Below the pieces are notes generated by a model. It had not been told where the DNA came from and did not search any database. It worked only from the letters and a program-made list of their open reading frames with translations. From Pseudomonas phage PhiPA3, in sequence record HQ630627.1: DNA of 64,000 nucleotides; one strand, 5' to 3'. Below are positions 1 through 64,000 of the stretch, one piece after another (the stretch's first letter is position 1; each line of letters opens with the position of its first letter). The position numbers and the translations under genes were made by a program.

Positions 1-264
1 CGGTAGCGGTCATTACGTGTTGTTCCTTATTGGAATTACGATTGAAAATTTCATCAAGCGCTGCGTTCATACGCGCTTTGTCTTCAGGGGTGGGTGGAGG
101 CAGATGTGCGACATCCATCTCGTTCGCTAAGTGTACTGGAAACATGTCTGCCTCAAGTAAAAGGTATATGCTAACATAGATGTAACAGAACAGGTAGAGT
201 TTCCTTATTCTAAAGCGACTTGCTATACGTAACCCTATGTTAACAATATTCCCTTTTAAGGTAT

Positions 265-1119
265 TTGATCATGCAAGAAATCCTAGACAGTGTCCTCACG
301 CCACTGATTGCAGATGAGCGTAAAGAGGCCATTCTGGACTGTGTTGCATCGTTTGAAGAACTCGACTTTTCTCCAGCTCTAGACGAACTGCACACCGTCT
401 GCATGATTGCTGACGACATGGCTGATACATCTATTCTACTAAGCCGGATCGATGACGTAATCCGAGTGGCACACGACCAGATCCTAAGTGGTTTTGAAAT
501 ACGTGTATCAGACGAAGCTACTCAAGTCGAGCGTCAAGCTATTCTGAAAACGGTCACTGGTATTGCGTACTACATATTACCAGACGATATTCAAGGTATC
601 TTGCAAAGCGAATACGATCACGAAGAAACATTAGCACATCTCGTGCCTTTGTTTGAGAATGTATCCGTCGACGATATCCTTCCTTTGATCACCTATGTTG
701 CTCCCTCGTTTATCGAAGCATTGACTAAACATGTCAATGAGGTCATGCAAGTGCGGGGCGTTGCTCAAGAATACGACCCCCCAGTAGAACGTATCAAATT
801 GATTAACCAACTGTTGCGTACCTTCGGTCATGACAAGTTCCAATTGATGTTAGAACTTTCCAGTTCGGGAATGCGTGTGGGTGGGGCAATCGATCAGTTA
901 ATGTCAGACAGCATGAATGCATTGGATTCACGCAATGCCAAAGAAGCCCTGTATGAAATTGTAGGGCTGGTATTCTTCTCAAACGTAACCCCTGAGATGA
1001 TCTGGAAGACAGCTAACATGTTGACAGATGAATATACCGAGAATCCCATGGAGCGGGCAATTATGCTCGATGAACTCCGCGTTATCCAACGTAGGATGCC
1101 TATCAATGAAACTGCGTGA
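265..1119 (+). CDS. hypothetical acidic protein
   Basis: 284-codon ORF in track (TTG at 265; first ATG at 271); no recognisable motif; overlaps next gene start by 14 nt. Confidence 0.5.
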   Translation: MIMQEILDSVLTPLIADERKEAILDCVASFEELDFSPALDELHTVCMIADDMADTSILLSRIDDVIRVAHDQILSGFEIRVSDEATQVERQAILKTVTGIAYYILPDDIQGILQSEYDHEETLAHLVPLFENVSVDDILPLITYVAPSFIEALTKHVNEVMQVRGVAQEYDPPVERIKLINQLLRTFGHDKFQLMLELSSSGMRVGGAIDQLMSDSMNALDSRNAKEALYEIVGLVFFSNVTPEMIWKTANMLTDEYTENPMERAIMLDELRVIQRRMPINETA

Positions 1120-2446
1120 TTACTTCTTACTGGGTTTGAATAAGGGACTTGGCAAGAAACGCGTATGGATGAACGTCTTATTCAACATCGTCTATAATGC
1201 TAACGAAGGTCCTGAATACACGCTCAAGCCTTATTTCAAAGATGATCAGATGTACTTCTACAAGGAAGGCGATTCGAATGACGTTATCGAGTACATCGAA
1301 GATTATATCCCAAACCGAGCCCCATTGCATTTTCGGGATGAATTCATTTTACAACCAGGGGAGATCGCCAATTACAAAGGCACCGAACCCCTACGCACCA
1401 CCTACGGCAATGTCTTTGCCAACCACCTAATCCTGGTTGAAGCCTTCGGTGATCTGTTCCCCTTCCAAGCGGGTAAGTTCGATCCGGCTAAACTGGAAGA
1501 CCAAATCCTCGAACGCATGATTGATGACCGTGAAGATGGTGATGTCACTACCATGGCTGGTGACGGAAAACTGTATGTTTGGCAGTACCTGAAATTCGCT
1601 GATGCGTGCCTAGCTATCCCCGGCTACGCCGATAGCCTCGTCACATCCGTTACCAAGAAGTCTCTGACCAGCTCTCCAGAGCGTGACGCTGTGCGTGAGA
1701 AATGGGTAAAGGATAACGCACACCGACTACATGATCCTGCGGCTATTGCAGAGCTGGGCGTCCTGATGGGTAAAGTCGATGATGAATACCTAGAAGGCGA
1801 TGAAGCCAACGAGTTCTACAAATCGAAGAAGAAACTGGCCGGCGCTCGCCGTAAAGTACACTACTTCTTTGGTGGTGAATCCCCGTTCTCCGATGGCACT
1901 ACTGTTACGTTCATCAAGAAGTCATTGGAAGAAGGTATTGATACCGACTTCATGCCGGTGATGAACAACTCGCTGCGCTTCGGTTCTTACAACCGAGGTG
2001 CACAGACAGCGATGGGTGGTGAATCCACGAAGACTATTTACCGGATGGTAGGTACTGTTCGAATCATCGAACCCGACTGCAAAACCTGGATCGGTATTCC
2101 CACAATGGTGGATGACTTCAACGCCAAAACGTTGATTGGTTATTCCTACGTTGATAAGGGACGATCTATCCTTATCGAGAAAGATGACCTGGAATCTCTC
2201 AAAGGTCGCATCATTGACATCCGTGGTCCGATGACTTGTAAGTCTGGACGGGGTGAAGGGGATGCATTGGGTAAAGGTAAGAACATCTGTGCCGTGTGTG
2301 CAGGTAAAGCACTTGCCGAAAACCCGAACGGTATCCCCGCAGCCGCAGCAGGAGTCGGTGGTAGGTTCTTGATGATCTTTATGTCAAAGATGCACAGCTC
2401 TGTTCTAAGAACCGTGCACTGGGACATGAGACGCCGTATTACCTAG
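1106..2446 (+). CDS. multisubunit RNA polymerase beta-subunit-like protein, C-terminal segment (split phage RNAP)
   Basis: Track ORF 1028..2446 trimmed to ATG 1106 (MKLRDYF...); KLAGARRKVHYFFGGESPFSDGTTVTFI aligns with the RpoB stretch K-MAGRHGNKGV...DMPYDENGTPVDIV; last ~40 aa are low-complexity (possible frameshift or true divergent tail). Confidence 0.4.
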   Translation: MKLRDYFLLGLNKGLGKKRVWMNVLFNIVYNANEGPEYTLKPYFKDDQMYFYKEGDSNDVIEYIEDYIPNRAPLHFRDEFILQPGEIANYKGTEPLRTTYGNVFANHLILVEAFGDLFPFQAGKFDPAKLEDQILERMIDDREDGDVTTMAGDGKLYVWQYLKFADACLAIPGYADSLVTSVTKKSLTSSPERDAVREKWVKDNAHRLHDPAAIAELGVLMGKVDDEYLEGDEANEFYKSKKKLAGARRKVHYFFGGESPFSDGTTVTFIKKSLEEGIDTDFMPVMNNSLRFGSYNRGAQTAMGGESTKTIYRMVGTVRIIEPDCKTWIGIPTMVDDFNAKTLIGYSYVDKGRSILIEKDDLESLKGRIIDIRGPMTCKSGRGEGDALGKGKNICAVCAGKALAENPNGIPAAAAGVGGRFLMIFMSKMHSSVLRTVHWDMRRRIT

Positions 2447-2548
2447 CTTTCAGCTTGTATTGTTTACCGAGTTAAATATTTAGTGTAGATGTATGTGTAA
2501 TATTATACAGGGTATTTCCCCCATCTACACTAATTCGGAAACATAACA

Positions 2549-3742
2549 ATGCATTATCTAGATATCCCCGCAGTTAACGGTGTCCTTACGATTAGCCACG
2601 TAGCAACAGGTTCGTTTTATATGGTGTGCGCGACGAATATACGCGACGCCGCTATAAATGCTAATGGCCAACTACGCTTGGGTACTTATCAAAGTCCAAA
2701 ACTCCAAGAACTTTATCTACAATCTGACGAACTCGATTTTACGTTTATCGAAACGGCAGATAAGGAAGAGTCACGGAGTATCCGTCAAAAAGTAATGGCG
2801 GAAAACTATGGCAATGATAAGCTACTAAATCAGCAGGACTGGCCTAAGCTTACCGGAGTGTTTAAACTTGAACACTCAGCTACTGGTAAATTGATTATTG
2901 GTACCACTCAGGATATTATAAAACAGCACAGCTATCAAGCCACACTACTTCGAACTGGAAAGCATAAGTGTCCTGAGTTCCAATCTCTCTATGACCCGGA
3001 AGTTGGTACAAGTGCGTTTAAGTTCTCTTTCTCCATTTGCACTGATAAAGAAGAAGCTAAATCGGTTGCACAGGAATGGATCAAAGATGCTGTTAAACGG
3101 GGCGTTTATCTAACTGGTTCTACCGTTAAACCAGCCAAGGTTGAAGAAGTCGGTAAATTGTGCGGGGTTTATCGGATAACCTTCCCGGCTACTGGACATT
3201 TCTATATCGGTAGTAGCGGTCATGTCCGTCAGCGACTAGCTCACCACAAGAGTCGACTTAAGGCTGGGCTACACGCCAGCAGTCAAGTGCAGGAGTGCTA
3301 CAATAACAATGGTGGCGAGTATACTACCGACACCATCTATACGGATACCCGTGATGAGGCTTACGCACTGGAACAGAAGTTAATCGACTTACATCAAGTC
3401 GATCCATTGTTTTTGAACTTTGGTAGTGACGTGAAGTCGGTCGTCAAGGATCTTTGGGCTAATCCGGAATATCGTGATCGCATTATCAATGGTTCAGTTA
3501 AATCGGTTAGAGATCCAGAACGGCGAAAAGCTTACGGCGAAAAGATGAAAGCTTACTGGGCTACGCCAGAGGCTAAAGCTAAGCGCATGGGTGGGGGAAA
3601 TCCATTTGCCCGGAAAGTGAGTGTCTTTGGAATCGTATACGGCTCTATTATGGATGCGGTTCGTGCTAAAGCTTTGCCAGATGCTAAACTTCGCCAACGT
3701 TTAAAAGACCCTGAAGACAAAGAAGTCTTCTATGTTAGCTGA
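2549..3742 (+). CDS. free-standing GIY-YIG homing endonuclease with NUMOD3-like C-terminal repeats
   Basis: GVYRITFPATGHFYIGSSGHVRQRLAHHKS (GIY..YIG, catalytic Arg/His); C-terminal NPEYRDRIINGSVKSVRDPERRKAYGEKMKAYWATPEAKAKRM resembles NUMOD3 repeats; N-terminal GVLTISHVATGSFYMVCA is a second, degenerate GIY-YIG-like stretch. Confidence 0.75.
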   Translation: MHYLDIPAVNGVLTISHVATGSFYMVCATNIRDAAINANGQLRLGTYQSPKLQELYLQSDELDFTFIETADKEESRSIRQKVMAENYGNDKLLNQQDWPKLTGVFKLEHSATGKLIIGTTQDIIKQHSYQATLLRTGKHKCPEFQSLYDPEVGTSAFKFSFSICTDKEEAKSVAQEWIKDAVKRGVYLTGSTVKPAKVEEVGKLCGVYRITFPATGHFYIGSSGHVRQRLAHHKSRLKAGLHASSQVQECYNNNGGEYTTDTIYTDTRDEAYALEQKLIDLHQVDPLFLNFGSDVKSVVKDLWANPEYRDRIINGSVKSVRDPERRKAYGEKMKAYWATPEAKAKRMGGGNPFARKVSVFGIVYGSIMDAVRAKALPDAKLRQRLKDPEDKEVFYVS

Positions 3743-5096
3743 CGGGAGAACTTACGCGTTCTCCCAACTTTCTGAACATTTCCCGATAACGGATAAAATG
3801 ATGAGCAACAAAAATCGCAACAGAACTTTCAACCTGGCTGACGTCCAAAAGGGTGCAGTTACTATACCGGAATCCAAAGTGGGTACTGAAGCCGCTGTAG
3901 AGATCCCGGAAACCACTACCGCTGCGGTTGATCTGGAAGACCCTAGCTCTGAGAGCTACAATGATGACAAAGCGGTCACTCACGAACTGCCCGACGACGA
4001 CAAAAGCGAATCTGACGCTGGCGATCCTGTCGACAGTGATCAAGATGTTTCCGAAGGCACTGAAGAACCGGCATCTGTGGATGTAAGTGATCTCCCGGTA
4101 GAAACTGTCACTGAAGAGTCGCCTCAGGTACGTGATATCAACCAACTGGCTGTTGGCGAATGGACGCTTGAAGAACTCGAATCGTACATTGATGGTTCTT
4201 TCGGTAACATCTATCGTTCGAAGCTGGAAGATGTTCTGGAAGAGCATCGCCGGCGCGTTGAGAAACTCGACCATGCTTGGTCGCTGCAAGAGTGCCGAGA
4301 GTTCCTTACCCAAAATATCATCCCGGAGAAGACCTCCACTGGGGCTTGGAAGAACGACGTTACTCGTGCCCTGCGTCGGCCGGGTAGTTGGACTACTCAA
4401 GAACTCGAAGCGTGGGCGCTGGGTGAGATCAAAGCTGTAGGCCTGTCCACCAATGCCGAACTGGCGATTGAACTGAAAGATCGTTTGGGCCTGCAAGTAA
4501 ACACCGTTGATCCGGATAACGTGATCAAGGCTTACAAGGTCCGTACCGGTAACGGTCTGTCCACTGTAGTTCAAGAACACACTGGATCTGTTCCGACCAT
4601 TGCTACCCAAGCCCTGTCCACCGAAGCGAAAGCTGAAGCGGTCGCTGCCATTACTTACCAAGGACTCACTCCCGTGAACCAGAGCTACATTGAAAACACC
4701 CTGAAAGAATACGCAGCTGCGGTAGCGGTCAACAAGCCGGTTACGCCGGAGAATGGCCTACGTGCTCAGAAAGCACTGGACAACCTGCTGCGTTACGTAA
4801 TCAACCTGCAAGATCCGGCCGGCTTCAAATCTGGTATGGATATCATCCTGAATTTCGTTCGTGCAAACCGTGGTCCGCAAGGCGTGTTCAACGACACTTA
4901 CGCCTTCCGTTTCACTGAGAACCTGACCATGCAAAATGGGATTCAGGAATCTCACATTAACCTGATCACTCTGTTTAACGTCTACGCCAGTGAGAATCGC
5001 GAAGCTCGTGCGCAGGCCGATATCCCGACTCTGATCGCGCTGTTCCCCTCGAACAAGCACTCTCTGCTGCTGCAATATTTCAGCAAAGTCGCCTAA
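3732..5096 (+). CDS. hypothetical protein with acidic N-terminal region
   Basis: 454-codon ORF; alternative in-frame ATG at 3798 (MMSNKN) avoids overlap with upstream gene; D/E-rich N-terminal third. Confidence 0.55.
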   Translation: MLADGRTYAFSQLSEHFPITDKMMSNKNRNRTFNLADVQKGAVTIPESKVGTEAAVEIPETTTAAVDLEDPSSESYNDDKAVTHELPDDDKSESDAGDPVDSDQDVSEGTEEPASVDVSDLPVETVTEESPQVRDINQLAVGEWTLEELESYIDGSFGNIYRSKLEDVLEEHRRRVEKLDHAWSLQECREFLTQNIIPEKTSTGAWKNDVTRALRRPGSWTTQELEAWALGEIKAVGLSTNAELAIELKDRLGLQVNTVDPDNVIKAYKVRTGNGLSTVVQEHTGSVPTIATQALSTEAKAEAVAAITYQGLTPVNQSYIENTLKEYAAAVAVNKPVTPENGLRAQKALDNLLRYVINLQDPAGFKSGMDIILNFVRANRGPQGVFNDTYAFRFTENLTMQNGIQESHINLITLFNVYASENREARAQADIPTLIALFPSNKHSLLLQYFSKVA

Positions 5097-5103
5097 CATA
5101 CTG

Positions 5104-5131
5104 CCCCTCCTTCGGGAGGGGCCTTATGCTG
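5104..5131 (+). terminator. GC hairpin (GCCCCTCC-TTCG-GGAGGGGC) followed by TTATGCTG box; terminator and/or late-promoter unit
   Basis: perfect inverted repeat then conserved TTATGC box about 35 nt upstream of next start codon; motif recurs >=15 times in window. Confidence 0.6.
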
Positions 5132-5164
5132 CAATCCTATGTTACGTAATTGATGGTGAATACC

Positions 5165-6700
5165 ATGTTTGAATTATTGCTAGGTGCTAGATTAGCTAGA
5201 CCTCCATTGGTTGATAACCGCTTTATCGGAGAAGTAAGTCCTTCTTCGTTTATTACCGCAAGCGCTTTGGCTAGTGCAGTCGGCCTATTAGCTGGAGCAA
5301 ACGTTAATGATGCTATCCCATGGTTACAATTTCGTTTTAATGGCAAGGACTATTACACCCCCAAAAAAGCCATTCGACACACAATTAGCTGGGAAGCATT
5401 AAATTCGGCGAGTCTGATCACTGGGAATAAACTAACCAAAATTGCCTCTAAGTTTTATTCGGTTAGGTTGTTTAAAGGAGCTAGCGTTAATCCGGTAACG
5501 GTTACGAGTGGTTATGACCTGGTACAGTTCCAAGGTTCAGAATGGAACAAATTCATGTACCATATCCACGGCCCTAGCTTCGCTAACCCAAGCAACACAA
5601 TGGCATCTGAACCCCTTGCTGGTGAGTGGGCTCAATACAGTGATGCTGACTTGGGTTTAGGGTATCCCGCTGATGGTGGCGCCGCTACATGGACACAAGA
5701 ACTCTACACCAAATCTGGTGATGCTACTAAGTATGCCGTGTGGCGCGGATACAATGGTGTGTCTTACTGTGGTTATGACGTATCTAACCTGGCGAGTCAG
5801 AGTTATGCTGGATGGCGCCCATTGTTGGAGCAAGTGGCCGATACATTCAAACCGACTGTCAAGACCATCGCTAGTGAAGCGATGGGTAATGGTTGCTGGT
5901 TTGTTTGGAACAACGACATTTATTTCGCTGGCGGTAACGGGTCTCAACAAACCGCAAGGATTATAAAAGTAGATAAGACAACCGGTGCCAGGACGGCTGT
6001 TCCTGTTGGCACGGGGTCTACACCGGCAGCGACATGGTACTGGTCATGTGCAGTTATTGGAGATAAGGTATATTTCTTTGGCGGTCAATCAGCTGCTGGT
6101 TCTGCAAACGCAGCTCAAAATGCCTGTGTGTTCGATATGGTGACACAGGTATGGACCACCCTTGCAAATCTTCCTGAAAAATTATACAGGCCCCGTGTAG
6201 CGGCGATTGGTACTAAACTCTACATCTACGGTGGTGGACTGGTTACTCCTCGCGACACACTGTACGAATATGATCCACAAGGTAACACCTACGTCAAGAA
6301 AGCTCATGGCGGTGAAAACGCATCGGATACAGCTGGACTAGCTGTGACCTCAGACGGTACTTACCTGTATGCCTGTGGTGGTTACTATAATGCCATGTCT
6401 AACAAGCTGAAGCGTTATAACCCAACATCTAATACCTGGGATGTCCTCCAAGCAGCACCTGTAGCCAACTACGAGAATGGTATTGGAATAGCTGGTGACA
6501 TTCTGTTGTCGGTAGGTGGTACTGGGACCAATATGGGACAAAAGGTATACATGTACCTGTTCTCTAAAAATGCGTGGGTGGATACAGGTATAACCCTACC
6601 ACTTTCTTATGCGACGGCGTATTCAACTGTTCTGAATATAGACGGAAAATGGTACGCATTCTCCCAGCAGAATGCATCCCTTGGAGAAATTGGTGGCTGA
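5165..6700 (+). CDS. fibre/adhesin-like protein: conserved N-terminal module + Kelch beta-propeller
   Basis: start moved to ATG 5165 (MFELLLG) by paralogy with 8375 gene (identical 15-nt atgtttgaattattg); N-module ends ...YAGWRPLLEQV; C-terminal Kelch blades IYFAGGNG, VYFFGGQS, LYIYGGGL, LYACGGYY, LLSVGGTG. Confidence 0.6.
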   Translation: MFELLLGARLARPPLVDNRFIGEVSPSSFITASALASAVGLLAGANVNDAIPWLQFRFNGKDYYTPKKAIRHTISWEALNSASLITGNKLTKIASKFYSVRLFKGASVNPVTVTSGYDLVQFQGSEWNKFMYHIHGPSFANPSNTMASEPLAGEWAQYSDADLGLGYPADGGAATWTQELYTKSGDATKYAVWRGYNGVSYCGYDVSNLASQSYAGWRPLLEQVADTFKPTVKTIASEAMGNGCWFVWNNDIYFAGGNGSQQTARIIKVDKTTGARTAVPVGTGSTPAATWYWSCAVIGDKVYFFGGQSAAGSANAAQNACVFDMVTQVWTTLANLPEKLYRPRVAAIGTKLYIYGGGLVTPRDTLYEYDPQGNTYVKKAHGGENASDTAGLAVTSDGTYLYACGGYYNAMSNKLKRYNPTSNTWDVLQAAPVANYENGIGIAGDILLSVGGTGTNMGQKVYMYLFSKNAWVDTGITLPLSYATAYSTVLNIDGKWYAFSQQNASLGEIGG

Positions 6701-6701
6701 T

Positions 6702-7337
6702 ATGATGGAATCAATATTGGGGACCATTGCGTCACCAGGTGACAACTTAGTACCAGGTCCCCAAGCTGTCGTAGCTGGCGACACCACCTATGGATATTAC
6801 GGGGAATTCTCTGGTGGCCTTCCGCAACCACAAGCATTGTGTGATCTAGTGAATGCCACTGAAGGCGGCTTACTGGTTACGTCAACGACATGGTTGAAGT
6901 TCTGCGATGGCGGTAAGATCTACTTCATGACCAAGGTTCCGATTAGGAATAACATGCGGTGGTCTGAGCTGGACGCCAAAGGCCTCGTTACCGGTAAACA
7001 AATTACAATCGGCAAGCATACGTACATCTGTCGTATCATGACCGGCATTGCAGATAAGGCCGCTGGCACAGCGGGTGGAGAATGGAACCGCTGGATGTAT
7101 CCATTGTGTACTACCCGACCCAGTGGCCCAGTTTGGGCTAACTTCACAGTAACGCAATTGGGCGTCACATCGACCACTAATGGTGGTGGTGCTAACTGGG
7201 TACAAGAAGAACAAACCTCTGCTCCTGCTTATCACTACTACCGGGGATTTACGGGTATTGCAGTGGTGGGTAAAGAGGTAAGCAATTCGAACATCGGCAA
7301 CTACGGCTGGCGTCCAATATTGGAACTTGTAAACTGA
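6702..7337 (+). CDS. fibre/adhesin-like paralog (N-terminal module only)
   Basis: ATG 6702 overlaps upstream TGA (ctgATATG); MMESILG...PGPQAVVAGD...GWRPILELVN matches N-module of neighbours. Confidence 0.6.
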   Translation: MMESILGTIASPGDNLVPGPQAVVAGDTTYGYYGEFSGGLPQPQALCDLVNATEGGLLVTSTTWLKFCDGGKIYFMTKVPIRNNMRWSELDAKGLVTGKQITIGKHTYICRIMTGIADKAAGTAGGEWNRWMYPLCTTRPSGPVWANFTVTQLGVTSTTNGGGANWVQEEQTSAPAYHYYRGFTGIAVVGKEVSNSNIGNYGWRPILELVN

Positions 7338-7347
7338 GGAGAGAGAA

Positions 7348-8019
7348 ATGTTGGAACTAATGCTCTCTTTGGGCAAACCTATATCTATCGTTGAAGGCGA
7401 CAACGGCCCAGGTCCCACTACTTTAGTCGCTGGTACTTCCCTTGCGGGGTATTTTGGTCTGGTACCCTCCGCCAGTTTAATTGGTGGTGATGCGCTTGCT
7501 ACACTGACTGGCATGACTGCTGGTACTTTACAGAACGACACTACCCCGTGGATGAAATTTGCATACAACAACAAAGCATTGTTCATTGCACAGAAGTCTA
7601 TTCGGTATGGCATGTCGTGGGACAGCTTAAACGCAGCAGCGGTGGCTACACCAGGTAAGACGATCACCATTGGTAACTATCGCTATAAGTGTCGTCTGCT
7701 GTTGATTGCCCCGGCTGACTCAGGTAACTCTAACTCCACGTTACCTGGACGGGAATGGTCTAACCTTATTTACAACGTCTGTACGGCTGGACCCTCTACC
7801 AAGGGTTGGGCCGCATTTACTACTGCCGACCTCGGTATTGGCGGTAGCTTCAATGGTCGATATAACTGGGGTCAAGAATCCGGTACAGCAACGTCAGGTG
7901 CTGGTCGAGCAGGCGTGGGTTACACCACAATTAACAAACTCGACTTCAATGCGTCTGGTAATACCGGTACGCACATGGGATGGAGACCATGCTTGGAACT
8001 GGTTGGTAAAATAGCATAA
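7348..8019 (+). CDS. fibre/adhesin-like paralog (N-terminal module only)
   Basis: RBS GAGGAGAGAGAAATG; MLELMLSLG...GPGPTTLVAGT...HMGWRPCLELVG; paralogous to 5165, 6702 and 8375 genes. Confidence 0.6.
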   Translation: MLELMLSLGKPISIVEGDNGPGPTTLVAGTSLAGYFGLVPSASLIGGDALATLTGMTAGTLQNDTTPWMKFAYNNKALFIAQKSIRYGMSWDSLNAAAVATPGKTITIGNYRYKCRLLLIAPADSGNSNSTLPGREWSNLIYNVCTAGPSTKGWAAFTTADLGIGGSFNGRYNWGQESGTATSGAGRAGVGYTTINKLDFNASGNTGTHMGWRPCLELVGKIA

Positions 8020-8273
8020 CGACATAAAGCCCTCCCCAAAGGGAGGGCCATTATGCTGTCTAGAAGTAACGATCGGTCGTCATGAGTAAATTCAATATTC
8101 ATATTAAGAATCTTAGAGACATCATCACTTAATGATCTAAAATTATTAATATCTATTTTTTGATTATCTAGTTTATCCCGAATTTTTATTAGATGTTCTT
8201 CTATCAATGGACCTAAGTCCCGCTTGACATTAACATCCAATACCTCATTAGAGATTTTTATCGTATGTGGCAT
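7920..8273 (-). CDS. doubtful small ORF in AT-rich island
   Basis: ATG at 8273 inside AT-rich segment, but reading frame runs through the 8028-8057 hairpin and into the 3' end of the 7348 gene; only the first ~65 codons look gene-like. Confidence 0.2.
   Translation of the reverse strand: MPHTIKISNEVLDVNVKRDLGPLIEEHLIKIRDKLDNQKIDINNFRSLSDDVSKILNMNIEFTHDDRSLLLDSIMALPLGRALCRYAILPTSSKHGLHPMCVPVLPDALKSSLLIVV
8028..8057 (+). terminator. hairpin GCCCTCCCC-AAA-GGGAGGGC + ATTATGCTG box
   Basis: same hairpin+TTATGC architecture as 5104. Confidence 0.55.
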
Positions 8274-8374
8274 TTTATATCTCTACTAGTATTAATTTGC
8301 AATCATAAAGATATGGCTGTGTTGTATAGAATTCAATCTTACGCATGACGTATTATAAAAGAGAGGCACACAAA

Positions 8375-9889
8375 ATGTTTGAATTATTGTTGTCTTCTGG
8401 ACTAACAAATACCCCTATATATGCTGATCCTTATCCAGGTCCTAAAACACTAATAGCCGGAACAAGGGAATTGGGTTTATATGGTGAAACGTCGTCATCT
8501 GAATTATTTGGATATGACGATGCTGCTAAATTAGTTAATATGACATTTGGTACAGTTATTAATGAAGGGCAACCATGGTTAAAATTTTCCAATAACCATA
8601 TTACCTGCTACATTCCAAAAATGCCTGTACGTAAATCTATACAGAAATCACGTCTAAATAGTGCTGGTTTACGTAATGGTGATTATGAAGTTAGATTTAT
8701 GGGTAATATCTATAAATTTGGTTTATTAACAATGGTTGGTGCCGCATCTGAATGGCAAAGGTTATTATACAATGTCCATGTGTCTAATCTTAACGGAGCA
8801 AACTGGCCATATAAATTTACTGATAATGAATTAGGTATAAACCAAGCTGTTGCTGGTGGTATAAGTACTGATGGTACAACTAACTGGGGAAGAGATGCGG
8901 GTGCTAACCCATCTATTGACCAAATATATCGCGGCTATTATGCAATTGATGTAACTAGTGCATCTAGTAGTGAAACTGGTGCTGTTACGCAAGGATGGCG
9001 TCCAGTTATTTATGCAAGTGGCACGTATCCATTTGTTAAGAACAATGTTATTAAAATTGCTAATTTTGAAACAGATACCGAAATGGTAGCAGGTGCACAG
9101 ATTGGTAATTTGGTTTATTACTATGGCGGCAAAAATACAGCTAACTCTAACTTACGTATTTTAAATTTAGATACAGGTAAGTTAACAGTATTACAACCTA
9201 ATGGAACCCCTATAGCTGTTAAGCAATGTTCGGCAACAGCATTTAATGGGAAAGTATATTTTTATGGTGGCGAAAGTTCTACCGCTAATGTACTTACTAA
9301 AGACATGCAGTGTTATGACCCAGCTACTAATACATGGGAAATAAAATCACCAGGTACTATCACATGTCGTTATGCACGCTCCACTAGTCTTAACGGTTTA
9401 ATTTATATAATGGGTGCTGCCGATAATAATGCTACTAGTAATCGTGGATTCACATTGATTTATAATCCAGTTACTGATGCATATACCAGTGGAACACCAT
9501 TTAATGATACCGGTACTTATACACAAGACTATTCAGTAGGTGTGTATAATAATAGTGTATGTGTTATAGGTGGTATGGTTGGGACTGGTGTCAACACTGG
9601 CATTATCTCTTATAATCAGACTAACAATAATTGGTCTAAACCAATAACCACGGGTATACCTCTTGGTTCAGCAATTAATATACGACCAACTGGTGAACTG
9701 TATGTGATTGCAGGTGAGAACCAAAATAATGCACCAATTAAGTATTATGAGCCACGTTTATCACGTTGGATAAATTTAGGTAGTTTAGAAAATGGTCTGA
9801 TAGATTCTGGTTTTGCTAATACGTTTAATAACGCTGGTAAGTTATATGTTCTAAATGGTAATCAAGATTCAAAATACCAAGTTAGTTAA
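8375..9889 (+). CDS. fibre/adhesin-like protein with Kelch beta-propeller, AT-rich divergent copy
   Basis: RBS GAGAGG then ATG 8375 (MFELLLSSG); N-module ...AVTQGWRPVIY; Kelch blades VYYYGGKN, VYFYGGES, IYIMGAAD, VCVIGGMV, LYVIAGEN, LYVLNGNQ; codon usage A/T-rich unlike 5165 paralog. Confidence 0.6.
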   Translation: MFELLLSSGLTNTPIYADPYPGPKTLIAGTRELGLYGETSSSELFGYDDAAKLVNMTFGTVINEGQPWLKFSNNHITCYIPKMPVRKSIQKSRLNSAGLRNGDYEVRFMGNIYKFGLLTMVGAASEWQRLLYNVHVSNLNGANWPYKFTDNELGINQAVAGGISTDGTTNWGRDAGANPSIDQIYRGYYAIDVTSASSSETGAVTQGWRPVIYASGTYPFVKNNVIKIANFETDTEMVAGAQIGNLVYYYGGKNTANSNLRILNLDTGKLTVLQPNGTPIAVKQCSATAFNGKVYFYGGESSTANVLTKDMQCYDPATNTWEIKSPGTITCRYARSTSLNGLIYIMGAADNNATSNRGFTLIYNPVTDAYTSGTPFNDTGTYTQDYSVGVYNNSVCVIGGMVGTGVNTGIISYNQTNNNWSKPITTGIPLGSAINIRPTGELYVIAGENQNNAPIKYYEPRLSRWINLGSLENGLIDSGFANTFNNAGKLYVLNGNQDSKYQVS

Positions 9890-9897
9890 CGAAATAA

Positions 9898-9925
9898 ACC
9901 CTCCCATTATGGGAGGGTTTTATGT
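9898..9925 (+). terminator. hairpin ACCCTCCC-ATTA-TGGGAGGGT + TTTATGTC; sits between convergent genes (bidirectional terminator candidate)
   Basis: inverted repeat directly after 9889 stop and 12 nt from stop of minus-strand 9937 gene. Confidence 0.55.
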
Positions 9926-9936
9926 CAATGATTATT

Positions 9937-10305
9937 TTAGTAACCCTCATTCAACAGATCGGATAATGCTCTAGCTTGAGAAATATCAGTGGAAGCAAAT
10001 ACGTCAGAAAGATAATAATCATGATCTTTTGCATTCTGACGTAATTCATTCATTAGTTGTTTATTGGATACAGCCCAAATTCTCCATAAGTCTTTATAGT
10101 CCTCATACTTAGGATTATACCCATCTAATGGAGGTTTACCTTTCCCTGCTTTCCAATTATTGGAATGTATTCTGTATCCTTTACAGTCTAATTGCCAAGC
10201 TTCCTCAATCGTTCGTCCATCCGGTAGCCGAGCAAACAGGGCAGAGAATCGTTTGTCGCCAACGGAGGAACATTCGTATCCTCCGCGACGCTTCCACCGA
10301 TACAT
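9937..10305 (-). CDS. hypothetical 122-aa protein, compositionally chimeric
   Basis: ATG overlaps stop of polymerase exon 2 (TAATG coupling); 5' half GC-normal, 3' half AT-rich. Confidence 0.5.
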   Translation of the reverse strand: MYRWKRRGGYECSSVGDKRFSALFARLPDGRTIEEAWQLDCKGYRIHSNNWKAGKGKPPLDGYNPKYEDYKDLWRIWAVSNKQLMNELRQNAKDHDYYLSDVFASTDISQARALSDLLNEGY

Positions 10306-10541
10306 TACTTTGGGGGTTGAGTTTCCTTGTGTTTTAGGTAAGCTGCCAGCATGTTATCCAGTTTGGCACCTTTCATGATCTTCTGTGCAATTTCGATACC
10401 GTTGACTCGACCCCCTGTCAGGTTCACACCCACTTCACGACGATCATGTTCAGAGATGTCTTTCATTGCCGAGAACTCCATGACGGTAGTCTCACGAGCA
10501 ATGTTCAGAATCTGACTCACGTTCGGATACGTACTTACAAT
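10305..10541 (-). CDS. family-B-like DNA polymerase, exon 2 (78 codons, carries second half of motif A: IVSTYPNVSQILNIARETT)
   Basis: open frame downstream of group I intron; STYPNVSQILNIARETT matches pol-B motif A region SLYPSIIRQVNISPET; ends after only 78 codons. Confidence 0.6.
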   Translation of the reverse strand: MVSTYPNVSQILNIARETTVMEFSAMKDISEHDRREVGVNLTGGRVNGIEIAQKIMKGAKLDNMLAAYLKHKETQPPK

Positions 10542-10885
10542 CCATACCTTCGATAGAGTTCGTTATGCTCTACCCGCGTTTACACGCTGCTCCAGGCTTT
10601 CCCTGGATGTGGAGACTATATCACCATCCTTCTCTTTCGAGGATCGGATGCTTCCTATTTCCACCCACTTGGATGTACTCCCTTACGGGATAGTCGTTGA
10701 ACGTTCTTCTCAGAGAGAAGCTTCGCTGCGGATTGCCCAATACATGTGTCTTTTACCATACCCAGTGAGTTAGACTGGCCATCTAGTATATCGCTATCTA
10801 GACTTGGTGCACATGTCTCTAAGGATTTCCCCGTCAATTAAAGAAGTTTGCATCAAGTGTTCCAACTTGATGGGACTAATATTTA
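10542..10885 (-). mobile_element. group I intron (ORF-less) in DNA polymerase gene
   Basis: minus-strand RNA has R-like GUUCAACGACUAUCC and S-like GAUAUAGUCUCC elements (P7 GACUAU/AUAGUC); exon ends in U, intron ends GGUAUGG (G); exon stop codon UAA is first intron triplet; splicing gives ADLD|IVSTYP. Confidence 0.7.
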
Positions 10886-12709
10886 ATCCAGATCAGCCAC
10901 GTGCGTAAACAAAAGTGTGTTGTAGTCGGGTAAGTCTTTGACACACTTCAGTCCGTTGGGTCCAGCCATGTACGAAGGCAGGGTAACGATCCAGGAATCG
11001 TGGCCAACAACATAGCTATCAAGATCATGAACCATCTGATCAGAGCTTGAACCAATTACACAGGGTTCAGGCCGCTTGAGATACCAGAAGTGCATGTCGT
11101 CGCACAGACGTTTCGGGTTAGAACTAAAGTTCTTGTAGTCCGAAGATTTCGAGAACAGAGTAATAGACGAAGCCAGGTCATTAATCTTTTCATCGAGTTG
11201 TTCCAGTCGAATGGAGTCGATGATGTTGTAAAGACCGTACCGGACTTTGTGGTTCTTCTGCATCTCAATGTGCCATTCGATACCTCCCAAGTAGTCAGTT
11301 TCAGCGAACTTCAGTTTACCAAAGTTCAGGCGCATCCCCACACCAAACCCAGGATGTACGTTGACACCCCAGACCAGCGAATCAACTTCTTCCCAGTGTT
11401 CTTCTCGTTCGACCTTTTCCTCACGGCGGTACTCGACTTGAACCCTCGGATCTTCCGGATCAATACCTTCTTGTAGCAGCTTCTCCTGAGCTGCGGTATA
11501 AACAGGGACATCGTTGTACGTGACGTCTACCTTATCCTTGCTCGGATCGTTGACCGACCAATATGGGTGGGCACCACTACGTTCAGCGATGGCTTTACCC
11601 ATCTTCTTCATCCAGCTGTTGAATTCCTCTTCAGTCTGAACAGTTTCCTGTTCATCCATGGAGAGTTCTTTCTTCAGGATGGCATCGAGGGCATAACTGG
11701 ATTCTTTACCTTTGGCCAATCGAGTTACACGATACGTGGCCATGGAGTCAATGCACTGGAACGACGCAGGTGCAGTAATCCAATGCCATTGGTCTTCTGG
11801 ACCTTTGGACTTGGTTACACCCGATGCCGTAGTGGTCATCGCTTGGTCTTGACGGTAATGGAAATACCGATAGTTCGGAGGAACTTGAGGATCACTGAAT
11901 ACGTTCTTCGGGTCAATGCCGTAGTTTTCCAGTGTGGTCAAGATTCGACTCATGTCGAAGTCGATATTCCAGAACGCGAAGAAGTCAGGCTTCCACTTGT
12001 GCAAACGACGCATGCAGTTGATGATGATATCAGCAGGCGAATTTACTACCTCAATTTCAATATTGAGATTACGTGCTTTTTTCAGAGTCACCAATTCTGG
12101 AATGCGTTCTAATTCGGCGAAGGTTTCGGCAACTGGGTCATCCAGATCTTTCACCCAATGCTTCAGATATGCCAGATACACGTTTTCCTTGTGTGTAACC
12201 GACATGCAGATAATCTGTCCCTCGTTCTCTTCTTCGTACACGTTGGTCTCGATGTCGCCACCGGCTACCGTGTTACGGGAAATAAGTTCCGGGTATTGCT
12301 CCCGGTAGTCGTTTTTGAGACAGCAGACTGAGCTTACGTCCGAACCGTACAGATAAGGGCTACGGCTCAATTGGCGCATACGTGGGTTAGGACCCATTGA
12401 GTAATCGCCTAACAACTTAGCGATCATACGTGGCATCTCCAGTTGAGTACAGGTGTACTTCTGGAGGTTACGTTCAAATTCGTAATCTTTCTTTTCTTTA
12501 TGATTTTGTCTTCCCTTCTGTGTAATCCAGAAGGGACGTTTGTAGTCTTCAACGACCCGAATACGTGGGATACGACGTTTGTCTTTAAGGTGAATGATTT
12601 CTTTGACTACGTGTGCATCATGCCTACGGCCAGTTTGGTCAGTCACATAAGTGATGTGTTTGGCTTCAATACCAACAACATCTTCTTTTGTAAATTGTAG
12701 GTCGGACAT
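10886..12709 (-). CDS. family-B-like DNA polymerase, exon 1 (3'-5' exonuclease domain to first half of motif A)
   Basis: Exo I GGDIETN, Exo II FAFWNIDFDMSRIL, Exo III YGLYNIIDSIRLEQLDEKI (like T4 YNIIDVESVQAIDKI); ends ...HVADLD. Confidence 0.65.
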
Positions 12710-12821
12710 CGAAAACAGCCCCTTTGTTTCGATTTAAAAACACGTATTATGGTGAAGCTAAGTATAAGCTCCCAATCCCAATCTTTATGATTACAATACC
12801 CACATGTCAAGGATGTTCTAG

Positions 12822-14066
12822 ATGAACATGAAACCCACTCTTTCCATGGAAATGCTTGCCATGGGAGCGAAGTCCAAGATCGGTGAGATCACTGAGGACT
12901 TCATTATTAAAGTCCGTGAGAAAGAACGCCTCGGTGTCCGTGTCGACGTCGATACGTTGAAGAAATACTGTGAGGACTTGAAGGCTGAAACTGGGATCAC
13001 TTATAGTTTCAAGCTTATCCTTTCGGATATCCCTGATGCAGGCGTGTACCACAAGGTTATCTTCATGGGTCACGCGGGTACTTGGTACTACACTGACCCC
13101 ATCAACAAAGTCACTGCTACTAGCAAGACTGCCATCGACATGGTCACTGAAATCGACCTGAAAAATGTCAAGGTTAAAGGTGGTGCCGCAGATGATTTGA
13201 TCTTCGAGTTCAACGTCTCCATGGGTATCTTGGGTGAGAAGCTAGGTTTCACTGTGCGTGAAGCTGCCGCTGTCATGATTCACGAAATTGGCCACACGTT
13301 TAACACGTTCATGTACATGGGTGACTACGTTTGGTTGAACTATTACCTGACTGATGGGATCGAGATCCTGCAAGGTAAGAAGGTCAACAAATACAAGTTA
13401 CAGATTCTGGATGAAACCTGGCTACTGGAAAATATTCCTGAAGCCATGCGTGAAGAATTCGTGAACGGTCGCAACGACGACGCCACTGTCCGTAAAGCTA
13501 TTCTATCTGCTTGGAAGAAAGCACCCCGTCACCATCTGACCAACAACCCCACCACGGCTATGCGTCGTGAAGAACAAATGGCTGATATGTTTGCCAGTCG
13601 TCTGGGTTATGGCCGTGATCTGGTTACAGGCCTGCACAAGATGGACAGGTTCTTCGGTGTTACTGGTACCAACTTCTGGCTGGGTCAGACCATCTCCCTG
13701 CTGTTTATGATTACATTTGCTCCACTCACTGCTTTGGCAATCTTGTACGCTGATTCTCCCGATGAGTACAACTTCGCTGCCCGTTACGACAACCCGCTCG
13801 AACGGTTTACCAAGATGCGCCGGGATATCATCGCACAAATGAAACGTGGCGCTTATCCGAAAGCGGAAGTTGAGCGTGATGTTAAAGCGATTGACGAATG
13901 TCTTAAAGACTATTCAAAGAACCGTAGTGTTTTCACAGCTCTGTTAGAATTCTTCCGTCCCCAATTGCGTCGTGAAGCTCAGTATACTCGACATGAGGAA
14001 AACTTAGAAGCTCTCGCGAACAATGATCTGTTCCTTCAAGCCTTCCGCCTCCAATCTAAGGTATAA
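12822..14066 (+). CDS. HExxH zinc-metallopeptidase-like protein
   Basis: VMIHEIGHTFN (HExxH) plus hydrophobic stretch; track start used. Confidence 0.45.
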   Translation: MNMKPTLSMEMLAMGAKSKIGEITEDFIIKVREKERLGVRVDVDTLKKYCEDLKAETGITYSFKLILSDIPDAGVYHKVIFMGHAGTWYYTDPINKVTATSKTAIDMVTEIDLKNVKVKGGAADDLIFEFNVSMGILGEKLGFTVREAAAVMIHEIGHTFNTFMYMGDYVWLNYYLTDGIEILQGKKVNKYKLQILDETWLLENIPEAMREEFVNGRNDDATVRKAILSAWKKAPRHHLTNNPTTAMRREEQMADMFASRLGYGRDLVTGLHKMDRFFGVTGTNFWLGQTISLLFMITFAPLTALAILYADSPDEYNFAARYDNPLERFTKMRRDIIAQMKRGAYPKAEVERDVKAIDECLKDYSKNRSVFTALLEFFRPQLRREAQYTRHEENLEALANNDLFLQAFRLQSKV

Positions 14067-14070
14067 TACC

Positions 14071-14514
14071 ATGCGTCTTGGTTACGAAATCTCCCGACAT
14101 ATCAAAGAACTGAAGTCCCCGACCAACAACGAACGTCAATTGCGCGCTATGATGCTGGCTAATGCCATTGCATTTTACGTGCCGTTTGATCCAAGTCTGT
14201 CTGTAGAACAATTGATCGATACTCACCTACCGACTCTTCGTAAGGTGGTAGGTCAAGTTAACGAAAATATTACCGTGGATTCCAAGCTTGCTCAAGAACT
14301 CTTCAAGCAAGCCATCCGTATCCGCTTCGCTCTGCTTCACGGCGCCGCAGATCCAGCTGTCATCCTAATGGCCATGAAATCCGAAACTGCTGACAGTTTC
14401 CAGACTCCCGATGAAACAGCTGCTGCTGCACTACTGACTTCACGCCTGGACTTTGTTCGCGCACAAAATGGAATCGCTGAAGCTCTGCGTAATCTGGAGA
14501 CTGACGCTCAGTAA
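14071..14514 (+). CDS. hypothetical protein
   Basis: track ORF 14023..14514 trimmed to ATG 14071 (MRLGYEISRH), 4 nt after upstream stop. Confidence 0.5.
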   Translation: MRLGYEISRHIKELKSPTNNERQLRAMMLANAIAFYVPFDPSLSVEQLIDTHLPTLRKVVGQVNENITVDSKLAQELFKQAIRIRFALLHGAADPAVILMAMKSETADSFQTPDETAAAALLTSRLDFVRAQNGIAEALRNLETDAQ

Positions 14515-14529
14515 TACGAGGATGGTTGT

Positions 14530-14841
14530 ATGACCAACCAAACCGAACGGATAGAATTGATCTATCCGCGTATCACAAAGTCTTACGCTAGATCTTTAAT
14601 CATCGAAGAGAAAATTATCTCCGATGAGGATATGTTAGTTACAGTTTGCATCGTTAAACTCAAGAATGGACATCGGATTGTAACCGATGCCATTGTGGCT
14701 AATAAAGCAGCGTTTGATTCGAAGCGTGGTGTGATTGTAGCTAGACGCAAAGCGATCGAGGAGATTATTCGTCTTGAACTATATTTACTACGCCAGAAAA
14801 AATATGAGCGTTCATTAGAAGGTGATACTGATGCAAACTGA
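14530..14841 (+). CDS. hypothetical protein
   Basis: RBS GAGGATGG; 103 codons; stop overlaps next start. Confidence 0.5.
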   Translation: MTNQTERIELIYPRITKSYARSLIIEEKIISDEDMLVTVCIVKLKNGHRIVTDAIVANKAAFDSKRGVIVARRKAIEEIIRLELYLLRQKKYERSLEGDTDAN

Positions 14842-16072
14842 AGAAGAAATCCTTGAGTCTAAGTCGCATGTATTGGACGAAGCTTTGGATGAAGCGGTAA
14901 TCCCGCCGCAAGATATTAAAGTTGACGAAGAAGTGGCACGTCAACTACAAGTCGCCACAGAGCAGATTGGTGTTCTGACCGATCTGTATCACACCATCAA
15001 TGAAGAGGGTGTTTCTCAAGCTGACATCGATGCTCTTAAAGGTGTACGATCTAGTCTTGAGCAACATAATCTTCCATTACCGGCCATTGGTTTGGAAAAC
15101 TACGATGGTTTGTTTACGCCGATGCGGACTTCGGTTAACCTGAAAGTTTCTAACGAATCTATCCTGAAATCCATCACGGATACAATCAAGGAATGGTTCT
15201 ACAAACTGATTGATTGGGTAGCAAAAGTTCTGCAATGGTTCAAAGCACGGAAGTATTCCGATACGCAGATCATGCAGAAGGTCGATAAAGCACAATCCAA
15301 GCTTGATCTGGCCCGTGGATTGTTTGTGGGGATTGTTGCAGCCAACACACTCTCTACCCGTGATCTCCAACCGCAGTACGATGCACTGGCAGGAGAACTG
15401 CTGACTAATGTGCAACTACCGAAGAACGCCATGACATTGGTAGCTTTCGGTAATGGTGAGTACTCCATGGAACTTCGTCGGAAACTGGACAAAGCACAGG
15501 ATCTGTCAAAGAACCTGCTAACCGAGGTCAGTGAACTGCGAGATTTCGTACTGGGGAAATCGCAAGATCTAAACTTCTCCACAGGAACGGGTGATCAACT
15601 GGTTGCTCTGGCTAAAGACATCGCGGACTTTAATACAGAATCAGATGACCCAAACTTCTTCCTCAAGGACAAGGATCTGGGTAACCGTTTCTATGAAAAC
15701 ATCCGGATGATCAAACAACGGCGCACATTCTCTATTGAATTCATCTATAGTACTTACGCTAAAGTTGCTGATGAACTACGTAAAGTGCGTCGCTTTGAAC
15801 TGAAAGATAGTCAGATTCCAGCAGAATATTTCCAAGCCGCTTTCGAGAGTATTCATAAAGCTCTCATTGCGCTGCGTGAAATCATTGATGCATACTACAG
15901 GCTTTCTATTACACAATGGAAAGCCACAGCAACATTCATCAACTTCTATCTGCGAGCTTACGAAATCACTCGTAAAGACCGGATGGATAACCTGGTAGAT
16001 GATGTTGCCCGTGTAACGATCGAGAAACTGAACAAAGGTGTTGATGAACTCAAAGCCTCGCTCGGTATCTGA
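14831..16072 (+). CDS. hypothetical protein
   Basis: ATG 14831 (MQTEEEIL) overlaps upstream TGA; 413 aa. Confidence 0.55.
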   Translation: MQTEEEILESKSHVLDEALDEAVIPPQDIKVDEEVARQLQVATEQIGVLTDLYHTINEEGVSQADIDALKGVRSSLEQHNLPLPAIGLENYDGLFTPMRTSVNLKVSNESILKSITDTIKEWFYKLIDWVAKVLQWFKARKYSDTQIMQKVDKAQSKLDLARGLFVGIVAANTLSTRDLQPQYDALAGELLTNVQLPKNAMTLVAFGNGEYSMELRRKLDKAQDLSKNLLTEVSELRDFVLGKSQDLNFSTGTGDQLVALAKDIADFNTESDDPNFFLKDKDLGNRFYENIRMIKQRRTFSIEFIYSTYAKVADELRKVRRFELKDSQIPAEYFQAAFESIHKALIALREIIDAYYRLSITQWKATATFINFYLRAYEITRKDRMDNLVDDVARVTIEKLNKGVDELKASLGI

Positions 16073-16081
16073 CGACATATT

Positions 16082-16112
16082 GCCCGCCCCGAAAGGAGCG
16101 GGCTTTATGCTG
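16082..16112 (+). terminator. hairpin GCCCGCCCC-GAAA-GGAGCGGGC + TTTATGCTG between convergent genes
   Basis: hairpin+TTATGC motif; no plus-strand gene downstream (next gene is minus strand). Confidence 0.55.
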
Positions 16113-19022
16113 TTAACTCAATACCTCATGCTTGAGGAAGTTGAATTGGATGTCATCTTCCACAGTGAGTTCTTGGTTGGGGAGTACCACTAGTTTCTTA
16201 CGGATAGCTAGACGAACTGCATCATCTTCCACTGTAAGAATGCTGTAGTTAGCCGAACCACCAAGACCACTGAACTCGATTGCCATGACTTGATCCCCAG
16301 AGGTTTCTTCAAGCTTAGCCACAATATCCGATACCGATACAGTTTTGCGAACGATTAGGTCGTTAGTAATGATCTTACCGTTGCTGATATAGCTCGGACG
16401 AATTGCAGAGTTCTTGTACTCGGACGGTGTCAGGTACATAGTGATCGCAAAGGCTTGGTCCACTGGAATGGTTGCCTTTTGACCCTCACGTACTGTAACA
16501 ACCGTATCACCGTAAGTCGTAGTCGGATACAAGAACAACTCACACTTCTCCAGCAATTGCCGGTTCAGTAGATCAATGTCTGTTTGCAACCAACCCACGA
16601 ATTCCATAGGGATCTGAGAACGATAGTTGGAGGCAGCTTGTTCCGTTGCAAAGTAGAACAGCCCATCCACCATTAGCAGTGTGATTTCTCGCAACAGTTT
16701 ACGAGGTGCAACCAGAATGGGGTTACCGTCTTTATCAAGCTTGACATCCCCTTTCTGATGCTTCTTCACTTGGTTTCCTTGGGCATCCAGAACCGGGTCA
16801 CCTTTCTTGTGAAGAATCTCGTAATCATAACCACCACCCGGCAAAGGCGTGATGATAACGTTACCATTACTGTCAGTAGCGTACTCGTTTTCTTCGTAGA
16901 ACGCCATGACATCGTATTCCCAATGCTGATAAGACTCATCTCCCAACACCGTACGACTACGACGCCAGATGCTGGTCATGTCGTAACCCAGTACGGTTTG
17001 CAGTCGTTCACGAGTTACCACCATATACTGCTGAGGCAGCAGATGACTTTGTACTAGGTCATCGAGTTCATTTGGTTGATAACCGGGAGTGATGGTATTC
17101 ACCACTAGGATGGAAACATCGAGGTTGCAATTCAAGGGCGTATAGAACCGATTCTGCGTTACGTCGAACATGGAGAGGTTGGTCGTATGCAGATGATGTA
17201 GTGAATCAATATCGTAGTTCGTATTGATGTCGAAGTAATACACCCTTTCGTTATCTTCCTTACCCATGTAGATGCCATTGACCGAAGCCCAGCGTGATTC
17301 ATTTGGCGGTTGATAACCGATCTGCAAAACGACTTGATCATCGTTTAGCTGCTTGAACTGATCACCAGTTTCCAGTTTGACAGTAATGCGATAACCTGCA
17401 TCAGTGCGAACAATATTGAACGAGTCAATCGTTGCTTGTAGGTTAGCTGTATCGTTCTCACCCACGAAGACCTTTTGTGTGATCGTCGGGTTATCCAAGT
17501 AGTAAGGACGCATCTCAAAGTTATTCGAGCTAGCATCCAGTACGTTGTGGAACGGTGAGTACATATACCGCCCAGCATTAACTTCCCGTGCAATGGTTTC
17601 AGCATTGCTGTTAACCAAACGGTCAATCTCAGCATCAGCTACCGTGGTAACCATCCCATTATAGAACCGGAACAGCATCGACGGTTTGATCGTAATACGG
17701 CTGTCATTATCAGCAACGTGTTCGGAACCCGCCAGTGAATCCATATCCAGTTTTAACTGAGACATGGCAACGCCTGCGCCTGAGACGATATCCAAACCAG
17801 CCGGTACACCCAGTCGACGAGAAGCCAAAAATTGTCGATTGGTAATGTTATCGATGTTTGATACCAGATCGTAACCACGACGAGTCAGTGTGGATTCCAG
17901 CTGCACGTTCGTAATAGGGATTTGGTTGTCGCCAAGTGTATTATTGATGACTTGATCACGCAGAGTAATAAAGTCAATCGACGCTGCACCACCATCTACC
18001 TTCTGTCGACTCATCGACTGAATCAAACCGAACGTATTCAATGGAGCAACGTACGTGGGGTCGTCGTCAATTGAATTGAACGTGTGCTTAAACTGATCAA
18101 TTTTGTACGCGGCCAGATCTCGCTCCAATCGACCCTTGGTTGTGTAGATATCCACACGAATGTCGCCAGTGGCCATCGCCATGTTGGTATAGACCGTTGG
18201 AATACTCACAGAGAGTTTTCCTGGCAGAACTTTGAATACTACAGTCAGGTTCAGTGGGTCATACACCAGATCGCTGTGAGTTGTCCGTACCTCTTCCCAA
18301 ACATCATCTTGGTTACGACTGATGTAAGCCCGCGCGTAATAGAAATTATCGGTGTAGGTGTACGAGGTTTGGAACAGCGAACTGGGGTTGAGCGTATCCG
18401 TGAAAGTTGTGACTTTGAAGTTCTGTACCGGAATATACAACGACATGACTTTACGTCCGTCGATGATCACCATTTCCCAATCAACCACGTTGGTACTCAG
18501 CGTAGCCACTGGTGAGATCGAGTCCTGTACATATTCAGCTGCGACACCACCGTGTCGCATTACCCGCAGTTCGATCGGGTACTGCATGGTAAAGGTAAGG
18601 TCAGCTACTGTGAACTCAGTTAAACGAGGAATAACCAGTTTCTTCAGGCCCTGGTCTCCATACGGGATAGCCTTAGCTAGAACTTCATCGTAAGCCAACA
18701 GTAGTTGCCAAGTAGTCGATGATGGTTCTGAGAATCGACCCAGGTAATCGTCATCCGACATGTGTCGATAGAGTTCGTCATTGGTGATGGCTAACCGGGG
18801 ATAGAGCTGACGCATCAACCCTTCCGTTTCGTTGATCGCCATACAGGTCTCTTGTACACTGCATTCAGCTGCGTATACAAATGGCATAGTTGCATCAGGG
18901 ATATCAAACGCCGCAGTCCCATTTGGATTCAATTGTGAATCCATCTCCTGAAGGACCAGTTGCTGCATCAATGCTGGATTACGACGTACATTGTACAGCC
19001 GTTCTCTGAAAGAAGAAGTCAC
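16113..19022 (-). CDS. large virion structural protein (969 aa), function unknown
   Basis: long ORF with late-gene codon usage inside structural block. Confidence 0.5.
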   Translation of the reverse strand: MTSSFRERLYNVRRNPALMQQLVLQEMDSQLNPNGTAAFDIPDATMPFVYAAECSVQETCMAINETEGLMRQLYPRLAITNDELYRHMSDDDYLGRFSEPSSTTWQLLLAYDEVLAKAIPYGDQGLKKLVIPRLTEFTVADLTFTMQYPIELRVMRHGGVAAEYVQDSISPVATLSTNVVDWEMVIIDGRKVMSLYIPVQNFKVTTFTDTLNPSSLFQTSYTYTDNFYYARAYISRNQDDVWEEVRTTHSDLVYDPLNLTVVFKVLPGKLSVSIPTVYTNMAMATGDIRVDIYTTKGRLERDLAAYKIDQFKHTFNSIDDDPTYVAPLNTFGLIQSMSRQKVDGGAASIDFITLRDQVINNTLGDNQIPITNVQLESTLTRRGYDLVSNIDNITNRQFLASRRLGVPAGLDIVSGAGVAMSQLKLDMDSLAGSEHVADNDSRITIKPSMLFRFYNGMVTTVADAEIDRLVNSNAETIAREVNAGRYMYSPFHNVLDASSNNFEMRPYYLDNPTITQKVFVGENDTANLQATIDSFNIVRTDAGYRITVKLETGDQFKQLNDDQVVLQIGYQPPNESRWASVNGIYMGKEDNERVYYFDINTNYDIDSLHHLHTTNLSMFDVTQNRFYTPLNCNLDVSILVVNTITPGYQPNELDDLVQSHLLPQQYMVVTRERLQTVLGYDMTSIWRRSRTVLGDESYQHWEYDVMAFYEENEYATDSNGNVIITPLPGGGYDYEILHKKGDPVLDAQGNQVKKHQKGDVKLDKDGNPILVAPRKLLREITLLMVDGLFYFATEQAASNYRSQIPMEFVGWLQTDIDLLNRQLLEKCELFLYPTTTYGDTVVTVREGQKATIPVDQAFAITMYLTPSEYKNSAIRPSYISNGKIITNDLIVRKTVSVSDIVAKLEETSGDQVMAIEFSGLGGSANYSILTVEDDAVRLAIRKKLVVLPNQELTVEDDIQFNFLKHEVLS

Positions 19023-19036
19023 AGGTGTTACCTCAA

Positions 19037-20077
19037 TTAAGATTTGTACGGTCTGGTCAGGTTACCACCAACACGCGCGTTATAGACCTCGACTGGCACA
19101 TGCCATTCTAGTTCCATATTGGCAGCATTGATGTAGGGATAAGCTTGGAAGTTGAACCACTGCTTTTCATGGGCTTGCAATTTAACTGTCAGGCGACCAC
19201 GTTTCCCATCTCGCATCAGACCATTGAAAGTTTCAACTAGGTCATTAAACTCATAGATCAAGATGTGATCGTAAATTGTCATACCCATACAACGGAAGCT
19301 GAAGTTCAGCTGATCATTGGCAACCTGGAACGGTGTCTCAGAACCGTCACCGGTGTAGTTCATGATCTGTCCAGTTGGAGAGTTCATAGGCAGTGCAGCA
19401 CCACATGCAGCAATGCGGGTTACGAAAGTTTTCGTTTGGTCCATAACCAGACGATAGATTCGTGTATTGGCATCGTATTCATTCCGCATCAGCAGGTCAG
19501 GATAGGGTAAAATACGACCTTCTCGATTAAGGCCCATATAGACAAGCCAAATGTAGAACATCCATGATATAGGATCGCCAGAAATATTGCGGAATGTCGC
19601 TTGTAGGTCGAAAGTGTTGTACTGGTATGGTACATCATCGACATACGACATTGCATCGCGGTAAACACCAGCGGTCGTCGTCGCAAGGTTTATAGTGAAG
19701 TCTTCCCAACCCGTTAAACTAATTAGGTTGTTAGACAGCAGTGGGATGAATGGATTCAACGGATCTACCCCACCACACCAAGCATCGCCACCGTTCTTAT
19801 GTGCCCTCGGGTCTAAGTATGCCCTGACCATTCGTTCGATACTGAGCGCATTGGGGTTTAGTATCTGAGACAATCGACGGTCTACCATGCAGTTCTGATC
19901 AGATAAATTCAACAATGGTCTGGTAAAGAACGTATAGCCATGGTTCTCGGTGTTTAGTGCGATCGCGTTATTGCGTCCAGTGATGTTTAGACCCTTGAAA
20001 GAGTCATCAACTGACTGGTCGCGCGGCGACATCCCAATGTTCTGGGAAATTTGCTTTAAATAATCTGTTAGTGCCAT
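19037..20077 (-). CDS. hypothetical virion protein
   Basis: 346-codon ORF co-oriented and 15 nt downstream of 969-aa gene. Confidence 0.5.
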   Translation of the reverse strand: MALTDYLKQISQNIGMSPRDQSVDDSFKGLNITGRNNAIALNTENHGYTFFTRPLLNLSDQNCMVDRRLSQILNPNALSIERMVRAYLDPRAHKNGGDAWCGGVDPLNPFIPLLSNNLISLTGWEDFTINLATTTAGVYRDAMSYVDDVPYQYNTFDLQATFRNISGDPISWMFYIWLVYMGLNREGRILPYPDLLMRNEYDANTRIYRLVMDQTKTFVTRIAACGAALPMNSPTGQIMNYTGDGSETPFQVANDQLNFSFRCMGMTIYDHILIYEFNDLVETFNGLMRDGKRGRLTVKLQAHEKQWFNFQAYPYINAANMELEWHVPVEVYNARVGGNLTRPYKS

Positions 20078-20118
20078 TTTTTTAAAACTCTCTGCGGATC
20101 AACAAAGGAAGAGAACAA

Positions 20119-21279
20119 ATGCTACCTATTGGTGCGGCAATTGGCGGAGCCGCAGGTTCCGCCGCTGGCGGCCTCATGGCCACCGTATTTAACCTTGCTA
20201 AGAACGGCATGGAAGTAGGGTCCCTTGCTGACCTGGCTCGCCCGTGTCGTGTTGAGCCGCTGGCTATCATCGATAGTGCATTGGCTGATCAACCTTACAT
20301 GCAAGACCTGATGAAAATGGGTCTGTCGCAGTTCGCTGGTTATTACCTGCAAGCTGTGAACATGGTTCTCGGTGTTGGTAAGATCGACACCCTGAAAGTG
20401 TTCGATTCGCTGAACCCGTATCGTTCAGTCGGCGGCGGTATTGATGTCCGTCAAGCGGCCTTCTCGAAAGAAACTTACTTGGACGGTCTGCCGTCTCTGG
20501 AAAGCTTCAATGAGCGTATGCGTCCTGATACTATCGCGGAATACTCCATGGAGAAATTCCAAGCGGGTCGTGATGACGCTGATACCTCTAAGGATACCGA
20601 CGCTGGTAAGTCGATGAGTTCCGGTGATGGTGGTAAGATTTACGAGACTGAGAATCTGGCAGTGGGTAAACTGCTGAACGTGGAAATCAAAGACGGTGAC
20701 CAGAAAGCAAAGTTGCCTGTTCTGATTCGTCTAATCCCGGCTGCTGTTCCGTCTCAGACTCTGACTCATATCTTTACCGCAGGCGGTCGTGACTCTTGGG
20801 CTCACCGTTACTTCCTGGTGAAGACTGGTCAGCTGCGCTTCTGGCGTGATTTCATTATGGGTCAAGACATGATCGATGCGCATTTCCAAGCATTGATGAA
20901 AGACCAATCGGGTGTCTATAAGACCATTACCGATCGTCGTCGCAATAACATGTCTAAAGCTTTCCAAAGTGGTCGTGTATCCATGGCGGACGCTTCCAAC
21001 ATTGCTATCATCTCTGCTACAACCATGAAGCAGACCGCGAATGCACTGTATGCGAAGATGGATGATTTCAATGTCCGTCAGAAGATCTTTGACAACAGCT
21101 ATCTGCTGATGCTGATGGTTGTAGATGAGCGCTGGCAGCGTGTTACCGTTTACCATCGCGGTGTAGACCTCTCCTCCAGCTATCGTCTGGATGAAGTCAA
21201 GATGGCTGAGAAGTCGAAGGGTCAGGATATCACTGAGATCTTCAAGCTGTTCAGCAAACAAATGCAAACCAATATCTAA
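20119..21279 (+). CDS. hypothetical protein (Gly/Ala-rich N-terminus)
   Basis: RBS AAGGAAGAGAACAAATG; divergent from 19037 gene. Confidence 0.55.
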   Translation: MLPIGAAIGGAAGSAAGGLMATVFNLAKNGMEVGSLADLARPCRVEPLAIIDSALADQPYMQDLMKMGLSQFAGYYLQAVNMVLGVGKIDTLKVFDSLNPYRSVGGGIDVRQAAFSKETYLDGLPSLESFNERMRPDTIAEYSMEKFQAGRDDADTSKDTDAGKSMSSGDGGKIYETENLAVGKLLNVEIKDGDQKAKLPVLIRLIPAAVPSQTLTHIFTAGGRDSWAHRYFLVKTGQLRFWRDFIMGQDMIDAHFQALMKDQSGVYKTITDRRRNNMSKAFQSGRVSMADASNIAIISATTMKQTANALYAKMDDFNVRQKIFDNSYLLMLMVVDERWQRVTVYHRGVDLSSSYRLDEVKMAEKSKGQDITEIFKLFSKQMQTNI

Positions 21280-21294
21280 GTCAAGGACATCGCG

Positions 21295-22188
21295 ATGAGT
21301 CTTCTTACATATGTCCGCTCTCTCGCTCCTGTCATTGAACGTCGGGATCTGATGAACATCATCGACAATCTGGAACTGGAGTATGAAGATACCCTGGCTC
21401 CGATTCTGGCTGATGTGCGAGAAGCTTTTGGTGGTCGCCCTCTGAAGAGCATGTTGGCTCGACGCATGGATGTTGCCATGCGTCGCAACGTGAACTTCAG
21501 TGGTTCGGTGGTTGATGTCATTATCAACTCCCTGACCAATGTTAAATCAGCTTTTGAATTCCTGCGTCGTGAAACGCGTGCTCTGTTCAGTGTTCAGTTT
21601 ACTAACTCAAACCTGACCTTTGACCGAGCTAACCTACTTAAGTTCGTTGAAGCCCTGGCTTTCTACGTTCGTTACGGTCGTAAGTTCCTGCTCTACGTAG
21701 TGGGTCAAGAAGCTGCTACTGTCGGTAAGGCCACGATCTCTCGTTGGACCTCTGCTGAAAACGAATGGATTGAGTCTAACATGTCTCAATTCACCGCATT
21801 GTTCCCGACCATGAACCTGCCGGGTAGCGAACTCAAGTCTCGTATGTCTCGTGCATCTTCGGCTACCATTGACGACAGTACTTTCCAACTGGCTCAAGGT
21901 TTGGGCGCTGCTAAGACTGATCCGCTGAATCTGTCGGGCTTCTCTCCGCGTCAAAACCCCTTCCTGATCATCGGCAAGCTGATTGCCGAAATGCAGGCAG
22001 AGCGTTACAAGAACGCCAAGGAAGAATACTTCGGTCTGCAACTGCGTCTGCAAGAACTGCGCGAGCTAGCCGCTGGCGGTCAAGCTAATCCGCAACTGCA
22101 ACGTGAAATCGAAGCTTACGAACGCCGTGCTTCCAGCTATGAATTCGAGATCGCACAGATCGAAGAGAAAGCTGGCATTGCTAGTTAA
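21295..22188 (+). CDS. hypothetical protein
   Basis: 297-codon ORF, tight packing. Confidence 0.5.
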   Translation: MSLLTYVRSLAPVIERRDLMNIIDNLELEYEDTLAPILADVREAFGGRPLKSMLARRMDVAMRRNVNFSGSVVDVIINSLTNVKSAFEFLRRETRALFSVQFTNSNLTFDRANLLKFVEALAFYVRYGRKFLLYVVGQEAATVGKATISRWTSAENEWIESNMSQFTALFPTMNLPGSELKSRMSRASSATIDDSTFQLAQGLGAAKTDPLNLSGFSPRQNPFLIIGKLIAEMQAERYKNAKEEYFGLQLRLQELRELAAGGQANPQLQREIEAYERRASSYEFEIAQIEEKAGIAS

Positions 22189-22193
22189 GGAGA

Positions 22194-22736
22194 ATGGTCA
22201 TGGGTCAGCCTACTAATTCCGTGAAACCATTCGACGCTAATAAAGAGTACACAGGGGGGCAATACAAAGCCTCCCAGCGTTTCACAATGCGTCAAGGTGA
22301 TCCGCGTGTTCATGACTTGTTCGTGGAATACACCAATTTTCCACAGCGGACTGTTTATTGGGAATTCCGTAAACAAGTAATCGATCTGGCATTGGTTCTG
22401 TTTGGTGGTAACTATAATTGGTTCCTGCGTCAAGACCATAATGCCACTCTGACTGGGGTCAATTACGACTTCCTGCTCGATACTGTACGTTTCATTGCTA
22501 CTGGTAAGCGTCGTGTGAACCTGCATACCTGGCCAGCTCTGCTGACGTATGAACCCACGCAGCCTATCAACGTAGAAGAACGCCGCAATATTGCTGGTCT
22601 CTTCCATGAACTGAATCTCAGTCTGGACACCAAAGCGATTATCCAGAAATGGTGTACGCATAAAGGTGGTTTCGATGACCTCATGTACACCATGAATATG
22701 CTCTTTGGCACAGTACCTGAGAAAGTCAACAAGTAA
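22194..22736 (+). CDS. hypothetical protein
   Basis: RBS AAGGAGAATGG; ATG at 22200 also possible. Confidence 0.5.
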   Translation: MVMGQPTNSVKPFDANKEYTGGQYKASQRFTMRQGDPRVHDLFVEYTNFPQRTVYWEFRKQVIDLALVLFGGNYNWFLRQDHNATLTGVNYDFLLDTVRFIATGKRRVNLHTWPALLTYEPTQPINVEERRNIAGLFHELNLSLDTKAIIQKWCTHKGGFDDLMYTMNMLFGTVPEKVNK

Positions 22737-22746
22737 AGGAGGGTCC

Positions 22747-24063
22747 ATGGTTGACTCTATTGTTAACCAAACCCAACCTGAGCATCTCGACGGGGTAGAA
22801 CCCGTCGATTTGCCCGTCTCGCCCGAAGACCAAACTAAGTTGGAGTCAATTGACATTAGCTTAGAGGCATTTCATGCAGAATTGGATAGACTGGAGAAAC
22901 TAGATCACTTTATCCACAGTGATACGGGTAAACAGTCTCCAGAGATGCTGCGTTATGCCGTGGAGAAGTTCGGATTTGCGGACGCGATCTCGACGGAAGA
23001 CATTACCGATTCCGCCAAGCAGGTATGGGACCGCACTAAGTACAATTTAAAGCGATTCCAGAGCGATTTGTACGGTTACGCTAAGGTTCTCCAGAGTGGG
23101 AACGATCGCATCGTAGAGCGCATTTCTATGCTTTATGACACGGCCTCCAATATCAAGGATAAGCCGTATCAAGAAGAGATTGAAATTCGTAAGAACGCTA
23201 AGTTCGGTATTGACGGTAAGTTTGAACCGCATGACATTCGTCCAGTGATGATTCAAACGCAGAACCTTCTGGACTTCTATGATAAAGTCCTATTGCCGTA
23301 CATGGCCATGATCGATAAGATGATCAACAATTTATCGTTCGATGAAAAATGGACTGAAGACGCTACGATCGACTTTAGTATCTTCTACGCTAAGCGTTGG
23401 CTCAAGGGGGCACTCCCGGTTGAGAATGATCAACGCTTTCGTGTGAATGCTTCAGTGTTTCGGTCAGACTTGACTCAAGGCAATCGTTCTATTTACTTCT
23501 CGGGCCCTACTGAGGCGGAAACGGACAAGATCCAAGACTGGGCTTTTATGGTGAATACAATTCGGGATTTCCGATTTAAGTATTACACTGTACCGGAACA
23601 AAAGCCGGTTAACCCGGAAGACAACAAGATCGAAGTCCCTGCATCAAATCAGATCCGTCAACGTTTAGGTGTATTGATGGGCCTGGCCAAACGTCTACAA
23701 GCTCGGAAGGGTTATGACCAGAAGCTTTCTGCCGCATTACGTAAGCTGGAACAATCAGCTGATCGGGTACGCAGTAAAGCCGGTCAAATAAGGACCATGG
23801 ATAATAATGACCCTAACAGCCCAACTAATCGGCCAACCGAGGCAAAGAACGAAGCTCGCCCTGCCGTATCGAATGTAATCCATGATTTGACGATGATCCT
23901 GAACAACGTGACACGTATGATCACCGATTACAATAATGCCCTGGCTGGGATGATTCGCTTAATTAGTGGATTGGCATTCATTGCTGACCTGGAACTCAAG
24001 GCCTTCCAAGCACCTTTGCGAAAGCCTACTGAGGAAGAACAAAAGCGTCTCGCTCCAAGATGA
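22747..24063 (+). CDS. hypothetical protein
   Basis: track ORF 22705 trimmed to ATG 22747 (MVDSIVNQ) preceded by AAGGAGGG. Confidence 0.55.
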   Translation: MVDSIVNQTQPEHLDGVEPVDLPVSPEDQTKLESIDISLEAFHAELDRLEKLDHFIHSDTGKQSPEMLRYAVEKFGFADAISTEDITDSAKQVWDRTKYNLKRFQSDLYGYAKVLQSGNDRIVERISMLYDTASNIKDKPYQEEIEIRKNAKFGIDGKFEPHDIRPVMIQTQNLLDFYDKVLLPYMAMIDKMINNLSFDEKWTEDATIDFSIFYAKRWLKGALPVENDQRFRVNASVFRSDLTQGNRSIYFSGPTEAETDKIQDWAFMVNTIRDFRFKYYTVPEQKPVNPEDNKIEVPASNQIRQRLGVLMGLAKRLQARKGYDQKLSAALRKLEQSADRVRSKAGQIRTMDNNDPNSPTNRPTEAKNEARPAVSNVIHDLTMILNNVTRMITDYNNALAGMIRLISGLAFIADLELKAFQAPLRKPTEEEQKRLAPR

Positions 24064-24070
24064 CATAAAC

Positions 24071-24099
24071 GGGAACCGTATGGTTCCCTTTATGCTATG
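24071..24099 (+). terminator. hairpin GGGAACC-GTAT-GGTTCCC + TTTATGCTATG
   Basis: hairpin+TTATGC ~30 nt before next start. Confidence 0.55.
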
Positions 24100-24126
24100 T
24101 TATTCAGATACTCATGAGTACTAGAC

Positions 24127-25092
24127 ATGATTCATAACCTCGCATTCCACTTGGGCAACGAAGATTTCGCCGATGCTCATGAACCCCTGTTTGATGGCAC
24201 TGGCGAACCGCCAAGCATCGAAACTCAAAAGAACGACCAAGACTCAGTAGGTACAGGGGAAACTGCCCCAGCTGCCGAAAGTCCGGATACCCCGGAACAG
24301 AAACCCCAGCCGGAAGAAACTGCTGAAGCTGAAACCCCAGAAGACTCGGGTGAAGCTGAATCGGTTAAAGCCTCGGAACTGGAGCACGAGAAAGTAGAAG
24401 ACGTTGAGGCCGAAGAGAAACCTCTGGACGAATCTACTACAGCTCTGGAAAACTATATGCCAAAAGCAGTGCAGTCGGCTATCCTTGGTTTCTCCAAGCG
24501 TGAACGCACTGTACTGGGTAGCCATGTCAAGCGTATCCATCGCCTGGCTGGTACAAAACGCTCTGCTGACGAATCCATCTCTCTGGAATCTCTGGCTGAA
24601 GCTGTAGTCATCGGTAAAGCTCGTCTGATCGACCTGCGGGTACAGAAGGCCCATCATCGCTTTGCTGTATCCAACGAAGCTGTTGCTTCGGTACAAGCTC
24701 TGACCACGACTAAAGATCTCCCCAAACACCCTAAGGAGAATCAAGTATTCCATGTGAATGGTGTTGACTGGGTATTCTCTAAAGGCCAATGGGTAACTCG
24801 CCAAGGCATCTACGGTTTTGAAGACATTGATCCGACCTACTCGGTTCCGAAGACTGAGGCAGATTGCGACAATGCTCCTTTGGCACATGACATGATCCAG
24901 GGCGGTGAATTCGCTGAACCCGTTGATCAAGTTGAAGTGATCCCGGCTCTGGAAGCCTACGACCGTCTGCTAACTAAATACAAGCCTGCCCTGACTGAGC
25001 GTGCTTGTGGCGTAGTGGTAGCAGGTATTGAGCGCGCTGCAAAACTCAGCGGTATGAAAAGCGGCACTGTGTCCGTTGAGGCGTACCGTTAA
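24127..25092 (+). CDS. acidic head-internal (inner-body-like) protein, paralog family member
   Basis: acidic Pro/Glu-rich N-terminus; C-terminal VEVIPALEAYDRLLTKYKPALTERACGVVVAGIERAAKLSG matches the LEAY..LLK..G..G.S.QTAA motif of neighbours. Confidence 0.45.
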   Translation: MIHNLAFHLGNEDFADAHEPLFDGTGEPPSIETQKNDQDSVGTGETAPAAESPDTPEQKPQPEETAEAETPEDSGEAESVKASELEHEKVEDVEAEEKPLDESTTALENYMPKAVQSAILGFSKRERTVLGSHVKRIHRLAGTKRSADESISLESLAEAVVIGKARLIDLRVQKAHHRFAVSNEAVASVQALTTTKDLPKHPKENQVFHVNGVDWVFSKGQWVTRQGIYGFEDIDPTYSVPKTEADCDNAPLAHDMIQGGEFAEPVDQVEVIPALEAYDRLLTKYKPALTERACGVVVAGIERAAKLSGMKSGTVSVEAYR

Positions 25093-25097
25093 AATGA

Positions 25098-25126
25098 AGG
25101 GGGCTTCGGCTCCCTTTATGCTAACA
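25098..25126 (+). terminator. hairpin AGGGGGC-TTCG-GCTCCCT + TTTATGCTAAC
   Basis: hairpin+TTATGC. Confidence 0.55.
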
Positions 25127-25143
25127 CTAATCGAGAAACACCC

Positions 25144-26259
25144 ATGAGCAACTCAGCTTTCGTAGATAAAGCTTTTAAAGAAATTGATCGCTTGGAGCGC
25201 GCCCAAGCTGCCCTAGAGGGTTATTTGGATCTGATTAAGGAAGCAGGGCCCAGAGGTTTGTCGAAACAAGCAGCGGCGATTATGCACACCGGCCTTGAGC
25301 ACATCGACGTTACTTGCGGCTTGACAGTGCGGGCCACTGGTATGGAGTCGTATGACGCTACTCCTCGCTCGGCGATGGAGGCCGTAAACGTTGATACCAA
25401 AGCGATCGCTAACCGCGCTCGTGAAATTGGTGCCAAGATCCTGGAATGGATTAAGAAGATCTTCACTGCGGTACAGCATAAGTTTAACAAGCTGTCAAGT
25501 GGTGTAGCTGCAATGGAGAGTGAGTCCGGTAAAGTTACCGAAGCTCTCAAGGCTATTAAAGGTGACTTGCCTGATAAGATCAACCTGGCTAATAATCCGT
25601 GGATGTACCTGGACAAAGAGTTCGTTGGTTTTGAACTAACCGACGCTGAGGCCAACGTACTCAAAGAACTCAAGCAAGGTTTGGAAATCAGCTACAAGAA
25701 AATTGTAGAGCCGATCATTGCTGGGTTACGGGATCATGGCATTAGTCCCTTTGTAACCGATGTTATCAGAGACACCATGACACGTATTCAAATCCATAAT
25801 CCGCCTGCGGTCGAATTACCAGGTAACTTTAAATTCAGGCGCAATGGCTTCCGTTTCAAGATCAAGATGGATAACGATTTTGCGGACAGGGCAGCAGTCA
25901 GTGCATTGGTTGGCTCCACCGGGACGCATGATGTGGATGTTCCGTCGTTATCTGAACTTCGTAATCAGTGGGAACGTAAGATCGTTCCTCACATTCATGC
26001 CCTTGGTAATCCGCAAAGCTTTGGTCTGATTGAGAAGATCCGTGATGATCTGACTAAGGCATTGGTTGACGTTCGTAAACATAAGAACTTCGATGAAGAT
26101 CAGTTCAAGAAAATTCAGGCAGCCATATCTGAGTTTGTCAAGGAACTGAATCCCGATGATTACTTCACAGTAACTCGACAACTAGTTTTGTGCTTGCGAG
26201 CCAAATTCAAGGCATATCACGCCGTACTCAATGCAGTCAACAAAAGTGGCGAAGAGTAA
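25144..26259 (+). CDS. inner-body-like paralog
   Basis: LEGYLDLIKEAGPRGLSKQAAAIMHTGLEHID...MESYDATPRSA motif shared with 26327, 27676, 28895 genes. Confidence 0.5.
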   Translation: MSNSAFVDKAFKEIDRLERAQAALEGYLDLIKEAGPRGLSKQAAAIMHTGLEHIDVTCGLTVRATGMESYDATPRSAMEAVNVDTKAIANRAREIGAKILEWIKKIFTAVQHKFNKLSSGVAAMESESGKVTEALKAIKGDLPDKINLANNPWMYLDKEFVGFELTDAEANVLKELKQGLEISYKKIVEPIIAGLRDHGISPFVTDVIRDTMTRIQIHNPPAVELPGNFKFRRNGFRFKIKMDNDFADRAAVSALVGSTGTHDVDVPSLSELRNQWERKIVPHIHALGNPQSFGLIEKIRDDLTKALVDVRKHKNFDEDQFKKIQAAISEFVKELNPDDYFTVTRQLVLCLRAKFKAYHAVLNAVNKSGEE

Positions 26260-26267
26260 TCATAAAC

Positions 26268-26296
26268 GGGAACCTTCGGGTTCCCTTTATGCTATG
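26268..26296 (+). terminator. hairpin GGGAACC-TTCG-GGTTCCC + TTTATGCTATG
   Basis: near-identical to 24071 unit. Confidence 0.55.
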
Positions 26297-26326
26297 TTAA
26301 CATACACCTTGCAAGGGTTTAAACAA

Positions 26327-27607
26327 ATGGCACTTGAACAACAACCGCCGTGCAACGTCAATGACGAGCTGGCCGATACTATCATTGAACCCAATGATGA
26401 AATCATCGAAGACTCCAGCGATTTCGTGAATGTGGATCCTGAAGTAGAAGTACTGAACGATGAGGCTGAAGAACTTGCTTCGGTTAATGAAGCTCTGGAA
26501 GCTTATTCGGTACTTCTGAAGCAAGCCGGTGAGAAAGGCATTAACCGACAGACTGCTGCCATCATGGCAGTAGGTATGCGGAACATTGACCGTAAACTGG
26601 GTTTTGATAATCCTGGTTTTGGTTTGGAAGAATTTAACTCAGCTACGCCGCGTGATGGTCGTCAACAGGTAGTTATCTCCATTGAAGACATCAAAGAACG
26701 TGGTAAAGTGCTGTTTGAAAAACTTAAAGAGTTTTTCAACAAGCTCATGGCGGTGGCTAAACAGGTTTGGGAACGGGTTGCAGGTGCACGTGTTAAAACA
26801 GAACGTAAAGCACAATATCTGTTGACTGCTATTCCAAAATTCCCTGGATATCCTGGTGGTAAATTCCGTGGGGAAGTTCCACCTGTACCGGCTGGCGTCC
26901 GTTCTAATCTGCCGAATCTTGCCGATAACAGAAAAGAAGCTACAGACAAAGACAGTTTTGAAGTTGTGATCAATACCCCTGCGCCCGTGTTTGCAGATGG
27001 TAAAAATACCTACGATAACATCGATCGTGAAAAGCGATATATCAAACTGCTGTCTAATGGTCTTCCGCGGTTCTATCGTGATATCTTTGTAAAGGTTCGT
27101 GAAGTTATTCGTAGCGGTAATGACGATTCTGATCTGATGGTCTCCATTCTAGATTACGTTCATCGGGCTGCTGAACTCGTATTGAAGACTGGTCTGGCTG
27201 GCGAATCACTGCCGGGTAATCGGCAGTTAGTCTGGGATAAAGAAGCCCTGAGTTTTGCACTGGTAGAATCTGACGGGACTGTTCCAGAAAGCATTACTCT
27301 TGACCTGCGTCCGAATACCCGCCTTAAAGCACTGGCGAAAGATATTCACAGTTTCAGCGGTGAGCCATGGACAGCAGATCGTGAGAAAGCCATGAAAGAA
27401 GTTTCTGGTGATTATCAAGCCGTGGTTTCTGATCTCAACCGTGTCTTTGCAGATGATGTTGAACGTGCACAGAGACTGGCTGGGGCGATCATGACACTGA
27501 TGCAGAAAGTTTATAAGCCTGGGCTGTTTGCTAATGTTGAGGTCGCTGTCGTTCGCGCACTTTCCGCCAAGTTGGAAATTGTTGAAGCAGAACTTGCGAG
27601 CTACTAA
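26327..27607 (+). CDS. inner-body-like paralog
   Basis: track ORF 26231 trimmed to ATG 26327 (MALEQQPP) downstream of TTATGC box; LEAYSVLLKQAGEKGINRQTAAIMAVG...FNSATPR; C-terminal LSAKLEIVEAELASY. Confidence 0.5.
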   Translation: MALEQQPPCNVNDELADTIIEPNDEIIEDSSDFVNVDPEVEVLNDEAEELASVNEALEAYSVLLKQAGEKGINRQTAAIMAVGMRNIDRKLGFDNPGFGLEEFNSATPRDGRQQVVISIEDIKERGKVLFEKLKEFFNKLMAVAKQVWERVAGARVKTERKAQYLLTAIPKFPGYPGGKFRGEVPPVPAGVRSNLPNLADNRKEATDKDSFEVVINTPAPVFADGKNTYDNIDREKRYIKLLSNGLPRFYRDIFVKVREVIRSGNDDSDLMVSILDYVHRAAELVLKTGLAGESLPGNRQLVWDKEALSFALVESDGTVPESITLDLRPNTRLKALAKDIHSFSGEPWTADREKAMKEVSGDYQAVVSDLNRVFADDVERAQRLAGAIMTLMQKVYKPGLFANVEVAVVRALSAKLEIVEAELASY

Positions 27608-27614
27608 ACATATT

Positions 27615-27643
27615 GCCTCCCTTCGGGGAGGCTTTATGCCGTC
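27615..27643 (+). terminator. hairpin GCCTCCC-TTCG-GGGAGGC + TTTATGCCGTC
   Basis: hairpin+TTATGC. Confidence 0.55.
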
Positions 27644-27675
27644 AATCCTATGTTTAACACAATAGAGTCTTACTC

Positions 27676-28830
27676 ATGGATACTCGCCAAGACCCTCATA
27701 ACCGGCCAGATCTCAAGGATGCGCCGGACGAATTTGAACAACCAGATACGATCACTGATGACCATCTTGAACAGATCGACGAACTGGTTGCTATGCATCA
27801 TTCACTGGAGAACTATCTTAGCCACCTGGAAGCAGCTGGTCCTGATGGGTTATCTCGTCATGCAAAACGTGCCATGCAAATGGGGTTGAATCACATCGAC
27901 TCCAAACTTAATCGAATGACGTGTTCTCTGGAAGACAGTGAATCCACTGAAACCGATAACAGCAGTCTTGGTAACCGTATTAAAGAAATTGCTAAGCGGA
28001 TTTATCAGTTCATTCTAAAACTGATCGATCAAGCTAAGCAATATGCCAAGAAAGTTATTGGTGGTTCTGAACGCGTTAAGTCGAAAGCTGAAGAACTCCT
28101 GAAACAGATCCGTGATCGGACCAAACCAAAACCAGCTAATGAACTTCATAATGAAGCTTCTCATGTAACGGTCAATAGCCCAGGTATTTTGTTTGCAGAT
28201 GGTCATTTCTGTTTGGCTGAATGCCGTACTGAACAGGAAATTATTAAGTTCTTCCTACAAACGTATCCTCAATACACCAAAGACCAAATCAACAAACTCA
28301 CTAAGGCTGTCAAGTCTTACGATGTTGAATCAGGGGATGTTCGCGAATATGAGTCTATCAGTGAATTTGTAGGCAAGCATGTCAGTCTGGTAGCGAGTAT
28401 TGCAGACAAAATTCTACCCGGTAATAAGAAGGTCGAATTCAGGTATACCGCGTTAGGTCCATATTTGGGTGATGCAGATGCCAAAGATGCTCCAAGTGAA
28501 TATTCATTTGAAGCACGTCATCGGGCAGCTATCGAAGACACTTTGAAGCAAAACATTGCTACAATGAATGCCGTCGCTAAACTGTTAAAAGCTGAAGCTA
28601 GTATTCTGGATGAGATGCGTGAGCTTAGTCAACAGCTCATGGGTCTGCAAAATCGTCGTGGTGAAACAGTGTGGCGATCTGCACGGGAAGCACTGGATAA
28701 AGTCTGTACGGATAGCATGGAGCTGTTCCAGCGTATTCGTCCTGATTACGGCCCTATCTCCGCTCATCTAACTCGGATTGGGAAAGCGCGTAACGACGTC
28801 TGCGAGCTCGAACTGAAAGCACACCAGTAA
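27676..28830 (+). CDS. inner-body-like paralog
   Basis: LENYLSHLEAAGPDGLSRHAKRAMQMGLNHID; C-terminal CELELKAHQ. Confidence 0.5.
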   Translation: MDTRQDPHNRPDLKDAPDEFEQPDTITDDHLEQIDELVAMHHSLENYLSHLEAAGPDGLSRHAKRAMQMGLNHIDSKLNRMTCSLEDSESTETDNSSLGNRIKEIAKRIYQFILKLIDQAKQYAKKVIGGSERVKSKAEELLKQIRDRTKPKPANELHNEASHVTVNSPGILFADGHFCLAECRTEQEIIKFFLQTYPQYTKDQINKLTKAVKSYDVESGDVREYESISEFVGKHVSLVASIADKILPGNKKVEFRYTALGPYLGDADAKDAPSEYSFEARHRAAIEDTLKQNIATMNAVAKLLKAEASILDEMRELSQQLMGLQNRRGETVWRSAREALDKVCTDSMELFQRIRPDYGPISAHLTRIGKARNDVCELELKAHQ

Positions 28831-28894
28831 CCAATTCTATGGTTATTTACGAAGTCATCATCGCGCGATGATCTAACCTCTAGAGGAATTAATA

Positions 28895-30403
28895 ATGTCC
28901 AGTGCATTGCAACGCTACCTGAGTCAGGAAGAGTACGACGAAGCTCCCGTACCGACTGATGTGGTAGTTGAAGGCGGCGATTCTGCTATCGACGCCCAAG
29001 AAGTAGAAGTAATTGCCGGTCCGACGCCGGCAGTTGTAGAGGGAGCTATCGAGCCGACGCCGATCACTGAAGTTCTCCCCGAACCGACTCCGGCTCCACT
29101 ACCTGAAACACCTGCTGTTGTGACTAACACCGAAATGACCCCTGTTGCTGAAGTTACCACTGACATCCCTGCTGGGGCCGAACAAGAAGTCGATATCGCT
29201 GTCGATCAAGGTCTACCGCCGACTGGCGAAGAGATCCTCGACGTTGAAGCTGCTGTTGATAATGACAGTACTTTGCCGATGATGGACCACAGTCAGATTG
29301 AACAAACCATCATCGCCAACCAAGTTGACGATATGATCGAAGTTCAGCAATCGATGGAAGCTTATGCTGCTCTGCTGAAACAAACCGGTCTGGAAGGTAT
29401 CTCTCAGCAAACCGCAGCATTCCTGCGGGTGGGTCTGAAAGATGCTGAACGCAAATTGGGTGTTACGGGCCTGGTTGCCGGTCTGGAATCTTACGACGCT
29501 ACACCGCGCTCAGCTATTCAGAAAGCTACTGTATCCACAGAAGACCTGAAGGCATATGCCAAGCAGGCATTCGAGAAAGTGATGGAGCTTATCCGTAAAC
29601 TACTCGCTGCTATCGCCTCTGGTTTTGAAAGCCTTATGTCAGGTATTGTTGAAACTGAACACAAGCTTAATCTGCTGGAACAAGCAGCTGAGCAACTGCG
29701 TGGTAAAGAAGCACCGAATGCTGTTGTTCCACTGAATGATCCACTGTTGTTCGCCGGCACTAAGCTGAAATTCAAAGATACCAAATCTCTTTCGGGTCTG
29801 GCACATTTCAGTTCGTACGCCTATCCTGCCGCTGTGAAGAAATATTACGAAGGCCTGGGTACTCTGGTTAAGGGCTGGGATCCGATCAAGGGTAATGCCG
29901 ATGATCTGGTCGAGAAGCTGACTAGCGCCACCGCACCTCTGGACGATCTGTACAGCGATAATGAAATCCTGCCAGGTAATATGGTAATCGATATCGCTGC
30001 CGATGGCATTGTCTATGGCCTACGTAAAGATGAAACACAAGACGATCAGGTCAGTGGTAAGCTTACGGTTCGATCTGTTCCTGAGATCAAACAACACCTG
30101 AAGAAACTCTCGGACATCATCAAGATTAACAAAGCTGCTAAAGCGGAGCATGAGAAGATTGCTGAAGGTGCTAAGACCCTGACCGATGCAGGCAAAGCAC
30201 TGGAAGCAAAACTGGGTAGCGCTGAACTGGATCCGAGTTCCAAGGCTGAGATTCAGAAAGTACTTAACACTATCGCTGATCTGGTTCGTACTTCTAACCC
30301 GCGTAGCAAACAGATCACCCACTACGTCATCCGTGTAGTGAGTGCACATCTGAAAGTGATCAAAGCTGAACTGTCCAGCTACACCAAGAAAACTGGTGAA
30401 TAA
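28895..30403 (+). CDS. inner-body-like paralog with long acidic Pro/Thr/Glu-rich N-terminal propeptide-like region
   Basis: RBS AGAGGAATTAATAATG; MEAYAALLKQTGLEGISQQTAAFLRVG...LESYDATPRSA; C-terminal SAHLKVIKAELSSY. Confidence 0.5.
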   Translation: MSSALQRYLSQEEYDEAPVPTDVVVEGGDSAIDAQEVEVIAGPTPAVVEGAIEPTPITEVLPEPTPAPLPETPAVVTNTEMTPVAEVTTDIPAGAEQEVDIAVDQGLPPTGEEILDVEAAVDNDSTLPMMDHSQIEQTIIANQVDDMIEVQQSMEAYAALLKQTGLEGISQQTAAFLRVGLKDAERKLGVTGLVAGLESYDATPRSAIQKATVSTEDLKAYAKQAFEKVMELIRKLLAAIASGFESLMSGIVETEHKLNLLEQAAEQLRGKEAPNAVVPLNDPLLFAGTKLKFKDTKSLSGLAHFSSYAYPAAVKKYYEGLGTLVKGWDPIKGNADDLVEKLTSATAPLDDLYSDNEILPGNMVIDIAADGIVYGLRKDETQDDQVSGKLTVRSVPEIKQHLKKLSDIIKINKAAKAEHEKIAEGAKTLTDAGKALEAKLGSAELDPSSKAEIQKVLNTIADLVRTSNPRSKQITHYVIRVVSAHLKVIKAELSSYTKKTGE

Positions 30404-30411
30404 TCATAACG

Positions 30412-30444
30412 ACGGGGCTCTTCGGAGTCCCGTCTTATGCTAGG
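30412..30444 (+). terminator. hairpin ACGGGGCTC-TTCG-GAGTCCCGT + CTTATGCTAGG
   Basis: hairpin+TTATGC. Confidence 0.55.
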
Positions 30445-30451
30445 AGTTGTT

Positions 30452-31582
30452 ATGTCGATTGAACTCGATCTGGATACACCGATTATTAAACAACCGATCG
30501 CTGAACCAGACTACAATAATGTTACTGCTGAAAAGCTGTCTGAACTCATGGAGACCTCTCCGGAGATTGCCGCTAAGATCATCGAACTGATGGGCAGTAA
30601 TGAGGCGTATGCTGAATACAAACACGCACTAAGACAAACTTTAAGCCTCGATGTGAGTACTGAGGATTTCAAAGAAGAGTTCGCCAAACTACTCGACCGA
30701 ATTCTGGCCTTCTTAAAAGCGATGGCTAAGGATCTGTTCGACGGTACCGCCGGGATGGCGTTGACCATGGAACGTATTATGTTGCGTGCTGATCGGCTGC
30801 AAACAGATGCGCGTTCGGTAGCACGTCGTGATAAAGCAACTACGTTCAAGATCAATACTCGAATACAGAACCTGTGTGTGCGTTATCGTCCTATCACTGA
30901 AGTGCAGGGATTGTTCTCCGCACTGCGTAATCTGGACATTGTGGCTCGTACCTACTACGAATTCCAGAACAGTCAAATGCTTTCGGCTAGCCTCCGTATT
31001 CCCAACGTTATTAACAACGAAGGAGAACTAGCAAATGTCATTGAAACAATTATGTCCGTTAATCCTGTCGGGATGGCTGCCAATAATCAGTTGTTCCGTC
31101 ATAGCGGATACCGTCATGAAAGTATCCACCTCCTTGGTAACCGCCAATTGGTCGTGGTTGACAAACGCCCTGACGGCGGTCAAGTCGATCGTCTCTTAGG
31201 GATTGAAGTAAAGCTGGATGATTCTGAACGAGATCCCCTACCATTACCAGAAGAGATCACGTTCCAACGATTCTCCACTTCCATTGAAGTATCTTTGCTG
31301 CGTCAGGTAGTAAAGACTGCTGAGATGCTTAACCGAGCTAATAACCTTTCCACTCGTCATCGCCGCCGCGATCGTATTAATCAATTGACTGCGATTGTGA
31401 ACAAAGTGCGCGATAATCTCCAGACTGATCAACTAAGGGATGTGAGTGAGGATAGCTATAGGCTCTTCGTTCGGGTAATTGAAGCTTATATTGACTGGCT
31501 AGCGAATCCATACCTGGGGTTCATGGCGTTGTGTGCACGCGATCTCACGGCCATTTTGAATGTCTGTGAAGCCAATATTTAG
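30452..31582 (+). CDS. hypothetical virion protein
   Basis: track ORF 30437 trimmed to ATG 30452 (MSIELD) after GGAG. Confidence 0.5.
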   Translation: MSIELDLDTPIIKQPIAEPDYNNVTAEKLSELMETSPEIAAKIIELMGSNEAYAEYKHALRQTLSLDVSTEDFKEEFAKLLDRILAFLKAMAKDLFDGTAGMALTMERIMLRADRLQTDARSVARRDKATTFKINTRIQNLCVRYRPITEVQGLFSALRNLDIVARTYYEFQNSQMLSASLRIPNVINNEGELANVIETIMSVNPVGMAANNQLFRHSGYRHESIHLLGNRQLVVVDKRPDGGQVDRLLGIEVKLDDSERDPLPLPEEITFQRFSTSIEVSLLRQVVKTAEMLNRANNLSTRHRRRDRINQLTAIVNKVRDNLQTDQLRDVSEDSYRLFVRVIEAYIDWLANPYLGFMALCARDLTAILNVCEANI

Positions 31583-31629
31583 ACCAATTATCTGAAACAC
31601 CGATTTAACCTGTACAGAAGGTATTCAAC

Positions 31630-34191
31630 ATGTTGAAAAGTCTGCACAAATACCTCGCCTCTGTCGAAGAATTCGACGAGACTGAAGGTACTCCGGCAGA
31701 GCCGCCCATGGCGGAAGAAGTGGATGCGACTGCGGTCACTACGTCTGCTGAACCGGAGGTTGATGTACAAGAGGCTGGGGACGATGTAGGTCAAGCTACC
31801 CCCACCGAAGAGATCGCTCCCGATGGCGATCTGGAAGTCGTAGAAGAGAAGCCTGTGGTTCCGGAGCCCATGGCTACTACAAACGAATCCACCGCCGTAG
31901 CAGAAGCTACTGCAATCGGAGAACAAAAACAGGCTGACGTCCAGAGTCTGGTAGACCAAGCTGAACAACTACAAGCCACATCCGCTGATATTGTCAGTGA
32001 GGCTGCTGCTGAAGTTGAAGAAGGCGCTACCGACATTAATGGCAATGGCATCACGGAAGATCAAGCCGAATCCAATTCCAACGCAGAGGCCCTGACAGCA
32101 GAAGCTGAAGCCGAAGCGGTACAGGCCGAGGAGACCCCGGTCGAAGTCGAAGGTGCTGATGATGCAGAAAGCGGCAACACTGAAGCCGAGGCCAGTGGAG
32201 ATGACGACGCCCCTACAACTGACGAAAATACAGATAGTGGGAGCGATGATCTCAGCGGTGATACTGATGTTGACCTTGGTGGGTCTGGCGACAATGTTGC
32301 CGCTACTGATGATACCGGTATTACTGAAACGGGGCCCGAAACTGAAGTGGGGGAACTGGGTGCAGGTGAAGGTGAATCCGACGACACTGATGTAGTCGAA
32401 GAAGCCGAAACAGAGCTAGAGAGCAACGATGAGTCTGATCTCTCTGAAGAAATCCCCGCTACCGACAGTGAACCTGTGGTAGAAGAAGTCGTAGAAGAAA
32501 ATGCTCCGACTGAAACCGAAGCACTCGTCAATAACGAGGGGGAAACCGAAGAAGAGGTAAATATTCCTCCAGAAGCCGAAGAGATTCCGGCTGAGGAACT
32601 CCCCGAGGGTGGTGATGTTGTTGAGACACCTGAAGAAATTGAGGAAGCTGCTGAAACAGCTGAAGATGTTTCTGATGATGTCGAAGAAGTTGAAGCTGCC
32701 AAAGCCGAAGCTGAAACCAATGCCCCCACCGAGATCGTTGATGAAATCGCTGAAGCGGCTGAGACAGTAGAAGAAGAGACTGGCGTTGACCCGCTGGATA
32801 CTCAAGCTTCTTTCGACGCAGTCGACGAAGCTGCTGCTGCTGAAAACAAAGATGAACCGGTCGTCGAGGAAGTCGAAGAACCGGCCATCGACGTAGAGGC
32901 TGGTGAAATCGAAGAGACTGATGAAGAAGCAGATCTCGATGAAGGCGAACTGGACATTCCAGACGTTGACACTGACACCACCGAAGAAGACGTGGCTGAG
33001 GCAGAAGCGGAAGCTGATGACATCGAACTGGAAGCAGATGAAGACGAGGCAAAAGCTATTGATGCGTCTCGCACTATTGCTGATCTGCAAAAGGAACAAA
33101 CTACGGTAGAAGAGTTCATCGAGCTTCTGAAGTTCGGTCTGGAAAGCGAGCAGTTCTCTATCCAAACTGTGATCCTTGCTCAAGATAAGCTTGACAAACT
33201 ACATGACGCCTTCGGTAAATATTCTCCGGGTATTCCTTCCATGGAAGACTATGGTAAGGATGATCTGGATAAGTATTACATGACGTCTCTGGAAAGCTTC
33301 CGAGGTTTCATCTCCAAGATCAATAACCTGCAACGGTCACTGCATGAGAAGGTTGAGCGTTGGTGGCATGGCGGCATCGTCACTAAAATCGATGCCCGTT
33401 CTAAAGCCATCAACAAAGATATCGACCTGGTTCTAACCAAACTCTCGGGTGCGTCTATCCAGGGTAAGGTATCGCTCAGCGGTTTGAACTCTGACCTGGC
33501 CACCCGTGACGGTGATCTGGTTAAAGCTGTCGCTGGCGATCTGCGTGTTATTTCGGAGATTGCTATCAAGGGTCTGAAAGACTCCGAACGGCTGCAAGCC
33601 AATATCATCGATATCCTGAACAAGACCGTTACTGAGGGTGGTGGTGATAAAACTACTAATCTGCTGCAACGTGCTCTGGCTATCAAACCTGCTCAGTTCC
33701 TGCCGATCGCATTCACGGCTGGTTCCATGTTGGGGGGCTGGGTTCTGGAATCGCGTGGGGTTATTGAAGGTGATTCCACAGGCAAGAAACTGCGTTCACT
33801 GGGTGATGTTGGTGTACCGGCCGTCAAGCGTACCAAAGTAGCTGACAAGGTTACTAAAGTAGAGCTTAGCAAAGCTGAACTGGCGCGCCTGCTGACTCTG
33901 GCTAAAGCATACGCTGCACTAGCTCAGAAACTGGCAGCCAGCGCTGGTATGAAGGCGGTTGATAGCTTTACCGAGAACCGCATCGTTCGTAACCGTGCAT
34001 TGGATACTGGCGCGCACGGTGGTGACGTAGTTACTCGTGCTTCGACTTGGAGTGACATCGGTGATATCGACGAACTTGCTGGAGCTCTGCTGAAGGTTTG
34101 TGCGTCGCACATTGAGGTCTACAAGTTCATTACGCAGCACTCTCTTGACGTAGCCTCCGGCATTGTCAAGCTGGCTCGTAAGGCCCTGTAA
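31630..34191 (+). CDS. 853-aa protein with ~450-aa poly-acidic (E/D/A/T) low-complexity region; C-terminal part related to inner-body-like family
   Basis: RBS AGAAGG; extreme Glu/Asp bias 31700-33050 causing several antisense shadow ORFs; C-terminal ...ASGIVKLARKAL resembles paralog C-termini. Confidence 0.55.
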   Translation: MLKSLHKYLASVEEFDETEGTPAEPPMAEEVDATAVTTSAEPEVDVQEAGDDVGQATPTEEIAPDGDLEVVEEKPVVPEPMATTNESTAVAEATAIGEQKQADVQSLVDQAEQLQATSADIVSEAAAEVEEGATDINGNGITEDQAESNSNAEALTAEAEAEAVQAEETPVEVEGADDAESGNTEAEASGDDDAPTTDENTDSGSDDLSGDTDVDLGGSGDNVAATDDTGITETGPETEVGELGAGEGESDDTDVVEEAETELESNDESDLSEEIPATDSEPVVEEVVEENAPTETEALVNNEGETEEEVNIPPEAEEIPAEELPEGGDVVETPEEIEEAAETAEDVSDDVEEVEAAKAEAETNAPTEIVDEIAEAAETVEEETGVDPLDTQASFDAVDEAAAAENKDEPVVEEVEEPAIDVEAGEIEETDEEADLDEGELDIPDVDTDTTEEDVAEAEAEADDIELEADEDEAKAIDASRTIADLQKEQTTVEEFIELLKFGLESEQFSIQTVILAQDKLDKLHDAFGKYSPGIPSMEDYGKDDLDKYYMTSLESFRGFISKINNLQRSLHEKVERWWHGGIVTKIDARSKAINKDIDLVLTKLSGASIQGKVSLSGLNSDLATRDGDLVKAVAGDLRVISEIAIKGLKDSERLQANIIDILNKTVTEGGGDKTTNLLQRALAIKPAQFLPIAFTAGSMLGGWVLESRGVIEGDSTGKKLRSLGDVGVPAVKRTKVADKVTKVELSKAELARLLTLAKAYAALAQKLAASAGMKAVDSFTENRIVRNRALDTGAHGGDVVTRASTWSDIGDIDELAGALLKVCASHIEVYKFITQHSLDVASGIVKLARKAL

Positions 34192-34202
34192 GACAACATA
34201 AT

Positions 34203-34234
34203 AGCCTCTCCGTAATGGAGAGGCTATTATGCCG
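34203..34234 (+). terminator. hairpin AGCCTCTCC-GTAA-TGGAGAGGCT + ATTATGCCGG
   Basis: hairpin+TTATGC; ATG of the box equals track start 34229 and is probably not a real start. Confidence 0.55.
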
Positions 34235-34267
34235 GATCTTATGATCTTAGAACTTGAGGTATATCTC

Positions 34268-35911
34268 ATGCCCTCAGCAACAGTCCCATTGCCGGACGTA
34301 TATGAAACAATTACCCGTAAGGTGGCTGTTGACGTCGTAAGGCAAGTCGCGCAGTACATGACCTTGCCGGAACAGACTGAAGTCTATTTACCGGGTCGCT
34401 CGGATACCGTTCCTATGAACGATGGCATGTTTGGTAATTGCTGTGATACAGCTAACGCCGTGCATTTCGATCCAGAGGAACGAGTTACTATTACTTACGA
34501 TGAAGTCGCTGAAGAGAACTTTACACTTTCTACAGCTGTAATGAACAACGAGAATTTCCCGGTGTTCTACGACGAAACTCGTGATGTTATTATGCGTCCA
34601 ATTCGTCGCTTCGTTGACTTTCGTATTGACTTTGAATATCAAGCTCCAAACGTAGTATTGGCTCAACGCTGGTTAGACGATCAACGCATTCGTTTAAGTT
34701 CGGGTGTGGGAGATCTGACGATGTCGTTGACCTACCATTACAACGTACCACCCGCTTTATTGGGATTGATGAAGGGTCTGTACGACACCATGCAGAACTC
34801 CTGCTGGCCGACAGAGTGGACCTTCCGCGAATGGATGGAAAAATATTGGGCCCAACCCCAAACCGAGATGACCACTTTGATCGGTACGCACCCCACTCTG
34901 ACCATTTATGAGCGTCAAGTGGATGTAGTGGGTCACTTTGACTTTATCAACTCTCCTGAGACTCCTCAGCAATCTAGTGATAAAGCTGGTGGCTACACAG
35001 TTAACTTCAGTTACATCTGTCGTTACGAGCGTCCAACGCATATTCGGGTTACTTACCCGATGATTATGCATCAATGTCCGATTCCGAAAGTCTTCCGTCC
35101 TAAACCGATTTATGAAAACTACCAGCAAGCTGATCGCAAGGTAACCAATCTACGGGGTTCACTGGAGAAAGCTCTGATTTTGATGCGCAGCCGCGGCGTG
35201 GATTACATCCAACATCCAGATACTGACGATTGGCATACCGATGATAAACCCATTCAACGCTTTACATTTTTTAATGGATTGCTTTGTTTGGATAAAGATG
35301 ATCCCACACAGCTACTGGATCTTTCTAAGCTAGGACGATTCACATTTACTGGTTGGTGGTTAGAGTTCTTCAAACAAGAAGGGGCACACGCAATCGCCGA
35401 TGGTTCGTTCTTTGAGTTTAGACTCTACCAGAACAACCAGAGAATTCGTGTACCTCTAACTATTGATCCGGGTACGTTGATTGTGCGTTCGACAATGCCT
35501 CTGGATCCACATCGGTATTATCACATACAGATCTCATTGGTGAAGAACCTCTACGCTATCAACGATAGATATTGGCGTTGTATTTCTCGTTACCCAACTT
35601 GCTGTTGGCAACTCTTCCATCTCTTTAACCTAGGGATTGGTAAGAGACCAATTGAGCAGATGGAACTTCTTGGTTTGTCTGGTCCTCGTCCTCCCGAAGG
35701 GGATTGTGGTGAGGAAGGTAAGACAGAATACGTGAAGGACATACCACATTTCCCACGCGGGATTGTGAAATGGGGCGATATCGCAGAGGCTCGTGATGAG
35801 CAGGATAAGAACATCATCGGTGGTCCTGGTGAATCGGGTTATGTAAACCAGAACACCTTTGGTCCAACTAATGTTCTATTTGCAAATATCATCTCTGAGC
35901 GTAAAAGTTAA
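34268..35911 (+). CDS. hypothetical virion protein
   Basis: ATG 34268 (MPSATVPL) in frame with track ORF 34229. Confidence 0.5.
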   Translation: MPSATVPLPDVYETITRKVAVDVVRQVAQYMTLPEQTEVYLPGRSDTVPMNDGMFGNCCDTANAVHFDPEERVTITYDEVAEENFTLSTAVMNNENFPVFYDETRDVIMRPIRRFVDFRIDFEYQAPNVVLAQRWLDDQRIRLSSGVGDLTMSLTYHYNVPPALLGLMKGLYDTMQNSCWPTEWTFREWMEKYWAQPQTEMTTLIGTHPTLTIYERQVDVVGHFDFINSPETPQQSSDKAGGYTVNFSYICRYERPTHIRVTYPMIMHQCPIPKVFRPKPIYENYQQADRKVTNLRGSLEKALILMRSRGVDYIQHPDTDDWHTDDKPIQRFTFFNGLLCLDKDDPTQLLDLSKLGRFTFTGWWLEFFKQEGAHAIADGSFFEFRLYQNNQRIRVPLTIDPGTLIVRSTMPLDPHRYYHIQISLVKNLYAINDRYWRCISRYPTCCWQLFHLFNLGIGKRPIEQMELLGLSGPRPPEGDCGEEGKTEYVKDIPHFPRGIVKWGDIAEARDEQDKNIIGGPGESGYVNQNTFGPTNVLFANIISERKS

Positions 35912-35929
35912 TAAGGAATAGGTGATTCA

Positions 35930-37348
35930 ATGTCACTCTTTGTTGAAGAGGAAGAACCACTTCCTAAGAACCCCGAAGTTGATCCGGTGGTACCTAAAGC
36001 CAGGCCAGATACTTTCCGTGGTATTGCGGTTGATACCAAGTTTATTCCACGCAGCTCTATGCTCAGGTGGATTAACGGTGCGAACTGGACCGGTACGTAC
36101 TTTGCACAGAAGCTTGACGAAACACAAGAGCCAACTCCATTGGCTCTACATCGTCAGCCTCCATACCAACAGTACATTCGAATCAACGGCATCAACATCA
36201 AGGTCAACCAGACGCTGGATATTTCCCAAGACGAGCGCATTCGCACATTCTCCGTTACGGCCACTGGTCACACCTATCCTGGTCTGACTGCTAACTACGG
36301 GGATATGTGGGTAGCCGATGTGGGAGATGGTCGGATTGGTTTATTCACTGTTACTTCTGCTCGTCGAGAAACATTCCTACGAGATTCAACTTACGCCATT
36401 GAACTGAAGATGGTCAGTTTCCTGACTCCACAACAAATGGAGGATTTGGAAAGGAAAACCATTCTAACGTATTACTGGTCGGCAAGTGCCCTAGGGGCCG
36501 GTTGTAATCCCTATGTAACTGAGCAGCAACAAGAAGACAGTAAGAACTTTGCCGCACTGCGTTCCGAAATCATTCGTCGATATATCACTGATTTCTACTC
36601 CAAGGAACACAGTACATTTCTGGTGCCCGATCAACTAGCTAAAACCTACGATCACTTTGTCACCAAGGCCATGCTAATGATGGTTGATACGCAGACTGAT
36701 GGTCGCATGCGTTTGGTGAAACTGTTGAACGTAATGTCGGAACCGGTGATGTCGCAACCTACTGTTTGGGATGCACTGGTGCGTCAGGATTCTGGTCGCT
36801 TCTGTGATAATACCGAACGTGCACATCTTGTGAATACGCGTATTTCCAGATGGCGTCCTGAATTACAGGCAATTGGTTTCTCGGGGATTGCTCGATTTGT
36901 ATTCCCAATTGATGCTCCGACAGATGTAGATTCGCAATACGACGGTGAAGACCGTGCACGACCAGAAGGTATTCCTTTCCATGAAGGACGTCCTCGTAGA
37001 CCTGAACCAGGTCCATGGCGTTCTCAGGAAGAACGTGATCTAGAATGGTTCAAACGTAAGCCACAACAATTGGTTGACGTAGCAACTGCCTGGAAGACAC
37101 CCTCCGACATTAAGCCTGTCGTAGTGGATGACTACTATGTATTCTCGCAATCATTCTACTACCAAACTCCAGTTACCCAATCTAAATTGGAACAGCTGGC
37201 TTGGCAGATGATCAACAATGAGCCTTTAAACGTTGACTCGCTTCGTGCAGTCACTAAATGTTGTTTGGGTTGGGATAACCTTGAAAGGTTCTATTACCAC
37301 CCGGTTTTGATTGCATTGCTGAAATACGCAGTGAGGATTGGTACATGA
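35930..37348 (+). CDS. hypothetical virion protein
   Basis: RBS AAGGAATAGG; 472 codons. Confidence 0.5.
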   Translation: MSLFVEEEEPLPKNPEVDPVVPKARPDTFRGIAVDTKFIPRSSMLRWINGANWTGTYFAQKLDETQEPTPLALHRQPPYQQYIRINGINIKVNQTLDISQDERIRTFSVTATGHTYPGLTANYGDMWVADVGDGRIGLFTVTSARRETFLRDSTYAIELKMVSFLTPQQMEDLERKTILTYYWSASALGAGCNPYVTEQQQEDSKNFAALRSEIIRRYITDFYSKEHSTFLVPDQLAKTYDHFVTKAMLMMVDTQTDGRMRLVKLLNVMSEPVMSQPTVWDALVRQDSGRFCDNTERAHLVNTRISRWRPELQAIGFSGIARFVFPIDAPTDVDSQYDGEDRARPEGIPFHEGRPRRPEPGPWRSQEERDLEWFKRKPQQLVDVATAWKTPSDIKPVVVDDYYVFSQSFYYQTPVTQSKLEQLAWQMINNEPLNVDSLRAVTKCCLGWDNLERFYYHPVLIALLKYAVRIGT

Positions 37349-37932
37349 ATATCAAGCTCTGTGATCGCCGAACTGCTGCATGGCGTCTATTTCATCTACA
37401 GTTTCCTGCCGTGGCTCCGTACATGGCAGGATTCTCAGCTGAGTACCTGCGTGACAACGCTATCAACGGTACGGGTGATAAATATGTAGACCGAGATAGG
37501 CAGAACGAACTCGTTCGTACAAGCCTAACAGCCGCGGCTATGGCCATGTTGATGGGTCAAGGTTACACCATTGGTTTGTTGAATTTCCAGGATTGCGTAC
37601 AAATTTACCATGACATCCAGCAGCACTTCGCTGACTGGCGTGATCAATGTGTATTTGGTGCGCATCCCAGTGGATTCCCGCCGATTGAAGACCTCCGTCT
37701 ATTTGAAGATCTGGCTTTAGAGGTCCATGGCCTGGCCAAAAAACTCGAACCAGCAGGGCGTAATTCCAGTCATGTCTTCGATAGCCTTTTGATGATGGCT
37801 CGCAAACGAAACCTCACTGCAACCAACCGATACTTCGATGGACTCCAAAAGAACGATGGGCAACTCAAGCCATACGTTTCTATAGTGGACGATATTGAAC
37901 GGTACGTAGTGGAGTCGCAAGATGTCCGTTGA
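37345..37932 (+). CDS. hypothetical protein
   Basis: ATGA overlap with upstream gene. Confidence 0.5.
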   Translation: MNIKLCDRRTAAWRLFHLQFPAVAPYMAGFSAEYLRDNAINGTGDKYVDRDRQNELVRTSLTAAAMAMLMGQGYTIGLLNFQDCVQIYHDIQQHFADWRDQCVFGAHPSGFPPIEDLRLFEDLALEVHGLAKKLEPAGRNSSHVFDSLLMMARKRNLTATNRYFDGLQKNDGQLKPYVSIVDDIERYVVESQDVR

Positions 37933-39307
37933 TAAAACGCTACTCATGCGTGAAGTGAATAATGTTATTCAGTCTGGTGATGGACATTACAACTTCCGCA
38001 TGGAGATAAAGATCCTTGCTAATAAGAAATGGATCACTCCAGTTCGGTTGGATCATTATCGCCTAGTGCGTGACTATTCATCTGGACAAGTGGGTGATGA
38101 TCGTACAGTAGAGTTCCTGATGAACTACGGGGACTTTGCCTACGACATCCTACCTTATCGTGATAACCTCATTGTGGAGTACACTGAAGTTCCGTTACGG
38201 GAAGTAAATTCTGCGCGGGACTGGGACAAGCGTTCGACTACGAAACGCTATCGGGGTATCCTCAACATGAGTGGTCAATCAAACCCTGCGTTATCTTCTA
38301 AGAACTCATTGCTGCAATCACGTGAAGCATTGAATCAGATCTCGATGATCCCCATTCAGATGCAGCTCGTAGATGAATTGACTTACCGTGTTATGATGGC
38401 GTCGTATGGCAACACATTTGTGAACATGACGACTAAAGACATGGTAATCGCATCACATCACGAGGTCTTTGCGGCATTGGGTGGCACGGATGATCAACGT
38501 TTATTGGGTTGGGATATTGCCGATGGCTGGAATCCAGATGTTCATTACCAGATCGGTTTGCCAGATGGTATCCGCTTAGCTGATATCCCTCGATTTCTAC
38601 AGAACGATGAAGGTGGAATTTACCCCACTGGGATGGGTCGATATATTCAGAATCAGATCTTCTACATGTATCCGTTGTTTGATACAACTAGATTCAATAA
38701 GAAGACTAGGGTTCTGAACCTGATCAATATTCCCAGTGACCGTTACGAAGGCGCTGAGAAGACGTATAAGAGCACTGACCGACATGTGACGGTGATAGCC
38801 ACCGGTAATGCATCTTCGCTCGATGACGGGCTTGCTACGGTCTTACAACAGGGTAATGGTGTTCGCTTTGGTAATGCTAACAACCTGTTGACAGATCAAG
38901 CTGTCACCAAAGACAACAAGATGTTAATGGACCGGGCATCTAACTTGTATGAAGTCAATATTGGAAATCTCCAAACTGGCTTTAACAACACCCGATGGGC
39001 AAATGAGCGGGTAACCGCCAACCCTTATAAACAGTATTCGATTATGGCACAACGCCAAGGCCAGCAATTGGATCTGGAATGGGTTAACGGTAATCCCGAT
39101 GAATTGTACCCTGGAATGCCAGTGAAGTTTTTTACCATATCTGGCGACACTGTAAAAATTTACCACGGTACCCTATTAGGTGTAGGTGAACAACGAACCG
39201 CTTCTGATGCGTCTCCAGTAGTCAATCGGCATGTCAGTAAGTGTCAGTTGTCCGTCTTTGTCAACCGGTTTGAAATCGTAGATGACACTATAAGCCCCAC
39301 CCCTTAA
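37922..39307 (+). CDS. hypothetical virion protein
   Basis: 461-codon ORF overlapping upstream stop. Confidence 0.5.
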   Translation: MSVDKTLLMREVNNVIQSGDGHYNFRMEIKILANKKWITPVRLDHYRLVRDYSSGQVGDDRTVEFLMNYGDFAYDILPYRDNLIVEYTEVPLREVNSARDWDKRSTTKRYRGILNMSGQSNPALSSKNSLLQSREALNQISMIPIQMQLVDELTYRVMMASYGNTFVNMTTKDMVIASHHEVFAALGGTDDQRLLGWDIADGWNPDVHYQIGLPDGIRLADIPRFLQNDEGGIYPTGMGRYIQNQIFYMYPLFDTTRFNKKTRVLNLINIPSDRYEGAEKTYKSTDRHVTVIATGNASSLDDGLATVLQQGNGVRFGNANNLLTDQAVTKDNKMLMDRASNLYEVNIGNLQTGFNNTRWANERVTANPYKQYSIMAQRQGQQLDLEWVNGNPDELYPGMPVKFFTISGDTVKIYHGTLLGVGEQRTASDASPVVNRHVSKCQLSVFVNRFEIVDDTISPTP

Positions 39308-39330
39308 GTGGGGTGGGTTTATACCAGGTG
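39293..39330 (+). terminator. hairpin CCCACCCC-TTAAGT-GGGGTGGG + TTTATACC (variant box)
   Basis: hairpin+box; box has TTATAC instead of TTATGC. Confidence 0.5.
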
Positions 39331-39336
39331 ACCACA

Positions 39337-39768
39337 ATGACAAACATTTATATAGCAATCGACCCGGCGTGGTCCTATGGGTTCCTAAGCGCGATATCTA
39401 ATCACATTACGTTAGATTTTAGCACGCAGAGCCGTCTCTACGAGCACGCGATGGATTTCATTCGTCTACGCCATAACTTCAACTGGAATCATGACGCTAT
39501 TGCTTTTAATACTGGTTATAACAGTATCATGATGGCGTTGCAAGAATATCCAATTGCTACGTCGTTCTTTGAGGGCATGTATCGGCAACTCTTCAATAAT
39601 TACCATCTTGCATTAAATAGCTTGGGTGGAGAGATTGCAAAGATAACAACCATTACCGATAGTGAAGGGCTGATTACCGGCATCGTCTGTCAGGTAGTGG
39701 AAACAATTCCACATATTCAAAGTGTTTTTAACCCTATATCACAGATGGGAATTAACTCCACCTGTTGA
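39337..39768 (+). CDS. hypothetical protein
   Basis: track ORF 39313 (GTG, inside hairpin) trimmed to ATG 39337 (MTNIYIAID). Confidence 0.5.
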   Translation: MTNIYIAIDPAWSYGFLSAISNHITLDFSTQSRLYEHAMDFIRLRHNFNWNHDAIAFNTGYNSIMMALQEYPIATSFFEGMYRQLFNNYHLALNSLGGEIAKITTITDSEGLITGIVCQVVETIPHIQSVFNPISQMGINSTC

Positions 39769-39778
39769 GGTATAAGGG

Positions 39779-39919
39779 ATGCAAAAGGTACAGCAAACTG
39801 AAGAACTGCTTCCTCGTGAACAGAAGCCTCAGGTGCCCAAGAGCCTCATCGACTTACCGCACCTGGTTGTAATCTTCGTGGTGGCTCTTGCGGTCACTAT
39901 CTATCACAACGGCTTTTGA
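39779..39919 (+). CDS. small single-TM protein (46 aa)
   Basis: hand-called: MQKVQQTEELLPREQKPQVPKSLIDLPHLVVIFVVALAVTIYHNGF; below track size cut-off. Confidence 0.4.
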   Translation: MQKVQQTEELLPREQKPQVPKSLIDLPHLVVIFVVALAVTIYHNGF

Positions 39920-39928
39920 GGTAGCAAT

Positions 39929-40099
39929 ATGTTCAACTTCTGGGATGATTCCAAAACCGAAGCAGAAAACGATCAGGCATCGAAGAAAGCTCGACATAAT
40001 AAGGATATCCTTCAGTTCCTGACCGCAGGCGTGGCGCTGGTGACAGGCGTTATTACCTGTGCTGTAGCGAGCAAAAAGTTGTTTGATGAAATGACTTAA
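39929..40099 (+). CDS. small single-TM protein (56 aa)
   Basis: hand-called: MFNFWDDSKTEAENDQASKKARHNKDILQFLTAGVALVTGVITCAVASKKLFDEMT; RBS GAGGTAGCAATATG. Confidence 0.4.
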   Translation: MFNFWDDSKTEAENDQASKKARHNKDILQFLTAGVALVTGVITCAVASKKLFDEMT

Positions 40100-40112
40100 T
40101 TTGGCGCTCAAT

Positions 40113-40145
40113 CTAATGAGTGGGTGATGTCCGCTCACTCATTAG
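40113..40145 (+). promoter_or_regulatory. 10-bp inverted repeat CTAATGAGTG...CACTCATTAG upstream of macro-domain gene
   Basis: perfect palindrome arms 22 nt before AGGAG RBS of 40168 gene. Confidence 0.35.
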
Positions 40146-40167
40146 ACAAGTTTAAGGAGCCATTTAA

Positions 40168-40650
40168 ATGGCTGAATTCATAATCGGTAAGGATATCTTC
40201 CAGGAGCCCGGAGATCTTTACGTCATAACCGTCAACACCGTTGGCGTGATGGGTGCCGGCGTTGCCAAAGCCTTTAGAGAGCGTCACCCTGACCTCTTTC
40301 AAAGGTACAAACATGATTGCAAGATGAAGATCATCCAGATCGGTCATCCTGTCATCTACAAAGGAGATGACAATAAACATTACATGATGTTCCCCACTAA
40401 GGAACGATGGCAAGATCCGTCTCTACCTTCTTACATATCTGCTGGTTTACAGTGGATGGTCGACAATATCGACGAGAATGCAGACGATGATTTCATCGAT
40501 TCCAAGTGGAAGATCGTCATGCCACCCTTAGGGTGTGGACATGGAAAACTACACTTCCCAGATGTCAGGGCAATGATTGAAGAGTTCTCTCAACACATTC
40601 CTAATCAACTGGTTGTGGTCTATCCTCCCTGGATGGAGTCCGTTGAGTAA
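40168..40650 (+). CDS. macro-domain protein (ADP-ribose binding/processing)
   Basis: GDLYVITVNTVGVMGAGVAKAF aligns with macro N-x-A-N-x-x-L-x-GGGV-x-x-AI motif; IVMPPLGCGHGKLHFP aligns with VAFPAISTGVYGYP motif. Confidence 0.6.
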   Translation: MAEFIIGKDIFQEPGDLYVITVNTVGVMGAGVAKAFRERHPDLFQRYKHDCKMKIIQIGHPVIYKGDDNKHYMMFPTKERWQDPSLPSYISAGLQWMVDNIDENADDDFIDSKWKIVMPPLGCGHGKLHFPDVRAMIEEFSQHIPNQLVVVYPPWMESVE

Positions 40651-40661
40651 TGCAACATAAT

Positions 40662-40693
40662 GCCCCACCTAACGGGTGGGGATTATGCCGCTA
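40662..40693 (+). terminator. hairpin GCCCCACC-TAAC-GGGTGGGG + ATTATGCCGCT
   Basis: last plus-strand hairpin+TTATGC unit before the early cluster. Confidence 0.55.
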
Positions 40694-40732
40694 TTGGCTG
40701 AGCAGATTCGTATATTCAAAACATTTTAAACA

Positions 40733-40756
40733 CTATATTACAAATGTGATATTAGC
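40733..40756 (+). promoter_or_regulatory. early-promoter-like box CTATATTACAAATGTGATATTAGCC
   Basis: near-identical copies at 41893 and 58681; about 25 nt upstream of first small gene; TATATTAC resembles early promoter consensus reported for phiKZ. Confidence 0.5.
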
Positions 40757-40781
40757 CTAGTTAATCAACGGAGTAATCCCC

Positions 40782-40889
40782 ATGGGCATTGCTAAGTTCT
40801 GCTTTAAACTCGGTCTGGCAGTCGTGATCATTAACGCAGCCTGGTGGGCCGTTGATACCATCTTCGAAGAGGAAACCACAGATGTCTGA
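40782..40889 (+). CDS. small TM protein (35 aa)
   Basis: hand-called MGIAKFCFKLGLAVVIINAAWWAVDTIFEEETTDV. Confidence 0.35.
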   Translation: MGIAKFCFKLGLAVVIINAAWWAVDTIFEEETTDV

Positions 40890-40986
40890 CTACATCAAGT
40901 TCAACCTGAAAGTAGTACTGGGCATAGTAGCCTGTTACTATGCTTTGAAAACCACCAACTTCATCGTAGAAGAAATCATCGGTTAA
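40882..40986 (+). CDS. small TM protein (34 aa)
   Basis: hand-called MSDYIKFNLKVVLGIVACYYALKTTNFIVEEIIG; overlaps previous by 8 nt. Confidence 0.35.
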   Translation: MSDYIKFNLKVVLGIVACYYALKTTNFIVEEIIG

Positions 40987-40991
40987 GTGTC

Positions 40992-41321
40992 ATGAACTGG
41001 TACTTCAAATCAGTTCTGGCACTTACAGGGGTTATGACCGTTTTGGGTGCAGGCATAGGCCTTCTCGCCTGGCGACATATCTCTACGATCAACAAATTGT
41101 ATTCCCAAGGTTGGGAGTACCTCAACAAGATCCATGACCAACTTCTGAGTGATGGGTACTACCATCATTCGCACTGGCAACGCCGCAAGAGTCTCTTGTG
41201 GCAAGAAGCAGCAGCTGGAATCGAAGAGATTTTAGCTGCGTACCCCGCGAGCATAAAAGACCATGTTCGCGAACACCTACGCTACGATTCACGTCGGATC
41301 GTTAACTGTGATACTCACTGA
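40992..41321 (+). CDS. small membrane protein
   Basis: track ORF; N-terminal TM VLALTGVMTVLGAGIGLLAW. Confidence 0.5.
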   Translation: MNWYFKSVLALTGVMTVLGAGIGLLAWRHISTINKLYSQGWEYLNKIHDQLLSDGYYHHSHWQRRKSLLWQEAAAGIEEILAAYPASIKDHVREHLRYDSRRIVNCDTH

Positions 41322-41336
41322 AAAGGAAACTGCACC

Positions 41337-41492
41337 ATGAAACAAGCTCTCATCATCGCTGGTATCGTTACCTCCATCGGCGCTGCTGCCTTCGCCGGCT
41401 ACAAGTACTTCACCGGCAACGACGCCGACTCGGCGGGCGACACCCCGGCAGCTCCCGAAGCCGCCACTGAAGAAACCCCCGCTACTGAATAA
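41337..41492 (+). CDS. small TM protein (51 aa)
   Basis: hand-called MKQALIIAGIVTSIGAAAFAGYKYF...; RBS AAAAGGAAAC. Confidence 0.4.
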   Translation: MKQALIIAGIVTSIGAAAFAGYKYFTGNDADSAGDTPAAPEAATEETPATE

Positions 41493-41535
41493 GTAGCGGT
41501 TCACCTTCCACACCATTTCAAGTAAGGAAAGCAAT

Positions 41536-41838
41536 ATGTTCGGTTCTCTCGTAAAAGGTGCTCTGCTGATGGTCGTCGGAGCGGCTGGTCTGACTGCCAT
41601 GATGGTGTGGTCGGATGACGCTATCTCGAATGAGCTCCTGCGTGAGTTCAACGATTACGTCAAGTCTCTACCCGAAGATCTCGTCGGTGAAGAGCGTAAC
41701 AAAACCATCCATAGCTATGTCGAGCGTCGCATGAAAGAAATCCGCAGCGCTCTCAGCATGGCTCGTAACCTGTGTGAATTGGAGGAAAAGGTACAAGCCT
41801 TCCTCCAGAAGAACATCACTCCGGTTCCGGCAGAGTAA
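41536..41838 (+). CDS. small membrane protein
   Basis: track ORF; RBS AGGAAAGCAATATG; TM LLMVVGAAGLTAMMVW. Confidence 0.5.
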   Translation: MFGSLVKGALLMVVGAAGLTAMMVWSDDAISNELLREFNDYVKSLPEDLVGEERNKTIHSYVERRMKEIRSALSMARNLCELEEKVQAFLQKNITPVPAE

Positions 41839-41844
41839 CCCCTA

Positions 41845-41862
41845 GGGGGCCTTCGGGCCCCC
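41845..41862 (+). terminator. hairpin GGGGGCC-TTCG-GGCCCCC (no TTATGC box)
   Basis: GC hairpin directly after stop, followed by second early box. Confidence 0.5.
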
Positions 41863-41892
41863 ATCTCCTTTGTAATGTATCTTTTCTGAAGG

Positions 41893-41916
41893 CTATATTA
41901 CAAAAGTGATATTACC
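41893..41916 (+). promoter_or_regulatory. early-promoter-like box CTATATTACAAAAGTGATATTACCC
   Basis: second copy of box; 23 nt upstream of RBS of 41939 gene. Confidence 0.5.
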
Positions 41917-41938
41917 CAATTCAATCGAGGATTTAATC

Positions 41939-42091
41939 ATGAAAGCAATTGCCCTGGTATTCGTAGGTATGGTTCTTGGCGGCCTGTTCGTTAACGCTAA
42001 GTACGATACCCCCAAAGCATCTGAAGAGCAAGTTGTACTCGGTACCCGGATCGGTTCTCTGGGTCAAGAGATCTTGGTTGTTAAGAACTAA
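41939..42091 (+). CDS. small TM protein (50 aa)
   Basis: track ORF 41906 trimmed to ATG after GAGGA; MKAIALVFVGMVLGGLFV. Confidence 0.45.
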   Translation: MKAIALVFVGMVLGGLFVNAKYDTPKASEEQVVLGTRIGSLGQEILVVKN

Positions 42092-42130
42092 GTAATACCC
42101 CCTTCAAATAAACAATAGGAAAATACAATC

Positions 42131-42487
42131 ATGGCTCGCTCCCTCTCTGACTACGTCGTAGAAGAAATCGTTTATCCGACCGTCATCGGTCTGTCTATCG
42201 CCGGCGTTCTGATCGGCATCAATGAGGCTGTCAAATGGTGGAACCGTCCCACCGATAAGGACATCGTCGAAGAATACTGTATCAAGATCGATGAGATCGT
42301 TCAGCGCCACAAGAACCGTGTCGTCGCTCGCGAGGGGGATCGCATCATCGCCGTCAACACCGCTTACCGTGCCCTGATGCTTCGCCTCGCCGTGGAATAC
42401 CAGGGTAACGAACTGGAAGAAGTTCGTAAGACCATCCGTGCACATTACGAAATGCGTGCGAAAGAAAACGGTTGGGAAATCAACTAA
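42131..42487 (+). CDS. small membrane protein
   Basis: track ORF; TM VIGLSIAGVLIGI. Confidence 0.5.
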   Translation: MARSLSDYVVEEIVYPTVIGLSIAGVLIGINEAVKWWNRPTDKDIVEEYCIKIDEIVQRHKNRVVAREGDRIIAVNTAYRALMLRLAVEYQGNELEEVRKTIRAHYEMRAKENGWEIN

Positions 42488-42552
42488 GCGCGATGGGGTA
42501 GGCGAAAGCTTACCCCCTGTTATACCTTCAATTTTTAATAGGAATCTTCAAA

Positions 42553-42933
42553 ATGAAAACAGTCTCGATCGTGGCCATCACTATTTCAGCTGTAGTCGCT
42601 GTTGGTTTCACCGCAGCGGCTATCTATACCCACAACCGTAACGAAGCTCGCATCGAAAAACGCGATGCATTCATCGACAGCATTTGCGGCGATCTCGCCG
42701 AAGCAGTTGCTAAGTACAAGCGTACCGCTGACTACGACAAACTCGTGGACAGTCTGCGTGAAGACGGTCTCTCTCCGGAAGACCTCGTCAATCGCGTGCG
42801 CTTTGCTGTAGCCGCCAAACTGCTTCCGCGGTTCGAGAAGCGTTTGGAAAAGAACAAGGATGAATACTCCGAAGAAGACTTCGGTATCATCCTGTCCCGT
42901 CTCCACACCTTCACCAAGCGAGTTATCTACTAA
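42553..42933 (+). CDS. small membrane protein
   Basis: track ORF; N-terminal TM IVAITISAVVAVGFTAAAIY. Confidence 0.5.
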   Translation: MKTVSIVAITISAVVAVGFTAAAIYTHNRNEARIEKRDAFIDSICGDLAEAVAKYKRTADYDKLVDSLREDGLSPEDLVNRVRFAVAAKLLPRFEKRLEKNKDEYSEEDFGIILSRLHTFTKRVIY

Positions 42934-43115
42934 TGAAATACCTCACTCAAGCCCTCGTTGTAATCTTCCTCGGTGCCAGCGTTGCTGTGGGTAACGCTTA
43001 CGTCGATCTGACCAAGCCGGAAGGCAAAGTCAGTAAAGAAACCCAAGCACTCTGCGACAAGCGTGACCAGAAGTGTCAGCAGTTTGTGATCGTCTTCCAG
43101 GAGAAGTTCAAGTGA
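42933..43115 (+). CDS. small secreted/TM protein
   Basis: track ORF; signal-like ALVVIFLGASVAVGNA; four Cys. Confidence 0.45.
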   Translation: MKYLTQALVVIFLGASVAVGNAYVDLTKPEGKVSKETQALCDKRDQKCQQFVIVFQEKFK

Positions 43116-43531
43116 TCCAACAACCTTACCGTCGCACAGCGGCCGAGTTCTCCATCAATCAAGGAACTGAACAGAAACAAGCTGCCGGTTTCACCAGCGC
43201 CTATTATGTCTTCGCTGACATTAAAGGCGACACCATGCTGGACTGGATCGAATACCAGATGAACCGTCTGATGCCTCTGGAGGTCCGTAACCATAACCAC
43301 AGCTACAAGGACATGTTCTGGATGTTCCATGACCAGGGCTTGTTCAAAGAGCCGGTAAACGCTGAGTTCTTCTATCGGATCATCCCGATCCACAAGCGCC
43401 GTTTCCGCAAGCTGCTGCGCCGCGTAGCCGGCGCCTGTCGTATCAAGGGTGGCGGTTACAAGGGCGTGGATTGCATGGTGGTTCCTGATGCAGTGGTCGA
43501 CACCATGAACGCCTGGGTCAATGAAGGCTAA
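43073..43531 (+). CDS. hypothetical early protein
   Basis: track ORF; GTG at 43112 overlapping upstream stop is an alternative start. Confidence 0.45.
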   Translation: MSAVCDRLPGEVQVIQQPYRRTAAEFSINQGTEQKQAAGFTSAYYVFADIKGDTMLDWIEYQMNRLMPLEVRNHNHSYKDMFWMFHDQGLFKEPVNAEFFYRIIPIHKRRFRKLLRRVAGACRIKGGGYKGVDCMVVPDAVVDTMNAWVNEG

Positions 43532-43859
43532 ACGTCCGCAGATCTACCGAAGGAAATCCGTAACAATGACCGATAAATACGAATCTCCGGTTAGCACACC
43601 GGATAAGCTTTACATCAACGGCTACAACGTCACCGCCCTGACGGACCTGATCGAACAAATACGCGATCACTTCGGGGATGAAACGTTCCTGGAACAGATC
43701 TCCATCGATACCGAGCAGGTTCAAGTCGCCGGTTGCAGCTGTTGCCCTGGTGGTGCTGTCTACAACACCTACTACGTTATCACCCGTGAGCCTGTGGGGG
43801 ATAACGTACGTAACTCGGCTACCATGCTGGGTGGTATCCTTCAGGAAACTGACGGATGA
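43521..43859 (+). CDS. hypothetical early protein (Cys-rich CSCCPGG)
   Basis: track ORF; internal ATG 43566 possible. Confidence 0.45.
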   Translation: MKAKRPQIYRRKSVTMTDKYESPVSTPDKLYINGYNVTALTDLIEQIRDHFGDETFLEQISIDTEQVQVAGCSCCPGGAVYNTYYVITREPVGDNVRNSATMLGGILQETDG

Positions 43860-44083
43860 GTTACCGTTTCCGTCAGATAACCTCGACAGAGGCACGTGAG
43901 CTCCCTAACGGTGAGTATGACACGTGCCCACTACATGGCCCTCAGGTGTACATGCCTGAGCGTCGTGTACGGGTGAAGAATGGTTCTGTGCGGTTACTGG
44001 CGTACATCGATGATGACATGCTGGCATTCAGTGCACCGTTCTTCTTTGAAGTCAACGTTTTAGTGGAGAAGCAAGATGGGTAA
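43856..44083 (+). CDS. hypothetical early protein
   Basis: track ORF; ATGA overlap. Confidence 0.45.
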   Translation: MSYRFRQITSTEARELPNGEYDTCPLHGPQVYMPERRVRVKNGSVRLLAYIDDDMLAFSAPFFFEVNVLVEKQDG

Positions 44084-44243
44084 GAAATTATTCGACCATG
44101 TCCGCAGTCAATGGTTAATGGCCACCTGCTTCGCTGTAGCTGATTCGGTTCTGTATGGTGATGCTTTCGCACGGAATAGCATCAAAGAAGCAGAAGACAA
44201 CCTTCGGGAAACGGCGGCTAAGATCATTGCAGGTGACTACTGA
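44076..44243 (+). CDS. small protein (55 aa)
   Basis: hand-called MGKKLFDHVRSQWLMATCFAVADSVLYGDAF...; stop overlaps next ATG (TGATG). Confidence 0.35.
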   Translation: MGKKLFDHVRSQWLMATCFAVADSVLYGDAFARNSIKEAEDNLRETAAKIIAGDY

Positions 44244-44428
44244 TGGCTTCGCGTATTTCCAAAGGTAAACGTCGGTACCTGATGCAGTTGGTTAAGTCGG
44301 GTGCTATGCGTTATAAAAGTATCTGGCAGGCTGCTTGCGGTATGTACGGCCTCAATATGCATCTCGAAGGCACGTCAGAATCGCGTGAAGCCATCTACCG
44401 TCGATTCCTGGAAGAGGAAGAGCAATGA
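44243..44428 (+). CDS. hypothetical early protein
   Basis: track ORF. Confidence 0.45.
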   Translation: MASRISKGKRRYLMQLVKSGAMRYKSIWQAACGMYGLNMHLEGTSESREAIYRRFLEEEEQ

Positions 44429-44658
44429 GCCTCAACTACAGCGGCTACAGCGTTACCTTTAACGTTACGCACAACGGTGTCCAAAAAGCGTTCACTGGGT
44501 TCACTGAACCGACTGGTGATGCTGAGGAGGACAAGAAGATCGCTACTCGTAAAGCCATGGAGCAATTCATGGCCTCCGAGCAGTTCGGTCAGATGACCTA
44601 TGGCTTGATGGACGAGTTCAACATCAAGGTCACCACGCTGGTACACACCAGCATGTAA
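44425..44658 (+). CDS. hypothetical early protein
   Basis: track ORF; ATGA overlap. Confidence 0.45.
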   Translation: MSLNYSGYSVTFNVTHNGVQKAFTGFTEPTGDAEEDKKIATRKAMEQFMASEQFGQMTYGLMDEFNIKVTTLVHTSM

Positions 44659-44725
44659 AGAGTAATATACGTGTACTCGTATCCTAAACAGATACGAGTG
44701 CATTATTTTATTCCGTGAGGTAGGT

Positions 44726-44962
44726 ATGTTTATTAATGTGATCGCTCAAATCCAGGGTCAGAGTAGAACGGTGGATGTAATCGTCAGTGAGCCTAATAGC
44801 CTCGTTGAACTATTGACGATTTATCAGAAGTCGGATAAGGTTAAAGCTTATCGGGTTATTCCACAAGACTGCCCACCAGTAAAGAACTTCTATACCGATT
44901 TCGGTTGGGGTAACGCGTATTTTGATAAGAACCAACCTGATAAATTTGATTGGACCGATTAA
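44726..44962 (+). CDS. hypothetical early protein
   Basis: track ORF; RBS GTGAGGTAGG. Confidence 0.45.
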   Translation: MFINVIAQIQGQSRTVDVIVSEPNSLVELLTIYQKSDKVKAYRVIPQDCPPVKNFYTDFGWGNAYFDKNQPDKFDWTD

Positions 44963-45006
44963 CATGTCTAAAGAGGAAGGGCTGACCTACGTCGTCCCGC
45001 CGTACG

Positions 45007-45240
45007 ATGAACTCTGACAAGCTACGGGGAATACTGGCTAACCACGGTATACTCCCTACACTGTTCGTTGAGAGTTCAGATATACGTATTGCCAACTTCC
45101 GGTTCCAACGGCATAAAACTCAGGTTCTCAAACCTGGTGGACCTGGTTATCGGAAATGGATTGACGTGGATTCACTGGACTGGGTAGAAGTCGAGTTCCA
45201 CCTCAACAAATTCCTCAAGGAGAATGGTCTCGATGGATGA
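45007..45240 (+). CDS. hypothetical early protein
   Basis: track ORF. Confidence 0.4.
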   Translation: MNSDKLRGILANHGILPTLFVESSDIRIANFRFQRHKTQVLKPGGPGYRKWIDVDSLDWVEVEFHLNKFLKENGLDG

Positions 45241-45688
45241 CCTCATGATCAACCACAACTACGGAAAACCCATGAACGAAACGCCAGCTATACGGATCTC
45301 GGATCTGCCAGTACTGGACGATCGCCAGATCAATCAGGCGATTGCCAATCTGGATACATTGGCCATTCCGTCTGCTGAACAGGTCATTAAAACGATCGAT
45401 GAGCAGGAGCGTATCCGTCAGACACCGCTGTTTGACACCTTCGTCAAGGACATGGTAGCCAAGCTCAATGATCCGGTGTTTCTACATCGTGAGAAACACC
45501 ATTTCTCCTCGGGTAAGGGCTACGTCTTCGAGTACAAGGATAACATGCCCGCCCCGTTGTTCGAATACCTTTGCAGTCAGTTTGGCAAAGCCGGCTGGGC
45601 GGCGGTTACCAGGACCAATGGTAACGAGCGCGCGGCAACTGGCCGAACGACTTCCATCTACGTCATCTACGATGATTGCGACGAGTAA
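45224..45688 (+). CDS. hypothetical early protein
   Basis: track ORF; ATG 45233 alternative. Confidence 0.45.
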   Translation: MVSMDDLMINHNYGKPMNETPAIRISDLPVLDDRQINQAIANLDTLAIPSAEQVIKTIDEQERIRQTPLFDTFVKDMVAKLNDPVFLHREKHHFSSGKGYVFEYKDNMPAPLFEYLCSQFGKAGWAAVTRTNGNERAATGRTTSIYVIYDDCDE

Positions 45689-45909
45689 GTGCAACCATGA
45701 TTGATAAAGAAGCGGTTTTCAAGACCGAGGAAGAAATCCTCATGAAAGGCGATCTCGTGATGTGCCGCGAGTATGGCCTGTCACCCAACGGCAATCCCCT
45801 CAATGGGGTCTGGGTGATCCGCAACCGCAAGACTGGTCAGTACATCGACCATGACCGCTACAGCAATGACCTCAAAGAGCGTCACGACTTCCACCCCAAC
45901 GTGAGTTAA
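45676..45909 (+). CDS. hypothetical early protein
   Basis: track ORF; ATG 45697 (MIDKEAVF) alternative. Confidence 0.4.
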   Translation: MRRVSATMIDKEAVFKTEEEILMKGDLVMCREYGLSPNGNPLNGVWVIRNRKTGQYIDHDRYSNDLKERHDFHPNVS

Positions 45910-45920
45910 AGGAGTAATAC

Positions 45921-46181
45921 ATGGGTACTCATATTTCCGGTGACTACACCGAAATCAATTTCCTGGAGTTCCACAACCGTAAAAAGCAACTCCCCAGTGG
46001 CATCTACCTCGTGGTTGAACACGATGGTAGTCACAACGTCGCTCGTGTTACCAGCAACGGTCTCTGGAATGAGATCGACTGGTTCTCGGTACAAGAGTGG
46101 GAAGATCTGCAACAACGTGAGCATCAAGCACGTATGGATGATGCTGCGCTCGACGCCATCATGCGTTTCGATCCCCTTTAA
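45921..46181 (+). CDS. hypothetical early protein
   Basis: track ORF; RBS AAAGGAGTAATACATG. Confidence 0.5.
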   Translation: MGTHISGDYTEINFLEFHNRKKQLPSGIYLVVEHDGSHNVARVTSNGLWNEIDWFSVQEWEDLQQREHQARMDDAALDAIMRFDPL

Positions 46182-46217
46182 CAACCGTCATTCAATTAGT
46201 AATAGGAAAATTTAATC

Positions 46218-47033
46218 ATGACTCATCGTCCGACTCAAGAACAACTGCAACATTTTCGTAGCATGCGTGAAGCTCGTCGTGTTCGCTTCAATCCGGCTCA
46301 CCTCCCCCAGGGCACCGTAGTCGAAGCTGAGCTCCCCACCCTGAAGAACTACGACAACCCGGAACAAATGGTGATCCTGCCGGGTGACGTATACCCACGC
46401 GGTCAGTTCACCGTGGATTACTGCGGTCGTAACGGCGCTGACAGCTGGTACGTCGTGTGCTTCGAAGAAGATGAAGGCCTGGGCATCAAGCGTGGGTTCA
46501 ACATCTCCTGGGTGCGCAAGATCATCTCCCGTGGTACTGGTCCGGTTCTGACCGATGACCCGAACCGCGATACCACTTACCGACCCAACATGCACCCGCC
46601 GCGTTACCGCAGCTTCCCCAAGCCCAAGAACGCGTACTACATGGAAAGCCTGCGCATGGGTGTACATGGTATCCTGCAAAGCCATCCAGCGTTCAAAGAT
46701 CGTTGCCGCGATCACCTCTACGATCTGGAGAAGATCACCGCATGGCTCGAAAATCACCCGACCATTCAGGCCGGTGCTCATAAGACCACCTACATTCACT
46801 TCTACGTCATCAATAAGCGTAAGTTCCTCAAGCTACTGGAGCAAGCCATGACTTACGCCAAGACCAGCCGCCGCAAGGAACAAGAACGCAACAACCGTCT
46901 GGACTACGAGGCCAGCATGCGTGACCTCGATTCGTGCTTCGACGATGATGACGACATCCCGGTAGTTACCGATGAGGATACCACCTGGGAAACCCACTAT
47001 GATCCATCCGCTGAGGATTGGGTTGGTAATTAA
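46218..47033 (+). CDS. hypothetical early protein (271 aa)
   Basis: track ORF; RBS TAGGAAAATTTAATCATG; its minus-strand overlap 46212..46799 judged shadow. Confidence 0.55.
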   Translation: MTHRPTQEQLQHFRSMREARRVRFNPAHLPQGTVVEAELPTLKNYDNPEQMVILPGDVYPRGQFTVDYCGRNGADSWYVVCFEEDEGLGIKRGFNISWVRKIISRGTGPVLTDDPNRDTTYRPNMHPPRYRSFPKPKNAYYMESLRMGVHGILQSHPAFKDRCRDHLYDLEKITAWLENHPTIQAGAHKTTYIHFYVINKRKFLKLLEQAMTYAKTSRRKEQERNNRLDYEASMRDLDSCFDDDDDIPVVTDEDTTWETHYDPSAEDWVGN

Positions 47034-47054
47034 TTCGTTGGTAACAACGCTTAT

Positions 47055-47090
47055 ACCCAGGGGCTCTTTGGAGCCCCATCTTTTTTTATT
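47055..47090 (+). terminator. canonical intrinsic terminator CCCAGGGGCTC-TTTG-GAGCCCCATC + T7
   Basis: GC hairpin then TTTTTTTATTT; no TTATGC box. Confidence 0.65.
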
Positions 47091-47150
47091 TCCACAAACG
47101 GCAGTACTTTTTATAACTAGACTTGCGTGTCGTTTTAGAGGGACTGAGAA

Positions 47151-47495
47151 ATGCCTGTACATCAACTCAATAGCCAATTGCTGATTAAGCACTCCCCTCA
47201 GTTCACCTATGACGATTCTGGTGTCCTGTTCAGTGCACGTAGCTACAAAGACCAGAATGACCAACCGAAGATCCATTGGGACGTATACAAGGGTAATGAT
47301 TACCACGGAGCTTTCGTACGCGTGGGTCATCCGAGTCTTCCGAACAAACTCCACTTCATCCAGTTGGAAATCTTCAAACGGTATTCACAATACACTAATC
47401 TGTGCAATCTGTACCAACTCGAACCAGTGATCAAGGAAGAGTACGATCTCCTGATCGCTAAACTCAACAAGCTGTATCACCTCAACATCGTCTAA
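47151..47495 (+). CDS. hypothetical early protein
   Basis: track ORF; RBS GGGACTGAGAAATG. Confidence 0.5.
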   Translation: MPVHQLNSQLLIKHSPQFTYDDSGVLFSARSYKDQNDQPKIHWDVYKGNDYHGAFVRVGHPSLPNKLHFIQLEIFKRYSQYTNLCNLYQLEPVIKEEYDLLIAKLNKLYHLNIV

Positions 47496-47509
47496 AAGGA
47501 AACTACAAG

Positions 47510-48580
47510 ATGATTCGTCTCCCTTCCACCGTTACCAACGTGTTCAGCCGTTCCGTCAACAACATCAACCAGTGGATGGACAAGAATGTAGGTTCAGTTT
47601 ACGCTGGTTTCCCCACGGCTGTCCTGGAATCCCCGGAAGCTGGTCACTGGCGTGAACTCGAAGCCGCTCCCCAGAACCATGTCTACATGGACATGCTCTG
47701 GGCTGAGGTAGCTCGTATCGGTCTGCGCATCTGCAACACCATTGATCGGGTCGACGTACGTCTGTACGTTGGTCTGTGTCGTCGGGATTGGTTCGACAAC
47801 GGTAACAGCGAACTGATCGAGATCTTTACCGAGCTCTATGACGGCGATCAGTGGTTCCGTACCGGTGAGCAGTACCTGCCGGTTGAGAAAGCCAATCAGA
47901 TCCCGGTGGTGCTGAACGCGCGGATCGCCTGTGGTTACTGGGACACCATCTGTCAACATGAAGTATACCTCGGGGGGTTGTATGATCCCAGTCGTATCGA
48001 CTGGCATTGGGACAATCCCTTCGTTACCCTGGCTAATCTCGAAATCCGCAGTACCTTCGTAGTACCCACCCTACTGCGTATGGTGAAACGCCTCGGCGTT
48101 ACTTCGCAGTTCCGTGGTATTGCTGACGACGCAAGTGTTGTGTTGGCGATCGACGGTATCGACGAAGCCGCCGCAATGCATGCCTCTGAACGCACCCGTG
48201 AGCACGAGGACATGGTAGTCCTCAAGCTGCGTGATGCGATCATGCGTTACATTCTCACCAGTGGCGGCTTCCAGGTACACTACCCGAACGGTAATCGCCT
48301 GCACTGCGGGCTGACCACTGGTAAATACTGGATCGATAATGACGAACGGAAATTGACTCACGTTACCATGACTCTCTACACGCCGGAACATGTTCACGGT
48401 ATCAATGGCGACCAACTGGAAGAGGTCTACTACTCCAACATGTCGGAAAACTTCGCTCCCGAAGACTACGACACCATCCTGAAAGCCCTCGATAAACGAC
48501 TGCGGGAACAGAACGATGTATCTGGTCTGGGTAGCCGTGTGGTCGACCTGTGGCGTGCAACTCAGATGTTCCCGGTATGA
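47510..48580 (+). CDS. hypothetical early protein (356 aa)
   Basis: track ORF; RBS AAAGGAAACTACAAGATG. Confidence 0.55.
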   Translation: MIRLPSTVTNVFSRSVNNINQWMDKNVGSVYAGFPTAVLESPEAGHWRELEAAPQNHVYMDMLWAEVARIGLRICNTIDRVDVRLYVGLCRRDWFDNGNSELIEIFTELYDGDQWFRTGEQYLPVEKANQIPVVLNARIACGYWDTICQHEVYLGGLYDPSRIDWHWDNPFVTLANLEIRSTFVVPTLLRMVKRLGVTSQFRGIADDASVVLAIDGIDEAAAMHASERTREHEDMVVLKLRDAIMRYILTSGGFQVHYPNGNRLHCGLTTGKYWIDNDERKLTHVTMTLYTPEHVHGINGDQLEEVYYSNMSENFAPEDYDTILKALDKRLREQNDVSGLGSRVVDLWRATQMFPV

Positions 48581-48810
48581 ATTGCGGTGTAACGGATTTC
48601 GATGTCTACTTGACCATCGTGTTCTTTTTCATTGCAGGTGCGATGTGGCTCTGGTATATTCTTGGAATGTACCTACCTACTGAGGTCTACAAGAACGAAC
48701 CCGACCACAAGAAGGATGAGTACTTCCAGAAAATGCTGTACGTAGCCTTGGGTGCCTCAGGCCTGGCTGTCGCTCAATACCTCTTCCTAAAAGGACTTTC
48801 CAATGTCTAA
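48577..48810 (+). CDS. small membrane protein
   Basis: track ORF 48550 trimmed to ATG 48577 (ATGA overlap); TM LTIVFFFIAGAMWLWYILGMY. Confidence 0.5.
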   Translation: MNCGVTDFDVYLTIVFFFIAGAMWLWYILGMYLPTEVYKNEPDHKKDEYFQKMLYVALGASGLAVAQYLFLKGLSNV

Positions 48811-49072
48811 CAAGCTTGGTAAGAAACACCCGAACTACAGCAATCAAAGTGAAGCCATGGCTAAGCTGATCGCCCGTAAGGATAAATTCGGGCGCCCCAT
48901 GGTTCGTCGTTATACCCCACACATCCTGGATGCGTGGTCGAAACTGCGTGACAAGCTCATGCATCCCTTCCAGGACCAGTACGAGGAGTCCCGCATCTCT
49001 CCGGCGAAACGGGCATACTACCTCAAGCTGGACAAGTACTACAACCGCTCCATTAACGGTAAGGACATCTGA
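48803..49072 (+). CDS. hypothetical basic protein
   Basis: track ORF. Confidence 0.45.
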   Translation: MSNKLGKKHPNYSNQSEAMAKLIARKDKFGRPMVRRYTPHILDAWSKLRDKLMHPFQDQYEESRISPAKRAYYLKLDKYYNRSINGKDI

Positions 49073-49209
49073 TGGACGAGCGCTACCAGGAATACCGCAC
49101 CATGTTCACCGACCCGTTCGCGGGTCAAACTCGTAACCAACGGAGGGTTGCCAAGAAGCTTGCCGAGAAGGAAACGCGCAAGCTCCTCCAGCGCACCCGC
49201 CAGAAGTAA
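49072..49209 (+). CDS. small basic protein (45 aa)
   Basis: hand-called MDERYQEYRTMFTDPFAGQTRNQRRVAKKLAEKETRKLLQRTRQK; ATG overlaps upstream TGA. Confidence 0.35.
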   Translation: MDERYQEYRTMFTDPFAGQTRNQRRVAKKLAEKETRKLLQRTRQK

Positions 49210-49213
49210 TGAC

Positions 49214-49240
49214 ATAAAGCCCCTCCCTTCGGGGAGGGGT
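49214..49240 (+). terminator. hairpin AGCCCCTCCC-TTCG-GGGAGGGGT (no TTATGC box)
   Basis: GC hairpin after stop followed by TTCTATTTAATTTTT. Confidence 0.55.
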
Positions 49241-49270
49241 GTTCTATTTAATTTTTAACAGGGAAATCCA

Positions 49271-49600
49271 ATGGAAGACTTCTACGAAATCAATCTGTTC
49301 CAGGTCGAACGTGTAAAGACCACTATCGGTGACGAGATGGTTGTCGTCGTTCAGGTTGTTACCATGGACAAACGCAAAGCATATGGCGTGCTGGCCGTTG
49401 AAGGTGCTCTGTCCGCTAATGGGGTGATCAAGTTCACTGAGGACCGCCAGTATGCGCGTTACTTCTTCACCGGGTCAGTGGCTAAGGTTTACGCTGAAGC
49501 CTATGCCAATTACCTGCGCTACAACATGGACGAACAAGATTACCTCGACATGAACAGCGGTTACAACTATTCCGAATTCATGAATCTGGTAACCCGCTGA
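49271..49600 (+). CDS. hypothetical early protein
   Basis: track ORF. Confidence 0.5.
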   Translation: MEDFYEINLFQVERVKTTIGDEMVVVVQVVTMDKRKAYGVLAVEGALSANGVIKFTEDRQYARYFFTGSVAKVYAEAYANYLRYNMDEQDYLDMNSGYNYSEFMNLVTR

Positions 49601-49607
49601 GGTAGCT

Positions 49608-50027
49608 ATGGAAAAGATGTTAGAATCGTTCAAGTTCCACAACAAGCATGTTGTGGTGAACTTCGAATATGATGTAAAGAACGACATCTGGCGCCGTGTT
49701 AAGCCCATCGTTCCTATTGGCACTGGTACCGGTAGCATTCCCATTGAAGATCCTGTCGGTGAGCTACTGAACATTCGCTGGGTAGACTGGCAGAAAGCGT
49801 GGCGCGGTGGCGAACAAAAACAATTGTTGGAAGATCGGGTTATCGAACTGAATCCCGAACTAGTCGAAGCTATCCTCGACACTGAATATCTCCAGGAGGA
49901 CTACAATCGCGATGAAGGTCTGGTACAAGTTCGTTACCAGATCTCGAACGATTATCATAATCGTGAGTTCGCTCGCGATTCCGTTAAACGTATCATCGAA
50001 GCCTACAACAAACTCAAGGTGTACTAA
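49608..50027 (+). CDS. hypothetical early protein
   Basis: track ORF; RBS TGAGGTAGCTATG. Confidence 0.5.
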   Translation: MEKMLESFKFHNKHVVVNFEYDVKNDIWRRVKPIVPIGTGTGSIPIEDPVGELLNIRWVDWQKAWRGGEQKQLLEDRVIELNPELVEAILDTEYLQEDYNRDEGLVQVRYQISNDYHNREFARDSVKRIIEAYNKLKVY

Positions 50028-50452
50028 TGAGTCTGGAAAAAAGAGATGAAGCGGTAATTTACACCCATGTTGAAACCGGTGGATTGTACTACCGTAACGG
50101 TATTGCCGAAGGTGGTCATGGAAGACAAGTGGTGTTCACCAGCTACTTCGGCGGTAATGTGATGTACATGAGCGAGGCTGATTTCCAAACGGTAATGAAA
50201 CCAGCTAAAACATACGGCTTACGATTCGCTCGGACCTGGGCACCAGCCAAGTGGATAATGGTTATGTTCGCTGGTCTCATCGTTAGTCTTACCTACTATT
50301 CGATTTCTGGTAAGGTGGTCAGTGTCAATAAGTACGCAGAAGCGCTGACACTCATCATCGTAATTTCCAGTATCATGCGTTATCCGATCACATGGCTGTA
50401 TTTCTGGAAATACAATGGGCGTGAGAAAGGTATCGCTTTCTTCAAAGACTAG
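50027..50452 (+). CDS. membrane protein (2 TM)
   Basis: track ORF; ATGA overlap; TM WIMVMFAGLIVSLTYYSI and ALTLIIVISSIM. Confidence 0.5.
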   Translation: MSLEKRDEAVIYTHVETGGLYYRNGIAEGGHGRQVVFTSYFGGNVMYMSEADFQTVMKPAKTYGLRFARTWAPAKWIMVMFAGLIVSLTYYSISGKVVSVNKYAEALTLIIVISSIMRYPITWLYFWKYNGREKGIAFFKD

Positions 50453-50537
50453 GGGAATTCGACGCTGATGGTTCTCGCGTTATTCATGGACGTCCTGCGT
50501 TAATTCGGTCCGGTTTCACCGGGTCTGTAACCTCCAA

Positions 50538-50582
50538 CTGGGAGCCCTTCGGGGCTCCCTTTTATTTCCTTCTTTTTTTTTT
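50538..50582 (+). terminator. intrinsic terminator GGGAGCCC-TTCG-GGGCTCCC + T-rich tract
   Basis: GC hairpin followed by TTTTATTTCCTTCTTTTTTTTTT. Confidence 0.65.
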
Positions 50583-50606
50583 GTTTTAGGCTAAGACGAC
50601 ATAAAG

Positions 50607-50645
50607 GATAGGGAGAAGCGGTACGTCATGTCCGCTTCTCCCTAT
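50607..50645. repeat. perfect 14-bp inverted repeat ATAGGGAGAAGCGG-(11 nt)-CCGCTTCTCCCTAT in non-coding region
   Basis: read directly; lies in 0.8-kb gene-free zone. Confidence 0.6.
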
Positions 50646-51227
50646 TGCAGCTCCCACGGCCTGATAGGAACCACATAATAACCGGCATCAGATATCTTGA
50701 GCTTCATTTGTGGATGCTCCTCTTGAGCTTAGCATTTTTCACTTCCAGATCTCCAATAACCACAATTGTTCGGCTTACAGGTTTCCAGTCAGGTAGATTA
50801 CCAGCAGTAGGGTATCTAACTTAAAGGAAATCGCAGCTTTGTCTTCACGTAGTATTACTACAGCTGAGTATATTTTTTAATCAATGTCTATTGAGTATTG
50901 TTTTAATAGAGGTTTTTGAAGATTATACTGGGGTTAGTTATGATTCTGTAGACGAAGGAAAAGGATCCTCCGGAGGAGGGGGGTTTTATTTAATAATAAA
51001 CAGAGTTACGTTAGTAACTCATTCCTTATTCTTCTCTTATAAAGTCCTTAGTCTGTTAAACTAAAATCCTTATTCCTAAGCGTAAGCTAAATATACTACA
51101 AGCCTCCCCTCAAAGGGAGGCGTTTATGTTGTATTATATTTTTGTTTAAGTTATTATAAATGTCGACGCTAAGGCCTCTATTTTGCGTTTCTATGCATTA
51201 TCTCCATTAAAGGGTACCGATGGCCAT

Positions 51228-51258
51228 TACGGCATAAAGCTCCCCGTAGGGAGCCGTA
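51228..51258 (-). terminator. minus-strand hairpin GGCTCCC-TACG-GGGAGC + TTTATGCCGTAA
   Basis: reverse complement of 51225-51260; directly downstream of minus-strand 51261 gene. Confidence 0.5.
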
Positions 51259-51260
51259 TG

Positions 51261-51671
51261 TTAAACTACACCAAATACTAGGTCGTAACCACGTTTAGCA
51301 CCATTGCTGGTAATAGCACGGGCATCACTGAGGGTGTAGGACTGTGGAGTGGTAGCGTCTTCGTTAGTAGCGAAGTCGATAATGTAGCCAGCTTGGAACG
51401 CATGTCCCCAACCACTACGAACTTCACCGTTTATTGCAGTACCGAAAACTTTCTGCCATTCTTCACTGGTAACGCGCATGACGTCCAGTAGAACCCATTG
51501 ACGAGCTACTACGAGAATATTGATCGGCTCAGCCTTAATGAACGCTTTGGCAATAACGGTACGCAGTTCTTCCAGCATCGCTTTAACACGATCACGGTAT
51601 TGTTGACGTTCTTTATCTACTTTAGCCATCTGGTCCAGTTCATCAACACTGGGGTATACGTCACAGAGCAT
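51261..51671 (-). CDS. hypothetical protein
   Basis: track ORF, co-oriented with replication module. Confidence 0.5.
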   Translation of the reverse strand: MLCDVYPSVDELDQMAKVDKERQQYRDRVKAMLEELRTVIAKAFIKAEPINILVVARQWVLLDVMRVTSEEWQKVFGTAINGEVRSGWGHAFQAGYIIDFATNEDATTPQSYTLSDARAITSNGAKRGYDLVFGVV

Positions 51672-51746
51672 CTTGAGACCTCCTTTTCTCTTGTTCTACC
51701 ATGACCATTACAGCACGACATAGCGCCTGCATGTCTCTTACTTGAC

Positions 51747-52130
51747 TCATACATCCCCCAACGCTAAACGAACTAGGTCGTCGACGTCTAAATCCCAAAA
51801 GATACGGTTAAACCCAACACAGTCACACCACGCATAATCTCCATCGGGCATTGGCCAAGGTTTCTGGAAGACTTCAACCAGTACATTGTAACGCAGGTAC
51901 AGTTCATGAATCAGACCTTCACGACGCTCATTAACTTCAGCTTCAGAGATCTGATCGATTGGCCACGGGAATCCATTAGAGAGTTCAAACGAAACACTAG
52001 CAATCAGATTACGGATTGCAATAAGGTTCTGACTCGTTGAGTAAATCCGGATGGCCGTAGGACGCCTTTCCCTGGCGTTAAAAAGAATGTAGTTCTTGAT
52101 GCCTGACATCAAGCTGTCGATTGCCGCCAT
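51747..52130 (-). CDS. hypothetical protein
   Basis: track ORF. Confidence 0.5.
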   Translation of the reverse strand: MAAIDSLMSGIKNYILFNARERRPTAIRIYSTSQNLIAIRNLIASVSFELSNGFPWPIDQISEAEVNERREGLIHELYLRYNVLVEVFQKPWPMPDGDYAWCDCVGFNRIFWDLDVDDLVRLALGDV

Positions 52131-52147
52131 TTATTCTTACCTTGTAA

Positions 52148-52180
52148 GGGATTGAATAAAGCCTCCCCGAAGGGAGGCCC
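52148..52180 (-). terminator. minus-strand hairpin GGGCCTCCC-TTCG-GGGAGGC + TTTATTC
   Basis: reverse complement of 52150-52180; directly after helicase exon-2 stop. Confidence 0.5.
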
Positions 52181-52185
52181 TACTA

Positions 52186-52542
52186 TTAATTAGACCAAGC
52201 GTCATCGTCCATACCACCGATAATGCTACCCGGAACAATTTTGAGCGAGTAGTCTTCTTCTTTATCGATGTCCCATGGGATAATGCCACACGAACTGAAC
52301 GGCAGAAGAACATATTGGTCTTCTTCAGACGTCACAGTGTTCCGGTGCTTACCCCGTTGGATGGCGAGATACGATTTGCCTTTCACTTTGATGATGTGGT
52401 GGAACAGTTCTAGGTCAGGTTCCTGACCCAGTCGACGGCAACCGTCATAATAGCCTTTGTTGGCTACAACCTTCACGAAGTCTTCGGTGTTCTCCCGCAT
52501 GAGCTGGAGGGCATCAGAGCCGAGCTGGTGAGGACTGATAAA
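52186..52542 (-). CDS. DnaB-family replicative helicase, exon 2 (C-terminal 118 aa)
   Basis: FISPHQLGS aligns with DnaB VVALSQLNR (H3); EPDLELFHHII...LAIQRGKHRNTVT aligns with EQDADLIMFIYRDE...IIGKQRNGPIGTV (H4). Confidence 0.6.
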   Translation of the reverse strand, partial: FISPHQLGSDALQLMRENTEDFVKVVANKGYYDGCRRLGQEPDLELFHHIIKVKGKSYLAIQRGKHRNTVTSEEDQYVLLPFSSCGIIPWDIDKEEDYSLKIVPGSIIGGMDDDAWSN

Positions 52543-54344
52543 CGTGATACCTCTCGATGTGTTCAGTAAGGTTCGTTACACCTTACCCGCGCCATTATGC
52601 GCAGCTCCAGGCTTTCCCTGGATGTCCAGACTATATCTTCACCCTCGGTTTCCCGATAGGGTGCTTCCCACTTCGAGTTCACTTGAACTCTACTCCCCAC
52701 TACGGGATAGTCGTTGAACCTTCTCCGTGCCTTTCGGTTTAGGAGCTTGGCTGCTGATTGTCCAATTTCTACACTTGTTAAACCTTCATAGACTCCTTTC
52801 GGGTCTATTGTGGTAGTAGAACTCTGAAGGAGTTTCCAGCAATTCAGGAAGTACTCGTAAAGCATTACGGCTTTACGGCCCTAAATAAGTAACCCTTAGT
52901 TTCCTTATTAGTGCTCAGATTTAATCGAATTGTTTTCTCGTTTAGACCGGTTAGACGAGCTGCTTCTTTAATAGAAGCAACCTCAGTTATAACACCGGTA
53001 TTCACGCAGGTAACCAGAATGGCTTTAGCTTGTATTGGCTTGTCGATATACGCCGAATTATCGTACTTATTCGAATCCGTGCGGATTATCCAACGCTTAG
53101 CGTAGATGTATTTCAATCCACGACTTAGGTCGACTTGCAACTCCGCTTTAGATCTCCCACAGTGATTCGCTATCTCCTGTAAAGTAGCGAAGACATGGAG
53201 AGTATTCGTTTCTAGATCACTTACGTAGTAAGGTCCAGACAGATTATTCCTACTGTAATGAATTTCACAGTGCGGAACATGCTCTTTAAAACGAATGACG
53301 AAGTTGTCGATGGTTTCGAACCGATATGGTATTCCATACGCTGTCGCAATCTGTTTTACACGATTGAACTTCCGGCTCTGTCCAGTCCGCGTATCGAAAA
53401 CCGTTATGGTGAATATCGATTTACCAACTTTAAAATCGTTTATATCAACTGTTTCGTAATGCCATGGTGTTAAGTCATCCATGGTTTTTATTTCATACCG
53501 CTTGCCCCAAAGATAACCAGGCAGTTTAGTTTGAAAACTTACAGTTGAGTTACCTACACCAATACCGAGACTTCTGTTCATCTCGCTAATGGACCTGTAC
53601 GCAGTAACTTCTCCAGTTAGGACATCCCTAACCTTCGTACCAATAGGTGTTCCATTAAGACCGACTTCCAATGCATGCTGTGCATTTTCCGAAGCATCAC
53701 ACCATTCTAGGTTAGATACGTCGTTATTGGTCTTAACTCCATCAATATGGTTAACGAGCGGTCTTTTTACGAAACATTCGTTTGGAACCCATGCCAAAGC
53801 TACTAACCGATGAAATTTTACGGTACGATTGCAATTTCGATCGGGTACTCTGATATAACACGTGTAGTAACCTTTATCATCGAGTTTCACATCCGTGATA
53901 ATCGAATTCGTTTTGGTATCTAGCACATGCCCATTGGTATCAATAGCGTATCTTGGGTAGTTTGGTATATGCCTGAACCCATCGCAGTAGTAAATCGGTT
54001 CTGCGAATGTCATTATCTTTCCGCACCTTATTCTCAAAAGCGTGTTGTCCACGTCTTTGAAAATTATTTTGTCAAGGTGTTGGGATAGATTGGGAATGTC
54101 TTCACATTCGTACCAAGCAAGTAGACTGAGCCACTCGACTGTGACTGTATACTTTTTACCAAATAGAACGATATTAACTAATCCATTCTCTTCCGGTAGG
54201 GAAACATGTTTCCCCAATCGGTCAAATATTTGACCGTTTAAATCAATTCGGTATTCTGAACTACCAGGAATCTTTTTAATCACAGCCACACCCCAAGTTA
54301 AAAAATCAACTATAGGATATCTGTAATTAAAGGTAGGTAATTTA
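52543..54344 (-). mobile_element. group I intron in DnaB-like helicase gene, carrying HNH homing-endonuclease ORF
   Basis: core 52543-52870 homologous to intron at 10542-10885 (GUUCAACGACUAUCCCGUA, GAUAUAGUCU, CAGGGAAAGCCUGGAGC, GUAACGAAC); 5' exon ends CCU| with UAA as first intron triplet (same as intron 1); 3' end ...GGUAUCACG|; spliced protein ...NYTTP|FISPHQLGS aligns with DnaB ELNVPVVALSQLNR. Confidence 0.65.
52865..54289 (-). CDS. intron-encoded HNH homing endonuclease
   Basis: HRLVALAWVPN...VNHIDGVKTNNDVSNLEWCDASENAQHA (HNH H-N-H); GTG start in track; lies 5' of intron core. Confidence 0.7.
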   Translation of the reverse strand: MAVIKKIPGSSEYRIDLNGQIFDRLGKHVSLPEENGLVNIVLFGKKYTVTVEWLSLLAWYECEDIPNLSQHLDKIIFKDVDNTLLRIRCGKIMTFAEPIYYCDGFRHIPNYPRYAIDTNGHVLDTKTNSIITDVKLDDKGYYTCYIRVPDRNCNRTVKFHRLVALAWVPNECFVKRPLVNHIDGVKTNNDVSNLEWCDASENAQHALEVGLNGTPIGTKVRDVLTGEVTAYRSISEMNRSLGIGVGNSTVSFQTKLPGYLWGKRYEIKTMDDLTPWHYETVDINDFKVGKSIFTITVFDTRTGQSRKFNRVKQIATAYGIPYRFETIDNFVIRFKEHVPHCEIHYSRNNLSGPYYVSDLETNTLHVFATLQEIANHCGRSKAELQVDLSRGLKYIYAKRWIIRTDSNKYDNSAYIDKPIQAKAILVTCVNTGVITEVASIKEAARLTGLNEKTIRLNLSTNKETKGYLFRAVKP

Positions 54345-55511
54345 AGGAGTGGTATAGTTCCTCATGCGACGGAACAGCAGACGAATATCATCACCTGCTA
54401 CTTTCGCATCCAGACCAGTCTTTGGTAGCATGTTCAGGTAGTCAACCATCAGCATCTGGATTTCGTAACCCTGGGACTGGAGACCATCAAGGTAGTTGGT
54501 GAAACCACCAATGGTAAATTCAGTCGGGTCAAAACGGATCATCTTAACGTTGAAACCGTTCTCTTGCAGACGTGCACAGACATAAGCCGCAGCTTCTCGT
54601 TTGTCGATGTCAGCAACAATGATCTCTTCACCCGTTTCATTCTCACGGATATACTTGTAAATAGTTAGCAAGTTATCAGAGATTTCGTTTTCCAACGTAA
54701 CAAACAGCAACAGAGGCTTCTTCGTCTTGTCACGCATGAACGGACGGTTAAACAGAGCGATGTGCGAGAACAGCAACATTAGCATGTATGACTTGAAGTT
54801 GTGTTGCAGAGCCGCAGTGGTGATAAACTCGCCTCGACGAAATGCCCCCAAGCTACCCAGGATACGGTTAAATCCTTTCCAACCTGTTTTGAATGCACCG
54901 TCAGCAGACAGAGTAGTCTGTACCTGCTCAAAGAAATCTTCTACTGCTTCAGGCTCACTGAAGTCCAAGCAACCCATTTCAGCTGGGTGTCTACTTTCAG
55001 CACGCGCTTTGACATACGGATCGAGCTTAGCGCCCATCTCGTTAATAGCACCAGCGATATCGCCACTACCGCCACGGTTGAAAAGAAGCTTCTGCGAATA
55101 CTCTCGAACGATCTGCTTGATCTTTTCATCATTGAGGTGTGCGTTCAGCGCACTGCGACGAGAGTTGATAGCCCGCATAATGGACATCCCGTCAGGGAAA
55201 TCCTCTTTTACGCCATTGACTACCGCTTCGTACAGATAGTTTTCTTCCCGGCAACTCACTTGTACGGCTTGTAGAACTTCCGCCAAACTCGGGAAATCGT
55301 GCTTTGCTTTACTGTTCAGATCACCGACGAGCTTACGTAGTTCTAAGAACGTTTGCCGACCATGGTCGTGGTCAACAGTGGTATCACGGACTTCCAGTGT
55401 ATTGATGATTTCCGATATCAGTTCAGTTGATGGTGCAGCAGGAGAATCTTCACGGTGTTCCAAGCACAGCAGGGTAACACACTGTACGAGCAGTTGTTTC
55501 GGGGAGGACAT
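54345..55511 (-). CDS. DnaB-family replicative helicase, exon 1
   Basis: Walker B/H2 YEIQMLMVDYLNMLP (DnaB IDYLQLM); Walker A region reads AALQHNFKS (atypical); ends ...RMRNYTTP immediately before intron. Confidence 0.6.
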
Positions 55512-55645
55512 TTACAGCATCCTTGAGTGTGAATTTTTTAATGATGTACCGTGTACCATTTTGTTTCTAGGTAATTTGTCGCTAAAAATAATGCATATTC
55601 CTATGTAGACTGTTTTTAAGCCTTGGTCCACTATAGGTCTTACCG

Positions 55646-56188
55646 ATGATCAAGTTACTCGTTATCCCTGAAGCTGTCTTCGATCAGTATAAAGCTGATG
55701 GCGTGGACTTTAGCAAATTGCTGTGTCCCAACTATATAGCTTCCGTAAGTTCGGTAAACGACCTTGCGGAGATTGATGCGGTTATCAACGAATTTCAGTT
55801 CCCGTTCTGCTCTGCCACTCCGATCGAGAAGGCAGAGAGTCCGGTGGTTGGGATTGCCATTAAGGCGAACTCAGATTGTGATGAACAATTCAAGATGCAA
55901 GAATTGCACAATCGTTTAGAGGAACGAATTGCCACCTTGGCACTCCGGAAAGGTAATGAACCACCTTTTGTAGGCGTTTATTACCTTTATCCTGTAGATG
56001 AGAATCTTTGGGTTGCGGTGCAGAAGAGTCTGCATACAAACAATGTCGATCCTAACCGGCTCTCTCTTAAGGCTAACCATAGCTTCTTCGATAGTATGGT
56101 TAATGAGCTGACGGCGCTACCTGGTTTCAAGTTTGAGCAGGCCGCCAACACCAATCTCTTCACTTATTATCTGGAATCACAAGGCTAA
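55646..56188 (+). CDS. hypothetical protein upstream of capsid gene
   Basis: track ORF; divergent from helicase across AT-rich 130-nt spacer. Confidence 0.5.
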   Translation: MIKLLVIPEAVFDQYKADGVDFSKLLCPNYIASVSSVNDLAEIDAVINEFQFPFCSATPIEKAESPVVGIAIKANSDCDEQFKMQELHNRLEERIATLALRKGNEPPFVGVYYLYPVDENLWVAVQKSLHTNNVDPNRLSLKANHSFFDSMVNELTALPGFKFEQAANTNLFTYYLESQG

Positions 56189-56265
56189 CATCCGGATCAT
56201 TCCTAGCCTTGTAATTGAAAGATATTTGCTAAACCAATACCCATCCTGCGTAGGAAACAACAGAA

Positions 56266-58509
56266 ATGAAACAACTCAAAGACCTGTTCAAGGTTAATGG
56301 TGATTCCAGCCGTACTACCTTTGGCCTGGAAGAATTCGTTGGTCACCTGACCAAAGAAGTAGACTTCGCTGACAGCATCTTCGACGCTGGCACTGGCCTG
56401 GTCAAGTCGATCGGTAACGAAGCTTTCGGTGAAAATGCTGAAGAGCAATCCGCTGCTTCTAGCCTCTACAAGCGCCTGCAAAGCATGGCCAGCAACTACG
56501 GCTTCGAAGCCTTCCAAGCTGACCCGAGTCTGAGCCAAGCTCAGATCCGCGAACAAATCCGTGTTACTGGCAACCAGCTCGCTGCCGGTACCCTCGCTGC
56601 CATCGCTTGCACCGACCAGACCGCTTACATCAAAGCTCTGCGTAAGGTCTCGGTTGAAAGCGTTTCCAACGACAAGAACGTCGTTAACGTTCAACATCGC
56701 TTCGACGGTCCTGCTGGTTCCCTGCAAGTCTTCGAAAACGGCGTTGGCCTGGAAAACTACAACGAGAAATCTCAGCGCGACTTCCGCGTTGTGACCGTTG
56801 GCTACAACCTGGCTGCTTCCCGTCAGGACGAGTTCGCTGAGCGCATCTACCCGACCACCGTTATCAACCCGATCGAGGGTGGCGTGGTTCAGGTTCTGCC
56901 GTACATCGCCGTGATGAAAGACGTTTATCACGCTGTATCGGGCCAGAAGCTTCAGAACGAAGAAGTCAACATGGTAGAAGCCTACCGTGATCCGTCCATC
57001 CTGGACGACGAGTGCACCGCTCTGATCCCGTCGATCGATCCGGCCGGCACCAACCTGAAGTTCTTCATCGACCCGACTCTGGTTGCTCCGACCACCGTCG
57101 TTAACGAACAGAACATGTCCGTCGAGACTGCTCCGCTGAAGCCGGGCATCAAGATCGATCTGATCGGTAACTCCAACGCTAGCCTGCTGATCAACAAAGG
57201 CATGCTGGACATTTCCGACACCATCGACCCCGCTGGTCGTCTGAAAGCTCTGTACGTTAAGTTCCAGGGCAAAGTGATCAAGTTCGCTGTGGATCGCCTG
57301 CCGCGTGCTGTGTTCCAACCGGATCTGGTTGGTGATACCCGTGGTGCCAAGATCGACTTCTGGTCTGACGACCTGACTGTTAGCGCCATCACCCGTACCG
57401 TTGACCAAACTCAAACCGCAGCAATGCAAGAGCTGGAACAGCGTAAGTGGGTTCTGCGTCTGAGCATGCAGTTCAGCGGTCACATCTCCACCAGCCGTGG
57501 CGACAGCCGCTTCACCGTTGGCGAAGTTTCTGTTGATCGCATCACCGACGAAGACCGTCGCAATGTTTCCCTGGAAACTGGCGCTGGTAAGACTCTGGTT
57601 GACAGCATCACTGATCTGGAGATCGTAGGTTTCGACCTGGATACTCGCTTCACCAACACCAACCGTCGTCAGCGTGGCCACCTGCTGCAAACTCGTGCCC
57701 TGCAATTCCGTCACCCGATCCCCATGCACGCTCCGGTTACTCTGCCGCTGAGCACCATGGACGAAGAAGGTCCGGGCGAAGTTGTGAAGGCACTGACCGT
57801 CAACACCAACATCCGTAACAGCAACAACGCTGTTAAACGTCTGCTGAACTACCTGGCTCAGCTGAAAGAAGTTACTGCCAATGGTTTCGACCGTCCGCAG
57901 TTCGGTGCTGTTGAAGGCGCTCTGTCGGCCGTAATGCGTCCGACCTATCGTTACAAAGAGCTGCACTTGCCCGACGTGATCGACACCCTGAAGTCGCAAG
58001 ACCGCTGGGAAGACGTCTGCTCGGCAATCCTGAACGCTGTTAAAGGTGAACTGTTCCCGGCTTACCGTGAATCGAACATCGAAGCTGCGTTCCGCGTGAT
58101 CTCGGGTAACCAAGACGAGCGTCCGATGTTCCTGTTCTGCTCGGACAAAGAGATCGCCAACTACCTGATGACCAAAGGTGATGACCGTACCCTCGGTGCT
58201 TACCTGGAATACGATCTGGTATCGACCAACAACGAACTGTTCGACAGCAAGCTGGTGGTGATCCCGACTCGTAAGAACCCGCAAGAGAACGATATCCTCT
58301 CCTTCGGTCAGTTCTTCTACGTTTCCACCGTCATCGCTGACCTGCCGATCACCCGTGGTGGTCAGCAAGTTACTCGCGAAATCGCGGCCATCCCGTTCAA
58401 CCTGCACGTGAACAACATTCCGTTCGCACTTGAGTTCAAGATCACTGGCTTCCAAGAAGTGATGGGCGAATCTCAGTGGAACAAGACTGTTGCTAGCCTG
58501 AAGCCTTGA
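56266..58509 (+). CDS. putative major capsid protein (747 aa)
   Basis: RBS GGAAACAACAGAAATG; strongest codon bias in window (CTG/GGT/CGT/AAC) suggesting very high expression; length equals the 747 aa recalled for the phiKZ capsid protein; minus-strand 750-aa ORF is its shadow. Confidence 0.55.
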   Translation: MKQLKDLFKVNGDSSRTTFGLEEFVGHLTKEVDFADSIFDAGTGLVKSIGNEAFGENAEEQSAASSLYKRLQSMASNYGFEAFQADPSLSQAQIREQIRVTGNQLAAGTLAAIACTDQTAYIKALRKVSVESVSNDKNVVNVQHRFDGPAGSLQVFENGVGLENYNEKSQRDFRVVTVGYNLAASRQDEFAERIYPTTVINPIEGGVVQVLPYIAVMKDVYHAVSGQKLQNEEVNMVEAYRDPSILDDECTALIPSIDPAGTNLKFFIDPTLVAPTTVVNEQNMSVETAPLKPGIKIDLIGNSNASLLINKGMLDISDTIDPAGRLKALYVKFQGKVIKFAVDRLPRAVFQPDLVGDTRGAKIDFWSDDLTVSAITRTVDQTQTAAMQELEQRKWVLRLSMQFSGHISTSRGDSRFTVGEVSVDRITDEDRRNVSLETGAGKTLVDSITDLEIVGFDLDTRFTNTNRRQRGHLLQTRALQFRHPIPMHAPVTLPLSTMDEEGPGEVVKALTVNTNIRNSNNAVKRLLNYLAQLKEVTANGFDRPQFGAVEGALSAVMRPTYRYKELHLPDVIDTLKSQDRWEDVCSAILNAVKGELFPAYRESNIEAAFRVISGNQDERPMFLFCSDKEIANYLMTKGDDRTLGAYLEYDLVSTNNELFDSKLVVIPTRKNPQENDILSFGQFFYVSTVIADLPITRGGQQVTREIAAIPFNLHVNNIPFALEFKITGFQEVMGESQWNKTVASLKP

Positions 58510-58622
58510 GCTGGAAAGGGAACACTCCGATACATGGAGAATGGCAACGTCCGTTATCTTGAAGACGGAGTGGCCCGCCGCTTAGACACTCCCGTGATCT
58601 AACGCGGTAAAAGAACGCATAG

Positions 58623-58655
58623 GCCCGCCCCGAAAGGAGCGGGCTTTATGCCGTC
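58623..58655 (+). terminator. hairpin GCCCGCCCC-GAAA-GGAGCGGGC + TTTATGCCGTC
   Basis: same hairpin as 16082 unit. Confidence 0.55.
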
Positions 58656-58680
58656 AAGGCCAGTGTAAAAAATCTCACAT

Positions 58681-58702
58681 CTATATTACGTTGGTGATAA
58701 GC
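58681..58702 (+). promoter_or_regulatory. third early-promoter-like box CTATATTACGTTGGTGATAAGC
   Basis: matches 40733/41893 boxes at CTATATTAC and GTGATA. Confidence 0.4.
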
Positions 58703-58732
58703 GTTTTAAATATTTAAATACGGAGTTAAATC

Positions 58733-59266
58733 ATGGGCTTCTTTAGCCGATACGGTCAATGCGTAGAACGGGCTTTGCATGAGGCCCAGTGTAACCCAGG
58801 TGATATCATTATTAAATTACCTGAAACTGAAATGGAGGATGCCATTAAGAACCTGATAGACCAATCACAGAAAGAAACTACTGAGGCGTGTAATGGGATG
58901 CAAGCCCAAAAACCCCAACCTCAACAAGCACACAACCATCCACCGAAGGGTGGGTATATGCCCCCTAAAACAGATCCGTTTGAGTTGCAGATGATAGCTG
59001 CATTCGGCGGTCGTTTTCAAGAGGAGTACCCTCATGGAAAACAGCCAAAGCGCAGCCCCGGACAAAAAGTACGTGGAGCTGCGCGTGATGGGGAAGAGTA
59101 TCGGAACGTTCGAGGTCCGAGCAAAAAAGAAAAGAAATCCCAACGTCGAACCGCCAAAAGAAACTGCGAGTCCAACTCAGCAGTAACAAATAAAGGACGA
59201 GTTGTTGGGATGGTTCTGGAAGGGGTAGTATTCAATGGTGAGTATCAACCGTTCGAACGCCGCTAG
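58733..59266 (+). CDS. hypothetical basic (Lys/Arg/Gln-rich) protein
   Basis: track ORF; RBS ACGGAGTTAAATCATG. Confidence 0.5.
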   Translation: MGFFSRYGQCVERALHEAQCNPGDIIIKLPETEMEDAIKNLIDQSQKETTEACNGMQAQKPQPQQAHNHPPKGGYMPPKTDPFELQMIAAFGGRFQEEYPHGKQPKRSPGQKVRGAARDGEEYRNVRGPSKKEKKSQRRTAKRNCESNSAVTNKGRVVGMVLEGVVFNGEYQPFERR

Positions 59267-60275
59267 ACTGGCAGAGAACGCTAGTACTGATAGCCCATTT
59301 GACCAGAGTTATTTTAGTTATGGTCAGACTAATCCTAACCAAAGCTTCCGTTTCGGCGAAGGTGAGGTTGAACGTAAGGTGCGGTTTATCAATGAGTCGT
59401 TCCATGATCTTAGTATTATTGACGGAACTGGTATGACTCTAGATTTGCCCGCTTCGCGTACAGCCGGATCTCGCCTGGTTGTATGCGTTTCTTACCGATG
59501 GGGCCATCAGGTACAGTTTAATCCAGCCGCCATGCTGAAGCATGCTCCACAGGCAGATGAATTGTACGTTCGTAAAATCACCAGTCTAATCCGTAATACA
59601 GATAACAATAGCCCTAGAGAGCTGGATCTGTATTACGTGGTCGACCTGGGGAGTCTTGATAAGGATCCTTATGGGATCTGGATTGAGCCGTTAAACGTTC
59701 AGGTCGTTATGACCCGTTATTCCAAAACCACGACGTTCTTCACTCAGGATTGTTTCTTCAATCGGAATGATGAACTCTACGAGATGGAAGAACGCGTGTG
59801 GGCAACGACGGTTACTCTAGCTTACTTTGTGGATGACGCTAAGATTGTAGAGAAGGCATATGTGCCTATCGGATCGGACTTGCTCGAAGTCTCTCCAGTC
59901 TATCGTCCGGATGTTCCTCGTGGAATCTATATCAACCTTCGGGGAGATGTAAGTTTTGCGGCAAGCAAAAGTAATCGCCGTTGTCTGCACGTTAAACCAG
60001 AAGAGTTTCAAAAGTACGGCATTTATCGCACGTGCCGGGATTGGGAAGAAGCAGTGAAAGCCAGTGCGAAGGGGCTTAGTAAAGATGGCGTTAAGGCAAT
60101 CATGGATGTCTTCCAGGAAGTCCACGGAATCAAACCTGAGGAAGATAAACCGAAGGCTGCGAGTATCCGTGACATTGTGATCGTCGGGGAATACACGATT
60201 GGTAGTGTACTAGACTTCATGGGCGAATTGGCCAAAGCAGACTCCATACTCGAAAAGCTATTTAAGAAAAGGTAG
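59235..60275 (+). CDS. hypothetical virion protein
   Basis: track ORF; overlaps upstream gene by 32 nt (different frame). Confidence 0.5.
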   Translation: MVSINRSNAARLAENASTDSPFDQSYFSYGQTNPNQSFRFGEGEVERKVRFINESFHDLSIIDGTGMTLDLPASRTAGSRLVVCVSYRWGHQVQFNPAAMLKHAPQADELYVRKITSLIRNTDNNSPRELDLYYVVDLGSLDKDPYGIWIEPLNVQVVMTRYSKTTTFFTQDCFFNRNDELYEMEERVWATTVTLAYFVDDAKIVEKAYVPIGSDLLEVSPVYRPDVPRGIYINLRGDVSFAASKSNRRCLHVKPEEFQKYGIYRTCRDWEEAVKASAKGLSKDGVKAIMDVFQEVHGIKPEEDKPKAASIRDIVIVGEYTIGSVLDFMGELAKADSILEKLFKKR

Positions 60276-60286
60276 GTAGGACCAAG

Positions 60287-61909
60287 ATGGATCCGTTTCT
60301 CAACCAGAGAATCAAAGAAAGGACCCCAGAGTTCAATAAGACCCTTGCCAACGGTCTTGCGATTGAGCACATGATGGGCCTCAATGAGGCTGGGATCAAC
60401 AACACCCGAGCGCTGATTGATAACCTGTTCCAGATCAACTCCGCGCTCTTTCCGGAGGGTTTTAAGTATCACGGTAACGTTGTTGTACGGGCTGAGAAAC
60501 ACTTCGAAGAGATCACACGGGAATACGGTTCGCGGCGCGTTGCCAACATCGCGCCATCGAATCTGTACATGATCGCTTTGAAGACCAGCTTTAAGGGCGA
60601 AGAACTCTTCGATCGCCACATGTTGATACCTTTCGTTGAACAAGGTGGTACGACTGTATTGAACGGGGCGCGTTACGGGATCGCCCCTGTTCTAACTGAT
60701 GTGGGTTACTCAGTTCTGAACAACAGCATCTTCATTCCGTTCCGGCGGGCGAAGTTGACATTCAAACAGAAAGACCACCATTATTTGTGCAACGGTGATT
60801 TGCAGATCATGTACGTGATCTGGTCACAGATCCACAACGAGATGTCGAAGCGAACCAAGCGAGATCTGGACAATCGCCAATACATCGAGTCGTGCCTGGC
60901 ACATTACTTCTTCTGTGAATTCGGTCTGATTGAGACCTTCAAACGTTGGGGTAATGCAGATCTGCAAATCGGGTATCTCAAGGATTTCCCTGAGAGCCAA
61001 TACCCACGTGACCAATGGTGCGTCTACGAGTCAGCGTTCCTGACGGGTAAACATCCCACTGGTGACATGGTTCTGGTTATCCCACGTCATCAGGAAACTG
61101 ATTTCGTGAAACGCTTGGTAGCTGGTTTCTGGTATGTGGTCGACACGTTCCCCAGTCGGTTCTATGAGCCGAGCTATCTGGATAACAAATCGATCTGGCG
61201 TATCATCCTCGGCTTGATGATCTTTGGTGACTTTGAACACCAGGGTAAACTGGCTGAGAACATTGATAACCATCTGGATAGTTTTAACAACTCACTGGAT
61301 GAGATGACCATCGAGGAGCTTCGCTCGGTGGATGTCAATGTCAGCACTATCTGGGAACTGTTGTATGCCATCATGACGCACTTGGCACATCACCTGTATG
61401 CCACGGATATCGATGAAACCAGTATGTACAACAAGCGGTTGAGCATCCTGCGTTACGTAATGGATGAGTTCAACTATGCCGTAACCATGTTTGGTTTTAC
61501 GTTCCAAGCCAGACGTGATAAGGATTGGACTGCCCAGGAAATCAACGATGCCCTGAAACGTTCGTTCAAACTCAATACCTGTATTCGCAAACTCACCAGC
61601 GAACACGGGGAGATGGAGACGATCAGTATGCCTGGCGACAATAAGGCTATTAAGATCACCTCTATCTTGGTACCGCAAGATCGTGCTAAGACCAGCAAGG
61701 CGCACAATAAGTCTCTTATTGGCGACTCTACCAGGCTGATCCACGCATCGATTGCGGAGGTCGGCCAATATAAGAACCAACCGAAGAACAACCCGGATGG
61801 TCGTGGCCGACTCAATCTCTTCGTAGGTGTACGATACGATGGGATGATTGAACGGCGCGATGACGATCGGGAATTATTGGACGCCACCCAAAAGCGTTTC
61901 GCCCGTTAA
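60287..61909 (+). CDS. hypothetical virion protein (540 aa)
   Basis: track ORF; RBS AGGTAGGACCAAGATG. Confidence 0.55.
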   Translation: MDPFLNQRIKERTPEFNKTLANGLAIEHMMGLNEAGINNTRALIDNLFQINSALFPEGFKYHGNVVVRAEKHFEEITREYGSRRVANIAPSNLYMIALKTSFKGEELFDRHMLIPFVEQGGTTVLNGARYGIAPVLTDVGYSVLNNSIFIPFRRAKLTFKQKDHHYLCNGDLQIMYVIWSQIHNEMSKRTKRDLDNRQYIESCLAHYFFCEFGLIETFKRWGNADLQIGYLKDFPESQYPRDQWCVYESAFLTGKHPTGDMVLVIPRHQETDFVKRLVAGFWYVVDTFPSRFYEPSYLDNKSIWRIILGLMIFGDFEHQGKLAENIDNHLDSFNNSLDEMTIEELRSVDVNVSTIWELLYAIMTHLAHHLYATDIDETSMYNKRLSILRYVMDEFNYAVTMFGFTFQARRDKDWTAQEINDALKRSFKLNTCIRKLTSEHGEMETISMPGDNKAIKITSILVPQDRAKTSKAHNKSLIGDSTRLIHASIAEVGQYKNQPKNNPDGRGRLNLFVGVRYDGMIERRDDDRELLDATQKRFAR

Positions 61910-61934
61910 CAATTAAGCAATAGGAATACACCAG

Positions 61935-62720
61935 ATGCAAAACATGAACCTTCCCCATTTCTCCCAACTCGGTCTGCCGGTACCATTTCACGGCGTCGAC
62001 CAGAATACCTTCAATGGTAATCTGCCAGCAATGAATGATAAGGTTCCTCCGGTACAACTGTCGCAGTTGATGATGCAGAATCAACAGGCAGTTTATCAAG
62101 TCATTGCGAAGTTTCGCCTCAACGCGCAGATGGCTGTAAACAAAGGCTATCTGCAAATGTTCTGCTACAACCTGTTGTCGCAGAATGGTTTTCAGAATCC
62201 GGTGTATCAACAATGGGCTCAAACTGCGGTGGACTTCTTTGAGTTCCTCGTAGTGGGTAAAGGGTATCAGCCTCAACAAGCGATTGATATGGCTGCACAA
62301 CGTGTCATGGAAGCTTTCATTGGCATGGCGTTCGCTACCTATCAACAGGGTCTGTCGCAGCTGGTGGAACCCTCCCGTATCCCCAGTCTGCAAACAGCAG
62401 TCCAAATCTATCATCAGATCACTGCGGATATCCAACGTTTCAAATCGGGTGGTGGCATGGCAATGAACATGGGGGGTGCTCCCATGGGTGGTGTCAGCAT
62501 GGGTACTCAGCTCCCCCCGATCAGCACTGTCGGCGGCACTCCGATGGGTGGTCTTAGCAATTTCGCTACCAGCAGCGCCCCTGCGTTCAGCAGTCCGCTC
62601 CACTCCATGTCCAACAACACGCCCGCCGCAACCAACACCAATAACACTGGTAGTGCCTTCTACGATGATCCTCCCCCCAGCGAAACCTCTTCAACCTGTA
62701 GAGGAATGGGGTTCTGGTAA
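61935..62720 (+). CDS. hypothetical protein with Gln-rich core and Gly/Met-rich C-terminal tail
   Basis: track ORF; GGGMAMNMGGAPMGGVSMGTQLPPISTVGGTPMGGLSNF low-complexity tail. Confidence 0.5.
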   Translation: MQNMNLPHFSQLGLPVPFHGVDQNTFNGNLPAMNDKVPPVQLSQLMMQNQQAVYQVIAKFRLNAQMAVNKGYLQMFCYNLLSQNGFQNPVYQQWAQTAVDFFEFLVVGKGYQPQQAIDMAAQRVMEAFIGMAFATYQQGLSQLVEPSRIPSLQTAVQIYHQITADIQRFKSGGGMAMNMGGAPMGGVSMGTQLPPISTVGGTPMGGLSNFATSSAPAFSSPLHSMSNNTPAATNTNNTGSAFYDDPPPSETSSTCRGMGFW

Positions 62721-62766
62721 TCAAGCAGGTAACAACCAATACGGCACTTATTCGGAGCCCGCCACA

Positions 62767-64000
62767 ATGCAAAATCAACCCCCGCAACAACCGAATGCAC
62801 CTGTGGTAGAAGAAACGAACCTCCCGATCCCAACGACTGTGAAGGAAGTTCAAATCGATCCGTCGTATTACCAGCCCGCAGGTTCCAAACCGAACTTCGA
62901 GCGTCCGTACGATCTGATCTGGAATCCGGGTGGTATCGAAATTCGTCCGGCCCATCAGACCGATTGGGAACGCACCGTGGGTGATGATACTCCGTACTCG
63001 GAGCTGCATGACCCAGCTAAGTGGTGCCTGTTCTATGTGAAGTTCCCTGATGGCGCCATCAAAGAAGCTTTCAAAGAATGGAATCCTCAGATGGAATACC
63101 TGCGTCACGAACTGAACGATGATCTGCGTCGTCAAACCTATCGTCCCTCCGGCGTGGTCTATGCGAACGATACTCCGGTATCCACCGTTGGTGGTAACCC
63201 CAACAACATGGCAGAAGTTGAGTCCATGGTAAAAGATGGTACCCTGCCGGAAACGGGCGCACGTTCTCCTCTGATCCTTGATCGGAAGCTCTATTTGGGA
63301 GCAACTGAACTGGAAGTGGAGGCCATGGTACGAGCTGATGTTCGTGAAATCCTGGAAGTGGAAGATGTTAATGCTGAACTGCCTGCTTATGAGTACACCA
63401 CTCTGAACATGCACAGCATGGATATTTCTGACGAGCTGTACAATGAACTCGTTGGTATCCTGTCTTCCACTGACATGATTGAGGTGGCTACTCGTCTGAA
63501 GGAACTGGTGCTGCGTGGTAGCCTGTCTATCCGCTACTTCCGTTTCCTGAATGAGCGCCTGACCAAGTGCATCAACGACTACATGGCTGATTCCATGTCC
63601 ATGTCTATCGATATCACTGATTTCTGCCAAGACATCGGTGAGCTGCTCGATTACATCGCCCAGAAGAAAGGTCAGCAGATGCTGAAAATTCTGAAGGATG
63701 GTGGCGCAGCCATTATCGGTAAAGCAGCTACTATGGTTGAAGTCGATGGTGATCGTGGTGTTGCTGATCAACTCGTTACTTTCCAAACGGGCTGGACTCT
63801 GGAACAACTGTCCACTCTGAACATCCTGACTGAGAAAGCGGTGCTGGTTTCTGGCGGTACTCATCCGACCGTTCTGGAAATCCTGCGTGGTATGATCAGT
63901 CGTTCTACTCAACAAGAACGTCTGCTCACCCATCGTCTGCGCATTGCTACTCTGGATGGCGTGTATCTGGAAGTGATCAAAGGTCAGCTGGCTGAACGTG
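62767..64000 (+). CDS. hypothetical virion protein (5' partial in window, runs off end)
   Basis: ATG 62767 (MQNQPPQQPN); open to window end with strong codon bias; minus-strand track ORF 62587..63933 is its shadow. Confidence 0.55.
   Translation, partial: MQNQPPQQPNAPVVEETNLPIPTTVKEVQIDPSYYQPAGSKPNFERPYDLIWNPGGIEIRPAHQTDWERTVGDDTPYSELHDPAKWCLFYVKFPDGAIKEAFKEWNPQMEYLRHELNDDLRRQTYRPSGVVYANDTPVSTVGGNPNNMAEVESMVKDGTLPETGARSPLILDRKLYLGATELEVEAMVRADVREILEVEDVNAELPAYEYTTLNMHSMDISDELYNELVGILSSTDMIEVATRLKELVLRGSLSIRYFRFLNERLTKCINDYMADSMSMSIDITDFCQDIGELLDYIAQKKGQQMLKILKDGGAAIIGKAATMVEVDGDRGVADQLVTFQTGWTLEQLSTLNILTEKAVLVSGGTHPTVLEILRGMISRSTQQERLLTHRLRIATLDGVYLEVIKGQLAER

Follow-up and report, generated by a model that had tools for sequence, protein, structure and literature searches.

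What does a GC-rich hairpin followed directly by the word (T)TTATGC do when it recurs throughout a stretch of giant-phage DNA? The 64,000-nt region of Pseudomonas phage PhiPA3 analysed here (HQ630627.1; hereafter, the window) carries many such units, and a sequence-only reading had proposed either terminators fused to late promoters or a processing site. Hairpin plus TTATGC is an already described stop signal of phiKZ-like giant phages that ends mRNAs and does not start them, and its recurrence is ordinary for this group. For PhiPA3 itself, each unit is best read as an intrinsic transcription terminator of the phiKZ type, usually two-way (probability about 0.8), as inferred from the 3' ends and terminator activity of relatives together with motif identity, synteny, statistics and distribution over gene classes.

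PHROG matches in the window include an RNAP beta subunit, a gp123-like subunit of the non-virion RNAP (nvRNAP) and a capsid protein, the latter 82% identical to that of PA1C, the nearest record, and 69% to that of phiKZ. The phiKZ gp80-124 region is syntenic with the window. Judged by its gene content, the source is a chimallivirus and has two multisubunit RNAPs; the RNAP-subunit matches and the synteny bear out the earlier proposal of a phiKZ-type phage with a split nvRNAP.

At all 15 sites first noticed, a GC-rich stem-loop is followed 0-3 nt on by (T)TTATGC or by the variants TTTATGTC, TTTATACC or TTTATTC. Fold energies at these copies range from -17 to -26 kcal/mol, with z-scores of -3 to -8 against shuffles. 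Perfect GC hairpins number 28 in the window versus 5.0 expected from 100 dinucleotide shuffles, and TTATG adjoins 16 hairpin strand-sides versus 0.03 expected. Equal frequency of the box in coding DNA, named beforehand as the outcome that would speak against the unit, was not observed, TTATGC reaching 3.06 per kb in intergenic versus 0.35 per kb in coding sequence. The claim of at least 15 copies is confirmed and extended, with additional boxes on the plus strand at 51102 (GTTTATGTTGT) and 51239, and on the minus strand at 5122, 8048, 24088, 26285, 27632, 40681 and 49239.

The full unit is longer than first described and quasi-palindromic, reading (ACRR)CATA-NN-stem-loop-stem-NN-TATG-YY-GT. 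Its upstream (ACRR)CATAA mirrors the box, so that TATG stands on both strands around most hairpins (41 of 69 in seven phages). The arrangement of a C/T-rich 5' arm, a G/A-rich 3' arm and a short loop is found, with the 5' arm pyrimidine-rich in 11 of the 15 original copies; the tail YTTATKYYGT comes right after the stem, with exact TATG in 13 copies and K/A variants in two. Over 111 strand-sides from the seven phages, the bases that follow TATG are Y (88%), Y (99%), G (58%) and T (61%). Flank-swap and contingency tests detected no covariation for the extended stem.

Modules occupy gene 3' ends and intergenic positions, two of them between convergent genes. At 11 plus-strand copies, the hairpin begins 5-11 nt after the stop codon; at both minus-strand copies, the gap is 0-1 nt. 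The 3-15 nt first given for this distance fails at 39293, where the stop codon lies in the loop, and at 58623, which is 113 nt past the annotated capsid stop, a gap occupied by a conserved in-frame extension. The 25-60 nt given from box to next same-strand start had to be revised: from the box G it is 12-38 nt, RBS included, at most co-directional modules and 83 nt at 58623, and the next called start comes only after 290 nt at 8028 and 165 nt at 40662 (or, counted to an ATG just behind the early promoter, about 100 nt). Two ORF starts, at 34229 and 30437, are spurious, being no more than the ATG contained in the box.

Table. Terminator modules, early-cluster hairpins and late-promoter-like elements in the PhiPA3 window.
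Coordinates	Strand	Feature	Remarks
174..240	179 minus, 235 plus	Divergent pair of late-promoter-like CTATGTTA elements	
5097..5132	+	Terminator module CATA-ct-GCCCCTCC-UUCG-GGAGGGGC-ct-TATGCTGC (first listed as 5104)	Predicted RNA 3' end near 5130; minus-strand TATG too (5122)
5137..5142	+	Late-promoter-like CTATGT(TA)	5 nt past box, 16 nt ahead of 5153 start
8023..8059	+	Terminator module, box on both strands	TTTATGTCGT as minus-strand tail, differing from phiKZ consensus at 1 position
9893..9928	both	Two-way terminator, convergent genes	Plus tail TTTTATGTCAA; minus tail TTTATTTCGT (K = T variant)
16076..16113	both	Two-way terminator, convergent genes	Hairpin + box (29 nt) identical to 58623
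24064..24100	+	Terminator module overlapping late promoter TTTATGCTATGTTA	Arrangement shared with phiKZ (L001:14299) and PA1C (L002:28432)
25094..25124	+	Terminator module without upstream CATA	Its TATG is the sole one ahead of the internal-head-protein gene at 25144
26261..26297	+	Terminator module overlapping late promoter (TTTATGCTATGTTA)	Paralogous to 24064
27609..27653	+	Terminator module (TTTATGCCGT) with a late-promoter-like CTATGT behind it, at 27648	
30405..30443	+	Terminator module	Box G 12 nt ahead of RBS-preceded start 30452
34197..34235	+	Terminator module, perfect 15-bp stem containing CATAAT/ATTATG	
39289..39327	+	Variant module (TTTATACC)	Loop holds stop codon of 37922-39307
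40656..40691	+	Final box-type terminator ahead of early cluster	Early promoter TATATTAC then at 40734
41845..41872	+	Early-cluster hairpin without box	Tail AUCUCCUUUG
47060..47090	+	Early-cluster hairpin	Canonical U-run tail
49209..49250	both	Early-cluster hairpin (49220)	Plus tail T-rich without box; minus tail CTTTATGTCAT is a box
50540..50570	+	Hairpin at early-cluster end	U-run tail
51102..51132	+	Hairpin + GTTTATGTTGT	Extra copy beyond the first list
51229..51268	-	Module with UACG loop, TTTATGCCGT	Ends gene block 55511-51261
52151..52190	-	Variant module (TTTATTCAAT)	Behind 52186-52500; variant also in PA1C
55601..55610	+	CTATGTAGAC, orthologous to the phiKZ late promoter P119L	Lacks a hairpin; yardstick for genuine late promoters
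58618..58654	+	Terminator of the capsid gene (GCATAG-hairpin-TTTATGCCGT)	Orthologue of a 3' end validated in 201phi2-1 (132,419); early promoter then at 58682

The most direct evidence comes from relatives. In phiKZ, 61 mapped termination sites gave the terminator consensus BCCYCCCCHWWDGGGRRGGBYTTATKYYGT (Putzeys et al. 2024, PMC10914365). PhiPA3 shares with it the stem consensus, the tail, the placement behind genes and the phage group, as well as syntenic orthologous copies, for example behind the capsid gene. PhiPA3 stem lengths are more variable, so that just six window sites fit the rigid consensus with at most three mismatches, versus 0 expected. The emphasis in the published phiKZ motif is on TTAT, but what stays constant from phage to phage is the core TATG-YY.

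For 201phi2-1, terminator motifs A and B have been published: motif A is a hairpin plus tail, as in PhiPA3, and motif B lengthens the hairpin and accompanies stronger termination (PMC11512511). Motif B is probably the counterpart of the upstream (ACRR)CATAA arm of PhiPA3, although no covariation supports the longer stem. When eight published 201phi2-1 transcript 3' ends were mapped to its genome, all eight fell on hairpin plus TATG modules, at the second nucleotide after TATG in seven and at the first in one, ONT end positions being accurate to about 2 nt; the RNA thus ends in UUUAUGYY, with GT following. One of these ends belongs to the orthologue of the 58623 module, three lie upstream of early promoters and three at convergent junctions, the last supporting the earlier suggestion that the unit can act purely as an end signal between convergent genes. 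According to published data, all eight elements also terminate transcription in uninfected P. chlororaphis. Orthologous module positions are retained in phiKZ and PA1C, with stems that have diverged yet stay complementary and a tail that stays constant. Chimalliviruses of Ralstonia and E. coli carry the module as well; a search of 42 kb of SPN3US did not find the box.

Distribution over gene classes points the same way. Exact TATG stands on the sense strand of 13 of 15 late hairpins versus none of five early ones in the window (p = 0.0014), and a pooled hand tally gives 24 of 29 versus 4 of 21 (p = 9e-6). The early/late contrast of the sequence-only reading holds in that sense-strand boxes are absent from the early cluster, where the hairpins have T-rich tails instead. 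Its statement that early-cluster terminators lack the box needs qualifying: there is no plus-strand box at 41845, 47060, 49220 or 50540, but 49220 carries one on the minus strand.

In the mechanism proposed for these terminators, the nascent RNA would fold into the GC stem, often capped, on the sense strand, by a UUCG or GNRA loop. Next, the polymerase would transcribe the tail UU-UAUG-YY, standing in for a U-tract, and would free the RNA at the second Y, some 8 nt beyond the stem and ahead of the conserved G-T. The upstream (ACRR)CATAA, as the opposite-strand copy of the tail, would halt transcription from the other side, and could extend the stem by pairing with UUAUG, like the A-tract and U-tract of bacterial two-way terminators. 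Those bacterial elements (A-tract/hairpin/U-tract) also have complementary tails round the hairpin, act on both strands and release RNA about 8 nt past the stem, and the modules work with host RNAP; unlike them, the module tail is not a U-run but the defined word UUUAUGYY followed by GU. The tail is probably more than a weakener of the hybrid, because a plain U-rich tail needs no conservation of TATG-YY-GT across phages of Pseudomonas, Ralstonia and E. coli. Modules of this kind would insulate the middle and late genes transcribed by the nvRNAP, and early units within the 40.7-50.6 kb cluster would end instead at hairpins with T-rich tails.

Does the box also start transcripts? The resemblance to phiKZ-type late promoters that had been noted is an identity: the TATG within the box is the nvRNAP late-promoter core, required for initiation but not sufficient (PMC4666361). 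The phiKZ nvRNAP late promoter, of which P119L is an example, starts at the G of this word, and similar CTATGT elements lie beside four modules. True late promoters are AT-rich upstream, lack a hairpin and have T-W-A after the G, whereas modules have Y-Y-G-T and a GC stem 0-3 nt upstream of TATG. Indeed, P119L orthologues from six phages read ATAT-NNN-TATG-TAGA with no hairpin. Boxes do not consistently face late genes either, occurring also at convergent junctions and on antisense strands. Seven of the 16 separate CTATGT copies are intergenic, and all seven, the P119L orthologue included, face a gene. Four stand 0-13 nt past the box (5137, 24095, 26292 and 27648). Each of these modules would have a distinct late promoter (C-TATG-T, with G as the start) just behind its terminator, one transcript stopping and the next starting within a few bases.

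These observations make it doubtful that hairpin and box form a fused terminator and late promoter, in which the hairpin ends the upstream RNA and the G of the box starts the next one; re-initiation could then be immediate, the sigma-like subunit being integral to the enzyme. The fused arrangement would account for the complete TATG, for the short, RBS-containing distance from box G to start, for the sense strand of early units being free of the box, and for the modules at 25098, 30412 and 39293, which have no other TATG ahead of the gene. Yet a promoter would have no gene to drive at convergent junctions or on antisense strands, and the box is just as conserved there; for phiKZ, only four antisense RNAs with a defined start are reported (PMC10914365). 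The box moreover sits within the terminated RNA, as the eight 201phi2-1 ends 1-2 nt past TATG indicate. When the enzyme is bound at a promoter, the DNA keeps B-form between -11 and about -30 and its strands come apart just downstream (PMC12809450); the GC stem, beginning about 3 nt upstream of TATG, would probably occupy the region that has to melt. Published late-promoter motif searches in the phiKZ and 201phi2-1 papers report no hairpin, four modules have a second, better-matching CTATGT, and the bona fide P119L orthologue at 55601 has none of the hairpin. Of the original proposal, the end signal, the TATG core and a late-promoter-like element directly behind four modules survive, but the promoter there is the separate CTATGT. 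Genes 25144, 30452 and 39337 need read-through or initiation at the box, because its TATG is the only one upstream; at these three modules the box G may also be a start site.

The tail could instead be a stop specific to the nvRNAP, the gp123 beta-lobe pocket, which also recognizes late promoters, capturing the non-template TATG and the enzyme pausing 2 nt on while the hairpin forms, which is considered unlikely. The associated idea that start and stop share one 4-nt word, early units of the virion polymerase (vRNAP) using another tail, is equally tentative. The contacts of gp123 with non-template T-3, A-2, T-1 and G+1 speak for such a stop (PMC12809450). So do the class-specific distribution of the box and the case of SPN3US, which combines the lack of a box in the 42 kb examined with the most divergent pocket residues. 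The 3' ends 2 nt past the G, with a conserved G next, would fit the elemental pause rule of cellular RNAPs (Y-1/G+1). On the other side, the modules stop host RNAP in uninfected cells, conserved variants replace the box G by T or A (TTATK), the transcribing complex is reported to have an incomplete pocket, the box persists in RP31 and Goslar despite a diverged pocket, and genes show no depletion of sense-strand TATG. It is improbable that the gp123 pocket reads one word, TATG, both to start and, beside a hairpin, to stop (possibly restarting at once), with T-rich tails serving the early units.

Processing of the RNA, the other option of the sequence-only reading, finds no support. An endonuclease of host or phage would cut the AU-rich tail beside a protective hairpin to give the mapped 3' ends; such a single-stranded tail does adjoin a stable hairpin, and ONT 3' ends do not distinguish termination from processing. 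The relatives' elements, however, strongly terminate host-RNAP transcription when assayed with a two-reporter trap in uninfected cells and are also predicted intrinsic terminators, the 3' end 8 nt past the stem has the geometry of intrinsic termination, and two-strand symmetry would have no obvious role, which makes processing very unlikely. Least credible is an element acting on the DNA with no role in transcription, either a palindromic protein-binding site or a mobile REP/MITE-like palindrome. The quasi-palindrome of up to 50 bp and the identity of hairpin and box at 16082 and 58623 would suit it, but half-sites lie 16-34 bp apart with variable stem length, units are placed strictly just behind stop codons, stable tetraloops occur solely on the sense strand and a relative has mapped RNA ends.

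With phiKZ-type, mostly two-way terminators as the preferred reading, transcription units of this phage can be drawn from sequence alone, using box-type terminators, CTATGT late promoters and TATATTAC early promoters. Specialists may find it useful that the terminator tail has TATG-YY as its constant core, that the RNA ends 2 nt past the G, and that the motif is mirrored on the opposite strand, reaches Ralstonia and E. coli chimalliviruses and is avoided by early units. If the gp123 pocket did read the TATG of the tail, these would be polymerase-specific terminators, which would bear on the role of TATG recognition outside promoters.

The hairpin-and-box unit is a real feature of the window, of a kind already known and newly seen in this phage. 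At all 15 sites listed by the sequence-only reading, a GC-rich stem-loop is present with (T)TTATGC, or one of its stated variants, 0-3 nt behind it, and the modules fold with energies of -17 to -26 kcal/mol. Perfect GC hairpins number 28 in the window vs 5.0 expected from dinucleotide shuffles, and TTATG directly follows 16 hairpin strand-sides vs 0.03 expected. The comparison of box frequency inside and outside genes, suggested with the original list, gave a TTATGC density nine times higher in intergenic than in coding sequence, the intergenic share of the window being 6.6%. The proposed distance of 3-15 nt from the preceding stop codon does not hold at 58623 (113 nt past the annotated capsid stop) or at 39293 (stop codon inside the loop), nor does that of 25-60 nt to the next called start after 8028 (290 nt) and 40662 (165 nt). 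The ATG within the box creates spurious ORF starts at 34229 and 30437. Unlisted copies include 51102(+) and several opposite-strand boxes.

In phiKZ, the motif BCCYCCCCHWWDGGGRRGGBYTTATKYYGT occurs at 61 termination sites identified by ONT-cappable-seq (Putzeys et al. 2024, PMC10914365). The same motif was described in 201phi2-1 as motif A (n = 59), together with a motif B that lengthens the hairpin and accompanies stronger termination (PMC11512511). The eight 3' end coordinates found in the text of the latter paper were located on the 201phi2-1 genome, and all of them fall on hairpin + TATG modules. In seven cases the last nucleotide is the second one past TATG (past its TATA variant at 230,027), in the remaining case the first. 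The terminus reads ...stem-UUUAUGYY, 8 nt past the stem, with G-T coming next. Three of these ends lie between convergent genes, three just upstream of early promoters, and the end at 132,419 is orthologous to the window module 58623. All eight sites also stop transcription in uninfected P. chlororaphis in a two-reporter trap, i.e. with the host RNAP (PMC11512511). Because the 201phi2-1 ends map to the box and the modules terminate in the uninfected host, the box is fixed, by analogy, as belonging to the tail of the terminated RNA and not to a downstream signal. No Rfam family covers the module.

The first reading missed a mirror element, as most hairpins are preceded by (A/G)CATA(A), the reverse complement of (T)TATG(T/C). 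Strong hairpins were pooled from the window and from syntenic stretches of phiKZ, PA1C, a Psa21-like contig, 201phi2-1, Noxifer and Ralstonia phage RP31. This set contains 111 strand-sides with TATG 0-5 nt past the stem (mode 2), followed by Y (88%), Y (99%), G (58%) and T (61%), and TATG is present on both strands in 41 of the 69 pooled hairpins. The full unit reads ACRR-CATA-NN-stem-loop-stem-NN-TATG-YY-GT. An extended RNA stem, in which CAUAA would pair with UUAUG, was rejected as an explanation of the upstream arm after three tests without covariation. Indeed, native flanks pair less stably than flanks swapped between modules (-6.4 vs -7.6 kcal/mol, z = +4.3), spacers are complementary at just 2 of 25 positions, and a NATA/TATN table displays variants of the box G without compensation upstream. 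Given these tests, the apparently compensatory cases at 39293 and 52148 are probably due to chance. The lower helix, predicted in 12 of 15 minimum-energy folds, could still contribute to the module. A count of stem covariation, with 100% of positions paired, is not taken as evidence because the hairpins had been pre-selected as perfect stems, which makes it circular. Given the lack of covariation between flanks, each side behaves as a separate signal for its own strand, the same arrangement as in bacterial two-way terminators. The sense direction is marked as the primary one by the stable UUCG, UACG and GNRA loops, which are confined to that strand.

In the late promoter of the non-virion RNA polymerase (nvRNAP), TATG is necessary, not sufficient, and transcription starts at its G (PMC4666361); gp123, the beta-like subunit, reads the tetranucleotide on the non-template strand (PMC12809450). 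The orthologue of P119L, the phiKZ reference late promoter, stands at 55601 (ATATTCCTATGTAGAC) and is kept in PA1C, phiKZ, 201phi2-1, Psa21 and Noxifer, with a hairpin in none of them. CTATGT occurs 16 times in the window; all seven intergenic copies face a gene, and four of these are 0-13 nt behind a terminator box. An overlapping terminator/promoter form, TTTATGCTATGT, has been conserved in both phiKZ and PA1C; at this form, the end of one RNA and the start of the next would be separated by 3 nt. Of the fused terminator/late-promoter modules proposed earlier, what stands is that a late-promoter-like element adjoins a subset of modules; it is a separate second TATG (CTATGT), and not the box. 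Use of the box G itself as a transcription start at some modules would agree with genes 25144, 30452 and 39337, which have no upstream TATG apart from the box, but is unlikely, as convergent junctions and antisense strands conserve the box equally well, phiKZ shows no more than four antisense RNAs whose start is defined, the GC stem would occupy the region needing to melt, and no hairpin was reported from the published searches for late-promoter motifs.

Goslar, an E. coli phage, and RP31 (capsid 28% identical) also carry the module, which was not found in 42 kb of Salmonella phage SPN3US; the latter phage has U-run terminators. Within the Pseudomonas group the pocket residues of gp123 are conserved; conservation is partial in RP31 and Goslar and lowest in SPN3US. 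RP31 and Goslar retain the box despite their diverged pocket, and SPN3US, without the box, has the most diverged one; this distribution is at most suggestive of co-evolution of the TATG pocket with the box. Recognition of the tail TATG by this nvRNAP pocket would be a further possibility, of low probability. On sequence grounds, the DNA is that of a chimallivirus. By PHROG scan, the window encodes an nvRNAP subunit and a split beta subunit of RNA polymerase, as well as internal head proteins and a major head protein of phiKZ type, and gene order parallels phiKZ gp80-gp124. The capsid protein is 82% identical to those of Pseudomonas phages PA1C, PS119XW and phiHQ and 69% to phiKZ gp120. A near-DNA search of a phage collection returned just one 45-nt match, and a viral-contig scan with the capsid protein as query returned one locus.

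Positions of features in the window and in related phages (L001, phiKZ stretch; L002 and L003, PA1C stretches; L005, 201phi2-1 stretch)
Feature	Window	Related phages	Remark
Stop codon of gp101-like gene in hairpin loop	39296-39317	PA1C L002:44080-44101; phiKZ L001:26413-26432	kept in three phages
Identical hairpin + box	16082-16110; 58623-58651	
AT-rich insertion	8060-8344		missing from PA1C
Early promoters TATATTAC	40734, 41894, 58682		
Exact early-promoter word	44662-44669 (-)		adjoins hairpin 44672-44703
Stretch without a confident gene	50453-51260	phiKZ L001:34629-35315	
(C)AT(C/T)T tails	41863-41872, 47078-47090	early clusters of phiKZ, PA1C, 201phi2-1, Noxifer	
Intergenic CTATGT copies	179(-), 235, 5137, 24095, 26292, 27648, 55601		
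Capsid extension	58507-58602	phiKZ L001:40510-40590; PA1C L003:11187-11270; 201phi2-1 L005:22230-22316	also Noxifer, Psa21-like, Goslar, RP31
Group I introns	10590-10895 (-); 52607-52900 (-)		Rfam RF00028

In the gp101-like virion gene the stop codon falls within the loop of the hairpin terminator, so the coding sequence includes the 5' arm. Terminators 16082 and 58623 share 29 identical nt, including an internal mismatch and a GAAA loop, and their PA1C orthologues differ from one another, which suggests copying or gene conversion between terminators; 201phi2-1 likewise has a near-identical pair (179,552 and 84,756). The insertion of about 285 nt behind terminator 8028 has no plus-strand ORF and overlaps the minus-strand ORF 7920-8273. 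The capsid gene ends with TGA followed by a conserved in-frame extension of about 26-30 codons (AGKGTLRYMENGNVRYLEDGVARRLDTPVI*), conserved at the amino-acid level in six Pseudomonas phages, among which roughly one in two nucleotide differences falls at a third codon position. In Goslar and RP31, too, TGA precedes an open in-frame stretch; SPN3US has TAA TAA. The TGA arrangement looks like programmed read-through yielding a C-extended capsid protein, of which no report was found; the phiKZ capsid model stops at residue 747. Two full-length group I introns (72 and 83 bits), sharing the segment TCCAGGCTTTCCCTGGATGT, split the DNA polymerase and DnaB-like helicase genes, and ORF calls with a threshold of 60 aa gave no ORF of at least that length wholly inside either. 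The exact early-promoter word on the minus strand, within the plus-strand early cluster, may mark an early start in antisense direction or have arisen by chance. Between this cluster and the minus-strand block, 808 nt without a confident gene hold a long imperfect palindrome (about 50600-50640) besides several hairpins and could be a non-coding RNA; the comparable gene-free gap of phiKZ is about 690 nt.

The early-cluster hairpins 41479, 41845, 47060, 49220 and 50540 have T-rich tails and no TATG on the sense strand (0/5, against 13/15 elsewhere; p = 0.0014); for all but 41479, the lack of the box had been noticed from the sequence. Counted by hand over five phages, sense-strand TATG is present at 4 of 21 early hairpins vs 24 of 29 elsewhere (p = 9e-6). 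On their antisense strand, several early hairpins nevertheless have a perfect box (49220; 201phi2-1 L005:9959). Early-cluster tails often start with (C)AT(C/T)T (ATCTCCTTTG, ATCTTTTTTT, ATTTATTTTC, CATTTATTCA, CATCTCAATG), which may be a tail preference particular to the virion polymerase. The early/late difference, not discussed in the accessible literature, is the best argument for the TATG tail being tied to the non-virion polymerase.

What the first reader, a model, noticed from the sequence alone, without database searches (positions are those of the whole stretch)
9937..10541. DNA polymerase reading frame stops 78 codons after motif A; motifs B and C absent and a chimeric gene is coupled to it
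Exon 2 ends ...LKHKETQPPK with TAA overlapping the ATG (TAATG) of a 122-codon gene whose 5' half is GC-normal and 3' half AT-rich. No KxxxNSxYG or YGDTDS motif was found on this strand before the plus-strand fibre genes begin. Either the polymerase is naturally split, with the palm/thumb part encoded elsewhere, or the AT-rich insertion truncated it.
Basis: inference. Interest (0 to 1): 0.75.

Follow-up and report, generated by a model that had tools for sequence, protein, structure and literature searches.

The report
Split polymerase with frameshift-fused extra domain
The "truncated" DNA polymerase is the normal N-terminal half of the two-piece polymerase that all nucleus-forming jumbo phages have (already known), but the small gene behind it seems to be joined to that half by a conserved ribosomal frameshift site that nobody appears to have described.

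Summary
The window is Pseudomonas phage PhiPA3. The minus-strand gene is the orthologue of phiKZ gp82 (DNAP-N), interrupted in motif A by a 344-nt group I intron. It ends 78 codons after the motif A aspartate, and TAATG overlaps a 122-codon ORF.

The early stop is not a truncation. Chimallivirus PolB is naturally split, as the phiKZ gp82+gp50 cryo-EM structure shows. PhiPA3's second half, with motifs B and C, is gp047 and lies outside the window. That part is already known.

The ORF's AT-rich 3' part belongs to a cassette of about 2 kb recombined in from a phiKZ-type phage.

The new observation concerns how the ORF is expressed. It lies in the -1 frame directly behind an invariant C_CCA_AAG-stop. 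In 13 related genomes and contigs the heptamer is kept although the preceding residue varies among eight amino acids. The codon at the ATG position is ATG, GTG, ATA, GTA, ACA or GAA, yet the N-terminus stays under purifying selection. This indicates programmed -1 frameshifting that makes an 809-aa DNAP-N fusion.

The parts
10886..12709 (-). DNAP-N exon 1. It has 608 codons covering the N-terminal domain, the 3'-5' exonuclease (DIE at residue 152) and the first palm segment. It ends with the motif A aspartate D608.
   Evidence: 63-73% identity to phiKZ gp82; coordinates and motifs.
10542..10885 (-). ORF-less group I intron of 344 nt, inserted between D608 and I609 of motif A (DLD|IVSTYPN). Its first codon is the in-frame TAA.
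   Evidence: Rfam RF00028, 71.7 bits, E 2e-17, covering 10590-10895. The exon junction matches the uninterrupted phiKZ gp82. The intron is homologous to the HNH-containing intron at the same site in phage HPP-Temi.
10308..10541 (-). DNAP-N exon 2. It has 78 codons (IVSTYPNVSQILNIARET...KHKETQPPK) covering the rest of motif A and the start of the palm-insertion domain.
   Evidence: 73% identity to phiKZ gp82 residues 393-631 across the junction.
10308..10314 (-). C_CCA_AAG, a -1 slippery heptamer in the phase of the DNAP-N frame, immediately followed by the stop TAA (10305..10307).
   Evidence: The heptamer is invariant in 13 related genomes and contigs, while the preceding residue is P, N, S, A, V, D, T or L. 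It is absent from chimalliviruses that lack the downstream ORF. C_CCA_AAG is described as highly shift-prone in E. coli (PMC5009743).
9937..10305 (-). 122-codon ORF in the -1 frame (PhiPA3 'protein 084', PHROG 9995). It is a compact domain with a NADAR-like predicted fold. The predicted trans-frame product, DNAP-N + V + this ORF, is 809 aa.
9896..9920 (-). Intrinsic terminator hairpin between the convergent NADAR-like ORF and the gp83-like gene.
   Evidence: conserved with phiKZ.
8083..10141 (.). AT-rich cassette (GC about 0.35) imported from a Phikzvirus-type donor. It contains the 3' two-thirds of the NADAR-like ORF, the terminator, the gp83 orthologue (8345..9889, +) and a roughly 195-nt remnant of the donor's gp84 5' end (within 7920..8273, -).
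   Evidence: 80-92% nt identity to phiKZ inside the block against 60-76% outside it. gp83 is 87% identical at protein level. The gp84 remnant is shown, while the resident gp84 orthologue is only 37% identical. The mosaic pattern is shown.

Best explanation
The gene is the N-terminal subunit (DNAP-N, the phiKZ gp82 orthologue) of the naturally two-subunit family B replicative polymerase of chimalliviruses. In PhiPA3 a self-splicing group I intron sits exactly in motif A. The C-terminal subunit, with motifs B and C and the fingers and thumb, is gp047 elsewhere in the genome.

The 122-codon ORF behind DNAP-N is not primarily a coupled independent gene. Ribosomes that decode the last two DNAP-N codons (CCA AAG), with the stop codon next in the A site, occasionally slip back one base on C_CCA_AAG. 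They then continue in the -1 frame. This gives a minor 809-aa form of DNAP-N with a C-terminal NADAR-like domain, alongside the major 686-aa form.

PhiPA3 happens to have ATG at the junction, so some free 122-aa protein may also be made by termination-reinitiation.

By inference, the appended domain is an ADP-ribose or N-glycoside hydrolase. Tethering it to the polymerase would bring it to replicating single-stranded DNA, and into the phage nucleus, where it could remove base ADP-ribosylation made by DarT-type defences.

The AT-rich 3' part of the ORF and the neighbouring fibre gene came in by recombination with a phiKZ-type phage.

Shown here: orthology, the intron, the natural stop, the existence of DNAP-C, heptamer conservation, non-conservation of the start codon, purifying selection, and the recombinant origin. 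Inferred: that frameshifting really happens and how efficiently, the enzymatic activity, and the biological role.

Confidence by component: natural split about 0.97; intron about 0.95; recombinant cassette about 0.9; frameshift in this clade about 0.75; hydrolase function about 0.5.
For: Split polymerase:
- 63-73% identity to phiKZ gp82.
- The phiKZ gp82+gp50 1:1 complex has been solved and is active, with the split inside the palm insertion (PMC13648687). The split was first predicted in PMC3201878.
- PhiPA3 DNAP-C is P0390, which carries motifs B and C.
- The same end point is seen in 270 chimallivirus records.

Intron.

Frameshift:
- The ORF is in the -1 frame, and C_CCA_AAG is in phase directly before the stop in PhiPA3, phiKZ, PS119XW, HPP-Temi, Phabio and the metagenomic contigs L009, L013, L019, L021 and L022. 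In the 201phi2-1 group it lies one codon before the stop.
- The codon at the ATG position is ATG, GTG, ATA, GTA, ACA or GAA.
- Gene callers therefore produce truncated 95-100-aa ORFs or leave the region unannotated.
- Codons 2-27 of the ORFs without a start codon are under purifying selection, for example pS 0.97 and pN 0.11 between phiKZ and PS119XW.
- Eight different residues precede P-K, and every one uses a C-ending codon. Given the amino acids and local codon usage, the chance of spelling the heptamer is 0.01-0.14 per lineage.
- Noxifer has lost CCCAAAG but has A_AAA_AAG in phase, with the -1 frame open into the ORF.
- Chimalliviruses without the ORF lack both heptamers.
- C_CCA_AAG is a recognised, efficient bacterial -1 site.

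Domain:
- pLDDT 97.
- Invariant E34, Q38, K42 and D101.
- Family members are fused to DUF4326, DUF488-N3a, a SLOG domain, RNase H and giant multi-domain proteins.
- NADAR proteins and macrodomains are known phage anti-DarT factors, including the nuclear AdfM of PhiPA3 and phiKZ.
Against: - There is no experimental evidence for the trans-frame protein. No paper or GenBank record found mentions it.
- No conserved stimulatory RNA structure was found at the usual 5-9 nt spacing. The hairpin in the PhiPA3 clade starts about 17 nt downstream and has no covariation support.
- About half of the lineages do have a start codon at or near the junction (PhiPA3, L019, L009, the 201phi2-1 group).
- In Psa21, RVTF4 and D6 the ORF is in the +1 frame with a TTG or GTG start and no heptamer, so a fusion is not obligatory.
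- No natural in-frame DNAP-N fusion appeared among the 150 best of 903 family representatives.
Confidence: 0.72

Rival explanations
1. The 122-codon ORF is an ordinary separate gene expressed only by translational coupling (termination-reinitiation at UAAUG). The heptamer would be a coincidence of a conserved Pro-Lys C-terminus.
For: PhiPA3 and L019 have ATG, and L009 has GTG, overlapping the stop. The family is mostly free-standing proteins of 120-130 aa in other phages. Psa21, RVTF4 and D6 have TTG or GTG starts in another frame.
Against: phiKZ, PS119XW and L013 have ATA, Phabio has GTA, HPP-Temi and L022 have ACA, and L021 has GAA at that position. None of these has an in-frame start before about codon 27, yet the N-terminus is under purifying selection. 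The third base of the codon before CCA is always C although eight different amino acids occupy that position. There is no Shine-Dalgarno sequence within 5-12 nt of the PhiPA3 ATG.
Confidence: 0.15
2. The AT-rich insertion cut off the 3' half of a formerly continuous polymerase gene, leaving a defective or pseudogenised polymerase.
For: A real AT-rich foreign cassette begins about 165 nt downstream of the stop.
Against: The stop position is shared by phiKZ, Pawinskivirus, Phabio, 201phi2-1 and distant chimalliviruses that lack the cassette. A separate DNAP-C gene exists in PhiPA3. The two-subunit enzyme of phiKZ is active.
Confidence: 0.01
3. A sequencing error or unrecognised frameshift hides a continuous polymerase that carries motifs B and C immediately downstream.
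For: None beyond the unusual gene end.
Against: The downstream -1 frame encodes a NADAR-like domain, not polymerase sequence. No motif B or C occurs in any frame of the window. The same arrangement is found in more than 15 independently sequenced genomes and contigs.
Confidence: 0.01
4. In lineages without a start codon the ORF is a decaying remnant, or is expressed only as an N-terminally truncated protein from an internal ATG, as annotated (for example the 38-aa PHIKZ082.1).
For: Annotators-100-aa products.
Against: The ORFs are intact and full-length in every lineage. pN/pS is 0.04-0.4 for codons 2-27. The N-terminal strands and the invariant G16, D17, S21 and A22 are part of the confidently predicted fold.
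Confidence: 0.05

Closest known systems
phiKZ split family B DNA polymerase DNAP-N (gp82) and DNAP-C (gp50) (Basu et al. 2026 preprint, PMC13648687; predicted by Kazlauskas & Venclovas 2011, PMC3201878)
   Same: The window gene is the orthologue, at 63-73% identity. It has the same domain content, the same motif A aspartate and the same end point about 76-78 residues after it. The partner subunit is encoded about 36 genes away.
   Different: PhiPA3 carries a group I intron in motif A, which phiKZ lacks. The published work used the 638-aa annotated gp82 and does not mention the downstream -1 frame ORF or a frameshift.
E. coli dnaX (A_AAA_AAG) and copA (C_CCA_AAG) programmed -1 frameshifting
   Same: A canonical X_XXA_AAG heptamer gives two products from one replication gene (dnaX). 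The heptamer is identical to the copA site.
   Different: In dnaX and copA the shift leads quickly to a stop and a shorter product. Here it bypasses the stop and adds a whole 123-residue domain. No conserved downstream stem-loop or upstream SD-like stimulator was found; the adjacent stop codon is the only conserved context.
Phage anti-DarT factors: AdfN (T4 gp30.3, NADAR) and AdfM (chimallivirus macrodomain, phiKZ gp104 / PhiPA3 gp108)
   Same: These are small phage-encoded hydrolases that remove ADP-ribose from DNA. AdfM acts inside the phage nucleus of these same phages. The 122-aa domain has a NADAR-like predicted fold.
   Different: No detectable sequence or profile similarity to AdfN or YbiA-type NADARs. 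The domain is shorter (122 aa against 150-220 aa). Activity is untested. Attachment to a polymerase subunit is not known for any Adf.
Group I introns in phage DNA polymerase genes (SPO1/SP82, Bastille, LUZ24, Pf-WMP3) and the PhiPA3 gp210 intron in an RNA polymerase gene
   Same: A self-splicing intron sits at a catalytic motif of an essential replication gene. A related copy (HPP-Temi) carries an HNH homing endonuclease.
   Different: The PhiPA3 copy has no ORF. In the papers searched I found no description of this particular intron.

Membership tests
Chimallivirus DNAP-N (phiKZ gp82 family) | Full-length orthology to gp82, with the exonuclease motif and the motif A aspartate | tested here: met
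   BLASTP gives 63% identity over residues 8-380 and 73% over 439-677. DIE is at residue 152 and DLD|IVSTYPN at 606-614 after splicing.
Chimallivirus DNAP-N (phiKZ gp82 family) | The protein ends inside the palm insertion about 76 residues after motif A, and a separate DNAP-C gene carries motifs B and C | tested here: met
   78 codons follow D608. PhiPA3 gp047 (P0390) is 716 aa, 68% identical to gp50, and carries KINNNSYSG and VISDTDS. It is not in the window.
Chimallivirus DNAP-N (phiKZ gp82 family) | Forms a stable 1:1 active complex with DNAP-C | not testable with these tools
   Shown for phiKZ only (PMC13648687).
Group I intron | Match to the covariance model above the curated threshold | tested here: met
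   RF00028, 71.7 bits against a gathering score of 50, with the full-length model matched.
Group I intron | Excision restores an uninterrupted conserved reading frame; U before the 5' splice site and G before the 3' splice site | tested here: met
   The exons join as GAU|...G|AUU and give ADLDIVSTYPNVSQ, matching intron-less phiKZ gp82 (IADLDIVSTYPNVSQ) over the 14 residues around the junction.
Group I intron | Self-splicing activity | not testable with these tools
   Needs RT-PCR or in vitro splicing.
Programmed -1 ribosomal frameshift | X_XXY_YYZ heptamer in the phase of the upstream frame, with the -1 frame open from it into a conserved ORF | tested here: met
   C_CCA_AAG is at 10308..10314. 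The -1 frame is open, and in relatives it is closed by stops only 0-2 codons upstream of the heptamer.
Programmed -1 ribosomal frameshift | The heptamer is conserved at synonymous positions across diverged lineages and co-occurs with the trans-frame ORF | tested here: met
   13 of 13 -1-frame lineages outside Noxifer keep it, with 8 different preceding residues. Noxifer has A_AAA_AAG instead. It is absent from 4 of 4 chimalliviruses without the ORF.
Programmed -1 ribosomal frameshift | The downstream ORF lacks its own initiation codon | tested here: inconclusive
   A start is absent in phiKZ, PS119XW, HPP-Temi, Phabio, L013, L021, L022 and Noxifer. It is present in PhiPA3 itself (ATG), L019, L009 and the 201phi2-1 group.
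Programmed -1 ribosomal frameshift | Stimulatory RNA structure 5-9 nt downstream, or an SD-like element upstream | tested here: not met
   The hairpin starts about 17 nt downstream, is broken in phiKZ, Phabio and L009, and the covariation term is unfavourable. Only the adjacent stop codon is conserved.
Programmed -1 ribosomal frameshift | Trans-frame protein detected | not testable with these tools
   No proteomic or ribosome-profiling data were found.
NADAR superfamily (ADP-ribosyl-base / N-glycoside hydrolases) | NADAR fold | tested here: met
NADAR superfamily (ADP-ribosyl-base / N-glycoside hydrolases) | Sequence or profile similarity to PF08719 / AdfN | tested here: not met
   Pfam on 97 members gave no NADAR hit. 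hmmsearch against PDB sequences gave none. hhalign gave probability 0.15 against T4 gp30.3 and 0.06 against a YbiA-family profile.
NADAR superfamily (ADP-ribosyl-base / N-glycoside hydrolases) | Catalytic Glu and Lys (E..Q..K helix) plus a third acidic residue | tested here: inconclusive
   E34, Q38, K42 and D101 are invariant in 97 sequences, and by eye they resemble the NADAR SxEHxxQxxK motif. Structural equivalence could not be checked.
NADAR superfamily (ADP-ribosyl-base / N-glycoside hydrolases) | Hydrolase activity on ADP-ribosylated guanine or DNA | not testable with these tools
   Needs a biochemical assay.

The most novel reading that the evidence does not exclude
Pseudomonas-infecting chimalliviruses (phiKZ, PhiPA3, Pawinskivirus, Phabio, 201phi2-1, Noxifer and their relatives) use a conserved programmed -1 frameshift at the last two codons of DNAP-N. 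This makes a sub-stoichiometric polymerase isoform carrying a minimal NADAR-like hydrolase. The fusion takes an otherwise free-standing anti-defence enzyme into the phage nucleus and to the replication fork. There it removes DarT-type base ADP-ribosylation from template DNA, making it a polymerase-tethered repair and counter-defence module.
Probability: 0.35. Interest if true: 0.8.

Novelty: new variant of a known kind. Interest (0 to 1): 0.6.

Why it matters
The finding as handed over, a polymerase that stops after motif A, is explained by published work and is not new in itself.

What could matter is the junction behind it. If the frameshift is real, the recently solved phiKZ replicase has a further, so far overlooked isoform of its N-terminal subunit. 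Phage genome annotation also systematically truncates or drops this ORF.

It would add a case in which recoding extends a replicative polymerase subunit with an accessory enzyme. It would also offer a simple answer to how a small acquired protein gets into the phage nucleus, namely by riding on an imported protein. And it would point to a possible second anti-DarT activity (guanine-ADP-ribose) beside the known macrodomain AdfM. This is relevant for the host range of therapeutic jumbo phages.

The imported phiKZ-type cassette also documents recombination between two phage genera that have been used as a model for genetic isolation.

Tried and rejected
- I searched the window for the missing polymerase half. 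tblastn with phiKZ gp50 and regular expressions for motifs A, B and C in six frames found nothing, so it lies outside the window.
- Pfam, NCBIfam and PHROGs on the 122-aa ORF gave only PHROG 9995, of unknown function.
- Sequence routes to NADAR all failed: a profile of 97 homologues against PDB sequences, Pfam on all members at E up to 10, hhalign against T4 gp30.3 and against a 32-sequence YbiA-family profile, and Foldseek against the PDB. afdb50 was not available.
- I looked for an in-frame DNAP-N::domain fusion among 1.84 billion representatives. The 838-aa candidate P0260 is not a polymerase.
- I looked for a conserved frameshift-stimulating RNA structure with RNAfold on each lineage and RNAalifold. 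There is no covariation and the spacing is wrong.
- Transcriptional slippage was rejected because the A-run is only 3 nt long (6 nt in Noxifer).
- A Phe-leader Rfam hit at 9866-10017 is just the terminator hairpin, scoring far below threshold.
- The literature was searched for a phiKZ frameshift, ribosome profiling, and gp82.1 / PHIKZ_p28. Nothing relevant turned up.
- The +1-frame arrangement in Psa21, RVTF4 and D6 remains unexplained. A -2 slip on GAAAAG is conceivable, but a TTG or GTG start is the simpler reading.

Full report
**Identity of the window.** The 122-aa ORF is 100% identical to a protein of Pseudomonas phage PhiPA3 found on a 309,208-bp contig. The nearest records in the phage collection are Pawinskivirus phages at about 80% nucleotide identity, and phiKZ. 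PhiPA3 is a nucleus-forming jumbo phage, a chimallivirus.

**Check of the observation.** On the minus strand, ORF 10883..12709 ends ...LLFTHVADLD followed by TAA.

Rfam finds a group I intron at 10590-10895, scoring 71.7 bits against a gathering score of 50. Splicing GAU|UAA...UGG|AUU removes 344 nt (10542..10885). It joins D608 to IVSTYPNVSQILNIARET.... Over the 14 residues around the junction this differs from the uninterrupted phiKZ gp82 sequence (HIADLDIVSTYPNVSQ) only at the first residue, V for I.

Exon 2 has 78 codons and ends ...KHKETQPPK. Its TAA overlaps the ATG of a 122-codon ORF (10305..9937). That ORF has GC 0.48 in its first 164 nt and 0.35 in the rest.

No motif B or C is present in any frame of the window, and phiKZ gp50 finds no match there.

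**What the polymerase gene is.** The spliced 686-aa product is 63-73% identical over its length to phiKZ gp82.

A 2026 preprint shows that the phiKZ replicase core is a stable 1:1 complex of two subunits (PMC13648687). DNAP-N (gp82, 638 aa) holds the N-terminal domain, the exonuclease, part of the palm and the motif A aspartate D562. DNAP-C (gp50, 731 aa) holds the rest of the palm, the fingers, the thumb and the motif C aspartate D426. The split lies within a palm insertion. The separation into two polypeptides had been predicted in 2011 (PMC3201878).

In phiKZ, 76 residues follow the motif A aspartate; in PhiPA3, 78 do. tblastn with the last 196 residues finds 270 chimallivirus records from hosts including Erwinia, Salmonella, Vibrio, Ralstonia and Serratia. 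In the listed rows the matches end between query residues 158 and 195 of 196, most of them at 186-195.

PhiPA3 encodes the partner as 'protein 047' (P0390, 716 aa, 68% identical to gp50). It contains KINNNSYSG (motif B) and VISDTDS (motif C). So the early stop is the natural, family-wide subunit boundary, and this part of the finding is already known.

**The intron.** phiKZ and PS119XW have no intron at this site.

HPP-Temi has a homologous intron at the same position, carrying a 444-aa HNH endonuclease ORF. PhiPA3's 344 nt align at 79% identity to the 3' part of that intron. The PhiPA3 copy is thus an ORF-less member of a mobile intron family that sits in the catalytic motif. This is typical of phage polymerase introns.

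**The AT-rich half.** In 100-nt bins, the window is 70-76% identical to phiKZ from 10541 down to about 10142, with GC 0.44-0.51. From 10141 down to about 8142 it is 75-92% identical, with GC 0.28-0.45.

- The enclosed gp83 orthologue (8345..9889) is 87% identical in protein to phiKZ gp83.
- At the far end, ORF 7920..8273(-) begins with about 65 residues that are roughly 90% identical to the N-terminus of phiKZ gp84 and then diverges.
- The resident gp84 orthologue (12822..14066) is only 37% identical to phiKZ gp84.
- Within the 122-codon ORF, the first ~125 nt are closest to a metagenomic group (83-95%); only the first ~65 nt are also close to Pawinskivirus (90%, then 58%). The remainder is closest to phiKZ.

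The AT-rich stretch is therefore a cassette of about 2 kb imported from a Phikzvirus-type genome. It comprises the 3' two-thirds of the ORF, the terminator, gp83 and a gp84 stub. One crossover lies inside the ORF. The cassette did not truncate the polymerase.

**The junction.** The ORF lies in the -1 frame relative to DNAP-N. The last two DNAP-N codons and the base before them spell C_CCA_AAG (10308..10314). This is an X_XXY_YYZ heptamer in the correct phase, and the stop codon follows directly.

I compared the junction across these sources:
- phiKZ;
- 201phi2-1, PS119XW, Psa21, Phabio, Noxifer and RVTF4;
- HPP-Temi;
- Viktualia and D6;
- six metagenomic jumbo-phage contigs.

In 13 of them the sequence NNC_CCA_AAG is invariant. 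A stop (TAA, TAG or TGA) follows immediately, or after one codon in two of the three 201phi2-1-group members (201phi2-1, L020). The homologous ORF then continues in the -1 frame.

The residue before Pro-Lys is P, N, S, A, V, D, T or L, always with a C-ending codon. Given the amino acids and each gene's own codon usage, the chance of spelling the heptamer is 0.01-0.14 per lineage. Two further lineages gave no usable estimate because too few upstream codons were available.

The codon occupying the place of PhiPA3's ATG is not conserved as a start:

| Codon | Lineages |
|---|---|
| ATG | PhiPA3, L019 |
| GTG | L009 |
| ATA | phiKZ, PS119XW, L013 |
| GTA | Phabio |
| ACA | HPP-Temi, L022 |
| GAA | L021 |

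In the lineages without a start codon, gene callers give truncated ORFs of 38-100 aa or leave the 366 nt unannotated. Yet codons 2-27 are under clear purifying selection. For example, phiKZ against PS119XW gives pS 0.97 and pN 0.11.

Noxifer lacks CCCAAAG. It has the dnaX-type heptamer A_AAA_AAG in phase 12 codons before its stop, with the -1 frame open into the ORF.

Four chimalliviruses without the ORF (SPN3US, RAY, RSL2, pVa-21) end DNAP-N differently and have neither heptamer.

C_CCA_AAG is listed as highly shift-prone in E. coli (PMC5009743). From memory, it is also the shift site of copA.

Together these data indicate programmed -1 ribosomal frameshifting. It would extend a fraction of DNAP-N by V plus the 122-residue domain, giving 809 aa in PhiPA3.

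**Caveats on the frameshift.**
- About half of the lineages have a usable start codon at or near the junction, PhiPA3 among them, so free protein may also be made.
- Psa21, RVTF4 and D6 have the ORF in the +1 frame with a TTG or GTG start and no heptamer.
- The only downstream hairpin begins about 17 nt after the site and is not supported by covariation.
- I found no proteomic, ribosome-profiling, literature or annotation record of the fusion.

**The added domain.** It belongs to PHROG 9995, of unknown function. It has no Pfam or NCBIfam match.

The family is large. It has 307 clusters at 90% identity, and 903 representatives among 1.84 billion proteins. Members are mostly free-standing proteins of 120-140 aa in phages, for example N4-like Achromobacter phages, Delftia phage RG-2014 and Sphingomonas phage PAU. 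The domain also occurs inside giant proteins of 2000-6000 aa. Fusion partners include DUF4326, DUF488-N3a, a SLOG domain and RNase H.

AlphaFold2 with 97 homologues gives pLDDT 97 and pTM 0.90.

NADARs remove ADP-ribose from guanine in DNA. They are the antitoxins of DarT1, and phage NADAR (AdfN, T4 gp30.3) counters DarTG1 (PMC11543638, PMC11257639). PhiPA3 and phiKZ already carry a nuclear macrodomain, AdfM, that acts against DarT2 (PMC13309987).

E34, Q38, K42 and D101 are invariant in the family. By eye they resemble the NADAR E-x3-Q-x2-K motif plus an acidic residue.

All sequence-based tests were negative, however, and so was Foldseek against the PDB. I therefore describe the domain as NADAR-like in predicted fold and not as a demonstrated NADAR. 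Its activity is an inference.

**Verdict.** The 'naturally split' reading is correct but already published. The 'truncated by insertion' reading is wrong.

The part that deserves follow-up is a conserved -1 frameshift signal. It most likely fuses a NADAR-like domain to the polymerase N-subunit in the Pseudomonas chimallivirus clade. I estimate about 0.75 that frameshifting occurs in this clade. I estimate about 0.5 that the domain is an ADP-ribose or N-glycoside hydrolase. I estimate about 0.35 for the full counter-defence and nuclear-import model.

Noticed in passing
window 52186-55511 (-): A second group I intron (RF00028, 83.1 bits, 52607-52900) interrupts the divergent DnaB-like replicative helicase gene. 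Exon 1 is 54342..55511 and exon 2 about 52186..52500. The intron carries a 474-aa HNH_3 + NUMOD1 homing endonuclease ORF (52865..54289). Two replisome genes of PhiPA3 within this window are therefore intron-containing.
   Followed up: partly
window 7920-9889: A Kelch-repeat fibre or virion gene (8345..9889, likely true start at M11) is 87% identical to phiKZ gp83. A dead 5' stub of the donor's gp84 lies beside it. Most other compared PhiPA3 and phiKZ proteins are 37-73% identical. This is a recent inter-genus recombination between phages that have been used as a model of 'subcellular genetic isolation'.
   Followed up: yes
window 10205-10305 and loci L013, L019, L021, L022 (first ~120 nt of the ORF): The first ~120 nt of the NADAR-like ORF are 87-100% identical (30-nt bins) among PhiPA3 and four metagenomic phages (pS 0-0.3). 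The flanks on both sides are mostly 52-80% identical. The cause could be recent gene conversion or an RNA-level constraint such as a frameshift stimulator or the GGAGGA...UCCUCC hairpin. It is unresolved.
   Followed up: partly
loci L005 (Psa21), L008 (RVTF4), L025 (D6): In the Tepukevirus-like group the NADAR-like ORF overlaps the DNAP-N 3' end by about 20 nt in the +1 frame, begins with TTG or GTG, and has no CCCAAAG. It is unclear whether it is expressed independently or by a -2 slip on GAAAAG.
   Followed up: partly
window 5150-8019 (+): Upstream of the imported gp83 lies a row of paralogous genes (516, 221 and 223 aa). They share an N-terminal M(F/L)ELLL motif, and the first carries Kelch repeats. 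This looks like a tail-fibre or receptor-binding gene array that may be a hotspot for cassette exchange.
   Followed up: no
phiKZ NC_004629.1 79876-80241 (locus L002 5877-6242): In RefSeq phiKZ and in many Phikzvirus GenBank records this 366-nt conserved ORF is either unannotated or represented only by the 38-aa PHIKZ082.1. This is an annotation gap that affects dozens of genomes.
   Followed up: yes

What the first reader, a model, noticed from the sequence alone, without database searches (positions are those of the whole stretch)
40113..40650. Phage macro-domain protein with its own palindromic operator-like site, at the late/early boundary
VNTVGVMGAGVAKAF and PPLGCGHGKLHFP match the two glycine-rich ADP-ribose-binding motifs of macro domains. 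A phage macro domain could remove ADP-ribose marks placed by host defence toxins (DarT-like DNA ADP-ribosylation, or other ART-based systems), or hydrolyse ADP-ribose-derived signals. A 10-bp perfect palindrome sits just upstream.
Basis: partly seen in the sequence, partly recalled or inferred. Interest (0 to 1): 0.6.

Follow-up and report, generated by a model that had tools for sequence, protein, structure and literature searches.

The report
Known phage anti-DarT macrodomain, AdfM

Summary
The ORF at 40168-40650 (+) encodes a 160-aa macrodomain. It is 100% identical to PhiPA3 gp108 and 63% identical to phiKZ gp104.

This family was published as AdfM (anti-DarT factor macro; Morgan et al., Cell Rep 2026, PMC13309987). 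That paper shows:
- phiKZ AdfM removes DarT2-made thymine-ADP-ribose from ssDNA.
- The protein is imported into the phage nucleus.
- A PhiPA3 gp108 deletion mutant is restricted by DarTG2.

The paper's Cas13 guide for PhiPA3 gp108 matches window 40168-40198 exactly.

Checks made here agree. There is a Pfam Macro hit. The DarG models match over their macrodomain half only. The AlphaFold model (pLDDT 95) is closest to the DarG macrodomains 5M3E and 5M3I. The catalytic residues N23 and K78 are invariant.

The "10-bp perfect palindrome" is really an inverted repeat with 11-nt perfect arms (40112-40122 and 40136-40146) and a 13-nt spacer. As RNA it folds into a 15-bp hairpin. It is conserved upstream of adfM in phiKZ-like phages, with compensatory changes and sense-strand G·U pairs. 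It occurs once in the window. It therefore looks like an RNA stem-loop in a polycistronic early mRNA, not a DNA operator.

The gene lies between two early-promoter-like motifs and ends at a phiKZ-type terminator, just after a block of virion genes.

Verdict: already known, low interest.

The parts
39296..39325 (+). Terminator-like GC-rich hairpin (CCCACCCC-TTAAGT-GGGGTGGG) followed by TTTATACC, at the end of the upstream virion-gene block (stop codon of ORF 37922-39307).
   Evidence: Hairpin list. It resembles the phiKZ hairpin+TTAT terminator type described in PMC10914365. The upstream ORFs are homologs of the 201phi2-1 virion proteins gp162 and gp164. ORF 35930-37348 has Pfam head-tail joining domains.
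39713..39750 (+). Early-promoter-like AT-rich motif (ATATTCAAAGTGTTTTTAACCCTATATCACAGATGGGA). It is the inferred start of the transcription unit that contains adfM.
   Evidence: It is a direct repeat of 40712-40749 (79% identity). TATAT(T/C)AC sites with the same context lie at 39735, 40734, 41894 and 58682 on the + strand and 44669 on the - strand. The same motif sits upstream of 201phi2-1 gp166 and gp168. phiKZ-type early promoters are AT-rich elements centred near -10 (PMC7598289). This is inferred, not measured.
39779..39919 (+). Small ORF of 46 aa with a hydrophobic C-terminal half. First gene of the inferred unit.
   Evidence: It has a homolog in PA1C, annotated there as similar to PHIKZ102.1.
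39929..40099 (+). Small ORF of 56 aa with one hydrophobic segment. It is conserved directly upstream of adfM.
   Evidence: It is 40-42% identical to 201phi2-1 gp166 and to the PA1C ORF that precede their macro genes.
40112..40146 (+). The perfect arms are 40112-40122 and 40136-40146. As RNA the stem extends to 15 bp (40112-40126 with 40132-40135 added to the right arm) and the loop is 40127-40131.
   Evidence: z = -5.4. It is present at the same place in PA7/SL2 (phiKZ-like), Psa21, PA1C, 201phi2-1 and six metagenomic jumbo-phage contigs. Across 8 sequences 98% of cells are paired and 7 of 13 pairs show compensatory changes; 0 of 500 shuffles reach the observed percentage paired or covariation score, and 1 of 500 reaches the count of 7 compensatory pairs; slid controls reach at most 53%. 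The sense strand is more stable than the antisense strand in all distinct sequences but one. There is no Rfam match and no T-run or TTAT tail.
40154..40159 (+). Shine-Dalgarno sequence AAGGAG, 8 nt before the ATG. It lies outside the hairpin.
   Evidence: Read from the sequence. The GGAGCC core is conserved in most of the relatives.
40168..40650 (+). adfM (PhiPA3 gp108), a 160-aa DarG2-like macrodomain and DNA ADP-ribosyl glycohydrolase. The N23 codon is 40234-40236 and the K78 codon is 40399-40401.
   Evidence: Family and structure matches. 100% identity to the PhiPA3 protein. 63% identity to phiKZ gp104. The published Cas13 guide matches 40168-40198. N23 and K78 are invariant in 33 homologs. 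Function from PMC13309987.
40663..40692 (+). phiKZ-type intrinsic terminator: CCCCACC-TAACG-GGTGGGG followed by A-TTATGCCGCT.
   Evidence: TTATGCCG occurs 7 times against 1.4 expected in the window, and at 5 sites it directly follows a GC-rich hairpin. The equivalent hairpin plus TTATGCCG follows the macro gene in 201phi2-1 and Psa21. It resembles the published phiKZ terminator motif BCCYCCCCHWWDGGGRRGGBYTTATKYYGT (PMC10914365).
40712..40749 (+). Next early-promoter-like motif (ATATTCAAAACATTTTAAACACTATATTACAAATGTGA). It starts the following unit of small ORFs.

Best explanation
The window is from Pseudomonas phage PhiPA3, a nucleus-forming jumbo phage (chimallivirus). ORF 40168-40650 is its gp108, the protein published as AdfM.

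AdfM is an orphan copy of the macrodomain half of the DarG2 antitoxin. Host DarT2 toxins ADP-ribosylate thymines in single-stranded phage DNA. [quoted passage not shown] Replication and packaging can then proceed in DarTG2-carrying hosts.

What is shown and what is inferred:
- Shown by others: de-ADP-ribosylation in vitro and rescue of DarT2 toxicity, for the phiKZ ortholog. Nuclear localisation, and DarTG2 sensitivity of the deletion mutant, for PhiPA3 gp108 itself.
- Shown here: identity, fold, active-site conservation, orphan architecture and synteny.
- Inferred here: the gene is the last cistron of a short unit. The unit starts at an early-promoter-like motif (39713-39750), carries two small hydrophobic ORFs and ends at a phiKZ-type terminator (40663-40692).
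- Inferred here: the inverted repeat just upstream is a conserved RNA stem-loop inside that mRNA. It probably modulates read-through, processing or stability. It is not a DNA operator.
For: Identity:
- P0001 is 100% identical over 160 aa. It is named as a PhiPA3 protein and sits on a 309,208-bp contig.
- The Cas13 guide published for PhiPA3 gp108 matches 40168-40198(-) exactly.

Family:
- Pfam Macro, E 2e-9.
- NCBIfam DarG, E 1e-39, over model positions 7-149 of 338.
- PADLOC DarG, E 2e-38, over positions 8-146 of 329.
- PDB DarG macrodomains 5M3I and 5M31, E about 1e-22.

Fold:
- AF2 model with alignment A1 has pLDDT 95.1.
- Foldseek top hits are 5M3E, 5M3I, 5M31 and 7OMU (E 1e-15 to 1e-13, TM 0.78-0.84), followed by TARG1.

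Active site:
- N23 and K78 are invariant in 33 homologs. They equal phiKZ AdfM N23/K78 and Thermus aquaticus DarG N22/K80.

Orthology and synteny:
- 63% identity to phiKZ gp104.
- Homologs of gp99-gp102 lie upstream, as in 201phi2-1, Psa21 and PA1C.

Function from the literature:
- PMC13309987.
- bioRxiv 10.1101/2024.03.21.585822, which shows PhiPA3 gp108 is imported only into its own phage's nucleus.

Hairpin as RNA:
-.
Against: - No biochemical assay has been reported for the PhiPA3 protein itself. The in vitro hydrolysis data are for phiKZ gp104.
- The transcription-unit model rests on motif similarity only. No PhiPA3 transcript ends were available to me.
- The hairpin's role is not determined. 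The covariation test used only 8 related sequences, and a bulged A was removed by hand from 5 of them to put all in one register.
- A more distant contig (L015) has a canonical T-tailed terminator at the same position. Termination or attenuation therefore remains possible for the PhiPA3 hairpin, although it lacks such a tail.
Confidence: 0.93

Rival explanations
1. The protein is a general ADP-ribose-metabolite enzyme, such as an Appr-1''-p phosphatase or an O-acetyl-ADP-ribose deacetylase. Alternatively it is a protein de-mono-ADP-ribosylase of the MacroD or TARG1 type, acting on host or phage proteins rather than on DNA.
For: Homologs are annotated 'phosphatase' or 'Appr-1-p processing protein' (PHROG 335; records). 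TARG1 structures are the next-best fold matches. NCBIfam 'ADP-ribose-binding protein' is a faint hit (E 0.004).
Against: DarG models and structures fit far better than any other macro class: E 1e-39 against 0.004, E 1e-22 against 0.02, and E 1e-15 against 1e-9. The phiKZ ortholog removes thymine-linked ADP-ribose from DNA and neutralises DarT2. The PhiPA3 deletion mutant is specifically restricted by DarTG2 (PMC13309987). Extra substrates are not excluded.
Confidence: 0.04
2. The inverted repeat at 40112-40146 is a double-stranded DNA operator. A dimeric regulator binds it and gives the macro gene its own transcriptional control.
For: The arms are an 11-nt perfect inverted repeat. The outer half-sites, TAATG and CATTA, and the 5' flank CAATC are sequence-conserved across phages.
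Against: The inner 8 bp of the stem change between phages while staying complementary; 7 of 13 pairs show compensatory changes. Loop length and sequence vary from 4 to 8 nt. Several pairs are G·U and so exist only in sense-strand RNA, which makes the sense strand 4-7 kcal/mol more stable than the antisense strand in most phages. There is a single copy in 64 kb. No promoter motif lies in the 20 nt between the repeat and the ATG, and the intergenic region has no TATG late-promoter core (PMC7598289). The neighbours scanned have no DNA-binding domain.
Confidence: 0.05
3. The upstream hairpin is a transcription terminator or attenuator. It ends most transcripts after the small ORFs and lets only a fraction read into adfM.
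For: It is a stable hairpin directly after the stop codon of ORF 39929-40099. A distant relative (L015) has a canonical hairpin plus T-run at the same position. 201phi2-1 and phiKZ have many terminators, including ones without the main motif and ones that give conditional read-through in 5' UTRs (PMC11512511; PMC10914365).
Against: It has no T-run and no TTAT tail, the feature of the phiKZ-type terminators that are found elsewhere in this window. The consensus terminator scan did not report it. adfM has no room for its own promoter downstream, so efficient termination would silence a gene that the phage demonstrably uses.
Confidence: 0.25

Closest known systems
AdfM (anti-DarT factor macro): phiKZ gp104, PhiPA3 gp108, Asesino gp217, Goslar gp83 (Morgan et al., Cell Rep 2026, PMC13309987)
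   Same: It is the same protein. The ORF is 100% identical to PhiPA3 gp108 and 63% identical to phiKZ gp104. It shares the N23/K78 active site, the roughly 160-aa single-domain architecture and the position downstream of the gp99-gp102 homologs.
   Different: Nothing differs at the protein level. The conserved upstream RNA-type hairpin, the inferred early transcription unit and the co-conserved small hydrophobic ORF are not discussed in that paper. A text search of it for 'hairpin', 'early gene' and 'expressed early' found nothing relevant.
DarG2 antitoxin macrodomain of DarTG2 toxin-antitoxin systems (Thermus aquaticus 5M31/5M3E, M. tuberculosis 5M3I, Thermosipho africanus DarTG 7OMU)
   Same: Same macrodomain fold (TM about 0.8, 31-34% identity). 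Same catalytic Asn and Lys. Same chemistry, which is removal of thymine-linked ADP-ribose from ssDNA.
   Different: It has only the N-terminal half. It matches positions 7-149 of the 338-position NCBIfam DarG model and scores 136 bits against a cut-off of 250. It lacks the C-terminal DarT-binding domain and has no adjacent darT gene. It is encoded by a phage and used against the host system.
AdfN, an orphan NADAR-type DarG1-like enzyme of T4-like phages (PMC11825919)
   Same: Same strategy: a phage carries an orphan antitoxin-like hydrolase that erases DarT marks from its DNA.
   Different: The fold is unrelated (NADAR, not macro). It acts on guanine-ADP-ribose made by DarT1, not on thymine-ADP-ribose made by DarT2.
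TARG1/C6orf130 (4J5S and related entries)
   Same: It is the next-closest structural class (E 1e-9, TM about 0.7), with a catalytic lysine at the equivalent position.
   Different: Only 21% identity. TARG1 is a eukaryotic protein/terminal ADP-ribose glycohydrolase.
phiKZ-type intrinsic terminators (GC-rich hairpin followed by TTAT; Putzeys et al. 2024, PMC10914365)
   Same: The hairpin after the adfM stop codon (40663-40692) fits this class, as do other sites in the window.
   Different: Its stem is AT-rich at the base, it is longer, and it lacks the TTAT tail.

Membership tests
AdfM (chimallivirus anti-DarT macrodomain) | DarG2-like macrodomain fold | tested here: met
   Pfam Macro hit. The AF2 model has pLDDT 95. 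The top Foldseek hits are the DarG macrodomains 5M3E, 5M3I and 5M31.
AdfM (chimallivirus anti-DarT macrodomain) | Active-site Asn23 and Lys78 (Thermus aquaticus DarG N22 and K80) | tested here: met
   N23 and K78 are invariant in the 33-sequence alignment A1. They align with phiKZ gp104 N23/K78 (PMC13309987) and with the FPTK lysine of DarG.
AdfM (chimallivirus anti-DarT macrodomain) | Orphan single-domain protein with no DarT-binding domain and no neighbouring darT | tested here: met
   The protein is 160 aa. Only the first ~150 of the 329-338 positions of the DarG models are matched. Ten neighbouring ORFs have no DarT or other toxin domain.
AdfM (chimallivirus anti-DarT macrodomain) | Encoded by a nucleus-forming jumbo phage, orthologous and syntenic with phiKZ gp104 | tested here: met
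   100% identity to the PhiPA3 protein. The published guide RNA matches exactly. It is 62-68% identical to phiKZ-like phages. Synteny with gp99-gp102 homologs is kept.
AdfM (chimallivirus anti-DarT macrodomain) | Hydrolysis of DarT2-made thymine-ADP-ribose on ssDNA, and protection against DarTG2 | not testable with these tools
   Published: in vitro activity for phiKZ gp104, and DarTG2 sensitivity of the PhiPA3 gp108 deletion mutant (PMC13309987).
AdfM (chimallivirus anti-DarT macrodomain) | PicA-dependent import into the phage nucleus | not testable with these tools
   Published for PhiPA3 gp108-sfGFP, which enters the PhiPA3 nucleus but not the phiKZ nucleus (bioRxiv 10.1101/2024.03.21.585822; PMC13309987).
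DarG antitoxin (NCBIfam NF048014 equivalog; type II TA system DarTG) | Full-length match above the curated cut-off, including the C-terminal DarT-binding domain | tested here: not met
   The score is 136.4 bits against a cut-off of 250. Only model positions 7-149 of 338 are covered.
DarG antitoxin (NCBIfam NF048014 equivalog; type II TA system DarTG) | Adjacent darT toxin gene | tested here: not met
   The flanking ORFs are small hydrophobic proteins and virion-protein homologs with no DarT domain.
DNA operator (palindromic binding site of a dimeric regulator) | Dyad-symmetric dsDNA sequence that is conserved as sequence and associated with a promoter or a regulator | tested here: not met
   The inner stem covaries rather than being conserved. 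There are sense-strand-only G·U pairs. It is a single copy. No promoter motif is adjacent and no regulator was found nearby.
phiKZ-type intrinsic terminator | GC-rich hairpin followed by TTAT(G/T)YYGT | tested here: not met
   This row refers to the upstream hairpin at 40112-40146, whose tail is GACAAGTTT. The feature is met by the downstream hairpin at 40663-40692.

The most novel reading that the evidence does not exclude
The conserved stem-loop upstream of adfM has an invariant CAAUCUAAUGAG 5' side, a covarying inner stem and sense-strand G·U pairs. It may be an undescribed cis-regulatory RNA that sets AdfM dosage or timing. It could do this as a conditional attenuator, as a processing or stability signal, or as the binding site of a phage RNA-binding protein in the polycistronic early mRNA. 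It is shared by the Phikzvirus, PhiPA3, PA1C, Tepukevirus and Serwervirus lineages.
Probability: 0.35. Interest if true: 0.3.

Novelty: already known. Interest (0 to 1): 0.12.

Why it matters
AdfM shows that the protein shell of the phage nucleus does not fully shield phage DNA. A small DNA-modifying toxin still reaches the genome, and the phage needs an imported repair enzyme copied from the host's own antitoxin. That point has been made and tested in print, including on this exact gene, so this finding adds no new biology about the protein. What remains untouched is how adfM expression is controlled: the conserved upstream RNA-type hairpin, the early-promoter context and the co-conserved small membrane ORF. 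This is a modest follow-up question.

Tried and rejected
- Megablast of 39300-41400 against the phage collection found nothing. PhiPA3 is evidently not in that copy. Identity came from the protein search instead.
- Single-sequence AlphaFold failed (pLDDT 36). It was repeated with alignment A1.
- RNAalifold on a plain MAFFT alignment of the hairpins gave a weak result of -0.56 kcal/mol. A bulged A and different loop lengths had put the two sequence groups out of register. It was redone with a hand register and with a register-fixed alignment.
- Rfam gave no match in 39300-41000 at E up to 1.
- The sigma-70 promoter and canonical terminator scan found nothing at the hairpin. This is expected, because the phage uses its own RNA polymerases.
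- A late-promoter reading of the conserved CTAATGAG was rejected. The phiKZ late core is a strict TATG, and no TATG occurs in 40100-40167 (PMC7598289).
- A repeated-operator reading was rejected. TAATG...CATTA hairpins occur only once in the window, and CTAATGAG is not enriched (4 matches against 2 expected).
- I sought measured transcript ends for the phiKZ and 201phi2-1 orthologs. The supplementary tables of PMC11512511, PMC10914365 and PMC8244752 are not held, and Ceyssens et al. 2014 is not held.

Full report
**What is there.** The flagged interval holds one ORF, 40168-40650 on the + strand, 160 aa. An AAGGAG Shine-Dalgarno sequence lies 8 nt upstream.

The protein matches Pfam Macro over almost the whole profile (E 2e-9, 37.7 bits against a cut-off of 22). 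It fits DarG-specific models far better than generic macro models:
- NCBIfam antitoxin DarG: E 1e-39.
- PADLOC DarG: E 2e-38.
- Solved DarG macrodomains of M. tuberculosis and Thermus aquaticus: E about 1e-22.

In each DarG model only the N-terminal macrodomain half is matched. In NCBIfam this is positions 7-149 of 338, at 136 bits against a cut-off of 250. The protein is therefore an orphan macrodomain, not a full antitoxin.

**Fold and active site.** A single-sequence AlphaFold run failed (pLDDT 36). With a 33-sequence alignment (A1) the model reached pLDDT 95.1 and pTM 0.90. Foldseek against the PDB ranks the DarG macrodomains first: 5M3E, 5M3I, 5M31 and 7OMU, at E 1e-15 to 1e-13 and TM 0.78-0.84. 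TARG1 follows at about 1e-9. N23 and K78 are invariant in the alignment. They correspond to N23/K78 of phiKZ AdfM and to N22/K80 of T. aquaticus DarG.

**Identity.** The protein-database search returned a 100% identical 160-aa protein. It is named as PhiPA3 'protein 108' and sits on a 309,208-bp contig. The Cas13 guide RNA published for PhiPA3 gp108 matches window 40168-40198 on the minus strand exactly. The window is therefore part of Pseudomonas phage PhiPA3. Megablast against the phage collection found nothing, so that collection evidently lacks PhiPA3. tblastn found 62-68% identical orthologs in phiKZ-like jumbo phages, including 201phi2-1 gp167, which is annotated 'similar to phiKZ gp104'. 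Identity to phiKZ gp104 is 63%.

**What is already known.** Morgan et al. [quoted passage not shown] They report the following:
- phiKZ gp104 removes DarT2-made ADP-ribose from a thymine in ssDNA, and an N23A mutant is impaired.
- It rescues E. coli from DarT2 toxicity.
- GFP fusions of the phiKZ, PhiPA3 and Asesino proteins localise to the phage nucleus.
- Cas13-selected deletion mutants of phiKZ gp104 and of PhiPA3 gp108 lose titre on hosts expressing two DarTG2 systems. They yield about 15- to 80-fold fewer progeny.

An earlier paper showed that PhiPA3 gp108 is imported only into the PhiPA3 nucleus. It used gp104/gp108 chimeras to define the PicA recognition surface. An antisense screen lists phiKZ 104 as a non-core gene that is dispensable on PAO1.

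**The 'palindrome'.** There is no contiguous 10-bp palindrome. There is an inverted repeat with 11-nt perfect arms (40112-40122 and 40136-40146) and a 13-nt spacer. As RNA it folds into a 15-bp stem with two G·U pairs and a 5-nt loop. The 71-nt context has z = -5.4 against shuffles. Repeats of this quality are enriched in the window, 4 observed against 0.3 expected. Two of the other three are phiKZ-type terminators.

A hairpin sits at the same place, between a small ORF and the macro gene, in these relatives:
- PA7 and SL2 (phiKZ-like)
- Psa21
- PA1C
- 201phi2-1
- six metagenomic jumbo-phage contigs

The 5' flank and outer stem (CAATC-TAATG...CATTA) are sequence-conserved in all of these except 201phi2-1, whose outer stem is TAGAT/ATCTA (PA1C differs at one base, TGATG). 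The inner 8 bp differ between phages but stay complementary. I removed a bulged A from five sequences to put all in one register. On the resulting 8-sequence alignment:
- 98% of cells are paired.
- 7 of 13 pairs show changes on both sides.
- 0 of 500 column shuffles reach the observed pairing or covariation score.
- Sliding the partner columns drops pairing to 36-53%.

The sample is small and related, so this is supportive rather than conclusive. The sense-strand RNA fold is more stable than the antisense fold in all distinct sequences but one. In PhiPA3 the values are -17.0 against -9.7 kcal/mol, because several pairs are G·U.

The element occurs once in the 64-kb window and has no Rfam match. 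It has neither a T-run nor the TTAT tail of phiKZ terminators. No promoter motif follows it, and the intergenic region has no TATG late core. I conclude that it is a conserved RNA stem-loop within a polycistronic mRNA. Its role is undetermined; attenuation, processing and stability are all possible. A dsDNA operator is unlikely. A distant contig (L015) carries a canonical T-tailed terminator at the same position, which keeps the attenuator reading alive.

**Context and the 'late/early boundary'.** Upstream lie homologs of phiKZ gp99-gp102. These include proteins found in 201phi2-1 virions by mass spectrometry and a protein with head-tail joining domains. That block ends in a terminator-like hairpin at 39296-39325.

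A 38-nt AT-rich motif at 39713-39750 is repeated at 40712-40749. Related TATATTAC sites lie at 41894 and 58682 on the + strand and 44669 on the - strand. The same motif precedes the corresponding genes in 201phi2-1. It fits the description of phiKZ-type early promoters read by the virion RNA polymerase.

After the adfM stop codon there is a GC-rich hairpin followed by TTATGCCG (40663-40692). TTATGCCG is enriched in the window, 7 matches against 1.4 expected, and at five sites it directly follows a hairpin. This matches the published phiKZ terminator motif.

The likely layout is therefore: early promoter, two small hydrophobic ORFs, hairpin, adfM, terminator, next early promoter. It is inferred from sequence only, because the transcript-end tables for phiKZ and 201phi2-1 were not available to me.

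**Verdict.** The functional interpretation is right, and the operator idea is not supported. The protein is already known and characterised, so novelty is nil and interest is low. The only loose end is the conserved upstream RNA-type hairpin.

Noticed in passing
window 27600-27641, 34197-34234, 40663-40690, 58610-58653 (+) and 51237-51280 (-); variants at 5103-5131, 8029-8058, 9896-9927 and 39296-39325: GC-rich tetraloop-type hairpins followed by (T)TTATGCCG or TTATGCTG recur after genes. TTATGCCG occurs 7 times against 1.4 expected. This is the phiKZ-type terminator. Its tail contains TATG, the strict core of phiKZ late promoters (T-3 A T G+1), so terminator tails could in principle double as late start sites.
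   Followed up: partly
window 39713-39750, 40712-40749, about 41860-41910, about 58650-58700 (+) and about 44640-44670 (-): AT-rich early-promoter-like motifs ending in TATAT(T/C)AC. Most lie right after a terminator and head runs of small ORFs. The one at 58682 follows the terminator at 58646 by about 30 nt.
   Followed up: partly
window 39929-40099 (+): A 56-aa ORF with one hydrophobic segment is conserved immediately upstream of adfM in 201phi2-1 (gp166) and PA1C (40-42% identity). Psa21 has an ORF of similar size and build there. A functional link to AdfM is not known.
   Followed up: partly
window 40783-43115 (+): Downstream of adfM lies a run of about ten short ORFs (44-126 aa). Most have an N-terminal hydrophobic segment. 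None of the four scanned has a Pfam hit, and they are poorly conserved even in close relatives.
   Followed up: no
window 50608-50645: A 14-bp perfect hairpin (ATAGGGAGAAGCGG...CCGCTTCTCCCTAT, 10-nt loop) lies in a gene-poor convergent region (50452-51261). It sits next to a canonical hairpin plus T-run terminator at 50540-50575. It is one of only four inverted repeats in the window with arms of at least 11 nt, and its role is unknown.
   Followed up: no
L013 (phage Noxifer) 1480-2381: In Noxifer the macro gene overlaps its upstream neighbour, so there is no hairpin. It is followed directly by a gene annotated as an Arc-like transcriptional regulator. This arrangement differs from the phiKZ/PhiPA3 group.
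   Followed up: no
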